A DNA stretch of 34,575 nucleotides from Bacteroidales bacterium (GTDB lineage Bacteria; Bacteroidota; Bacteroidia; Bacteroidales; JAIORY01). The number at the start of each line of letters is the position of its first letter. Within the stretch, counting starts at the first letter, position 1. Location of the stretch: contig DAOVNY010000003.1 of the NCBI GenBank assembly GCA_030630005.1, positions 1-34,575 of the forward strand. The letters are read 5' to 3'. The notes under the pieces were generated by a model. It had not been told where the DNA came from. It worked only from the letters and a program-made list of their open reading frames with translations, and searched no databases. The position numbers were made by a program, and so were the translations under genes. This document shows, in pieces, positions 1 through 34,575 of the stretch.

Positions 1-684
1 GGTATGTACACTGTAGCTTTAGCAGGGACTGTTGAAGCCGGTTTTTCTTCTGCTTTAACTAAAACAGATGATGTTGAACCTCCACCACAATATTTTGAAC
101 AACTTTACATGATTGGTGAAGGAGTTAGTGATTGGGATACTGATTTACCTACTGTTGCTGTATATGGTAATCCACAGTTATTCTGGAAAATTGTTTGGAT
201 AACAGAAGAATTGGAATTTAAATTCCGTCCTGATGATACCTGGGGTGGTGATGAGTTTGGATATGAAACTGACTTAGGTGCTGGTGAATATACCATAGGT
301 GAAACCAACTTAATAGTAGCTACAACCGGATACTATATGGTTGTTGTTGATTTAGAACTAAATAAAATTTCAGTTGTTGATCCAACTGTTTATCTTATTG
401 GTGATTGTGTTGGAGGCTGGGATCAAGCCGTTGCGGAAAACTTATTTACAGTTGACAACCCAAACGAAGTTGTTACTATAACTAAAGATTTGCTTGCCGG
501 TGATCTTAGAATGTATGCCGCACATCCTTATTTCTTTGATTGGTGGCACGTAGAATTTATGATTTTTGATAATCTTATTGAATTCCGTGCAGATGGTAAT
601 GATCAAGAAAGAATCACACTAACTGCCGGTACGTACACTATTGATCTTAACTTTAAGACAGGTGCCGGTTCTATTACTCAATAG
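1..684 (+). CDS. SusE/SusF-family outer-membrane carbohydrate-binding protein, C-terminal part (5'-truncated by window)
   Basis: Frame open from base 1; tandem beta-sandwich modules with LYMIG/VYLIG, ELEFKF, LRMY..WW.EF and YTIDLNFKT motifs typical of SusE/F domains. Confidence 0.75.
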   Translation, partial: GMYTVALAGTVEAGFSSALTKTDDVEPPPQYFEQLYMIGEGVSDWDTDLPTVAVYGNPQLFWKIVWITEELEFKFRPDDTWGGDEFGYETDLGAGEYTIGETNLIVATTGYYMVVVDLELNKISVVDPTVYLIGDCVGGWDQAVAENLFTVDNPNEVVTITKDLLAGDLRMYAAHPYFFDWWHVEFMIFDNLIEFRADGNDQERITLTAGTYTIDLNFKTGAGSITQ

Positions 685-689
685 AATTA

Positions 690-746
690 ATTCTTAACTA
701 ATAAAAAAAGCTCGCAAATTGCGAGCTTTTTTTATTAGTTAAGAAT
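690..746. terminator. Bidirectional intrinsic terminator, perfect 28-bp inverted repeat
   Basis: ATTCTTAACTAATAAAAAAAGCTCGCAA-A-TTGCGAGCTTTTTTTATTAGTTAAGAAT between convergent genes; GC core with A7/T7 tracts. Confidence 0.9.
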
Positions 747-757
747 ATTAAACCTAT

Positions 758-1552
758 TTACAACTCCTTAATTTTTATATTCCTAAACCACACATCATCA
801 CCATGGTCCTGTAGTCCGATATAACCTTCTTCGGCAGTATTAATAAATTCTTCCCAGTCTTTAAATTTGCTGTTAGCACATAAGTCTTTCCAATCCTGTG
901 TCCAGAGATGATATTCAACAACATTTTCGCCATTCATAGTGTGAACAACAGTTCCGTTATAAACAAGGATATTTATTTTATTCCACTCCCCTGCCGGATT
1001 TGCATTTTGAGGAACAGCAGGAATAAGATCGTATAAAGCACCTGCCTGACGATTTCCATCTTTTCCAAGCTTTGCATCAGGATGTTTTGCATTATCCAAT
1101 ATTTGCATTTCGGGAGATGACTTCCAAATAGGAACTCCTTCAATTTCCTGAGCGAGATAAAATATTCCGCTATTTCCACCTTCCGAAACTTTCCATTCGA
1201 GAGATAATTCAAAGTTTTTGTATTTTTTATCTATGATGATATCTCCACCACCACCGGCTTCGCCCCTGCCTGATGACAAACAGTGGATAGTTCCGTCTTC
1301 TATCACCCATCCTTTTTCAGGGAAATTTTCTTTATTGTATCCTCTGAAATTATTTGATGTTTTACCATCAAAAATCAAAACCCAAGCATCATCAATTTCT
1401 TGTTGAGTGAGTGTATTGGAAGTTTGTTCGGATATTGTTGCCGTTTCTTCTTTTTGATTGATTTGCTCATCTTTTTGTTCACTTTTTGGAACACATGAGA
1501 ATAGTAGTGCAAACACGATTATTAAACTGCTAATATTTGTTAATCTTTTCAT
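758..1552 (-). CDS. DUF1080 (3-keto-glycoside hydrolase/lyase family) lipoprotein
   Basis: Lipobox LLFSC; LIFDGK, NSGIFY, PEMQILD, GYIGLQDHG..VWFRNIKIKEL motifs. Confidence 0.9.
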   Translation of the reverse strand: MKRLTNISSLIIVFALLFSCVPKSEQKDEQINQKEETATISEQTSNTLTQQEIDDAWVLIFDGKTSNNFRGYNKENFPEKGWVIEDGTIHCLSSGRGEAGGGGDIIIDKKYKNFELSLEWKVSEGGNSGIFYLAQEIEGVPIWKSSPEMQILDNAKHPDAKLGKDGNRQAGALYDLIPAVPQNANPAGEWNKINILVYNGTVVHTMNGENVVEYHLWTQDWKDLCANSKFKDWEEFINTAEEGYIGLQDHGDDVWFRNIKIKEL

Positions 1553-1587
1553 TTGTTTATATTTTTATTTGTTTGTTTTTGATGTTT

Positions 1588-1620
1588 TCTAAATCTGAAA
1601 TCTAAATTCTTAAATCTAAA
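1588..1620. repeat. Degenerate 7-nt tandem array (TCTAAAT-like)
   Basis: tctaaa tctgaaa tctaaat tcttaaa tctaaa, abutting the MITE-like element. Confidence 0.55.
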
Positions 1621-1741
1621 GGAGGGTTCTAAAAATAGTGAAGTTCGAGGCGCAAGAAATTTTAAAACCGGATTTTACCTTTGTAAATGAGGATTTTAAA
1701 ATTTTGAAGCAACGAAGAAATTTGCATTTTTAGAACCCTCC
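1621..1741. mobile_element. 121-bp MITE-like element with 16-bp terminal inverted repeats and TAAA direct repeats
   Basis: GGAGGGTTCTAAAAAT (1621-1636) and ATTTTTAGAACCCTCC (1726-1741); TAAA at 1617-1620 and 1742-1745; no ORF; internal self-complementary segments. Confidence 0.75.
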
Positions 1742-1746
1742 TAAAA

Positions 1747-3237
1747 TCACAACTTCCATCCTTCCCGATAAGTATGCCTAACATACTCTTCGGCAGCAGG
1801 TTTTGCATCAATTGTATCATATTTAGTATCGAAATGCGGATGTCCGTTGATTACAGTAAATTTGTCGGAAGAAACCACTCTGATCTGATCATCAGCATTA
1901 ATATTTGTAACTCTCATATTTTCTCCATCCCAAAGTAATTTTCTTTTCAGGTCTTGCAAACGAATTGCGAGATTACCCATAACCACCATTTCAGTCAAAG
2001 GACCGGCATAATCAAAATTAGAACTTGGCAATAATCTATTATCAGGACTTTCTTTACAAGCTCTTACCCAATCCATTTCATGACCGCCTTTCCATGCATC
2101 TTTCACTCTACGAATTGTTTCCGGCGGACGTTTATAATCTTTATCAAGTTCTTCGGGAAGCAATACCGGATTTTGACCGTAACATCCACACATTAATTTT
2201 CCTTTTGATCCTACAAAAATAACTCCACCATTTCTGTCACCCAATATCTGTCCGTCTTTTAGTTCTTCCGGTCTTTCGGGTAATAATCCGCCATCGTACC
2301 ATGTTAATTTCACAGCAGGTAATTTTATATTTTTAATAGAATTACGCTTCGGAAACTCATAAATAATTTTTGAGGCATGAGGAGCACTTTCAGTATTTAC
2401 CTGTGTTGAGCTTCCCTGCACACTTATTGGTTTGCCAAGATTCAGGGCTTTAAAAGCCGGATCCATAATATGACAAGCCATATCGCCAAGAGCACCGGTT
2501 CCAAAGTCCCACCATGCACGCCAGTTCCAAGGTGTGTATGAAGGATGATAAGGACGGTATTTTGCAGGTCCTATAAATAAATCCCAGTCTAAAGTAGAAG
2601 GAACCGGAGGAGTTTCTGTTGGTTTTTCCAAACCCTGAGGCCATATCGGACGGTTTGTCCATGCATGGACTTCCTCGATCTCACCAATAGCACCATCCCA
2701 GATCAACTCACAAAGTTGTCGGATATCATCATTAGAGTTTCCCTGATTACCCATCTGAGTGGCTACCTTATATTTTCGGGCAGTTTCGGTTAAGACTCTT
2801 GCCTCATAAACCGAATGAGTTAAAGGTTTCTGAACAAATACATGTTTCCCTCTTCTCATTGCTTCAGCAGCAATAATAGCATGAGTATGATCAGGAGTAG
2901 CAACAACCACAGCATCAATTTGATCACCCATCTGATCAAACATTTTTCTATAATCCTTGAATTTTTTAGCATTAGGATATTTATTAAAAGTCCCGGATGC
3001 ATAATCCCAGTCAACATCACATAAGGCTACAATATTCTGAGAATTCAAATTATTGATATTAGTACCACCAATGCCGCCAACTCCAACGCCGGCAATATTT
3101 AATTTATCGCCGGGTGCAAAAGATCCCAAGCCTCCGATAGAAGCAAAACTTGGAAGAATAGTTAATCCGGCAGCTGCAGTTGCAACATTACCGATAAATT
3201 TCCTCCTTGAAATTTCATTACTATTTTTCTTTTCCAT
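1747..3237 (-). CDS. Gfo/Idh/MocA NAD-dependent oxidoreductase with Tat signal (likely glycoside 3-dehydrogenase type)
   Basis: Start moved to ATG 3237 (MEKKNSNEISRRKF, twin-arginine); GVGGIG, ATPDHTH, QKPL, GALGDMACH motifs. Confidence 0.9.
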   Translation of the reverse strand: MEKKNSNEISRRKFIGNVATAAAGLTILPSFASIGGLGSFAPGDKLNIAGVGVGGIGGTNINNLNSQNIVALCDVDWDYASGTFNKYPNAKKFKDYRKMFDQMGDQIDAVVVATPDHTHAIIAAEAMRRGKHVFVQKPLTHSVYEARVLTETARKYKVATQMGNQGNSNDDIRQLCELIWDGAIGEIEEVHAWTNRPIWPQGLEKPTETPPVPSTLDWDLFIGPAKYRPYHPSYTPWNWRAWWDFGTGALGDMACHIMDPAFKALNLGKPISVQGSSTQVNTESAPHASKIIYEFPKRNSIKNIKLPAVKLTWYDGGLLPERPEELKDGQILGDRNGGVIFVGSKGKLMCGCYGQNPVLLPEELDKDYKRPPETIRRVKDAWKGGHEMDWVRACKESPDNRLLPSSNFDYAGPLTEMVVMGNLAIRLQDLKRKLLWDGENMRVTNINADDQIRVVSSDKFTVINGHPHFDTKYDTIDAKPAAEEYVRHTYREGWKL

Positions 3238-3255
3238 ATTTTTATTTTTATTATA

Positions 3256-3482
3256 AAATGACTGAAATGACTGAAATTTAAAAATATCAATTCTTGGGTT
3301 CACTTCGAAAAGTTAACAAAAAGAAAATGCCACTAAGACACCAAGACTCAAAGAAACACAAAAAAAATCAATTATAAATATTTCTTTCTCCATCACTCCA
3401 TTACTCCATTTATTTCCCATATTTCCCTTATTTCCCTTACGACCAGAGGGAGTCCGTATGGATTCCCAATTTCAAATTTCCA
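3256..3482. repeat. Patchwork of several short tandem arrays (9-, 8-, 8-, 9-, 7-nt units) with a 26-bp embedded hairpin
   Basis: AAATGACTG x2 (3256), CACYAAGA-like x3 (~3331), CTCCATYA x2-3 (3388), ATTTCCCWT x3 (3412), insert 3438-3463. Confidence 0.7.
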
Positions 3483-3499
3483 TTGCAAATTATTACTGA

Positions 3500-4519
3500 T
3501 CAGTTACCAAATGCTTTTTCAATTATTTCTATTGTTCTTGCAGCTTCTTCCGGTTTAACCATCATTTCCTTTCCCTTTTCCAGAACATCATAAACATTAT
3601 GATAAAAACCCTGATATCGCCCTGCTAAAGTTTTAATTTTCTTTTCAGAAATATTTCCGTCTTTTATTGTTTTCAATGAACCATAATATTTTTCAGAGTC
3701 CTTTCCCCAATCTTTCCCTCTTGGGATATTGCCGTTTTTCAAAGCTTCTTCCTGAGGATCAATACCGTATTTTACAAACTCACCATTATTCCCCTTCAAA
3801 ATAAATCTTGGACCTATTTTATCAACCAACATACCAGCCGTTAAAATTACTTTTAATTTTTCATATCTCAAAACCAGTCTGAAATAATCATCCACCTTGC
3901 TTTCTTTTCGTTGAGACTGAATATCTGCCTCAATTTTTTCAGGAAATCCGAATAATGATAATGCCTGATCAATTAAATGAGAACCGAGATCGAATAATAT
4001 TCCACTTCCGGGAAGGTTTTTATCTCTCCATGCATTGTCTTTAAATTTGGGGGCATATCTATCAAAATGAGCTTCGTACTCATACAATCCACCAAGAACA
4101 TTGTTTTCTATTAATTTTTTGATTGTAAGAAAATCTCCATCCCAACGACGGTTTTGATAAACAAATAATTTCAGGTTTTTTTCTTTTGCCAGATCAATTA
4201 GTTGTTTTGCTTCCGCAGAAGTTGGGGTAAACGGCTTTTCGACAACAACGTGTTTTCCTGCCAGCAAGGAGTTTTTCACCATTTCAAAATGAAGAGTATT
4301 TGGAGTAGTGATCACTATCAAATCAATTTCTTTATCATTCAAAAGATCAGAAATATTTCTGACAACAGCTACATAAGGATATATTTTTTGTGAATTATTA
4401 TGTTTTCGTTCAACTACTTTTATAAGTTCAAAATCAGGATTGGCATCAATAAAAGGAGCATGAAAAACCTTCCCCGACAAGCCAAAACCAACTAATCCTA
4501 CTATAATTTTTCTTGACAT
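3500..4519 (-). CDS. Gfo/Idh/MocA oxidoreductase, YdgJ/IolW-like
   Basis: Start moved to ATG 4519; GFGLSGKVFHAP, VVEKPF, YQNRRWDGDF, DLGSHLIDQAL motifs. Confidence 0.88.
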   Translation of the reverse strand: MSRKIIVGLVGFGLSGKVFHAPFIDANPDFELIKVVERKHNNSQKIYPYVAVVRNISDLLNDKEIDLIVITTPNTLHFEMVKNSLLAGKHVVVEKPFTPTSAEAKQLIDLAKEKNLKLFVYQNRRWDGDFLTIKKLIENNVLGGLYEYEAHFDRYAPKFKDNAWRDKNLPGSGILFDLGSHLIDQALSLFGFPEKIEADIQSQRKESKVDDYFRLVLRYEKLKVILTAGMLVDKIGPRFILKGNNGEFVKYGIDPQEEALKNGNIPRGKDWGKDSEKYYGSLKTIKDGNISEKKIKTLAGRYQGFYHNVYDVLEKGKEMMVKPEEAARTIEIIEKAFGN

Positions 4520-4550
4520 TTTATAAAATCTTATGTTTTGCAACTAATAT

Positions 4551-4743
4551 TAGTGCCTAAAGTTTGGAGTGCCTAAAATGCCTAAAGTTATTGGTTATTA
4601 CTAATTAATGTAAAAATGTCAAACATTTTATATCCCTAAATCAAAACAAATTTATTTTCATAGAATAAACCCAGTCAAATTAGTTACTCAGTTTGTATTT
4701 CAAATAACTTTAGGCACTCCAAATTTTAGTTCACTTTAAGTAC
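4551..4743. repeat. Pair of inverted GTGCCTAAA-type tandem arrays bracketing ~110 bp
   Basis: TTTGGAGTGCCTAAA (4563-4577) is the reverse complement of 4709-4723; TGCCTAAAGTTATT (4579-4592) of 4703-4716. Confidence 0.8.
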
Positions 4744-4760
4744 CAATTAAATCCAAAGCT

Positions 4761-5618
4761 TTATTCATTTAACATTTTACTCAAATTCCTATAACTAATT
4801 GAAACACTTTCTAATGGAGGTTTTCGACAAACATCCTGTTCAACAAAAAAGTATTTCATTCCTGATAGTTCTTTGTATTTGAATAACTCCTTAAAATCAA
4901 TTATTCCATTTCCAACTTCCGTAAAAAATCTTTCTTCACTATCTTCCATATCTTTTACATGCCATAGTTCAAATCGTCCGGGATATTTTTTAAAATAGGT
5001 GATCGGATCAAAACCTGCTTTAATTATCCAGTAAAGATCGAGTTGCATTTTAACCAATTCTTCATCAGTTTCTTTTAAAAGAACATCGTAAGGAATTATG
5101 CCTTCAATATTTACAAATTCAAAATCATGATTATGATAAGCAAATTGAACACCGGACTTTTTACATAACTCACCAATTTTATTAAAATCTTCAGCAAGCT
5201 TTTTATAACTGTCTATACTTTTTCTTTTTTCGACAGGCAACCAGGGAAGTACCAGATACTTAATTTCTGATTCACAGGTGTCATCAATTACTTTTTGAGC
5301 ATTATCAAACTCAAAACCTGCATGAAAACTTGGCAGAATCATACCGAGATCATTTACCATTCTTTTAAATTCTTTTGGTTTTAATCCGTAAAATTTACCA
5401 TTTGAATAACCGGCAGCTTCAACAGAATTATAACCAATTTGAGCAAGTTTTTTAAGAGTTCCGTACAGATCATCTTTTATCAAATCTCTGACAGAATAAA
5501 GTTGTAATCCAATCAGTAATTTTTTTGATCCGGGAAATGAACACATTTCAAAAGGAAAGATAATACTTCCTGCTGTTATTGCAGCTATTGACTTAATAAA
5601 GGTTCTTCGAGTTTTCAT
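4761..5618 (-). CDS. Sugar phosphate isomerase/epimerase (xylose isomerase-like TIM barrel), Tat-exported
   Basis: Start moved to ATG 5618 (MKTRRTF); GLQLYSVR, YHNHDFEF, LDLYW, HVKD, FVEQD motifs. Confidence 0.9.
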   Translation of the reverse strand: MKTRRTFIKSIAAITAGSIIFPFEMCSFPGSKKLLIGLQLYSVRDLIKDDLYGTLKKLAQIGYNSVEAAGYSNGKFYGLKPKEFKRMVNDLGMILPSFHAGFEFDNAQKVIDDTCESEIKYLVLPWLPVEKRKSIDSYKKLAEDFNKIGELCKKSGVQFAYHNHDFEFVNIEGIIPYDVLLKETDEELVKMQLDLYWIIKAGFDPITYFKKYPGRFELWHVKDMEDSEERFFTEVGNGIIDFKELFKYKELSGMKYFFVEQDVCRKPPLESVSISYRNLSKMLNE

Positions 5619-5627
5619 AATTATTTG

Positions 5628-5742
5628 AGTTTCGAGTTTTGGGTTTTGGGTTTCGGGTTTCGCCAGACATTTAACTTCCATTACCATTACTCCATTACTC
5701 CATTACTCCATTACTCCATTACTCCATTACTCCATTACTCCA
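5628..5742. repeat. RGTTTYG x5 array followed by CCATTACT x7 perfect array
   Basis: Heptamers 5628-5662; seven exact octamers 5684-5739. Confidence 0.95.
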
Positions 5743-5745
5743 AAT

Positions 5746-7329
5746 TTATACAATCCTTTTCTTCTCTTTATCCCAATACACTTTCCTGTTTTCGCGATAA
5801 GCAATTGTACCCATGTGTGATGTAATTGCGCCCTCAAAACCACGATCGATATTACAACTCGGCTGAGTTCCTTTTCTTATACAGTCAATCCATTCCTTAA
5901 TGTGAAGGTGAGTTGTATCAACCATTTTACCTCCGCGTTGAGTGTATAACAAACCTCTTCCGGCAAAATATTTTTCGGTAGGAGAAGATATTGCATCCAC
6001 TTTTTCTACTCCGGGAACATAAGTATAAAGCGGACTTGATGGGTCAAATATTCCTTTTTCAATCTTTTCTTTATAACGTGTAGAGTTACGATCGGCAGTT
6101 ATTGTAAGGGTATTGCCAAGTTCCATCGAAGCATCATGCCCCATAATCACTCTGCCTCTTTTACGACTGCTTGCCAGACTGGCACTATAAACTAAAGACA
6201 TATCCTTTTCGGGAAATTCAAAAACAGTTTGAAGTACATCAGGGACTGTCCGTCCATCCTTAAAGTGATAAATACCACCGGAAGAAATTGCGGAATCAGG
6301 AATTCCAATATCCATAATTTGATTTATCGCATCATACTCATGAGTAAGCAAATCACCTGATAATCCTGTGCTATAATCCCACCAGCAACGCCAGCGAAAG
6401 AACCTTTCGAGACTGAATTTATGATAAGGTGCATGTCCTATAAACTGATCCCAATCAATAGTCTGAGGATTAGCATCAGGGTGGATTTTATAAACCCATG
6501 CTCCGTTTGAAGTATTCCGGTTTGTAGTAACTTCAATTAAACTTATCTTGCCGAGAATATTTTTTTCAATTGCTTCACGGGCTTTAAAATAGCTCTCTGT
6601 TTGCCTCCCCTGATGACCAAGCTGAAAAACAATATTATTTCTTTTTACGGCTTCAACAACTTCATAAGTTTCCGTAGCTGTCCATGTCATTGGTTTTTCG
6701 CAATAAACATGTTTTCCTGCATTTGCAGCGTCAATTGTCATTCGTCCGTGCCAATGATCGGGAACAGAAATAATGACAGCATCAATATCATCAGCGGCAA
6801 GAAGTTCTTTGTAAGTCCGGTATCTTCTTGGTTCAGTTCCCATTTTCCCGACTGTTCCTTCCCTGTTAATATTTGAAGCTGCCTTTTGAGCATTTTCAGC
6901 ATAAACATCAAAAATATCACAAACACCATTTATAACAACATTAAGGTTTTCCTGTTGTAAGAAATTTTTATATCTTTTGTCGTTTTTATCCTTTAAAGCT
7001 TTTTCTTTCAGATCGTCAATATATTGGGGATGAGCGAAACCGGCACCACGAGCAAGATGTGGTCCACGAATTCCAAATCCTATTAATCCTAATCTTATTT
7101 GCTTTCCTCCGGCTGTTAATTCAGTTATTTCCGGTGCTGCGTGACTAAGATCAAGTTCTTCATTAATGGTAGTCCTAAGTATATTATCAAATTTATTTTT
7201 CCGGTAAACACCGTAAGCCATTGCACCCAGCACAGGAACAGTTGCTAATCCTTTTAAAATATCTCTTCTGGAAAATCTACCGGAATTGGTCTGATTTTGG
7301 TTTTTACTATCCTTTTGTCTCTCGTTCAT
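5746..7329 (-). CDS. Gfo/Idh/MocA oxidoreductase with Tat-like N-terminus
   Basis: SRRDILK; GFGIRG, VPDHWH, CEKPM, GLSGDLLTH motifs. Confidence 0.88.
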   Translation of the reverse strand: MNERQKDSKNQNQTNSGRFSRRDILKGLATVPVLGAMAYGVYRKNKFDNILRTTINEELDLSHAAPEITELTAGGKQIRLGLIGFGIRGPHLARGAGFAHPQYIDDLKEKALKDKNDKRYKNFLQQENLNVVINGVCDIFDVYAENAQKAASNINREGTVGKMGTEPRRYRTYKELLAADDIDAVIISVPDHWHGRMTIDAANAGKHVYCEKPMTWTATETYEVVEAVKRNNIVFQLGHQGRQTESYFKAREAIEKNILGKISLIEVTTNRNTSNGAWVYKIHPDANPQTIDWDQFIGHAPYHKFSLERFFRWRCWWDYSTGLSGDLLTHEYDAINQIMDIGIPDSAISSGGIYHFKDGRTVPDVLQTVFEFPEKDMSLVYSASLASSRKRGRVIMGHDASMELGNTLTITADRNSTRYKEKIEKGIFDPSSPLYTYVPGVEKVDAISSPTEKYFAGRGLLYTQRGGKMVDTTHLHIKEWIDCIRKGTQPSCNIDRGFEGAITSHMGTIAYRENRKVYWDKEKKRIV

Positions 7330-7420
7330 AATTATTTATTCTAAATCTTTAATTATTCCCCCAAAGGGGAAGGAGCTACTTTGTATAAAATATATAGTTA
7401 TTATTTCTAATATTCAAAAG

Positions 7421-7933
7421 TTATTTTTTCACTGCCGACTGTTTACTTCCGACTTCCGACTTTTTTTTAAAAATCAATCTATCCATGCCAATAATCTTGC
7501 TTGTCGGAAAAACCAGTAACACAGCAAGAGTAACTAATTCAACAAATATTTTATTTACAATTAGATAATTCCCCTCTGTTGGGAGATTATAATCCAAACC
7601 GGGAAAAGGTGGATGAGACAGATAATACATTGTCAGTAAAACTATTCCTGCTATCTTAGCTATCCTGGCAAGGCAACCCAAAATAAGCCCCAGTCCAATT
7701 GCAATCAATCCATAGATATTCATAATATCAACAACATTAAGAACGCCTTGATCAGCAGCAATTGATTTATAAAAACCAGACATAAAACCCTGAGAATCCA
7801 TCAGGTATCCAAAACTTGACCATGCCGGATCAATCAATTTCACTAATCCTTCATACAAAAAAAGCCAGCCGATAATAACTCTTAATATTACAAGCATACT
7901 TAGCTGGCTTTTTGAATAATTCTTATTTTTCAT
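7421..7933 (-). CDS. DoxX-family membrane protein (thiosulfate:quinone oxidoreductase small-subunit-like)
   Basis: LRVIIGWLFLYEGLVK motif, four hydrophobic segments; C-terminal tail encoded by 7-nt repeats. Confidence 0.85.
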   Translation of the reverse strand: MKNKNYSKSQLSMLVILRVIIGWLFLYEGLVKLIDPAWSSFGYLMDSQGFMSGFYKSIAADQGVLNVVDIMNIYGLIAIGLGLILGCLARIAKIAGIVLLTMYYLSHPPFPGLDYNLPTEGNYLIVNKIFVELVTLAVLLVFPTSKIIGMDRLIFKKKSEVGSKQSAVKK

Positions 7934-7944
7934 ATTTATTTTTT

Positions 7945-7994
7945 AATCTGTGAATCTGTGGCTATTTTTTATATAATTTTTCGCAGTGGACTCA
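7945..7994. repeat. Two orphan element ends: AATCTGTG tandem and a 17-bp TIR-like sequence
   Basis: 7945-7962 matches reverse complement of 15271-15288 (17/18); 7978-7994 matches reverse complement of 27648-27664 (16/17). Confidence 0.7.
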
Positions 7995-8007
7995 ATCTTA
8001 AATCAAA

Positions 8008-9273
8008 TCACAATTCTAAAATCAAAACATCTTTCCATCTCACCATAATTCCACCACCGCTATGGATTTGAAGAGCAACCACTCCGGTAGCTTCACCAAT
8101 TTTTTCATCAATTAAATTAGTCATTTCTTCTCCATTCAACCATGTAACAACATTATCATCAATTACTCTAATTCTCATAATATTCCACTCACCCATTTTA
8201 AGAAATTTCTCTTTTTCCTCAGGAATTTCATTAAGCCAGCCTCTACCACACGATTCATAAATTCCACCTGTATTTTTCCCGGGAGGTGCCACTTCTACCT
8301 GCCAACCACTGATCTTTGTTCCGTCAAGGGATGAACGAAAAAAGATACCGCTGTTACCATTTGTTTCCTGTTTGAATTTTAATGTAAGCTCAAAATTCTT
8401 GAATTCTTTTTCTGTGGCAAGGTATCCGTATTTTTTATCAGGTCCGCTTTCGCAGATGAGTTCACCATTATTGACAAACCATTTTTCAGTCCCGTGAATT
8501 TTCCAGCCATCAAGATTTTTTCCATTAAATAATGAAACAGTATTTTCATCAAGCTCTCTGATCTTAATATTTCTGAACCAAACAAGACTTCCATGATCCT
8601 GCAAGGCAATATGTCCTTTTTTTGCCAGTCCATAGCCCTGATAATCCTTCCATTTACAGTTTTTAACCAGTTCTTTCCATTCATCAGTCCAGAGTGTATA
8701 TTCAACAACTTTCTCGCCGTTAAGCCAGTGCTCAACATGATTACCGGCAACAATTATCTTTGTAGTATTAAATTCACCAACGGGTTTTATTTTCGTTTCT
8801 TTTGCAGGATGCATTGCATAATTAGCAGCAGTCATTTGCCAGTCTTTAAGTTTTTGAGGAAAACCAATATCATCTATCAACTGATATTCGGGACCCGTGG
8901 AATAAACTGTAGAATAATCTTCTTCAAGAACACGATAAAAAATACCACTATTACCGGCTTCGGAGATCGCCCACTCTATTTTGAGTTCGAAATTATCAAA
9001 CTGCTCATCAGTAATGATATCACCGCCAAGGTCACCTCCTTTACCCAGTCCTGTAAGCAAACCGTTTTTCACATCCCATCCTGTAAGAGTATCAGATTGA
9101 AATCCACGCCATCCATTTGTTGTTTTACCGTCAAATAAAAGGTTCCATCCTTCCTGCTTTTCCTGCTCTGTAAGAATATTATTATTTTTTTGATCTTTTT
9201 TACAATCGGAGTTGTAATTACATGAAACAAAGACAGAAACAAATAGAAGTACAAAAATTGATTTCCTGATCAT
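8008..9273 (-). CDS. Tandem double-DUF1080 lipoprotein
   Basis: Lipobox FVSC; two LF(D/N)GK...NSGIF...ALQ(D/I)H domains. Confidence 0.9.
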   Translation of the reverse strand: MIRKSIFVLLFVSVFVSCNYNSDCKKDQKNNNILTEQEKQEGWNLLFDGKTTNGWRGFQSDTLTGWDVKNGLLTGLGKGGDLGGDIITDEQFDNFELKIEWAISEAGNSGIFYRVLEEDYSTVYSTGPEYQLIDDIGFPQKLKDWQMTAANYAMHPAKETKIKPVGEFNTTKIIVAGNHVEHWLNGEKVVEYTLWTDEWKELVKNCKWKDYQGYGLAKKGHIALQDHGSLVWFRNIKIRELDENTVSLFNGKNLDGWKIHGTEKWFVNNGELICESGPDKKYGYLATEKEFKNFELTLKFKQETNGNSGIFFRSSLDGTKISGWQVEVAPPGKNTGGIYESCGRGWLNEIPEEKEKFLKMGEWNIMRIRVIDDNVVTWLNGEEMTNLIDEKIGEATGVVALQIHSGGGIMVRWKDVLILEL

Positions 9274-9310
9274 AATATAAAAATTAATGGCTCTGTAAAT
9301 TTTTTATCAA

Positions 9311-9318
9311 CAAATGTA
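9311..9318 (-). promoter_or_regulatory. Bacteroidota sigma -7 element (TACATTTG) upstream of the sugar cluster
   Basis: Matches TAnnTTTG ~40 bp upstream of ATG 9273. Confidence 0.6.
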
Positions 9319-9377
9319 AGTAGAAAACTTTAAACAAATAGTATAGTTATTTTTAAAGTATGGTATGGATTCTAAAT

Positions 9378-11069
9378 TTACATTTTCCCATGACGCAAGA
9401 TAGAAATAAGAAGCCAAAATCCTAAAAGCCCTGCAGCAATAAAACCTACAACTCCAATAACAGGAACATCATTCCATAAGGGCGGGATTTTTGAAAGCAC
9501 TATTAATGAAGAGCCAACTATTATTGAAGCGAGAACAATAGCAAAAGAAATTCGGTTACTGATGCGTTCGTGTGTGCCAAGCATAGGGTCAAGTCCTTTA
9601 TGCTCAATATCCATTTTTATTGTACCATTTTTTACTTTTTCGATAATTTCGCGAATTTCAAAAGGCAGTTCTTTCATCAGTTGCAGCAATTCTTCAGAAG
9701 AAATGAATAAGTCTTTTGCAATTTTGCGAATGTGCAAGCGTTCCCTGATCATCTTCTTTAAATAAGGCTCTATATGTACTGCCACATTAAAATCAGGATC
9801 AAGTATTTCTCCATTTCCCTGTAGAAGCAGCATTGACCTCCCCAGCAAATACAGATCGGAAGGCATTTTTAAGTTATTTTCAGGATAGAATTTCATTAAA
9901 TCATTGACCAGGGCAGCCATGTCCATTTGTTCCAACGATTGATTAAAATACCTATCTATAAGTTCTGTGATCTGTAATTCCAGTTTCCGGGTTTTTACTT
10001 CGCCATCTGTTTCACACAATCTGAGTAAATTCCTGATAATTTTGTCGATATCGCGATGAATTGCTCCGGCAGCCATTGATGTGATTAGTTCTCTTGTAGT
10101 CCGGGTAAGTGTTCCCATCATTCCATAATCAAGAAAACAAATTACGTTTTCAGGCAATACTAAAATATTACCCGGGTGAGGATCAGCATGGAAAAATCCA
10201 AATTCAAATATTTGTTTTGATACCAGGTCAGCTCCCCTTCTTGCAATAATTTTACAATCGAGGTCATTTGCTTTGATACTTTTAATATCTGAAATTTTAA
10301 TACCATCAATATATTCTATTGTCAGGATTTTTTTTGTACTAAAATTCCGGTAGCATTTGGGAACATATATGTTTGGGTCTTTCTGAAAATTATTACCAAA
10401 TCGTTCCAGATTTGAAGCCTCAATAGCAAAATTCAACTCCTTGTGAATAGCTCTTTCAAATTCTTCAACAATTTTAACAATGTTCAAAGATCTCATTTCC
10501 TGAACATGCTTTTCCATCATCATAGCGAGATGAAACATTATTTCCAGATCAGTTTCAATAGTCCGATCAATTCCCGGACGCTGAACCTTAACTACAACTT
10601 CCTCTCCTTCGATAAGAATTGCTTTATGCACCTGGGCAATGGAAGCAGCGGCGAGAGGTGAATATGAAATACTTTCAAATACTTCCGAAATTGGTTTTCC
10701 CAACTCTTGTTCAACAAGGGAAATTGCTTTTTCTCCGGAAAAGGGAGGCACAGAATCCTGAAGTTTTTCTAATTCATGTATTAATTCAATAGGAATTAAA
10801 TCTGCCCGTGTACTCATTACCTGACCAAACTTGATAAACGTTGGTCCGAGTTCTTCCAAAACAAGTCGCATACGTTCCCATCGCGAAAGAGTATGAATTG
10901 TAGAATCTGCCTTCCTGAAAACAATCTTTCTACCAAAATCAATAACGCTCTCTAACCTTGACCGGGAAATAATATCGGCAAACCCATATTTTGTAAGTAC
11001 ACCGATAATTTCCATATAGCGGTTGACATGACGATATGTTTTGCCAATCATTCCGATCTTACGAATCAT
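9378..11069 (-). CDS. ABC1/AarF/UbiB-family atypical kinase with C-terminal membrane helices
   Basis: ELGPTFIKFGQ, AASIAQVH, VKVQRP, FHADPHPGN, DYG motifs. Confidence 0.93.
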   Translation of the reverse strand: MIRKIGMIGKTYRHVNRYMEIIGVLTKYGFADIISRSRLESVIDFGRKIVFRKADSTIHTLSRWERMRLVLEELGPTFIKFGQVMSTRADLIPIELIHELEKLQDSVPPFSGEKAISLVEQELGKPISEVFESISYSPLAAASIAQVHKAILIEGEEVVVKVQRPGIDRTIETDLEIMFHLAMMMEKHVQEMRSLNIVKIVEEFERAIHKELNFAIEASNLERFGNNFQKDPNIYVPKCYRNFSTKKILTIEYIDGIKISDIKSIKANDLDCKIIARRGADLVSKQIFEFGFFHADPHPGNILVLPENVICFLDYGMMGTLTRTTRELITSMAAGAIHRDIDKIIRNLLRLCETDGEVKTRKLELQITELIDRYFNQSLEQMDMAALVNDLMKFYPENNLKMPSDLYLLGRSMLLLQGNGEILDPDFNVAVHIEPYLKKMIRERLHIRKIAKDLFISSEELLQLMKELPFEIREIIEKVKNGTIKMDIEHKGLDPMLGTHERISNRISFAIVLASIIVGSSLIVLSKIPPLWNDVPVIGVVGFIAAGLLGFWLLISILRHGKM

Positions 11070-11070
11070 T

Positions 11071-11379
11071 TTACTCCTTTGTTTTTTTACTTAGAGAACT
11101 TTGCAGCTTATCCAATTGTTTTTGGATTTTTTTCAGGTCTTCATGAGTTGCTACTCCTAACTTATCAACAACCTTTTTTACTTCACCATTAATCTTTCCC
11201 TCAATCTGTTGCTTAGTTTCTTCCGAATGTTTAAGAAGTTCATCTGCAAATTTACGACTTTCTTCCTTTGTTAATTTTGCCTCTTCGGCAGTTTTTTTTG
11301 CAAATTCTTCTACTTTTTCTTTAGTCATCAAACCAATTCCGATTCCTGTAAGAATCCCTTTTTTTAATAGATCAATCAT
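11071..11379 (-). CDS. Phasin-like/PHA granule-associated small coiled-coil protein
   Basis: LKKGILTGIGIG..TKEK N-terminus and LGVAT.EDL C-terminus; 1 bp upstream of the ABC1 kinase; RBS GGAGG. Confidence 0.75.
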   Translation of the reverse strand: MIDLLKKGILTGIGIGLMTKEKVEEFAKKTAEEAKLTKEESRKFADELLKHSEETKQQIEGKINGEVKKVVDKLGVATHEDLKKIQKQLDKLQSSLSKKTKE

Positions 11380-11432
11380 TTTTTACCTCCTTTTAATTTA
11401 ATAATATTAATTTCTTTTTATAGTTTTCTTTA

Positions 11433-11440
11433 CAAATATA
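11433..11440 (-). promoter_or_regulatory. -7 element (TATATTTG) upstream of phasin-like gene
   Basis: TAnnTTTG match ~55 bp upstream of start. Confidence 0.55.
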
Positions 11441-11497
11441 ACAAATTTATTTATCATCATCTTTCACAAGTTCAGATGCTTTTGAAATACTGATTTA

Positions 11498-12937
11498 TTA
11501 TTTTTCAGTTTTCTGTAATAAATCACTATATTCGAGTTCATTAATATTTTTAGTTAATTCCGTTAGTTCTTCATCATAATTAACCATAGTCTGAAAATAA
11601 TTTGCATCTTTTAAAGCTTCATCTGCTTGTTTGTTTTCAGGTTTTGAATTATCGGTAATTATATTTTCTCTGAAATTTTTATAATGGTCTCTTATTGAGC
11701 ATGGCATTAGATGATTTTTGCGTATTTTTTCATAATCAAGCTGCCACTTACGCCCGTTTTTCATAAACCGAGATTGAACTGCATCGCCAAGATTTTTCCC
11801 CTGTTTAAATAAATCATAAACATTATCAACATAATAAGGCACAAAAACACAGGGCATAATATTGCCGTTCCAATCAATATAAATATACCCGTTATTCCTA
11901 CCATAAGCTACGCAACCATTACTAATAATACCGCTATTCCAAAAATCGGCAACAGGATATTTTTTTTCAGATAATACTTTTTCCCAAACTTTGTAAAGTT
12001 CTACTCTTTTTTCAGGTGACACAACCAAGTCAAAGGTTTCTTTACCACGCCCGATAGGCATAAATTGAAATTGCCACATATACGAAACTCCCAATTTTTC
12101 AAAATAATAATCGTAGAATTCGTCAGTAAGTAAAATATCACAGTTTTTACTTGTTGCTGTTACAGAAATTCCAAACGGAACACCAGCTTTCCTTAGATTT
12201 TCCATGGCTTTAAGTATTTTATTGTAAACGCCTTTTCCCCTGCGCTCATCTGTTTCATCTTCATAACCTTCAACAGATATAGCAGGTGTAACATTTCCTA
12301 ATTCCGAAAGCCTTTGAGCTATGGAAGGCGTTATTAAAGTCCCGTTAGTATAAACCAGAAAAAAAACATCACTATATTTTTCAAAAATATCCAACAATGT
12401 TTTGCCTTCACTTTTATACATAAACGGTTCACCTCCGCTAACCACAATGAATTTTCTCCCAAAAACATCGTGAACATCACCAATTATTCTGTCAACAACA
12501 GGATATGGTAATGTTGGGACCGTATGGTTGGTACTTCCCGCATAACAACCCGTACATTGTAAATTACATCTCTGCGTTGGTGAAATAACAACAAAACCGG
12601 GCGGATACTCACCATATTTTGATTTATATTCGGTTTGTAATTTTCCTATTTTATCCCCTGCCTTTGTTATTAATTTTTTTCCAACTAATGTATGAGTACT
12701 TCTTTTTAATCCATTCTTGGAATAATATCCTTTCCCTAAGTTCTTTTCAATAATGTTTAGCAGACTTGAATAAAACTGGTATCTTTTCAATCTTTCCTCG
12801 TAAGATCCACTATCAATATCTTTTGAGAATTTATTAAACATATAATTATCTAATTGTCTAACGGCAACAGTCCTAAGATGTTTGTTAAAAATAATACTTT
12901 CAACTGCTTTTTGAAAAATTACTTCCTTTGTTTTCAT
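11498..12937 (-). CDS. Radical SAM protein with SPASM/twitch-like C-terminal cysteines
   Basis: CNLQCTGC (CxxxCxxC), SGGEP, YTNGTL, GC...GNIMPC...PC. Confidence 0.9.
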   Translation of the reverse strand: MKTKEVIFQKAVESIIFNKHLRTVAVRQLDNYMFNKFSKDIDSGSYEERLKRYQFYSSLLNIIEKNLGKGYYSKNGLKRSTHTLVGKKLITKAGDKIGKLQTEYKSKYGEYPPGFVVISPTQRCNLQCTGCYAGSTNHTVPTLPYPVVDRIIGDVHDVFGRKFIVVSGGEPFMYKSEGKTLLDIFEKYSDVFFLVYTNGTLITPSIAQRLSELGNVTPAISVEGYEDETDERRGKGVYNKILKAMENLRKAGVPFGISVTATSKNCDILLTDEFYDYYFEKLGVSYMWQFQFMPIGRGKETFDLVVSPEKRVELYKVWEKVLSEKKYPVADFWNSGIISNGCVAYGRNNGYIYIDWNGNIMPCVFVPYYVDNVYDLFKQGKNLGDAVQSRFMKNGRKWQLDYEKIRKNHLMPCSIRDHYKNFRENIITDNSKPENKQADEALKDANYFQTMVNYDEELTELTKNINELEYSDLLQKTEK

Positions 12938-13019
12938 TTTTAAATTTTTATATGATTCATTTACAACAATTATACCATTTGACTTAATATCGTTTATTAG
13001 TCAGTTTTGTATAAAAAAA

Positions 13020-13598
13020 TTACCTCTTCTCTATTCCCCTGACAAGAATTGAAACCAATTCGTTTAACCTGCTTCCCAGTTCATTATATTTATCTTCTAT
13101 AAAGAAAGGTATTTCCAAGCCTTTTAAAGCTGTCAAAATTGCAGGAGCTGTTATTTCGACACTATTTATATCAAATTCGTTATTATTCACTCCGCCGGTT
13201 AAAATAGATTTTATAAGAATTGTTTCCTCATTATCATATCTTTGTCGAATATCCCCAATAAAATCAAGGTAATTCAAATAATTATTTTTTATTGCATCGT
13301 GAAAATTAATTAACTCATTTAATGTTTTCATTCTAACAGTAATGTAGTTTACCAATTTTTCTTTAGCATTATTTCCATTATCTATAGCTTCAATTAGTTC
13401 AGTTCTTAATGTTTGAAATTCCTTATCAACAACTTTTTGGAATAAGTCTTCTTTGCTTTCAAAATGATAGTAAACAGAGCCTTTGGCTTTATGAGCAGCG
13501 CGTGCAATTTCATCTACTGTGGTTTTGTGGAAACCGAATTTACTGAATATATTAGCTGCTACATTTAAAATTCTTTCTTTAGTTTCATCAATTTTCAT
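13020..13598 (-). CDS. TetR/AcrR-family transcriptional regulator
   Basis: N-terminal HTH: FGFHKTTVDEIA...KGSVYYHFESKEDLF. Confidence 0.95.
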   Translation of the reverse strand: MKIDETKERILNVAANIFSKFGFHKTTVDEIARAAHKAKGSVYYHFESKEDLFQKVVDKEFQTLRTELIEAIDNGNNAKEKLVNYITVRMKTLNELINFHDAIKNNYLNYLDFIGDIRQRYDNEETILIKSILTGGVNNNEFDINSVEITAPAILTALKGLEIPFFIEDKYNELGSRLNELVSILVRGIEKR

Positions 13599-13632
13599 TT
13601 CTATTCGATTTGACTAATTAGGTTTATTCGTA

Positions 13633-13640
13633 CAAATATA
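13633..13640 (-). promoter_or_regulatory. -7 element (TATATTTG) upstream of tetR
   Basis: TAnnTTTG match ~35 bp upstream of start. Confidence 0.6.
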
Positions 13641-13699
13641 CTACAATTTTATTATAATTATGATAATTTTTAATTTTTTTTTACTTTAGTAATCAATAC

Positions 13700-13733
13700 A
13701 AAAAAAAGCCCCTCGTTTAAAACGAGGAGCTTT
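13700..13733 (-). terminator. Intrinsic terminator downstream of gdhA
   Basis: Minus strand AAAGCTCCTCGTTTTAAACGAGGGGC followed by T8. Confidence 0.85.
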
Positions 13734-13766
13734 AACACAAATTCACTTAAAATAAACAAAGATAAT

Positions 13767-15104
13767 TTATATAATACCTTCATCCATCATTGCATTAGCA
13801 ACTTTAAGGAATCCGGCAACATTTGCACCTTTAACATAATTTATATAACCATCATCTTCGGTACCGTATTTAACACAAGCTTCATGGATATTAATCATAA
13901 TATCATGTAATCTTTTATCAACTTCTTTTGCAGGCCAATTCAGTTTCATTGAATTTTGTGACATCTCAAGTCCCGAAGTTGCAACACCACCGGCATTAAC
14001 AGCTTTTCCGGGTCCAAATAAAATTTTATTTTCCTGAATAATTTCAACAGCTTCAGGAGTAGATGGCATATTTGCACCTTCGGCAACGCACATACATTTA
14101 TTATTTACTAAATTTTGAGCGTCTTCTTTATTTAGTTCATTTTGAGTAGCACAAGGTAAAGCAACATCACATTTTACTTCCCATGGATGTTTTCCTTTAT
14201 GGAATTCAGCTTCTGGGAATTCGATTGCATAAGGTGCAACGATATCCTGGTTTGAAGCTCTTAACTCAAGCATATACTCAATCTTTTCGCCGGAAATTCC
14301 TTCAGGATCATAAACATAACCATCGGGACCTGAAAGTGTAATAACTTTTCCGCCAAATTCAGTAACTTTCTTAGCAGCACCCCATGCAACATTACCAAAA
14401 CCGGAGATAGCAACTTTTTTACCTTCAAAAGTTTCGCCTTTAGTTGCAAGCATTTCTTTTGCAAAATAAACAGTTCCAAATCCTGTAGCTTCAGGACGTA
14501 TGAGACTTCCACCCCAGTTTATTCCTTTACCGGTAAGTACACCTGTATGCTCTCTTGCAAGTTTTTTATATGCACCATATAAGTATCCAATTTCTTTTCC
14601 ACCAACTCCAATATCACCGGCAGGTACATCTGTATCAGGTCCGATAAGATGCCATAATTCTAACATAAATGCCTGACAGAAACGCATTATCTCTGTATCT
14701 GATTTTCCTTTAGGATCAAAGTCCGATCCTCCTTTTCCACCACCCATTGGTAATGTAGTAAGGCTATTTTTAAATATCTGCTCAAAACCCAAAAATTTAA
14801 GAATACTTAAATTTACACTTGGGTGAAAACGTAATCCACCTTTATAAGGTCCAATAGCATTATTAAACTGTATCCTGTATCCAAGATTAACATTAACTTT
14901 TCCGTTATCGTCAACCCATGATACCTTAAAAGTAAGAATTCTGTCAGGCTCAATAATTCTTTCAATTATTCCTGCTGATTCAAATTGAGGATTGTCTGCA
15001 ACGACATCTTCAAGTGTTTCCAGTACTTCTCTAACAGCCTGTAGATATTCTTGTTCTCCGGGATGTTTTTTTTCGAGCTTACTTATTATTTTTTCAAGAT
15101 CCAT
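13767..15104 (-). CDS. gdhA: Glutamate dehydrogenase, NAD(P)-specific
   Basis: GPYKGGLRFHPSVN, GGGKGG, DVPAGDIGVG, RPEATGFG, EGANMP motifs. Confidence 0.97.
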   Translation of the reverse strand: MDLEKIISKLEKKHPGEQEYLQAVREVLETLEDVVADNPQFESAGIIERIIEPDRILTFKVSWVDDNGKVNVNLGYRIQFNNAIGPYKGGLRFHPSVNLSILKFLGFEQIFKNSLTTLPMGGGKGGSDFDPKGKSDTEIMRFCQAFMLELWHLIGPDTDVPAGDIGVGGKEIGYLYGAYKKLAREHTGVLTGKGINWGGSLIRPEATGFGTVYFAKEMLATKGETFEGKKVAISGFGNVAWGAAKKVTEFGGKVITLSGPDGYVYDPEGISGEKIEYMLELRASNQDIVAPYAIEFPEAEFHKGKHPWEVKCDVALPCATQNELNKEDAQNLVNNKCMCVAEGANMPSTPEAVEIIQENKILFGPGKAVNAGGVATSGLEMSQNSMKLNWPAKEVDKRLHDIMINIHEACVKYGTEDDGYINYVKGANVAGFLKVANAMMDEGII

Positions 15105-15197
15105 AACTCAAATATTTAAATATTGTTTAAAATGTTTATTAAAATTTTTATTTATTTCTACTGTTATAAAAATAACAATGTTAATTAATTCACAGCG

Positions 15198-15205
15198 CAA
15201 AATTA
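15198..15205 (-). promoter_or_regulatory. -7 element (TAATTTTG) upstream of gdhA
   Basis: TAnnTTTG followed by C, ~95 bp upstream of start. Confidence 0.5.
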
Positions 15206-15375
15206 CATTTTATAAAATGATATTTCCAAATAATTTTGGAATATTTTTATAAAGTTTTTTAACAAAATTTGCCGCAGATTCACAGATTACAAAATTAATC
15301 TTTTTGTGCTATGTTTATGGAATTCCTGTTCTGAATATTTCGTAAGTTGTAGGGGGCTATTTTCTATCATTTCCA

Positions 15376-17712
15376 TTAGGCTACTTTTATTTCGTATAAA
15401 TGTTTCTGAAAATCAATAAATAATGAGCTTATATTTGCAACATCGCCCAATATTTCTTTTGCGTCTTCCAACGATTGGTATTTATTTGTTAGTAAGATTG
15501 GTAATTTTTCCTGAGCAAGTTCTCCAACTCCTGTTTCAATATATTTGCTTAATACAAATTCAATAAATTCCTTTTGTTGATCATTTAGTAATGCAAAAAT
15601 TGTTGCTTCTGCTCTTGTTACTCTTTCTTCTCTTGTTATCGGTTTTATGTCGCTGTTAAACACATATTCCAATACATCAAATAAGTCGCTTTTTTCTGCA
15701 TTGATTAGTTTTTTCAAAGTGTTTAAATCTTCTTTTCCGAAACCTGCTTCGTCCAACTTCTCAAGCAAAATTTTACGTGTCATTGGGTTGCTCCATAAAG
15801 TCCGTAATTCTTCTTCGCTTTTAAAGAAGTTAGGAAGTTCACCAAACAAATTATTTAAAAACTCTTCTGCCGAAATTGGATTACCGTCTGCATTCCAAAA
15901 CGAAGTAGCAATCATGTGTTGTATTTCTCTTTCTTTTCCGTCTTTCAGTTTTATCTTAATTCTTTTCTTTTTTTCTTTTGGTTCATAAATACCATCTTTC
16001 TCCAATGCTGTTGACGGCTCTTTAAATTCTTTTGGTTTATATTCTTTGGGTTCTTCTTCAACCGGCTCACCATCCCATTCCGGATCAGAAAATCGTTGAT
16101 AAGCATCTACAAAATCGTAAATAGTAAAAAACTCTTTCCCATCAAAAAGACGTGTTCCTCTCCCCACTATTTGTTTAAACTCAATTATCTGATTTACCGG
16201 TCGCATCAAAACAATATTACGGATATTCCGGGCATCAACTCCTGTTGATAGTTTTTGTGAAGTTGTTAAAACTGTCGGAATTGTTTTTTCATTGTCTTGA
16301 AATTTTCTTAAAAATTGCTCTCCAATCTCTCCATCATTGGCGGTAACACGAACACAATAATCAGGGTCTTTGCTTTTCTTGTATTGATTTACCAATTCCC
16401 GAACAGCAGCTGCGTGGTCTTGTGTAGCACAGAAAATTATTGTTTTGTCATTCTCATTGGCTTCGTCCATATAAATCCGAACTCGTTTTGCCTCTCGTTC
16501 TTTTATTTCAATGATTCGGTTAAAATCAGGTTCTTCATACAGTTTTCCTTCTTCAATTTCGCCTTCAATAATATTATCATCACTTGTATAAATATAATCG
16601 TCAAGCGTGGTTTTAATTCGTTTAACTTTGAAAGGCGTTAAAAAACCATCATTAATACCTTCTTTAAGCGAATAGATATAAACCGGCTCGCCAAAATATT
16701 TATAAGTGTCAACATTGTCTCTTCGTTTTGGCGTAGCTGTTAAACCCAATTGAACAGCAGGCGAAAAGTACTCTAAAATCCCTCTCCAATTTCCTTCGTC
16801 ATTTGCTCCGCCACGATGACACTCATCAATTATGATAAAATCAAAATAGTCTTCGGGATACTGCCCAAAACTTGGTACTGAATTCCCTTCAGCATCAGAA
16901 CCACTCATGAAAGATTGAAAAATGGTAAAGAAAATGCTGCCGTTGGTTGGCACTCTACCTCTCATTCTTATTTCGCTGGGTTTAATTCTTACCATTGCAT
17001 CATCAGGGAATTTTGAAAAAGCATTAAATGCCTGGTTTGCGAGAATATTTCGGTCTGCCAAAAACAAGATGCGAGGTCTTCGGTTCCCGTCTCTTTGTAA
17101 ATTCCAACGAGTATAAAAAAGCTTCCATGCAATTTGAAAAGCAATAGCTGTTTTCCCTGTTCCTGTGGCAAGAGTTAATAAAATACGGTCTTTGTTTTGT
17201 GCAACGGCTTCCAAAGTATTTTTTACTGCAATTTCTTGATAATATCGCAATTGCCAAGTACCGCTTTTATCTTCATAAGGAACGGAAGCAAATTTATCTC
17301 GCCATTCGTTTTGGTCAGAATAAGTTTTATCCCAAAGTTCTTCAGGAGTAAGAAAATCTGAAACCAAACCCTCTGCACCTGTTTTCATACAAATTTGGTA
17401 AATCTCTTTTCCGTTGGTTGAGTAAGTAGTTTCTAAATTTAGTTTTTCGGCATATTGTTTTGCTTGTGCCACACCTTCGCCTACTTCCAACTCATCGCTT
17501 TTAGCTTCAACAACAGCGAGTTTAACACCTTTGTAAACCAAAATATAATCAGCAATAAGTGGTTTTTTCCTGCCACCGCCAACTTGTATTTTTCCGTCTG
17601 TAATCTTACAAACATTGCGTTCACGAAGGATTTTAGAACCTTCAACAACTCCCCAACCACAAGATTTTAATTTGGGGTCTATTAATTCTGCTCTTGTTTC
17701 CGCCTCATTCAT
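15376..17712 (-). CDS. hsdR: Type I restriction endonuclease subunit R (EcoAI/EcoEI-like)
   Basis: ADYIL..VVEAK nuclease motif, LRYYQ, ATGTGKT, DECHRG, TATP, QIVGRGTR, helical C-terminal domain. Confidence 0.95.
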   Translation of the reverse strand: MNEAETRAELIDPKLKSCGWGVVEGSKILRERNVCKITDGKIQVGGGRKKPLIADYILVYKGVKLAVVEAKSDELEVGEGVAQAKQYAEKLNLETTYSTNGKEIYQICMKTGAEGLVSDFLTPEELWDKTYSDQNEWRDKFASVPYEDKSGTWQLRYYQEIAVKNTLEAVAQNKDRILLTLATGTGKTAIAFQIAWKLFYTRWNLQRDGNRRPRILFLADRNILANQAFNAFSKFPDDAMVRIKPSEIRMRGRVPTNGSIFFTIFQSFMSGSDAEGNSVPSFGQYPEDYFDFIIIDECHRGGANDEGNWRGILEYFSPAVQLGLTATPKRRDNVDTYKYFGEPVYIYSLKEGINDGFLTPFKVKRIKTTLDDYIYTSDDNIIEGEIEEGKLYEEPDFNRIIEIKEREAKRVRIYMDEANENDKTIIFCATQDHAAAVRELVNQYKKSKDPDYCVRVTANDGEIGEQFLRKFQDNEKTIPTVLTTSQKLSTGVDARNIRNIVLMRPVNQIIEFKQIVGRGTRLFDGKEFFTIYDFVDAYQRFSDPEWDGEPVEEEPKEYKPKEFKEPSTALEKDGIYEPKEKKKRIKIKLKDGKEREIQHMIATSFWNADGNPISAEEFLNNLFGELPNFFKSEEELRTLWSNPMTRKILLEKLDEAGFGKEDLNTLKKLINAEKSDLFDVLEYVFNSDIKPITREERVTRAEATIFALLNDQQKEFIEFVLSKYIETGVGELAQEKLPILLTNKYQSLEDAKEILGDVANISSLFIDFQKHLYEIKVA

Positions 17713-17757
17713 AATTGTTAATTATTAATGGTTAGTTGTTAATGGTTAGTTGTTAAT
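17713..17757. repeat. 7-nt tandem array (AATTGTT/AATGGTT/AGTTGTT x6) downstream of four-helix-bundle gene
   Basis: Fills the whole spacer up to the hsdR start codon. Confidence 0.85.
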
Positions 17758-18115
17758 ACTTGATTAAGTTTAATTTTGTTGTTTTAATAATACTTGTAAT
17801 TAATTTTATCATTTCAATAGCATCAATATTAATACTTTCAAATTGTTCTATACTTAAATAATTAGTTTCTCTTAACAGTTCTAACCAATAAATACTTTCG
17901 TTTATTTCTTTTTGTGCAATTGCCATTTTATGAATAAAATCAGCCTTGCTCTCAGCGTGTTCTGCCTATCTAACCAAAGCACTTACACTTGTACCACTTC
18001 TTAACAACTGTTTTGAAAGAACATATTCTTTCTTTTCTGATTGAATAAATTGATATAGTTTCACAATGCGAATTGCAAATTTAAAACTCTTCTCTTTTAC
18101 AATATTTTTCTTCAT
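17753..18115 (-). pseudogene. Four-helix-bundle protein (TIGR02436/23S rRNA IVP-like) with in-frame TAG at codon 50; absent from ORF track
   Basis: Manual translation MKKNIVKEKSFKFAIRIVKLY...LSKQLLRSGTSVSALVR*AEHAESKADFIHKMAIAQKEINESIYWLELL...; TAG at 17968-17966 where the family has Glu. Confidence 0.9.
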
Positions 18116-18126
18116 CTTAATATCTT

Positions 18127-18200
18127 CATTAACAATTTATAATTAACCATTAATAATTATTCTACTCATTGTCAATTTTCAATTTTCCATTATCAATTAA
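18127..18200. repeat. 7-nt tandem arrays (CATTAAC/AATTAAC and CATTGTC/AATTTTC) upstream of four-helix-bundle gene, inverted relative to 17713-17757
   Basis: 18144-18159 is the exact reverse complement of 17719-17734; second half overlaps the Bro-N 3' end. Confidence 0.85.
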
Positions 18201-19016
18201 GTTGTTTTTATCAGAAACAACGCTTCTTCCTAACTCTTTTTCAGTATTTCTTCTTGCATTTCCTGCAACTTTGCCACCTCTTTTAGCTACACTTTTATTT
18301 TTATAAAAGGTATCGGGTTTCTCTTTTTTAGAAATCTCTGTGGTAACCCGCTCTCCTAACATTGTGAAAATAAGCTCCAAATCATCCATATTGTCACGTA
18401 AGTTAATTTTCGACTTTTCAGGGATGTTTTTAAACTCTTTATATTCACTTGGTGTCATACCAAAAGTTGCTTTGGAAATTTCGGCAGTTAAAATAGCATA
18501 ATCTCTATGTTCTTTTATACCTCGCTCTTTCCATTCATCCGTTAAGTTTTGTCGAATGGCAATTCCTCGCAGTCGTTTATCAATCCAATCTTTTGGATAG
18601 CCCTTTTGCTCATAAATTTCTTTCATCCGTTCTTGAGCAAGTTCGGGGTTTTCTATCTCATCTAAGCGTTCTTTACCCACTTGTGCCAACCACTGTTTAA
18701 ATGGTTCAGCTTTTTTTGATGGAATGGATTGAATTAAACGTAGAATATCTTTTGTATCAGCAATATCAGTCATTCTCATTTTACCATCGGCAGATAGCAT
18801 TTTCAACCGGTTACAATTTGTAACCGTTTCGTTCCCCTCTTTTAAAAGTCTATGTTTTAAAACTTTCCAATAATTTCTTGCCCCCTGATAATCTTTCTGT
18901 TCTGTTAATATTTCTACAATATCAACAATTGAAAAATACCATTTTTCTTCTGTTTCGTCCCAGTGAGTTCTGATTTTTTGCTCTTGAAAAAGTTGTAATT
19001 TATTTGATTTATCCAT
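18162..19016 (-). CDS. Bro-N domain (antirepressor-like) DNA-binding protein
   Basis: IRTHWD..WYFSIVDIV, RNYWKVLK, DGKMRMTD, RLIQSIPSKKAEPFKQWLA, NLRDNM motifs. Confidence 0.88.
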   Translation of the reverse strand: MDKSNKLQLFQEQKIRTHWDETEEKWYFSIVDIVEILTEQKDYQGARNYWKVLKHRLLKEGNETVTNCNRLKMLSADGKMRMTDIADTKDILRLIQSIPSKKAEPFKQWLAQVGKERLDEIENPELAQERMKEIYEQKGYPKDWIDKRLRGIAIRQNLTDEWKERGIKEHRDYAILTAEISKATFGMTPSEYKEFKNIPEKSKINLRDNMDDLELIFTMLGERVTTEISKKEKPDTFYKNKSVAKRGGKVAGNARRNTEKELGRSVVSDKNNLIDNGKLKIDNE

Positions 19017-19035
19017 ATTAATTCCTTTTAAAATT

Positions 19036-19100
19036 ATTCAGTTGTACCCAAATTGGGTACAACTGAATTTTGTAATCTATCTAGGGACAATTTGTCCCTA
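19036..19100. repeat. Two perfect palindromes (16-bp and 9-bp arms, 1-nt centre)
   Basis: ATTCAGTTGTACCCAA-A-TTGGGTACAACTGAAT (19036-19068); TAGGGACAA-T-TTGTCCCTA (19082-19100). Confidence 0.9.
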
Positions 19101-19156
19101 TGTTAAATCTTATATTCTCCACTATACAAAATTTTAAATTCTTAATCAAAACCCAA

Positions 19157-19246
19157 TCAAGAAACTTTTTTATGCCACTCCCCGTAAGCTTCTTTGCCTT
19201 GAAATACTACAAGTTTATTTTGTGGAGCTATATTTTTATTCTTCAT
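19157..19246 (-). pseudogene. Probable 5' relic of a second Bro-N-like gene
   Basis: MKNKNIAPQNKLVVFQGKEAYGEWHKKVS* resembles the neighbour's N-terminus MDKSNKLQLFQEQKIRTHW. Confidence 0.5.
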
Positions 19247-19260
19247 TATTTGATTGTCTG

Positions 19261-20013
19261 TTAAAATATTGCATATTGTTGTTCAATAATTTCAGGATAT
19301 TGTTGCCAAATCTTACCATCTAAAATTTTTCCATTTTGCTTTTTATTTCGTTTTACTTTATCAGCCCCCAAAGTACCCCATTGTTTAAAGAAAAAAGCAA
19401 TATCTTTTTCTTCACATTGCTGTTTTATGTTTAAGACCCAACTTTTTTCCATTGACCTTGCCCTGTTGCCACTTTCTCCACCAACAATTACCCAATCAAT
19501 GTTTTCAAAATTTATTCTTCCCAAATCTTCAAGTAATGGTTCTACCGAAAGAAATAAAACACTTGCTTTTAATTGTCTTAATTTGTCTATCCTTGGCAAA
19601 CCTTCTTTTTTGTTATCAACTGTTACGCCAAGCCAAATATTTTTAGGTATTTCTCTTTGAGACAGATATTGAAACATTCTATCCGCCCTTTTTGTCAGAA
19701 TTTGATAAGTGTGATGCGGTGTTTCTTTAATTACATCAAAAATTTTATTCAAATATTCTTCGGGCATATCTTTATGAAAGATATCACTCATTGAGTTAAC
19801 AAAATAAACAGTTGGTTTTTTTCTTTTAAAAGGGTCATTTAGCCTACTTGGCACAGTATTAAATGTAAAACCATTTTCATAGCCTTCAACTCCCATCGCC
19901 TGTAATCGGATAGCCATTGTTTCAGCATAGCAATTTTTACAGCCTAAACTAATTTTTGTACAACCTGCCGAAGGGTTCCACGTTTGCTCTGTCCATTCTA
20001 TTTTATGTGCCAT
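19261..20013 (-). CDS. DUF5131 / phage Gp37-Gp68 family protein (radical-SAM-like three-Cys motif)
   Basis: Start moved to ATG 20013; IEWTEQTWNP..GCTKISLGCKNCYA, VNSMSDIFH, QILTKR, SVEPLL, GGESG, FFFKQWG. Confidence 0.92.
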   Translation of the reverse strand: MAHKIEWTEQTWNPSAGCTKISLGCKNCYAETMAIRLQAMGVEGYENGFTFNTVPSRLNDPFKRKKPTVYFVNSMSDIFHKDMPEEYLNKIFDVIKETPHHTYQILTKRADRMFQYLSQREIPKNIWLGVTVDNKKEGLPRIDKLRQLKASVLFLSVEPLLEDLGRINFENIDWVIVGGESGNRARSMEKSWVLNIKQQCEEKDIAFFFKQWGTLGADKVKRNKKQNGKILDGKIWQQYPEIIEQQYAIF

Positions 20014-20022
20014 AGTTATCAA

Positions 20023-20646
20023 CTAATAAAATTTATCATTATCCCAATTATCAGGATTATTTTTAATGTATTCTGTAATTGTATTATATGAATTTTCATT
20101 TCGTATTATATGTTCCCAATAATTTCGTTGCCATATTTTTTTATCAAATGGTTTCCAATTTTTTGTTTTTACCCCGCGAATATATTCAACGGTGGTAATG
20201 GATTGAAATGCTCCAACCATTTGACCTAACGTTTTTTTATTTTGAATTTCCGTTGGGGTTTCCGTTGGGGTTTCCGTTGGGGCAATCCCTTGTGGTTGCC
20301 CTTTTTGATTTGGGTCGACCACGAGGGTCGCCCCTACGGTATTTTCGTTTTGGGTGGATGCGTTGTTATTCGGGGAAACGATTTCCAATATGGCGTGAAA
20401 ATGGTTGGGCATTGTAATATATTTGTGTAATTGAACGTTTTTAAATCGTTCGGTTAATTTTAACCATTCGTTATTTATCATTATTCCGGCATCATTCAAA
20501 ATCATTTTGCAGTTTTTAATATTACCAAATAAATGTTCCCTGTTTTGACAAACAATGGTAACAAAATACAATCCTGCCTGCGAATAATCATATCCTTTTA
20601 ATCGGATTGACCTACGATGATGAATATTTGGATTATATTTTGTCAT
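20023..20646 (-). CDS. REP-associated tyrosine transposase (RAYT/TnpA-REP, IS200-like HUH Y1)
   Basis: RRSIRLKGYDYS..GLYFVTI, MPNHFH (HUH), WQRNYWEHIIRNE, YIKNNP. Confidence 0.9.
   Translation of the reverse strand: MTKYNPNIHHRRSIRLKGYDYSQAGLYFVTIVCQNREHLFGNIKNCKMILNDAGIMINNEWLKLTERFKNVQLHKYITMPNHFHAILEIVSPNNNASTQNENTVGATLVVDPNQKGQPQGIAPTETPTETPTEIQNKKTLGQMVGAFQSITTVEYIRGVKTKNWKPFDKKIWQRNYWEHIIRNENSYNTITEYIKNNPDNWDNDKFY
20247..20337. repeat. Inverted REP pair plus 12-bp x3 tandem inside the transposase gene
   Basis: Minus strand GTAGGGGCGACCCTCGTGGTCGACCC (20337-20312); plus strand GTTGGGGCAATCCCTTGTGGTTGCCC (20276-20301); TTTCCGTTGGGG x3 (20247-20282). Confidence 0.85.
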
Positions 20647-20649
20647 AAA

Positions 20650-21858
20650 TTAAAATTCCCCATTAAACGCTTTTTGCAAAACCGACTTTTTTAATTCCCC
20701 CAAATCTACAATTTTTTTCTGATAAACAGCTTCCAATCTTTTGGTTTCGGCTGAAAGAGCATCAAGTTTTTTGACAATGGTTTGTTGTTCGGATAAGGAT
20801 TTTGGAAATGGAATAATAATACTTTTTACTTCGCTATTTGTTACTGCTGGGTAACTTGCTCCTTTTTGAAGTTTCTCCATTTGTTGATTAAACCCAAAAG
20901 TTAAAAGGAAGTAATAAATGAAATTGTTATTCAAAAAATCTTTTGCCCTTAAAACATAATAACCCGTACTACAAACCTGATTATTATATTCTTCTGTAAT
21001 TATTGTAACTCGACTATGTGTTGGGCGAACAGTTGCAAAAATTACATCATTTGTTTTTATAAGTTTTCTTGCTCTACTTGGTGCATCTTTACCTAACAAT
21101 ATAGATGTTTCTTCAATCTGTTTTGTTTCTTTATTAACGCTTGATACATCAAGATAAATAAATTCTTCGTTAGGATTTAATTTTGGGTTTACTGTTTCTG
21201 TTTTTTGAAGGACTTTCCCCAAAGTCTTCTCTTCCCAATCATCTCCTTTATTCTCAAACACCCCTTGCAAATAACTCTCAAAAAGTTCCTTAGAATTTTT
21301 AAGGTTTTGTTCGGCATTGGTTTTTGCCTTGGCTATGGCGGCAAAGGCTTTATCAAGAATGGCTACTATGCGTTTTTGTTCGGAGAGTGGTGGGAGTGGG
21401 ATTTGGATTGCTTCAATTTGAGCCTTATTAATTGAATTAAAAACTGCACCTGTATTACAAACAATCTCATTTTCGTGTTTTAATAAATAATTAAATAGAA
21501 ATTCTTTTTCAATTAATTTACTTGCTCTAATTGCTGCAAGTCCACGACCAATACAAATTCTTTGAGTTGAAAAATTTATTGGACCAACAGGAGCACGAAC
21601 TGACATTAAAATATCGTTTGCTTTTGCTTCTTTAGTTATTTTGGTTGTCCACTTAGTTGGTTCTCCAATGTATTTTTTAGTAAATTCCTTCTTGCCCTGA
21701 TAAAAAGGCAATCCATTTTCTTTTGTATTATAGTATTTTCCCTCTGGTGATTGACCTGCAATTACTTTACAAACCTCCCCCAACTTTTTCATTTCCCAAC
21801 CCTTCTTTTTCAATTGAAAATTATTTTCATTGTCCACTATCAATTGTCCTTTATCCAT
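20650..21858 (-). CDS. hsdS: Type I restriction-modification specificity subunit
   Basis: Start moved to ATG 21858; GWEMKKLGEV, two TRDs, PLPPLSEQKRIV and PKSLSEQQTIV conserved regions. Confidence 0.93.
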   Translation of the reverse strand: MDKGQLIVDNENNFQLKKKGWEMKKLGEVCKVIAGQSPEGKYYNTKENGLPFYQGKKEFTKKYIGEPTKWTTKITKEAKANDILMSVRAPVGPINFSTQRICIGRGLAAIRASKLIEKEFLFNYLLKHENEIVCNTGAVFNSINKAQIEAIQIPLPPLSEQKRIVAILDKAFAAIAKAKTNAEQNLKNSKELFESYLQGVFENKGDDWEEKTLGKVLQKTETVNPKLNPNEEFIYLDVSSVNKETKQIEETSILLGKDAPSRARKLIKTNDVIFATVRPTHSRVTIITEEYNNQVCSTGYYVLRAKDFLNNNFIYYFLLTFGFNQQMEKLQKGASYPAVTNSEVKSIIIPFPKSLSEQQTIVKKLDALSAETKRLEAVYQKKIVDLGELKKSVLQKAFNGEF

Positions 21859-22714
21859 TGTCAATTGATTTAATTTTATCCAAAACCTTAACAGAAGAGA
21901 TATCCATTTTAGAAAAGGCAAACCATTTTTTACCAAGGTCTTTAAGTGAAGCCCCAAAGTGGTATATTTCTTTTTCATCAATAATAAGAAAGCGGTCGTG
22001 AGCATCTTTAAACTTTTTTACTTCTATGGTTTGGTATTGCTCGTTATGTTTCTTTATATCCAAGCTAAATTGTTTTGAGATAGTTTTAGTAAGAATAGTA
22101 AAACTTACGCCATTTTTTCGCTTTGCAAAATGAGTTAAAACTGTATCATCAACATAATTATCTATCAGAATTATAGATTTCTTTGCTGTCCGAAGCAAAT
22201 CGGAAACAAAAGAGTAAGCATCAAATATTTGTCCTTTAAAGAAAACATCTTGCTTAGGCGGTAAACTCGCATTTATTTGTAAATCAATACCATCAACTCT
22301 TTCCATTATGGTATGAACATTATCTTCAATACGGTTCATTCTTTGATTTAAGGAGTAGCCTTTTAATAAATAATCTTTTAGAATTTTATTTGCCCATATA
22401 CGAAATTGCGTACCTTGTTTCGATTTTACTCTATAACCAACAGAAATAATTACATCAAGATTGTAGTGTGCAATTTGTCGTTCAACTTGTCTTTCTCCTT
22501 CATTTTGAACTGTCGCAAAATTTGCGACAGTTGAACTTTTATTAAGTTCTCCCTCGTCAAACACATTATTTATATGCTTTCCAATAGTTTTTATATCTCT
22601 ATCAAACAAAACCGAAATTTGCTGTCTGTTTAGCCAGACAGTTTCGTCTTCTACTTTCACTTCTAATCGTGTTAGAAGCTCCTCTGACTGATATAGTATG
22701 ACTTCATTCTTCAT
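21851..22714 (-). CDS. RhuM-family DNA-binding protein with C-terminal PLD-like extension
   Basis: ETVWLNRQQ, YNLDVIISVGYRVKS..GTQFRIWA; C-terminal IILIDNY and HDRFLIID...GASLKDLG. Confidence 0.85.
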   Translation of the reverse strand: MKNEVILYQSEELLTRLEVKVEDETVWLNRQQISVLFDRDIKTIGKHINNVFDEGELNKSSTVANFATVQNEGERQVERQIAHYNLDVIISVGYRVKSKQGTQFRIWANKILKDYLLKGYSLNQRMNRIEDNVHTIMERVDGIDLQINASLPPKQDVFFKGQIFDAYSFVSDLLRTAKKSIILIDNYVDDTVLTHFAKRKNGVSFTILTKTISKQFSLDIKKHNEQYQTIEVKKFKDAHDRFLIIDEKEIYHFGASLKDLGKKWFAFSKMDISSVKVLDKIKSIDNG

Positions 22715-24201
22715 ATCAAGCTTTTTATATTTTCTAAAATAGTTGCACTTTCTTTATCCAGTTCAGTCATATTTTTCAAAATTTCGGCAGGTTGGCGTAG
22801 TGGTGCTTCTTCGAGCGTATTCGGGTTTTTAGCGGAAAGGTCCATTTCGGCTACGCTCAATGAACTTATATCTACAGTCCAAGAATTTTCGCTTTCCTTT
22901 TGCGTTTTCTGGAACTCAACAAACTCTGCTAAATCATTTTCGTTAAGCGGATTTGTTTTGCCGAGGTTTCTGTCTAAATTCAGTTGGTAAAACCACGTTT
23001 TTTGTGTGGGCTTTCCTTTTTCAAAAAACAAAACTACGGTTTTAACACCTGCACCTGTGAAAGTTCCGCCCGGCAAATCTAAAACGGTGTGCAAATTACA
23101 ACTGTTCAATAATTCTTTACGCAAGGCAATGGAAGCATTGTCGGTATTGCTTAAAAAAGTATTTTTAATTACAACACCTGCTTTTCCACCAGCCTTCAAT
23201 ATTTTAATAAAATGCTGCAAAAACAGACTTGCAGTTTCTCCTGTTTTTATGGGAAAGTTTTGTTGCACTTCGGCACGTTCTTTTCCACCAAAAGGAGGAT
23301 TAGCCAAAATTATATCGTAACGGTTTTTTTCTTGTATATCGGCAAGGTTTTCGGCAAGTGTGTTGGTATGCACAATATTAGGGGCTTCAACACCGTGCAA
23401 AATCATATTCATAATACCAATAATATAGGCAAGCGATTTTTTCTCTTTGCCGTAAAAGGTCTTCTTTTGTAAAGTATCTGTATCGGTAGTAGAAAGAGAC
23501 ACCCTGCTGTGCGTCTTTACATTTTTAAGATATTCAAAAGCTTCCACCAAGAAACCCGCAGAACCAACCGCACCATCATAAATTTTGTTGCCAATTTGGG
23601 GAGCAACCACTTTTACTATGGTTTTAATCAGAGGTCGTGGTGTGTAGTATTCGCCACCGTTTCGTCCTGCATTTCCCATATTTTTGATTTTCCCTTCGTA
23701 CAAGTGGCTCATTTCGTGCTTTTCTTTATGAGTTCTAAAACGAAGCTCGTCAATTAAATTTACAACTTCTCGGAGATTATAACCGCTTTGAATTCTGTTT
23801 TTCAATTCGCTAAAAATCTCGCCAATTTTATATTCTATGGTATTAGCATTTTCAGCATTGGTTTTAAATTTTTTCAGATATTGGAAAAGTTCACCGTTTA
23901 CAAAGTCCACAAGGTCATCGCCTGTTAATGCGTTGTGGTCAATTCTTGTGCTGAGTCTTGTCGAAGTATTTCCGTTTTCTAATTTTGGTGCAGCCCAAGT
24001 AGTCCATTGATATTTTTTGTCAATAATTTTTTCGTAGGTTTTTCCTGAAAGTTCGGCTGCAGTCTGTTTGTCTTTTTCTAAGTCGTCCAAGTATTTCAAA
24101 AACAATACCCAAGAGGTTTGTTCTACATAATCTAATTCACTTCCACATCCTGCGTCTTTGTGGAGTATGTCGTCTATATTTTTAAAAGTCTGTTCAAACA
24201 T
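22711..24201 (-). CDS. hsdM: Type I N6-adenine DNA methyltransferase subunit
   Basis: GEYYTPR, DGAVGSAGFL (motif I), NPPF (motif IV); cotranscribed with hsdS/hsdR. Confidence 0.95.
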   Translation of the reverse strand: MFEQTFKNIDDILHKDAGCGSELDYVEQTSWVLFLKYLDDLEKDKQTAAELSGKTYEKIIDKKYQWTTWAAPKLENGNTSTRLSTRIDHNALTGDDLVDFVNGELFQYLKKFKTNAENANTIEYKIGEIFSELKNRIQSGYNLREVVNLIDELRFRTHKEKHEMSHLYEGKIKNMGNAGRNGGEYYTPRPLIKTIVKVVAPQIGNKIYDGAVGSAGFLVEAFEYLKNVKTHSRVSLSTTDTDTLQKKTFYGKEKKSLAYIIGIMNMILHGVEAPNIVHTNTLAENLADIQEKNRYDIILANPPFGGKERAEVQQNFPIKTGETASLFLQHFIKILKAGGKAGVVIKNTFLSNTDNASIALRKELLNSCNLHTVLDLPGGTFTGAGVKTVVLFFEKGKPTQKTWFYQLNLDRNLGKTNPLNENDLAEFVEFQKTQKESENSWTVDISSLSVAEMDLSAKNPNTLEEAPLRQPAEILKNMTELDKESATILENIKSLI

Positions 24202-24289
24202 TTATTTTCATTCTTTAATTTAATTCAAGAAAGTAAAAATACCATTAATTCAATTATACTTCCAAGATGATGAATTATTCAAAATAACA

Positions 24290-24961
24290 CTAATTTCCTA
24301 ACATCTCGGAAGATATTAATTCACCCGAATCATATAAATATGTTTCTATTATTTTTCCATCCCAGTCCCAAGAGGTTTCTTTTCCGTGCCTGACAGAATT
24401 TTTATAATGTATTTCTCTTTTCAATTTACCGTTCGGATACCAGGCTTTCATTGTTCCTGAACCATTAATATAATCTCCTATTCCTAAAACACTTCCATTT
24501 TTATCATAATACATCCATCTTCCATCAATGTTTCCATGAAAATATTCTCCTTCTATTTGTATTTGTCCATCAGAATACCATTGTTTTACAGTTCCATGAA
24601 GCGTATCATTAATATAATTTTCTTCCGAAACTTTCCTGCCGGTTACATTCCATGTTATTGAAATTCCGTTAAGCAAATTATTTTTATAGTTTTCTTCTGA
24701 TTGTTTTATCCCGTTATCAAACCATCTTATCGAGGGACCATTCAAAAGATCATCAGTATAATTAGATTGCATCTTCAGTTTTCCATCTTTATACCACCAT
24801 TTTGCAGTTCCATTTATTTTTTTTCTCTGATAATTAATTTCAGATTTTTTATTTCCATTTTCCCAATATGTTACCTCCGTATTATTGCAGGAAACTAAAA
24901 AAAATGTAATGATAAAAATAAGTGGTAAAATTTTTTGATTTGTTTTTATATTGATTCTCAT
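24290..24961 (-). CDS. MORN-variant repeat (YwqK-like) lipoprotein
   Basis: Lipobox LVSC; repeated W(Y/F)xNG.K...NY.NG.L.G units. Confidence 0.85.
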   Translation of the reverse strand: MRINIKTNQKILPLIFIITFFLVSCNNTEVTYWENGNKKSEINYQRKKINGTAKWWYKDGKLKMQSNYTDDLLNGPSIRWFDNGIKQSEENYKNNLLNGISITWNVTGRKVSEENYINDTLHGTVKQWYSDGQIQIEGEYFHGNIDGRWMYYDKNGSVLGIGDYINGSGTMKAWYPNGKLKREIHYKNSVRHGKETSWDWDGKIIETYLYDSGELISSEMLGN

Positions 24962-24974
24962 TATTTATTAGGTT

Positions 24975-27482
24975 CTACTCCTTAAACACAACATTATCAA
25001 CTTTGTGAACTTCATAATTCTTATACCTTTTAATATTCCAGTAAATATTCTCGAAACCATTCATATTTATTTGTTTATCAAAATAATAATTTGTTTGAAG
25101 AAGTGGAGGATGATAATAAGGAAGGCATTCCTCAAAATCTTTTCCAAATTTCATAAGTGCATTGAAAAAATACCATCCAATATCAAAACCAGTATATGCC
25201 AGATTATTTGGTTCGGTTTTATATTTACTTCTGAAACTGTCAATAAATCTTTGCACACCCTCATTATTATAATCAATAAAAGCAGAAGAAAATGTATGAA
25301 AATCAAGATTTACTAACATTTCCGTATCCAAATCTCTAATTTTATCCCATTGAGGCAAGCCAATCAATTGGATATCAAAAGTGTCGCGAAGAATATTTAA
25401 TCTTGAAAGAATATCAGTTACAAATGATTTATCATCTGAAAAAATGATAATAATATTTTTTCGTTTAACAGATGCATTTTCAATTATTCCATAAATACTG
25501 TCACGGGAATATATTATTTCGGTAATTGAATTATTAAAAGTGATAGTATCGGGTAATAATCCCAGTGTGTCGTTATAATACAAAGTACCTTCAAATGCTA
25601 TACTGTCCATTATTTCGCCTTCGGCAAGACTTGTATCCCTGACAGAACATTCGGCAAGAAGATTATTCAGATAAAAGGTTGAAACTTTAATACTGTCAAC
25701 AATAATTTTATTCAGGGTATCAGAAAACTCTTCAAACACCTTAGATTCTTTATAATGATTATGTCTCAACAAAAATATCTTCGAATCAGTGTAAGTCTCC
25801 GAAATATATGCTTTCATTTGTTCTGTTTGTTCCTGTATTGAGGGCTGAACCTTAAAAACATAAGGATTATTAAAAATTATCTCCTGTCGTTGAGCTAAAG
25901 GATTTACAATTCTGATTTTAAAAAGACGCGCAAAATTGGCAGCAAGTGTAAAACTTTCGCTATACAAAGGTCCAATTATTAAATCCATATTAATGAGCAA
26001 AGGATCCTGCAAAACCTTAATGGTTTTTGTAATATTCTGATCAACATCATAAATATGGAGATTTAGTTTTAAGCCCATTTTTTCAAGCGAATCTACTGCA
26101 AGCATCACCCCTTCATACATCTGGACAAAATGAAACGAAGGGCTTTTATCAAATTTTTTCAGATCATCAAAATCTTCAATATTCAAACTATCAATTTCTT
26201 CGAGATACAAAGGCAGCATTAAAGCTACATTATATGTTTTTTCGGAGTTTTGTGAGTTTGCAAAACAGTTTAAACTATCATAATTTGTGATTTCCCTTTT
26301 AACAATAATTTTCCGAAGCAGGCTTGTATCGGGTATATAATCAGGTTCGGGATCGGGCTTAACCGGAATTCGCACATAATCACCTTCTCTGACAACTCTA
26401 TAAACTCCCGGATTCATATCTTCTATTTCTTCAACTGCAAGTTCATATTTACGGGCTAAACGGCGTAAACTTATCCTATTACGTTCTACTTTGTGGAAGA
26501 TGTAGTTTTTACTATTTTTTTTTTGAGGGATTTTTATTTTTTGTCCTTGAGAAATTCCGTGATCTAATCCGGGATTAAGGCTTTTCAATTCTTCAATACT
26601 CACTTTGTATTTAAGTGCTATTCCATAAAGGGTTTCGTATCTACTAACTGTGTGAATCGTATAATTTTTTTTCTTATCTTGATCAACTTTCACATTTTCT
26701 ATTTCAGCAACTTTCAAAATAGAAGCACCTTCGGGTATTTTAATAATCTGACCTATACTAATATCCGTACCTAAAGAAGGATTAGCTTTCCTTAATTCAT
26801 TAATTGGGACAGCATATTTTCTGGAAATCCTGTATAGATTTTCTTTTGCCTTAACAACATGATTAAAATACTTTTGATCTTTTTGTTTTGGCAGATATGT
26901 TGTTTTTGCAGGTTTTTGAATATCAGTTGTTACTTTTGGTTTAGTTTTTTGTGGCTTAAAAACATCAATCGAAGTTTTTGGTTCTGTAATTACTTCATCA
27001 TTCTGCATACTAACCGGAATCTTAATATATTCTCCTTCCCGCAAAGGCACACGAACATCCTGATTAGCATATTCTATATCTCCGATCGGAACCATATAAA
27101 TTTTTGAAATCTCCTGAAAAGTTTCACCTTTTGTGGCAACATGAAAAAAGTAATCAAAATTTTTCATGGTAATTGATCTGGATATTTTTGCTTCGCGACT
27201 GGTAACAGGTATCTTTAATATTTGTCCAAGCCCGATACTTTCTTTTGAACCCGGGTTTTCAAAAATTATATCTTCAACAGGGACAGAATAAACCTTTGAA
27301 ATTGAATATAAAGTATGACCTTTTTGAACTTCGTGCATATAATAAGACTTCCCGTTGATAAATTTAACAAGATCGGATTTCATAATTGGATTTTGACCCT
27401 GCACCTGTGAAAGCAAAACGGTGTTAAAACAAATTAACATTGACAAAATACCTAAGAATCTTTTAACTAACGAAGTATGCAT
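24975..27482 (-). CDS. Multi-LysM protein with C-terminal periplasmic-binding-protein-like domain
   Basis: Signal peptide; about five H.V...TLY.I...Y.V LysM repeats; VALMLP, DLIIGP, YTGFD motifs. Confidence 0.9.
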   Translation of the reverse strand: MHTSLVKRFLGILSMLICFNTVLLSQVQGQNPIMKSDLVKFINGKSYYMHEVQKGHTLYSISKVYSVPVEDIIFENPGSKESIGLGQILKIPVTSREAKISRSITMKNFDYFFHVATKGETFQEISKIYMVPIGDIEYANQDVRVPLREGEYIKIPVSMQNDEVITEPKTSIDVFKPQKTKPKVTTDIQKPAKTTYLPKQKDQKYFNHVVKAKENLYRISRKYAVPINELRKANPSLGTDISIGQIIKIPEGASILKVAEIENVKVDQDKKKNYTIHTVSRYETLYGIALKYKVSIEELKSLNPGLDHGISQGQKIKIPQKKNSKNYIFHKVERNRISLRRLARKYELAVEEIEDMNPGVYRVVREGDYVRIPVKPDPEPDYIPDTSLLRKIIVKREITNYDSLNCFANSQNSEKTYNVALMLPLYLEEIDSLNIEDFDDLKKFDKSPSFHFVQMYEGVMLAVDSLEKMGLKLNLHIYDVDQNITKTIKVLQDPLLINMDLIIGPLYSESFTLAANFARLFKIRIVNPLAQRQEIIFNNPYVFKVQPSIQEQTEQMKAYISETYTDSKIFLLRHNHYKESKVFEEFSDTLNKIIVDSIKVSTFYLNNLLAECSVRDTSLAEGEIMDSIAFEGTLYYNDTLGLLPDTITFNNSITEIIYSRDSIYGIIENASVKRKNIIIIFSDDKSFVTDILSRLNILRDTFDIQLIGLPQWDKIRDLDTEMLVNLDFHTFSSAFIDYNNEGVQRFIDSFRSKYKTEPNNLAYTGFDIGWYFFNALMKFGKDFEECLPYYHPPLLQTNYYFDKQINMNGFENIYWNIKRYKNYEVHKVDNVVFKE

Positions 27483-27647
27483 ATTTATTTCTGTGAGAAA
27501 TTCAAAAAAACAAAACCAAAAATAATAAAATTTCTGTTATGTAAACGAAAATATTTAATAAAAATTACTTGATAAATTATTAATTGGGGAATCCATGTAA
27601 ACGTATTGTGGTCGTATGAGTATTGGAGTGGTGGAGTGGTGGAGTGG

Positions 27648-27847
27648 TGAGTCCACTCCGAAAAGTGCTTTGGGCTAAAGCCCCTTATGTTTGTTTAGAT
27701 GTTTATATCCACGTCCTAAAGAACGTGGCAATTCAAAAGTTATTGCAATTCAATGAATTACCCTGCCATTTATGGCAGGGGTAAAAAAAATTATACAGAA
27801 GAAAATGGACTTTAGTCCATAATAAATTGCTTTTCGGAGTGACTTCA
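27648..27847. mobile_element. 200-bp MITE/REPIN-like element with imperfect 18-bp TIRs and four mirror-arranged hairpins
   Basis: TGAGTCCACTCCGAAAAG ... CTTTTCGGAGTGACTTCA (12-bp perfect core); hairpins at 27672, 27709 (TAAA loops) and 27761, 27805 (TTTA loops). Confidence 0.7.
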
Positions 27848-27914
27848 TTATTCCAACCATCCTCCAACAATTACCAACAATTACAACTAATTACAATAAA
27901 TTACAACAAACCAC

Positions 27915-29444
27915 CTATTCCCACTCAATAGTTGCAGGAGGTTTTGAGCTGATATCATAAACAACCCTGTTTACTCCTTTCACCTTATTTATTATGTCGC
28001 TCGAAATTTTCGCCAGAAATTCATAAGGCAATTGCGACCAGTCGGCAGTCATACCATCGGTTGAGCCAACAGCCCTCAAGGCAACAACATTTTCATAAGT
28101 TCTTTCATCGCCCATCACACCTACAGATTGAACGGGTAAAAGTATTGCACCTGCCTGCCAAATTTTATGATAAAGACCGTTTTCTTTCAATCCTTCAACA
28201 TAAATATGATCAACATCCTGCAAAATTCTAACTTTTTCATTTGTTATTTCTCCGAGTATTCTGATACCAAGTCCCGGTCCCGGAAACGGATGTCTGTTTA
28301 AAATATCAGGAGACATTCCAAGTGCATTTCCAATTTTTCGAACTTCATCTTTAAAAAGAGAATTTAAAGGTTCAACGATTTTAAGTTTCATAAAATCGGG
28401 CAAACCGCCAACATTATGATGAGATTTTATGGTAGCTGAAGGACCGTTAACCGAAACAGATTCGATAACATCAGGGTAAATTGTACCCTGTGCCAACCAT
28501 TTTACATCTTGAATTTTATGAGCTTCGTCATCAAAAACTTTGATAAAAGCATTTCCAATTATCTTACGTTTTTTCTCGGGGTCGCTAACTCCTTTCAAGC
28601 GATTAATAAAAAGATCTTTTGCATCAACACCTTTAATATTCAGTCCCATGTGTTGATATTGATCGAGAACTGATTCAAATTCATATTTCCGCAAAAGTCC
28701 GTTATCAACAAAAATACAATGCAGATTTTTACCAATTGCTTTGTGTAAAAGAACTGCCGCCACAGAAGAATCAACTCCACCCGAAATTCCGAGTACAACT
28801 TTATCATTTCCAAGCTTTTGTTTTAAACCGGAAATTGTAGTTTCAATAAAAGATGAGGGAGTCCATGAACCACCACATCCGCAAATATCTGAAACAAAAT
28901 TTCTTAACAATATCTTACCTTCTGTCGTATGATAAACTTCAGGATGAAACTGAATACCATAAGTCTTCTCATTTTTGATATGATAAACAGCAAACTGTAC
29001 ATCTGAAGTCCCTGCAATAACTTCATAGTCATCGGGTGCATTTAAAATTGTATCGCCATGCGACATCCATACCTGCGTGCCTTCACTTAATCCTTTAGTC
29101 AATTCGTTTTCCGAATTTATATTTGAAAGATTTGCCCTGCCATATTCACGAATTTCCGATGGAAGCACTTCTCCCCCGCATTGTTGCACTATGTATTGTG
29201 CACCATAACACACTCCAAGTACGGGATACTTTTTTCTTATTTTTGAAAGATTAATTTGAGGTGCATTTTTATCACTCACCGAAAACGGACTACCTGATAA
29301 AATAACACCTTTTATATTTTTTGTCATTTCCGGTATTTTATTATACGGATGTATTTCGCAATAAACATTTAATTCCCTCACTCTGCGTGCAATAAGTTGA
29401 GTATATTGAGAACCAAAATCTAAAATTAAAATTATTTCTTCCAT
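27915..29444 (-). CDS. guaA: GMP synthase (glutamine-hydrolysing)
   Basis: Start moved to ATG 29444; [42 protein letters not shown]. Confidence 0.98.
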
Positions 29445-29448
29445 TTTG

Positions 29449-29456
29449 CAAAGATA
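29449..29456 (-). promoter_or_regulatory. -7 element (TATCTTTG) 4 nt upstream of the guaA ATG
   Basis: Minus strand TATCTTTG-CAAA-ATG. Confidence 0.6.
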
Positions 29457-29497
29457 TTGATTTTTGTTAATTTTACATCGAGAAAAACACAAACATC

Positions 29498-29944
29498 ATG
29501 GCAACAAAAAAAAGCAAAAATAATATCTACAAATCTCTCTTTTTTCTAACATTAATAATTCTAATATCTTTTGTTATTACAGTTTACATAAAGTGTCCTG
29601 AAGCTTTTAATTTTTCTAAAGAAAATGATTCAAAAACTATCTCATCCGAATTAACAAAAAATACATGGGTAAGCAATATTGACGGAGCAATGTTAAATTT
29701 TAATACGGATAATACTTTTGGAATAGATATTCCTTCTGTTGAATCATCTGCAAAAATAACAGGAAAATACATAATTGAAGAGGATAATATTTCTTTCACT
29801 TTTGATCCGGAATCAGATGTTTGTAATAAAGAACAGGGAAAATACACTTATAAAATAACTGCTGAAAAACTCGAATTTAAAGTCGTTTCTGATAATTGCA
29901 AATCGCGGAAATACCAATGGACAGCGGGTTGGTTTAAGTTGTAA
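29498..29944 (+). CDS. Hypothetical membrane-anchored beta-rich protein with two Cys in the soluble part
   Basis: N-terminal TM helix; TW, GKY repeats, C...DNC..R pattern. Confidence 0.7.
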   Translation: MATKKSKNNIYKSLFFLTLIILISFVITVYIKCPEAFNFSKENDSKTISSELTKNTWVSNIDGAMLNFNTDNTFGIDIPSVESSAKITGKYIIEEDNISFTFDPESDVCNKEQGKYTYKITAEKLEFKVVSDNCKSRKYQWTAGWFKL

Positions 29945-31678
29945 CTAATAAATCACATTCGCTTTAAAAGAACTTTCATTCCCGCAATTATCCGTAACTT
30001 TTAATTCAAAAACATTTTTGCCTTTTTTCATGTGTTTATCAATAAAGTACGTCAGCTTATCATTTTTAGCATCGTACTCCATCAAAACCCATTTTCCATT
30101 CAAAGTTCCACGATAAGTATCTATGCCGGATAATTTATCGGTAATCTCAATTACAATGGTTTTATATCTGCGTATTTTTTTATTATTATGAATATTTAAT
30201 GCTTTGATCTTAGGAGGTTCTGTATCCAACATCACAGCAAATTTCCCAAAACTTCTTAAACGTGTTTCAATAAATCCATCTTTATAAATACCACCAAAAG
30301 ACGCAGGATCTTCGTCATCTTCAAGCAGAACAATAATCGCTTTATCACGATATTTTTCAGGAAGATTATCAGGTTTTAAACTAAGTTTATATTTTTTATG
30401 AACAGGAGTATTTTCATTATGAATATGAAAAATACGGGAAATACAATTATCTTCAGCTTCAGTAGTTTTATATTGAAAATTGAACGAGCTGTAAAAAGAA
30501 TTCTTCGGGAAAACCGCAATAATATTTTCATTCTCAAACTTATTCTCTACATCAAATTTAAATTCATTTAAAGAGTCGGTTTTTGTATTTACAGTTTCAA
30601 TAATTTTACAAGGCGGACAACTTTTTACCGTAAAATTTAATTTGGAAGAATTATTATAAACATCCTTTACAACATAGGTAATTTTATGATAAGATGAATC
30701 TGTAAAACTAACCACACCGTAATTCAGGACACTGTCATAAATACTGAGTTTATTATTGGGTTCAACAAAACTTTTTTGTATTCGGCGCTTATTTTTTTTA
30801 AATTCTCCATAATCAATCAAACTGTTAATATATCTTGATTCGTTGAATGAAAATCCATCAATACTATGCGAATAATACAAAATCGAATCAACATAAAGTT
30901 CAATAGAATAAATCCCGTTTCTGTTTGCTGCATCGTTGTGTAAATCATAGGTTTCAATACCAAAAGTAATATTACCACTCAATTTGATTGTGTCATTTCC
31001 TTGCAGTCGATGTTTTGAACCCCATCCAGCTATTTTATATTCAAACGGCTTATTAGAATTATTTACCAAAGAATTACTTTTCATTGGATAAACCATTATT
31101 GTTTTGATTTTCGGACGGTAATAATCATCTATTCGAATTCCGAAAAGTAAGGGATTTACAGGACGTTCAGACTTTTCTTCTCTGAGTTCAAAATGCAGAT
31201 GAGGACCTTCCGAGCCTCCCGAATTTCCTGAAAAAGCAATTACATCACCTTTCTTTATTTTTATTTTATCCTTGTCGGGAAAAATATTTACCACATATTC
31301 TTCACGTTCGTATTGCTTTTCCAGAACAAGTTTCTGTATCTTTTTATTAAATTTGCTAAGGTGCGCATAAACCGAAACATATCCGTTTGGATGAGTAATA
31401 TAAAGTGCTTTTCCAAAACCATCTGACGCAACTTTGATCCTTGAAACATAACCATCGGCAACAGCGTAAATATTTTCACCTGTCGAACCGTTTGTTTTAA
31501 TATCAATTCCCGAATGAAAATGATCTGTGCGAAGTTCACCGAAAGTCCCGGAAAGTTTTATTGTAAAATTAATTGGTGATCTGAAATAGTTCTTCGGATA
31601 CTCTTTTTGAGAGTATGCTGTGATTGCAAACGCAAAAAGTAATATTAAAGTGGTTAAATTGGTTTTGTTTCTGATCAT
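29945..31678 (-). CDS. M23-family metallopeptidase
   Basis: Signal peptide; HSGID (HxxxD), YAHL, GPHLHFE (HxH). Confidence 0.93.
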   Translation of the reverse strand: MIRNKTNLTTLILLFAFAITAYSQKEYPKNYFRSPINFTIKLSGTFGELRTDHFHSGIDIKTNGSTGENIYAVADGYVSRIKVASDGFGKALYITHPNGYVSVYAHLSKFNKKIQKLVLEKQYEREEYVVNIFPDKDKIKIKKGDVIAFSGNSGGSEGPHLHFELREEKSERPVNPLLFGIRIDDYYRPKIKTIMVYPMKSNSLVNNSNKPFEYKIAGWGSKHRLQGNDTIKLSGNITFGIETYDLHNDAANRNGIYSIELYVDSILYYSHSIDGFSFNESRYINSLIDYGEFKKNKRRIQKSFVEPNNKLSIYDSVLNYGVVSFTDSSYHKITYVVKDVYNNSSKLNFTVKSCPPCKIIETVNTKTDSLNEFKFDVENKFENENIIAVFPKNSFYSSFNFQYKTTEAEDNCISRIFHIHNENTPVHKKYKLSLKPDNLPEKYRDKAIIVLLEDDEDPASFGGIYKDGFIETRLRSFGKFAVMLDTEPPKIKALNIHNNKKIRRYKTIVIEITDKLSGIDTYRGTLNGKWVLMEYDAKNDKLTYFIDKHMKKGKNVFELKVTDNCGNESSFKANVIY

Positions 31679-31743
31679 ATAAATTTGTTTCTGGTTGCTT
31701 GTTTCTGGCTGATTGATAATTTAGGTTAAATCAGTTTTTGCAT

Positions 31744-31779
31744 AAATCCTCCAGATTTTAAAAATCTGGAGGATTTCGA
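31744..31779. repeat. 33-bp perfect palindrome (REP-like), copy 1
   Basis: AAATCCTCCAGATTTT-A-AAAATCTGGAGGATTT followed by CGA. Confidence 0.9.
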
Positions 31780-31797
31780 TAAAAAATTACTTTTTTA

Positions 31798-31827
31798 CAA
31801 AAGTAATTTTTATTAATTTTACATTTG
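31798..31827. promoter_or_regulatory. Divergent -7 elements (minus TACTTTTG 31798-31805; plus TACATTTG 31820-31827)
   Basis: Two TAnnTTTG matches pointing to the divergent genes. Confidence 0.55.
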
Positions 31828-31855
31828 ATCTTTTTGAAATAAAATTATTAAACTG

Positions 31856-32287
31856 ATGCCTAAAAAACTTTTTCCGATTATTTTATTAACACTTGGACTG
31901 ATATTATTTTCGGGCTGTTACAAAAGGGCTGAATTAGCTTCGATATATAAAGTTGATGTAAACTTTGAAATAACAGTTTTAGATAACCTTAGTAATCCGG
32001 TTATAGGTGAATTTGTTTATTATCGTATGTTAAAATATACAGGCTACAGTAATACTGCTTCAGATATTAATGAAGATAAGGATCTTACCGATAATGAAGG
32101 TAAGATATATCTCACATACACATGTATCTTAAATCCGACAGAAATTGTTCGTTTATATTGCATGCTTAACGGATTCGATGATCCAAATATAGGACTCGAA
32201 ACAATATTTTACGACGATGTGGAAGCAGCAAGTTTCGATGGAGAATATGCGTTAATTGATAGAAAAATTACTTTATATAAGGATTAG
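31856..32287 (+). CDS. Hypothetical lipoprotein
   Basis: Lipobox LFSGC; beta-rich, possible Ig-like fold; own promoter element. Confidence 0.7.
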   Translation: MPKKLFPIILLTLGLILFSGCYKRAELASIYKVDVNFEITVLDNLSNPVIGEFVYYRMLKYTGYSNTASDINEDKDLTDNEGKIYLTYTCILNPTEIVRLYCMLNGFDDPNIGLETIFYDDVEAASFDGEYALIDRKITLYKD

Positions 32288-32332
32288 TATAAAATACAGA
32301 AATAGCAGCGAATGCGCAAATAACTGTAAAAC

Positions 32333-32368
32333 AAATCCTCCAGATTTTTAAAATCTGGAGGATTTCGA
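32333..32368. repeat. 33-bp perfect palindrome (REP-like), copy 2
   Basis: AAATCCTCCAGATTTT-T-AAAATCTGGAGGATTT followed by CGA; differs from copy 1 only at the central base. Confidence 0.9.
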
Positions 32369-32410
32369 CAATTCAATTACAATTAATTTTTTCTCTATAC
32401 CCTTATATCT

Positions 32411-33499
32411 TTACCCTTTATAGAACGGCAACTTAACAACTTTAGCTTTAAGAAGTTTTTTTCTTACTCTGATATAGATTTCAGTATCAAATTTAGTATA
32501 TCCTTTGTTGATGTATCCCATTCCGATACCTATTTTAAGCATTGGAGACATTGTTCCTGAAGTTACCTCTCCTATTGTATTTCCTTCTTCATCACAAATT
32601 TCGTAATGTTGTCTTGGAATTCCTTTGTCAATCATTTCGAAAGCTCTCAGCCGGCGACTTACTCCTTCTTCTTTTTGTTTGGCAAAAATTTCACGATCAA
32701 TAAAATCATTTCCATCGGTAAATTTTGTTATCCAACCCAAACCTGCTTCAATCGGTGAAGTAGTATCGTTAATATCGTTTCCGTAAAGACAAAAACCGGA
32801 TTCAAGTCTGAGTGTATCACGTGCAGCAAGTCCGATTGGTTTTATTCCATATTCTTTTCCGGCTTCAAGTACTGCATTATATATTTTTTCGGCATCTTTA
32901 TTTTCCATATAAATCTCACATCCACCTGAACCTGTATATCCTGTAGTTGACAATAAAATATTTTCAACTCCCGCAAAAGTGAGTTTTTTGAAAGTATAAT
33001 AAGTCATGTCCGTGATATTTTCTCCGGTAAGACTTTGCATTGCCTGTAGTGCCATTGGTCCCTGAACAGCTATCTGAGCATAATCATCAGACGCATTTGT
33101 AAGTTCCGCACCATTTACATTTTGCTTGTTGCACCAATCCCAGTCTTTGTCGATATTTGCAGCATTTACAACAAGTAAATATAATTCTTCACTAAATCTG
33201 TAAACCAAAAGATCATCAACTATTCCACCTTTTCCATTGGGGAAACAAGTATATTGGACTTTTCCGTTAACAAGACTGGCAACATCATTTGTAGTAACTC
33301 TTTGCACAAATTCAAAAGCCTTAGTACCTCTTACCCAAAATTCGCCCATGTGCGAAACATCAAAAACTCCTACTCCTTTTCGTACTGTCTCGTGTTCGAT
33401 ATTAATTCCTTCGAACTGAACCGGCATATTATAACCTGCAAACGAAACTATTTTAGCTCCCATTTTTTCATGAATACTTGTTAAAGCTGTATTTTTCAT
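32411..33499 (-). CDS. gcvT: Glycine cleavage system aminomethyltransferase T
   Basis: [38 protein letters not shown]. Confidence 0.97.
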
Positions 33500-33537
33500 T
33501 ATTTTATTTTTTTTATTGAAGATGATTTTTCAGAGCA

Positions 33538-33545
33538 CAAAAGTA
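33538..33545 (-). promoter_or_regulatory. -7 element (TACTTTTG) upstream of gcvT
   Basis: TAnnTTTG ~40 bp upstream of start. Confidence 0.6.
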
Positions 33546-33575
33546 TAAAATACTTCGATATTTTAAAAAATATTT

Positions 33576-33710
33576 AGTTTTAAGTTTTGGGTTTCCCATC
33601 CATACGGACTTCCTTTGGTCGTACGGGCTAACTTCGTGTCGCAGGTTTCGGGTTTTGGGTTTCGGGTTTTGGGTTCAACTCAAAATTTCAAACTCGAAAC
33701 TCAAAACCAA
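33576..33710. repeat. Back-to-back inverted 7-nt arrays (RGTTTYG then AACTCRA) interrupted by a small insert
   Basis: Heptamers 33576-33596 and 33644-33676, complementary array 33677-33710; insert contains 26-bp repeat at 33598-33623. Confidence 0.85.
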
Positions 33711-33734
33711 ACCATCTCCACCCATAATTTTATG

Positions 33735-33742
33735 TACTTTTG
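33735..33742 (+). promoter_or_regulatory. -7 element (TACTTTTG) upstream of last gene
   Basis: TAnnTTTG 18 bp upstream of ATG 33761. Confidence 0.6.
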
Positions 33743-33760
33743 AAAAAATTTCAGATAAAA

Positions 33761-34575
33761 ATGCAAAAAACAAAATATCTAATCATTTTTCTAATTTTCT
33801 TTTCTCTGACCGCCCATTCAGCATATATTTTAATACCTATGGACGAAACTCAGAAAAACCACCTGAAAGCTTATGGAATTGCTTACTGGGTTTTACAACA
33901 TGATTTTGAAGTCAGTTGGTTATTAAATTATAAGGGTGGCAGTTATATGTTTAAATATAATAAACTTTTTGAAGATGAGTGTTTAATTCGTGATGTGAGT
34001 TTTAAGGTGATTGCTGATGTACAGTCAACGGCAATTCTGCAAGATATAGCCCAACCCGAAATAAATATGGATGCAATAAAATTACATAAAGCACCCAAAA
34101 TCGTTATTTATTCTCCTAAGAACAAACAACCATGGGACGATGCGGTTACTCTTGCTCTTACTTATGCCGAAATTCCTTACGATGTTATTTATGATGTTGA
34201 AATTTTGAATGGCGTTTTACCCTTGTACGACTGGCTTCATCTACACCATGAGGATTTTACCGGACAATACGGTAAATTTTGGGCAAGATATCATAATTAT
34301 GCATGGTATCAGGAAGATGTGAGAATTTCGGAGGAGACAGCCAAAGAAATGGGTTACAGCAAAGTTTCATTACTAAAACTCGACGTTGCAAAAGAGATCA
34401 GGAATTTTGTGATGGGTGGAGGATATCTTTTCGCAATGTGTTCAGCACCCGACAGCTACGATGTGGCACTTGCTGCCGAAGGAGTTGATATTTGTAATGT
34501 AATGTTTGATGGTGATCCGCCTGATCCAAATGCACAGGATAAACTTGATTATAGTAAATGTTTTGCTTTCGAGAA
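33761..34575 (+). CDS. Conserved exported Bacteroidota protein (often auto-labelled 'asparagine synthetase B'; class I GATase-like), 3'-truncated; absent from ORF track
   Basis: Manual translation MQKTKYLIIFLIFFSLTAHSAYILIPMDETQKNHLKAYGIAYW...WLLNYKGGS...DWLHLHHEDFTGQYGKFW...GGYLFAMCSA, open to window end. Confidence 0.85.
   Translation, partial: MQKTKYLIIFLIFFSLTAHSAYILIPMDETQKNHLKAYGIAYWVLQHDFEVSWLLNYKGGSYMFKYNKLFEDECLIRDVSFKVIADVQSTAILQDIAQPEINMDAIKLHKAPKIVIYSPKNKQPWDDAVTLALTYAEIPYDVIYDVEILNGVLPLYDWLHLHHEDFTGQYGKFWARYHNYAWYQEDVRISEETAKEMGYSKVSLLKLDVAKEIRNFVMGGGYLFAMCSAPDSYDVALAAEGVDICNVMFDGDPPDPNAQDKLDYSKCFAFE

Follow-up and report, generated by a model that had tools for sequence, protein, structure and literature searches.

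The window analysed here is a 34,575-nucleotide stretch of DNA from the genome of an uncultured Bacteroidales bacterium, which we compared with the sister genomes G001 and G002 (genes 78–93% identical). It holds the following features, unstranded unless a strand is given:

1588–1620: tandem array of TCTAAAT, ~4–5 copies, adjoining a MITE-like element
1620–1742: MITE-like element of 123 bp whose terminal inverted repeat, AGGAGGGTTCTAAAAAT, is perfect over 17 bp
3238–3507: strain-specific block with arrays at 3256–3277 and 3388–3439, the 23-nt hairpin core on the minus strand at 3439–3461 and part of a further element
4542–4753: MITE-like element of ~210 bp, its ends inverted sub-terminal repeats of GTGCCTAAAGTT type (pair 4551/4705)
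5618–5745: two adjacent non-complementary arrays, GTTTYGG at 5624–5662 and 7.4 copies of CCATTACT at 5677–5742
7430–7462: short ACTTCCG array reaching into the DoxX-like ORF 7421–7933 at its 3′ end
7940–7966, plus strand: copy of a dispersed element of 18 nt, AATCTGTGAATCTGTGGC, made of two heptamer units and a cap; the DoxX-like start codon follows 11 nt downstream
15269–15291, minus strand: second copy of the 18-nt element, in the opposite orientation
17712–17757, minus strand: 3′ arm of the S23p cassette, an array rich in C/A on the coding strand that extends as far as the hsdR start codon
17795–18121, minus strand: S23p gene (PF05635/TIGR02436, Avd-like four-helix bundle) with one in-frame TAG
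18128–18159, minus strand: 5′ arm of the cassette, G/T-rich on the coding strand, starting 2 nt past the stop codon of the upstream gene
20023–20646, minus strand: RAYT-like (REP-associated tyrosine transposase) gene in a type I R-M island (NF047646, E = 3e-17, below the curated cut-off)
21829–21862: array of 14-nt period in the RhuM-like/hsdS gene overlap (ORFs 20650–22005 and 21851–22714), not a spacer
27587–27649, plus strand: degenerate hairpin core followed by a threefold TGGAGTGG array (Tandem Repeats Finder and sequence)
27648–27848: 201-bp element A, with terminal inverted repeat GTCCACTCCGAAAAG around four REP-like hairpins
27864–27909: CAATTACAAC-type array, beginning right after the guaA stop codon
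31743–31777: REP-type palindrome (AAATCCTCCAGATTT..AAATCTGGAGGATTT), its 14-mers present up to 36 times genome-wide
32332–32366: second copy of this palindrome, bracketing ORF 31856–32287 with the first
33596–33642, plus strand: composite of two small hairpin cores (CCATACGGACTTCCTTTGGTCGT and CGGGCTAACTTCGTGTCG) within a GGGTTTY array
33644–33711, plus strand: hairpin without a gene, formed by a GGTTTYG array and, immediately after it, its wobble-complement, an array of AACTCAA type

A first-pass annotation had listed short tandem arrays in spacers across the window. Most were recovered by Tandem Repeats Finder, which placed arrays at 1588–1620, 3256–3277, 3388–3439, 5624–5662, 5677–5742, 7445–7462, 7945–7960, 17712–17757, 18128–18159, 18168–18198, 21829–21862, 27624–27649, 27864–27909, 33644–33675 and 33677–33711. 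Those at 18168–18198 (within the 3′ end of ORF 18162–19016) and 21829–21862 are not in spacers, and sites 4551/4705, 15271 and 33576 gave no row in this program, each showing two to three degenerate units by eye. In total the window contains 34 arrays, 17 of them inside its 4,294 intergenic bases, against means of 13.7 (maximum 24) and 3.0 (maximum 5) in 20 dinucleotide shuffles. Genome-wide we counted 366 arrays, 310 intergenic and 56 coding, with 12–16 intergenic arrays in three shuffles. Their density is ~1 per kb in spacers, roughly 20 times that of shuffles, versus 0.03 per kb within genes. We conclude that the arrays are genuine and far above chance, in the window and genome-wide.

The genome uses 193 distinct units with periods of 7–10 nt. 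Unit identity varies between loci, and, as had been noted, some units recur at distant sites (GGTTTYG at 5629 and 33644; the CCATTACT type at 3388 and 5684 and, inverted, at 27624). Arrays are about equally frequent (18–27%) in co-directional, convergent and divergent spacers, with similar rates in all four spacer types, so operon junctions, proposed earlier as the target, are no specific target. Rather than one window-wide system, the intergenic repeats form at least four classes:

Class 1: STRR/LSSR-type tandem arrays of 7–10-nt units, with copy number varying between species
Class 2: a cassette of the rRNA intervening-sequence type, in which a PF05635 (S23p) gene lies between inverted arrays
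Class 3: the MITE/REP-like elements 1620–1742, 4542–4753 and 27648–27848, each filled or empty in relatives
Class 4: a hairpin core of 23 nt (CCATACGGAC..GTCGT), found nested within arrays and within other copies of the core

STRR repeats reportedly go back to work by Mazel in 1990.

The S23p gene of the window matches PF05635 (E = 1e-24) and, with its stop codon read as X, TIGR02436 (E = 8e-26), and the in-frame TAG marks it as a decaying copy. Its arms are complementary, with a perfect 16-bp outer stem read from the sequence, and the cassette takes up exactly the spacer between the neighbouring stop and start codons; at full length it folds only modestly above shuffles (z = −2.6 and −2.9). 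Two of the three PF05635 genes in this genome lie between inverted arrays. The third, on contig C24, has no clearly complementary flanks and is the copy conserved in all three species. Across the order, PF05635 was found in 32 of 41 genomes, and 14 of 28 sampled loci placed the gene between inverted arrays, flanks being scored as paired when their pairing was stronger than the 5th percentile for mismatched flanks; the remaining 14 had no clearly complementary flanks. The arms are heptamer arrays whose unit differs per genome, with the G-rich arm first in 13 of the 14 armed cassettes. The predicted enrichment of particular cargo genes between paired arrays is thus borne out for PF05635 but not for GIY-YIG genes, since none of four has heptamer arms.

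Related S23p copies at different loci have related arms. A 71%-identical copy at a different G002 locus has arms related to those of the window cassette, and parts of one G001 cassette (5′ arm with gene start; gene end with 3′ arm) recur at 79–95% identity on at least six contigs of genome G026, in which the genes flanking that cassette are 85–88% identical. The arms therefore move together with the gene. This counts against a rival reading in which the arrays are plain long-unit microsatellites grown in place by slippage and serve as preferred insertion targets of S23p genes and other small elements rather than being relics, inverted pairs forming by template switching at small palindromes. 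The large number of different units and the predominance of unpaired arrays fit that reading, as does the guaA-downstream array, which all three species have at the orthologous site, with about 5, 5 and 12 units (counted by eye).

Comparison of orthologous junctions bears on the same question. We retrieved 20 S23p loci from G001 and G002 and found the corresponding position in this genome for 11 of them. Two represent a single locus filled in all three species, and the other nine fall on eight junctions that lack the gene here, seven of which were inspected:

C129: gene-less hairpin with the same unit as the sister cassette
C192: minimal palindrome, AGTCTTCAGACT
C105 and C48: a single array
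C114: S23p gene stub of ~40 nt
C80 and C222: clean, nothing left

We conclude that filled, decayed and empty states of the S23p cassette exist at orthologous junctions of sister species; the earlier proposal of such states holds for this cassette, not for one common system. The stub at C114 indicates that the gene was lost in place, and the clean junctions C80 and C222 that whole cassettes including their arms, not the gene alone, are gained or lost. Both observations count against the microsatellite reading. At C192 the gene is missing in three of four genomes, two of which carry same-unit hairpins, that of the third species being long and gene-less. Here a single gain by G002 into an older hairpin, the shortest history and the one that suits the microsatellite reading, fits as well as two losses, and three species root the comparison weakly. 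Overall we regard growth in place with preferential insertion as rather unlikely.

The MITE/REP-like elements have their own distribution. Counting their own copies, the elements at 1620–1742, 4542–4753 and 27648–27848 have nine, fourteen and thirteen blastn matches in the genome, with fold z-scores of −4.7 and −5.8, −5.2 and −3.1, and −6.8 and −5.8, respectively. Copies of the first in G001 and G002 are 93–98% identical. As had been predicted, the other two have empty alleles in relatives: the 4542–4753 site is empty in G001 and holds an internally deleted copy in G002, with further copies at other loci, and a contig from run X9 has 25 letters where the window has 4522–4767; element A is absent in G001, and in G002 the same ends enclose another interior. 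Matches to element A are 72–100% identical, several lying within TGGAGTAA-type arrays. The 23-nt core is present in 4 of 121 genomes and is associated with arrays in 11 of 42 cases versus 13% at random, only about twofold. One copy in this genome lies inside another core that lacks such an insertion in G002, and direct 6-mers are shared by the flanks in 20 of 41 cases versus 27% in the control. Host arrays continue on both sides of element A and of the core; this placement within arrays and the shared 6-mers are also compatible with arrays acting as insertion targets.

Could the hairpins and small cores instead be REP/REPIN-type elements moved by the RAYT transposases of the genome, one of which is encoded in the window? 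The genome has three PF01797 matches, and the window gene matches the RAYT model; its translation carries 'NHFH' and 'RNYWEH' stretches, which we take to be the HUH motif and the catalytic-Tyr motif. On contig C49 the 36-copy REP palindrome of 31743/32332 lies on either side of a RAYT-like gene, and hairpins resembling those of element A precede a RAYT gene on C93. However, no REPs flank the RAYT gene of the window, which showed no link to arrays, and 62 of the 121 genomes of the order have homologues of it against 4 with the 23-nt core, the closest homologues being in genomes without that core. S23p arms also differ from cassette to cassette, a poor fit to a sequence-specific hairpin-binding transposase. 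We consider this origin quite improbable.

Other window loci also vary between relatives. The block at 3238–3507 is absent from G001 and G002, which have spacers of a few tens of bases, and contigs from three runs have 53 letters where the block has 269; region 3238–3499 gave no fold signal (z = +0.6 on both strands). Spacers orthologous to 5618–5745 (fold z = −3.0 on the plus strand, +0.3 on the minus strand) are 228–300 bp long in the sister genomes and differ in content. G002 lacks the stretch 7430–7462 and, at the spot of 27587–27649, has arrays without the core. The gene-less hairpin 33644–33711 (minimum free energy −32.2 kcal/mol, z = −7.3 on the plus strand, versus −22.7, z = −4.1 on the minus strand) is missing from the related place in G001; judging by what is seen at other loci, it may derive from an S23p cassette.

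The second array of each window pair had been described as the reverse complement of the first. This applies to only three of those pairs, 4551/4705, 17712/18128 and 33644/33677, and not to 27624/27864 (TGGAGTGG versus CCAACAATTA), 3256/3388–3439 or 5629/5684. Among 158 neighbouring array pairs genome-wide, 19 were inverted, 2 direct and 136 unrelated in unit; the expectation for random array pairs is about 1.8%. Consecutive arrays ran G-rich then C-rich in 49 cases versus 8 in the reverse order, and those at 5624–5662 and 5677–5742 follow the G-then-C order on the plus strand. Array orientation is thus not random. In the spacer half adjoining the preceding gene's stop codon, arrays were G-rich on the sense strand of that gene at ratios of 110:55 in co-directional and 37:19 in convergent spacers (sums over tabulated array polarity counts).

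This bias near stop codons is what a regulatory-type role at the transcripts of flanking genes might produce, and a regulatory role has been proposed for heptamer repeats before start codons (MacGregor 2015, in the available text of PMC4679880). The 18-nt element AATCTGTGAATCTGTGGC, a 14-mer of which has 43 exact genome-wide matches, often as inverted pairs, frequently lies just upstream of start codons, and the hairpin at 33640–33715 is much stabler on the strand of the downstream gene. Yet array-bearing spacers showed no folding advantage of the sense over the antisense strand: among those with at least two arrays the sense fold was more stable in 20 and the antisense fold in 21, which gives no hint that the sense RNA is under selection. 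Array rates are alike in all spacer types, units change by locus, and strains with ~95–99% identical flanks, like sister species, differ by the presence of entire blocks. We find a regulatory explanation very doubtful.

The reading we prefer, with a probability of about 0.6, is a layered landscape of slippage arrays, a mobile S23p cassette with decaying remnants, and unrelated small elements. Arrays of the STRR/LSSR kind would lengthen and shorten by replication slippage. The cassette would be a small selfish element, built like ORF-bearing 23S rRNA intervening sequences, that probably moves as one piece, arms included, and inserts between genes. Later it may lose the S23p gene to leave a gene-less heptamer hairpin, which would then erode until one array, a minimal palindrome or nothing is left; the window cassette 17712–18159 would have had its gene just broken by a stop codon. 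Unrelated MITE/REP-like elements and the 23-nt core would insert into or beside arrays. In transcripts the two arms are predicted to form a long double-stranded stem that RNase III may cut, by analogy with rRNA intervening sequences, so that a cassette wedged between genes would do little harm. RNase III and Rho genes are both present in the genome, and, more speculatively, the G-rich-first order may keep the first-made arm from being a C-rich Rho loading site. Most arrays are single or lie beside unrelated ones, so cassette decay directly explains only a minority. A gene cassette that comes and goes among close relatives, leaving empty hairpins, may nonetheless explain part of the old puzzle of bacterial 7-base repeats.

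The first-pass annotation knew of no described mechanism, but closely similar systems have been published, namely 23S rRNA intervening sequences, STRR/LSSR, the heptamer stems of Nostoc introns, and REP/MITE elements. In Nostoc punctiforme, Elhai and colleagues are said to have described in 2008 small dispersed repeats (SDR) of 21–27 nt with hairpin potential, nested in one another and in heptamer repeats. The 23-nt core nested within another core is similar, but its phylum and sequence are different and its array association is only about twofold. Multi-copy palindromes beside RAYT-like genes recall REP/REPIN systems (as far as the accessible text of PMC3116915 describes them), and elements of 120–210 bp with terminal inverted repeats, filled or empty in sister species, recall bacterial MITEs (likewise, PMC3184786); here, however, the MITE-like elements and heptamer arms are tied to no cognate transposase, and one MITE-like element has ends of short tandem units.

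In the P6b stem-loop of the Nostoc tRNA-Leu group I intron, as described in the available part of PMC4476775, the stem consists of 7-nt repeats (TDNGATT or NNTGAGT), changes length by whole repeats on both sides and accepts side insertions. Units of this shape, such as GATTTAT and TTGAGTG, are present here too, but that stem belongs to the self-splicing intron of one gene, whereas our hairpins are scattered through intergenic spacers and may enclose an ORF. STRR and long simple-sequence repeats, with units of 5–11 nt (Mrazek 2007, as described in PMC4679880; Rehm 2015, PMC4692102), occur in cyanobacteria, Xanthomonas, Beggiatoaceae and a few Bacteroidetes. Like the arrays here they are intergenic and head-to-tail, mostly of 7 nt, many per genome and variable in copy number. 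One or a few units dominate each genome there, in contrast to 193 here, and the accessible portions of these reports mention neither inverted pairing with G-then-C order nor a link to S23p.

ORF-bearing intervening sequences, such as the S23p-bearing one of Coxiella burnetii (described in the available text of PMC4990558), lie in helix 25 or 45 of 23S rRNA and have arms of unique sequence, whereas the cassette here lies between protein-coding genes and has tandem 7-nt arrays as arms. RNase III excises the Coxiella sequence at its terminal inverted repeats, a step that would apply here by analogy. Both have a PF05635 gene enclosed by terminal inverted repeats that pair into a long stem, a sporadic distribution and an ORF prone to decay, and the Coxiella sequence has been discussed as a selfish or formerly mobile element (PMC4990558).

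Short tandem arrays are abundant in this genome, and the window shares in that abundance. Tandem Repeats Finder (TRF) returned rows at most of the sites where the first-pass annotation had described arrays; at 4551/4705, 15271 and 33576 it gave none, and two to three degenerate units are visible there by eye. The window holds 34 arrays, 17 of them within its 4,294 intergenic bases, compared with means of 13.7 in total and 3.0 intergenic in 20 dinucleotide shuffles. A genome-wide scan with a stricter cut (score of at least 40, at least 2.8 copies, period 6-16) found 366 arrays, 310 intergenic and 56 coding, at densities of 1.02 per kb of intergenic versus 0.029 per kb of coding sequence; three genome shuffles gave 12-16 intergenic arrays. 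Periods of 7 (n = 110), 8 (n = 99), 9 (n = 45) and 10 (n = 31) dominate, and 193 distinct units occur. We conclude from these counts that the feature is real but genome-wide, and that the window is not special.

Across the genome, neighbouring arrays are not oriented at random. Among 158 neighbouring pairs (no more than 700 bp apart), 19 were inverted, 2 direct, 1 both and 136 unrelated, and random pairs of arrays were inverted in 1.8% of draws. The proposal that the second array of a window pair is the reverse complement of the first held for 4551/4705, 17712/18128 and 33644/33677 but not for 27624/27864, 3256/3388-3439 or 5629/5684. Consecutive arrays within one spacer ran from G-rich to C-rich 49 times versus 8 times in the opposite order (binomial p = 3e-8); a further 11 pairs were G-rich twice, 10 were C-rich twice and 12 included an array without skew. 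Since an inverted pair is identical on either strand, the G-then-C order belongs to the spacer as such and to neither strand in particular. Within the spacer half adjoining the preceding gene's stop codon, arrays were G-rich on that gene's sense strand in 110 versus 55 cases in co-directional spacers and in 37 versus 19 in convergent ones (sums made by hand from tabulated data); arrays near start codons had no strand-composition bias. Targeting of gene junctions in operons, an element of the original proposal, finds no support, because co-directional spacers show no special frequency of arrays (97 of 366 and 57 of 276, compared with 36 of 131 convergent and 32 of 180 divergent). Folding of 953 spacers revealed no asymmetry between sense and antisense strands, and in spacers with at least two arrays the sense strand was the more stable in 20 and the antisense strand in 21.

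One gene family is associated with inverted arrays, in the S23p cassette, a PF05635 four-helix-bundle gene between inverted tandem arrays. The window copy lies in a restriction-modification island, between a Bro-N-domain gene and hsdR.

Features of the island and of the window S23p cassette
15376-24201, type I restriction-modification island carrying hsdR, the S23p cassette, Bro-N, DUF5131, a RAYT-like gene, hsdS, RhuM and hsdM
17712-17757, 3' arm of the cassette, ending at the hsdR start codon
17795-18121, minus strand, S23p gene (PF05635, E = 1e-24; TIGR02436, E = 8e-26) with one in-frame TAG
18128-18159, 5' arm, starting 2 nt past the stop codon of the upstream gene

The surrounding draft genome (2.26 Mb, 231 contigs, 32% G+C, 85% complete) contributes Bacteroidota-like genes to the window, with SusE/F, 3-keto-disaccharide hydrolases and GFO/IDH/MocA oxidoreductases, most of the window genes being on the minus strand. 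The island is absent from both sister species, with ~48 bp in its place in G001 and ~1.3 kb in G002. An Rfam search of the window (E up to 1) gave no match at any array and no rRNA match, its sub-threshold matches falling at 665-786, a hairpin between convergent genes; a search of the window for tRNA and tmRNA found none. Read from the sequence, the arms of the cassette have a perfect 16-bp outer stem in common, and the fold of the whole cassette reached z values of only -2.6 and -2.9. A contig of sequencing run X2 joins 17712 to 19084, which can be taken only as a hint of an allele that lacks both the cassette and the upstream gene.

S23p genes are sporadic among close relatives. The search for further PF05635 remnants in this genome returned just three matches at E ≤ 0.001; the second copy (contig C44) lies between GATTTAT-type and AAATCTA-type arrays and the third (C24) has no arms. 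The two sister genomes have 22 and 12 matches, and the family is present in 32 of 41 genomes of the order. An enrichment of four-helix-bundle cargo had been predicted, and it was found: S23p genes sit between complementary flanks that pair better than the 5th percentile of mismatched flank pairs at 14 of 28 loci across the order (30 loci, one per genome, after exclusion of the window locus and of another whose flank was short). The arms across the order are tandem arrays whose unit differs by genome, with the G-rich arm upstream in 13 of 14.

Orthologous junctions differ in their content between the species. We fetched 20 regions around S23p matches from G001 and G002 and placed their flanks on this genome. 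Eleven could be placed, the other nine having flanks without a match or contig ends. Two of the eleven correspond to the arm-less locus on C24, where each of the three species has the gene; the remaining nine define eight junctions without an S23p gene in this genome.

Junctions that carry S23p in a sister genome and lack it here
C129 near 240: here a gene-less hairpin of GTAATTR units; G002, a cassette of the same unit with far longer arms; G001, ~200 bp without the gene
C192: here a minimal palindrome, AGTCTTCAGACT; G002, a cassette whose arms have the unit CAGTCNN; G001, a long hairpin of that unit without the gene; G026 (another genome of the order), unrelated sequence
C105 near 2705 (relatives' loci L082, L097): here a single array; S23p gene in G001 and in G002, with differing arms
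C48: here a single array; G002, a cassette
C114: here a ~40-nt stub of the 5' end of the gene beside arrays; G001, a cassette
C80: here a clean junction; G002, the gene without arms
C222: clean here and in G002; G001, a cassette; G026, a gene-less hairpin of another unit
C129 near 8100: here no S23p gene; G001, the gene; G002, matched by one flank only

The S23p proteins of G001 and G002 at the C105 junction have no BLASTP similarity yet both match PF05635, so the two genes are not simple orthologues, and the junction may be a repeated landing site. The arms of the window copy are related to those of a 71%-identical copy at a different locus of G002. Two stretches of the G001 cassette that occupies the C222 site (5' arm with gene start, gene end with 3' arm) recur on at least six G026 contigs at 79-95% identity, and the genes flanking this site are just 85-88% identical between G001 and G026. 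These related arms at other loci, together with the G026 matches, indicate that the arms travel with the gene. Taken together, the comparisons favour a cassette that travels whole and then sheds its gene and decays. Single events may have run in either direction, as at C192, where a single gain into a pre-existing hairpin and two losses are equally short histories. In a separate observation, a G002 cassette (L084, contig C35) is flanked by a direct duplication of at least 23 bp, comprising a small hairpin and the leader of the downstream gene; the S23p gene is thus preceded by the same leader as its host gene.

Filled, decayed and empty states had been attributed to one small-cassette system. 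The states are borne out for the S23p cassette and for MITE-like elements; the single system is not, as several distinct repeat classes separate. GIY-YIG genes, which we also considered as cargo of heptamer arrays, form a different type of cassette.

Small GIY-YIG genes just downstream of tRNA genes
C181:1946-2218
C39:145-408
C123:1732-2016
C175:6544-6765

None of the four has heptamer arms, and we rejected this candidate cargo. A tRNA 3' end with its terminator hairpin instead flanks the gene on either side as a direct repeat, at C181, at C39 and less clearly at C123, which makes two cases and perhaps a third.

Three further elements of the window are MITE-like.

MITE-like elements of the window
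1620-1742, element with a perfect 17-bp terminal inverted repeat; 9 blastn hits including itself
4542-4753, element of ~210 bp whose two ends are the 4551/4705 pair; 14 blastn hits including itself
27648-27848, element A, the supposed 200-bp cargo, bounded by a terminal inverted repeat of its own and containing four REP-like hairpins; 13 blastn hits genome-wide including itself

Fold z values of the three ranged from -4.7 to -6.8. The site of the 4542-4753 element is empty in G001 and holds an internally deleted copy in G002, with copies elsewhere in both; a contig of run X9 has 25 letters in its place. Short-sided contig joints at 4589-4721, which may derive from other copies, were left unused. 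Copies of the 1620-1742 element in the sister genomes are 93-98% identical, and the flanks of copies of this type are mostly T-rich followed by TTA, with no clear target-site duplication seen. Several copies of element A lie within TGGAGTAA-type arrays that continue on either side; the element is absent in G001, and in G002 its ends enclose a different interior. The block at 3238-3507, made up of arrays, a 23-nt core and part of another element, gave no fold signal (z = +0.6). Both sister genomes lack it and have only a short spacer there, and in contigs of three runs, each from a different study, 53 letters stand where the block has 269, between near-identical flanks. The block is a recent patchwork, not a paired structure.

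The window also holds small palindromes and hairpins.

Small dispersed elements and the RAYT-like gene of the window
3439-3461 and 33600-33622, 23-nt core CCATACGGACT..GTCGT, a small dispersed hairpin motif, with a degenerate copy near 27590
7940-7966 (plus) and 15269-15291 (minus), 18-nt element AATCTGTGAATCTGTGGC, with 43 exact hits genome-wide
20023-20646, minus strand, RAYT-like gene between the DUF5131 gene and hsdS in the restriction-modification island
31743-31777 and 32332-32366, REP palindromes whose 14-mers occur up to 36 times genome-wide

The window's RAYT-like gene, which adds to three PF01797 matches in the genome, has no flanking REPs. It has no Pfam match at E = 0.001, and NCBIfam NF047646 matches it at E = 3e-17, below that family's cut-off. 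Its translation contains 'NHFH' and 'RNYWEH' stretches, which we take to be the HUH and catalytic-Tyr motifs, and a central PTETPTETPTE repeat. The two REP palindromes flank an open reading frame (31856-32287, 143 aa) whose N-terminal stretch looks hydrophobic by eye and whose product matches no family; this palindrome also flanks the RAYT-like gene on C49 and occurs in G001, G002 and G026.

The pattern of the 23-nt core has 12 matches here, 15 in G002, 10 in G026 and 3 in G056, another genome of the order; none of the remaining 117 of the order's 121 genomes has a match, and a reversed control matched nowhere. On C39, a consensus core of 23-24 nt is inserted inside a reversed core that the G002 alignment shows uninterrupted. 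At one site a double core is common to this genome and G002, and G001 has a short proto-array. Of 42 cores, 11 have a TRF array no more than 40 nt away, versus 13% of random intergenic positions, and core flanks have direct 6-mers in common in 20 of 41 cases versus 27% in the control; the link between core and arrays is modest. A tie between the core and the window's RAYT-like gene was rejected, as the core occurs in 4 of 121 genomes and RAYT homologues in 62 of 121, the closest of them in genomes without the core. Copies of the highly dispersed 18-nt element AATCTGTGAATCTGTGGC are frequently paired in inverted orientation with 10-20 nt between them, and frequently stand ~10 nt before a start codon. 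A rearrangement involving both window copies is suggested by run X2, in whose contigs 15289 or 15304 is joined to 7945.

Other arrays behave as slipping repeats. One of CAATTACAAC type (27864-27909) begins directly after the guaA stop codon and is found at this position in all three congeneric species, with ~5, 5 and 12 units by eye. Elsewhere, the DoxX-like open reading frame terminates within an ACTTCCG array (7421-7462); G002 lacks this stretch, and the array seems to have replaced the original 3' end of the gene. An array of CTGATAA units at C19:8389 is a rotation of TAACTGA and is interrupted by a small core of a second type (CCATACGGGCTAACTTCGTGTCG). The TAACTGA repeat, described by MacGregor (PMC4679880), is known from Beggiatoaceae, cyanobacteria and a few Bacteroidetes.

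The anatomy, the enrichment, the polarity, the turnover at orthologous sites and the movement of arms with the gene are observations; for the mechanism behind them we can make proposals. Slippage and template switching at quasi-palindromes are established mutational processes, and the arrays would grow by the first and keep both arms alike by the second. In the transcript the arms would pair, and RNase III, whose gene is present in this genome, would cut the stem so that the flanking messages survive. This part draws on an rRNA precedent, the S23p-bearing intervening sequence of Coxiella, which RNase III cuts within the terminal inverted repeats (PMC4990558). More speculatively, placing the G-rich arm first might leave no C-rich single-stranded RNA open to Rho, whose gene is also present, before the stem closes.

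A broader reading goes further: a large share of unexplained bacterial heptamer repeats would be arms and relics of one widespread selfish cassette, the S23p/IVS (rRNA intervening sequence) element, which would spread via an RNA stage. We consider it unlikely as a whole, at roughly one chance in ten. On this reading RNase III would free the stem-bounded RNA, the Avd-like S23p protein would recruit a reverse transcriptase, the role that Avd has in diversity-generating retroelements, and the copy would return to the genome between genes; what lets it reside in operons without triggering Rho would be the signature order of its arms, G then C. The literature searched contained no paper linking S23p genes outside rRNA with inverted heptamer arrays and none giving the G-then-C order rule.

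Heptamer repeats (STRR, LSSR) have long been puzzling, as have rRNA intervening sequences, and no explanation of either is generally accepted. At a single junction, three sister species have a gene-bearing cassette, a hairpin of its unit without the gene, and a minimal palindrome, one state each, which makes a proposed life cycle of arrival, gene loss and erosion testable and points to experiments on how such an element might persist harmlessly inside an operon. For annotation, array-bearing spacers should not be taken by default as promoters or regulatory sites; they are fast-changing points, useful for strain typing.

Each layer has published relatives, namely S23p-bearing rRNA intervening sequences, STRR/LSSR arrays, REP/RAYT, MITEs and the Nostoc stem. 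The window cassette resembles the intervening sequences in its PF05635/TIGR02436 reading frame, in terminal inverted repeats that could pair into a stem enclosing it and in its sporadic presence among close relatives, but it does not lie in 23S rRNA (helix 25 or 45). The 23-nt core resembles the small dispersed repeats of Nostoc: Elhai in 2008 reportedly described hairpin units of ~21-27 nt that nest in themselves and prefer heptamer arrays, and the core is likewise a self-nesting hairpin. The MITE-like elements share with MITEs their terminal inverted repeats, lack of coding capacity and many copies, and have filled and empty sites in relatives (4542-4753, 27648-27848). The palindrome at 31743/32332 is REP/REPIN-like in flanking the RAYT-like gene on C49, whereas the heptamer arms are not, as their sequence changes from cassette to cassette (published REP/RAYT elements, PMC3116915; MITEs, PMC3184786). 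The Nostoc tRNA-Leu intron offers a heptamer-built P6b stem (PMC4476775). Finally, STRR and long simple-sequence repeats consist of head-to-tail units of 5-11 nt, are enriched between genes and vary in copy number among relatives (Mrazek 2007, as summarised in PMC4679880; Rehm 2015); the arrays here, mostly of periods 7-10, show the same enrichment, and the one downstream of guaA differs in copy number at its orthologous site.

Follow-up and report, generated by a model that had tools for sequence, protein, structure and literature searches.

A four-helix-bundle gene, interrupted by a stop codon and bracketed by inverted arrays of heptamers, lies directly ahead of hsdR in a type I restriction operon. 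This raises the question of whether the gene and the arrays form a single element, and of the level at which such arrays act. An earlier note on this DNA had pointed out the gene, which had been missed by open reading frame calling, and had suggested an IVS-like or mobile cassette residing in mRNA. The window, i.e., the whole 34,575-nt stretch of DNA that was analysed, is contig C78 of a 2.26-Mb genome comprising 231 contigs with 32% G+C. The feature is real, and we consider that it is probably a degenerate copy of a mobile four-helix-bundle cassette with heptamer arms, of the 23S rRNA IVS type, situated in a type I restriction operon.

The gene and its arms in the restriction operon

All genes around the cassette are on the minus strand, and they constitute a type I restriction-modification operon with further genes in between (Table 1). 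A search of the window against Rfam, rRNA families included, gave no match.

Table 1. Features of the window cassette and of its surroundings, in the order of transcription
Feature	Position	Strand	Remarks
hsdM	22711-24201	-	type I restriction-modification operon
RhuM-family gene	21851-22714	-	
hsdS	20650-22005	-	
RAYT-like gene	20023-20646	-	NF047646 3.3e-17, below cut-off
DUF5131 gene	19261-20022	-	
Bro-N gene	18162-19016	-	PF02498 7.3e-10; PADLOC PDC-S13 3.3e-122
Four-helix cassette	17713-18198	-	between Bro-N gene and hsdR
5' arm, whole	18128-18198	-	
5' arm, distal block	18168-18198	-	four AAT[TG][GA]-type heptamers; TRF period 7, 4.4 copies
Bro-N stop codon TAG	18162-18164	-	between the two blocks of the 5' arm; ORF 18162-19016
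5' arm, proximal block	18128-18159	-	about four AAT[TG][GA]-type heptamers (TRF; 4.6)
Short leader, arm to ATG	18116-18127	-	A/T-rich; from sequence
Four-helix-bundle gene (TIGR02436 / PF05635)	17753-18115	-	120 codons + TAA, TAG at codon 50
Internal TAG, codon 50	17966-17968	-	
3' arm	17713-17757	-	six heptamers; TRF, inverted repeat, sequence
hsdR, type I restriction subunit	15376-17712	-	Pfam HSDR_N, ResIII, Helicase_C, EcoEI_R_C

With X placed at the stop, the product of the four-helix gene scored 97.2 bits against TIGR02436 (cut-off 24), covering positions 1-109 of the 109 of the profile, and 88.2 bits against PF05635 (cut-off 33.8). These scores, above the curated cut-offs over the full length, place the gene in the 23S rRNA IVS protein family, to which it had been assigned in the earlier note. 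A close relative of the protein matched PDB 2RLD (5 chains) with an E value of 4.9e-43. The window gene does not have an intact frame of about 120 codons, as the single TAG described in that note was found at codon 50 of the minus-strand frame, at a position where relatives carry a conserved Glu. The codon is GAG (Glu) in the closest relative, the cassette on contig C69 of the related genome G002, within a conserved ...VREAEHAESKADFIHKM... stretch, so that a single G-to-T change killed the window gene. The same letters stood at codon 50 in another assembly made from the probable source run, a run not independent of the sample; this assembly covered positions 16900-18602 with 0 differences, indicating that the TAG is not an assembly slip. 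Among the 150 family matches listed from 41 related genomes, 10 contained internal stops, with TAA, TAG and TGA all represented, which argues for ordinary decay and not for recoding. A defence function for the four-helix protein was rejected, as PADLOC gave no match for it.

The 3' arm is composed of the heptamers TAACAAC, TAACCAT, TAACAAC, TAACCAT, TAATAAT and TAACAAT; it overlaps the TAA stop of the four-helix gene and ends 2 nt short of the hsdR ATG. TRF reported the segment 17712-17757 as an array of period 7 with 6.6 copies, or of period 14 at 90%, and the sequence and TRF together bear out the six downstream heptamers that had been read as running up to the hsdR start. The two arms match each other in inverted orientation over 30 nt at 87% (17719-17748 versus 18130-18159), with an exact 16-nt core, TAATTATTAATGGTTA, located in the proximal block of the 5' arm. 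The exact match is of the length given in the earlier note; none of 1000 dinucleotide shuffles reached it (maximum 12), and when the same arm geometry was slid along the window, a 16-nt match occurred at 1 of 911 positions. Chance or low complexity as the source of the match was rejected by the shuffles, by this sliding and by the cross-locus controls described below. The predicted minimum-energy RNA fold closes the four-helix gene with the 16-bp arm, with a modest z-score of -2.14 for the whole region.

Complementarity to the 3' arm was good only for the proximal block of the 5' arm, the distal block sharing a 5-nt core only. The earlier count of about nine complementary upstream heptamers is therefore fair as a count, although the units are well complementary only in the proximal block. 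The distal block doubles as coding sequence, providing the final 12 codons of the Bro-N gene. A related contig of run X3 (one contig, depth 4.6) has 17942-18198 joined to 19144, with the Bro-N gene absent. Since the distal block is kept on this contig without the Bro-N gene, it goes with the cassette, which accordingly spans approximately 17713-18198, in agreement with the extent first read from the sequence. Other related contigs show the joints 17712 to 19084 and 17716 to 19140, whose anchoring sides measure 20 and 24 nt at 85% likeness, and in these related strains hsdR seems to follow a plain A-rich leader, with the cassette absent.

The gene and its arms travel together as one insertable unit

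The family was found in 33 of 41 related genomes. In 32 of them, 103 genes had flanks that could be used, and local Watson-Crick alignment served to compare each upstream flank with the reverse complement of the downstream one, with 609 cross-locus pairs as the control. Flank complementarity exceeded the cross-locus 95th percentile in 76 of the 103 genes and the 99th percentile in 61, and the possibility raised in the earlier note, that family members generally lack such flanks, did not hold. Directly repeated flanks were seen in 23 of the 103 genes, and neither inverted nor direct relatedness in 20; the copy on contig C24 of the window genome and its orthologue in the congener G001 have no arms. 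With TRF, arrays were detected in 90 of the 103 upstream flanks and in 80 of the 103 downstream ones, as compared with 19 of 600 random stretches of 150 nt drawn from 12 genomes of the order. Array counts were made by TRF; a strict periodicity measure undercounts imperfect arrays. RNAduplex energies, with G.U pairs allowed, separated own pairs from cross-locus pairs poorly.

The dominant arm periods were 7 (46 upstream and 42 downstream) and 8 (23 and 21), with a median of 4.9 copies. The gap between the upstream arm and the ATG had a median of 43 nt (IQR 18-84; 58 strong arm pairs), and the downstream arm began a median of 21 nt past the stop codon. Neighbouring genes were mostly co-directional with the cassette (77 of 90 upstream, 75 of 93 downstream), and the insertions often sit right after the stop codon and right before the start codon of co-directional operon genes. 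A scan of 90 of the 183 neighbour frames identified ordinary operon partners in very diverse contexts, the junctions including ETF beta|alpha, Rnf subunits, ABC ATPase|permease, kinase|regulator, HlyD|AcrB, citrate lyase, TonB receptor|HmuY, RF-2|fumarase and several type I restriction operons.

Several comparisons bear on the question of whether the arms belong to the cassette or to the site. The window cassette and its closest relative share 71% nucleotide identity and are homologous from just after the upstream stop to just before the downstream ATG, arms included, while occupying different junctions (Bro-N|hsdR in the window, hsdR|hsdM in the relative). Where one arm differs between these two cassettes the other arm differs to match, with AATGGTT/AACCATT in the window and AATGGTG/CACCATT in the relative. 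At the ETF-beta|ETF-alpha junction, the congener G000 has an empty site (TAA, a 33-nt AAATC-type spacer, ATG), and G001 and G002 have different cassettes that differ in their arms as well, the insertion being immediately behind the TAA in both cases. The empty site contains the arms of neither cassette, and no target-site duplication was visible by eye at the filled and empty junctions.

Six genomes of the order without the gene had 0-2.4 strong arrays per 100 kb, and six genomes with 3-11 family copies had 0 to 46 per 100 kb. The idea that gene presence implies genome-wide arrays was rejected, as only two of these six copy-bearing genomes were dense in the approximately 100 kb sampled. Four of the six had no period-7/8 arrays in the sampled 100 kb (77 kb for G027) and still possessed armed cassettes, namely, 4 of 5 in G027, 4 of 4 in G034, 2 of 3 in G037 and 10 of 11 in G031. 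We also found that flank similarity between genomes increased with protein identity: similar flanks were present in 0.2-0.7% of the pairs below 45% identity, in 20% of those at 55-70% and in 6 of 7 of those at 70% or above, and none of 300 permutations in a Mantel test of flank similarity against protein identity reached the observed value. The arms shared across contexts, the empty ETF site, the armed cassettes of array-poor genomes and this trend with protein identity indicate that the arms are part of the cassette, and the comparative data show that the gene and the arms travel together as one insertable unit, in partial support of the IVS-like or mobile cassette proposed in the earlier note.

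Decay of the gene is frequent, and arms without a gene are then what remains. In G001, the orthologue of the site that carries the intact cassette on contig C44 of the window genome retains a remnant of about 19 codons with eroded arms; in G002, the outer heptamer arms at this site are the same and surround a TIGR04256 GxxExxY gene that has its own inner 8-mer arms. Unlike the comparisons above, this one speaks for arms that belong to the site, and it shows that the arms outlive the four-helix gene and can be reused. The window genome as a whole contained 328 strong arrays as compared with 15 in a Markov-3 simulation (121 of period 7 and 105 of period 8, versus 0 and 1 simulated), many of them inverted pairs separated by 7-100 nt with no gene between them. 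Of the 121 period-7 arrays, 44 resembled the arms of the intact C44 cassette in their units (shuffle mean 16.8, maximum 26). The units of the window cassette itself were resembled by only 9 of 121 (shuffle mean 20.7), and the other arrays of the window differ from it in unit, so that its description as the best filled example of a window-wide architecture was overstated.

The repeat word, the protein and the way of acting

When the G002 protein was searched against 185,579 species genomes, 454 relatives were obtained, of which the best 80 (62-100% identical), representing one close subfamily only, provided 77 usable loci. The record titles of these best 80 of 454 named Bacteroidota, Cyanobacteria, Desulfobacterota, Spirochaetes, Nitrospira, Marinimicrobia, Omnitrophota, Pasteurellaceae and others. 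At the 77 loci, the period was 7 in 49 of the 56 upstream arrays and in 46 of the 50 downstream ones, and the word AAT[TG]G was present in 66 of 93 period-7 arm units, as compared with 1 of 72 in subfamilies of less than 50% identity. On both arms the word faced inward, with a median count of 7 as compared with 1 for the outward reading; positions 6 and 7 of the heptamer unit were variable. Four-fold degenerate sites of the close-relative genes were 32.9% identical against 28.8% expected from composition. As the silent sites are saturated and AAT[TG]G is kept, the core is held by constraint and not by recency. When the protein of another subfamily (L004) was used as the query against 401 genomes of the phylum, the best matches reached only 45-61% identity, and the 15 units upstream of these genes were of diverse sequence, six of them beginning with AGT like the AGTGACC of the query. 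With relatives at this distance only, a rule that each subfamily has a core of its own rests on one well-sampled subfamily.

Since the 5-nt core is subfamily-specific and kept despite saturated silent sites, the arms may be arrays of recognition sites for the protein of the cassette itself, a reading that we regard as evenly balanced. About five units are present per arm, and the solved relatives are pentameric, as in the five chains of 2RLD; a Xanthomonas protein of the family is a homopentamer, as cited in PMC4990558. A bolder proposal, which we put forward as speculative and rather doubtful, is that S23p/Avd-like proteins could be sequence-specific binders of tandem heptamers, with one unit per subunit of the pentamer, and that each subfamily might maintain and spread its own word, first as arms and then as gene-less arrays; such a RAYT-REPIN-like partnership would be the source of the heptamer excess of bacterial genomes. 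Arm recognition is derived only from the covariation of word and subfamily, and another factor travelling with the cassette could account for the same pattern.

The mobile unit consists, in order, of the 5' arm, a short leader, a gene of about 120 codons and the 3' arm. By analogy with rRNA IVSs, its arms could pair in the operon transcript as a stem of about 30 bp that is cut by RNase III, a plausible outcome towards which we lean slightly less than against it. In the window copy, the change of the Glu codon to TAG has abolished the protein, and only the structure can still act. With only 2 nt between the 3' arm and the ATG, either pairing or cleavage would affect the hsdR leader, which may be sequestered or turned into an RNase III product; an effect on this leader is the only likely present effect of the dead cassette. 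Selection for pairing in the sense RNA would predict an excess of G.U among the arm mismatches. In the 58 strong arm pairs no such excess was seen (90 mismatches of G.U type versus 121 of A.C type), and most mismatches were of transversion type (331), giving no sign of selection at the RNA level.

Two alternative explanations assign the arrays to the host. The arrays may be intergenic hairpins of simple-sequence repeats that existed before the gene landed in their loop, so that the arms would be the target. In accordance with this, the window genome has its large excess of arrays over simulation, with many gene-less inverted pairs, G002 has the same outer arms around a GxxExxY gene at the C44-orthologous site, and both ETF cassettes were inserted beside an existing AAATC-type spacer array. 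We nevertheless consider pre-existing hairpins unlikely, as the arms are homologous between related cassettes in different contexts, are missing from the empty ETF site and are kept in genomes whose sampled background is free of period-7/8 arrays, and as the core of the unit tracks the protein subfamily across phyla. Alternatively, the arrays upstream of hsdR, and of other genes elsewhere, may be regulatory spacers kept by the host that set translation, with the four-helix protein as a trans-acting regulator. The close approach of the 3' arm to the hsdR ATG and the 44 of 121 period-7 arrays sharing units with the arms of the intact C44 cassette would agree with such a function. The gene is dead in the window, however, and decay is common; related contigs appear to have a cassette-free hsdR, as judged from the weak joints mentioned above. 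In addition, the very diverse contexts, together with the different cassettes that sister species hold at one junction, look like insertion and not like conserved regulation, and we regard host regulation as very unlikely.

The other two alternatives concern the way in which the cassette moves. It may be a non-autonomous, REPIN-like hairpin element of single-stranded DNA that is moved in trans by Y1 (HUH) transposases of the IS200/RAYT type, in which case pairing would matter in DNA. The arms free of G.U bias and the RAYT-like gene 2 kb upstream in the same operon fit this, and across 41 genomes the cassette count correlated with Y1_Tnp matches (Spearman 0.68; 0.66 without the genus of the window; partial on genome size 0.65). 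Cassettes and Y1 matches were both present in 30 genomes, one without the other in 3 and 3, and both absent in 5 (Fisher p 0.003). The controls RVT_1 (rho -0.09) and rve (0.29) did not track the cassette count, so that a general mobile-element load behind the Y1 correlation was rejected. The Y1 link is a correlation only, however, among related genomes that are not independent, and both features may mark repeat-tolerant genomes; three cassette-bearing genomes have no Y1 match. Of 21 Y1 genes inspected by eye, most were flanked by short G+C-rich REP-like hairpins and none by heptamer arrays, so that we treat the Y1 link as a lead; the arm core, moreover, tracks the four-helix subfamily and not any transposase. 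Movement by Y1 transposases is thus rather unlikely in our estimate. Spread through RNA, in which an Avd-like protein would recruit a reverse transcriptase to the excised, arm-closed RNA for copying back into DNA, is suggested by the homology of PF05635 proteins to Avd of diversity-generating retroelements reported in PMC10053308, and by the excision of IVS RNAs as discrete molecules described in PMC4990558. Against it, an RVT_1 match was present in 17 of the 33 genomes with cassettes and in 6 of the 8 without, the two congeners that carry 22 and 13 cassettes have none, and the only RVT_1 match of the window genome is on contig C17, outside the window. Retro-mobility via reverse transcriptases was disfavoured by this lack of co-occurrence, and we consider it highly improbable. 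The mobile cassette that carries its own arms, decayed in the window, remains the reading that we prefer.

Significance and relation to known systems

The function of S23p/PF05635 proteins, and the origin and movement of rRNA IVSs, have been open questions since the 1990s, and the over-representation of heptamers in bacterial genomes was noted as unexplained in PMC4692102. The present data tie these three together, in that complementary heptamer arrays usually enclose the gene, gene and arrays enter and leave operons as one unit, and the word is constrained along with the subfamily. For genome annotation, many odd intergenic arrays and short frame extensions become readable as cassette arms or their remnants. 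In the literature searched (supplements aside, and with family papers judged by listing), no heptamer-armed four-helix cassette outside rRNA was found, and TIGR02436 was not named. The cassette class appears to be undescribed outside rRNA, the window copy being an ordinary dead member of it.

Tandem heptamers themselves have been described, with TAACTGA repeats in Beggiatoaceae, Cyanobacteria and Bacteroidetes (PMC4679880) and GGGAATC repeats in Xanthomonas, where they form 70-75 convergent inverted pairs (PMC4692102). Like the cassette arms, the published repeats are tandem, comprise two to dozens of copies, are intergenic and often lie just upstream of start codons; their patchy distribution suggests horizontal transfer. 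In their available text, these papers treat the heptamers as regulatory or G-quadruplex elements and not as arms of a gene cassette, and contain no mention of the four-helix/23S-IVS protein family. The GxxExxY (TIGR04256) cassettes resemble the four-helix cassettes in having a small gene between inverted arrays of short repeats, there mostly 8-mers, in operons. They differ in the unrelated, PD-(D/E)XK-like fold of the protein and in arms that often form complete hairpins on each side.

Among systems with a linked protein, REP/REPIN-RAYT elements share with the cassette the multiplication in the genome of short intergenic hairpin-forming repeats together with one protein family; as in REPIN-RAYT, gene-less copies far outnumber gene-bearing ones, and the cassette counts correlate with Y1 counts. 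REPs are single short G+C-rich palindromes, whereas cassette arms are tandem 7- or 8-mers, and the cassette protein, unlike RAYT, is a four-helix bundle with no known catalytic motif. The window cassette lacks the palindromic units that flank RAYT genes, its arms being tandem heptamers. It also does not conform to a MITE, which is non-coding, with terminal inverted repeats and a target-site duplication, as the cassette carries a gene. Avd is a nucleic-acid-binding pentamer. Its four-helix-bundle fold is homologous to that of the cassette protein according to PMC10053308. Avd genes lie beside a reverse transcriptase and template/variable repeats, neither of which is present at the window cassette, which therefore does not qualify as a diversity-generating retroelement.

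The closest likeness in organization is to the IVS of Coxiella burnetii, whose terminal stem of 28 bp is cleaved by RNase III in vitro and in which two or three tandem GACAGAT heptamers precede the S23p ATG, in a number that varies among strains; its ORF tends to decay, and the authors regard it as a selfish element that moves in an unknown way (all as given in PMC4990558). The window cassette likewise has a gene of the same family (S23p / PF05635) in the loop of complementary ends, which enclose the ORF through the 30-nt match with its exact core, and it likewise has tandem heptamers. IVSs are located within the 23S rRNA gene, at helix 9, 25 or 45; that of Coxiella is in helix 45 and is cut by RNase III. 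The window cassette lies between the protein genes of an operon, Bro-N and hsdR, and so is not itself an rRNA IVS. Unlike in the Coxiella IVS, both of its arms are multi-unit arrays, and the host RNA would be an mRNA, in which a cut would separate cistrons.

Inverted arrays around GxxExxY genes

GxxExxY proteins (TIGR04256) are a second small protein family, unrelated to the four-helix proteins, that is packaged alike. By eye, inverted arrays of the 8-mer type flank the GxxExxY genes at 14 loci (L190-L204) in the genome of the window (G000), its congeners G001 and G002, and the related genomes G009 and G020; at these same loci, the flanks frequently hold one complete hairpin per side. In G002, the site orthologous to the intact four-helix cassette of our genome's contig C44 (6800-7300) lies at about 14700-15330 of contig C15 (L183/L204), and it shares its outer heptamer arms with C44. 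The cargo within these arms is a GxxExxY gene (TIGR04256, 1.3e-36), which has inner inverted 8-mers of its own, CACAGATT/AATCTGTG. At the orthologous site of G001, the four-helix gene is reduced to a deletion remnant. The window carries two lone arm words of the GxxExxY type, neither with a GxxExxY gene nearby, and these look like solo arms (table).

Features of the window
Feature	Position	Strand	Sequence or match	Remark
GxxExxY-type arm word, lone	7945-7962		CACAGATTCACAGATT	immediately upstream of ORF 7421-7933
GxxExxY-type arm word, lone	about 15270-15295		AATCTGTGAATCTGCGGC	between gdhA and hsdR stop
RhuM gene	in operon 18162-24201		PADLOC PDC-S05	
DUF5131 gene	in operon 18162-24201		PADLOC PDC-M30B	
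Bro-N gene	in operon 18162-24201		PADLOC PDC-S13	
RAYT-like gene	in operon 18162-24201		NF047646, 3.3e-17	below cut-off
Inverted repeat	27560-27790	minus	CACTCCGAAAAG...CTTTTCGGAGTG	two small G+C-rich hairpins in the ~190 nt enclosed

Arrays within reading frames and spacers

Cassette arms also overlap neighbouring reading frames. At about 7255-7300 of C44, the array codes for NLKSKILNLKS, in the N-terminal region of the downstream protein's signal peptide, and at 18165-18198 of the window a different array codes for the final 12 residues of the Bro-N protein. A perfect 12-mer, present three times within the RAYT-like gene (20247-20282), encodes PTETPTETPTE; this gene has thus incorporated a tandem array into its reading frame. 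The type I restriction operon of the window is interspersed with genes matching PADLOC candidate defence families.

Arrays of other 7-, 8- or 9-mer units, such as GGAGTAAT (seven copies) and GAAACCC-type units, occupy intergenic spacers of the window at 1534-1620, 3388-3439, 5629-5742 and 33644-33711. The arrays TGGAGTGG and CCAACAATTA adjoin the inverted repeat listed in the table, a region that had no match in Rfam. Genome-wide, 328 strong arrays were observed, as compared with 15 in a Markov-3 simulation.

Four-helix genes at other loci

We found a four-helix gene at the junction of the RF-2 and fumarase genes in three genomes of two families (L003 on our genome's contig C24, L041 in G001 and L152 in G009). 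Its arms are present in G009 and absent in G000 and G001, and the gene may be an old, tamed copy. At L033 (G001, contig C119, 3900-7200), three tandem four-helix genes lie between hsdS and a GIY-YIG-HsdR gene; their spacers are directly repeated GAATTAC arrays, and a single inverted array closes the set. Across 41 related genomes, four-helix gene counts showed no correlation with reverse transcriptases or rve integrases, but rose with the count of matches to Y1 (IS200/RAYT) transposases (rho 0.68).
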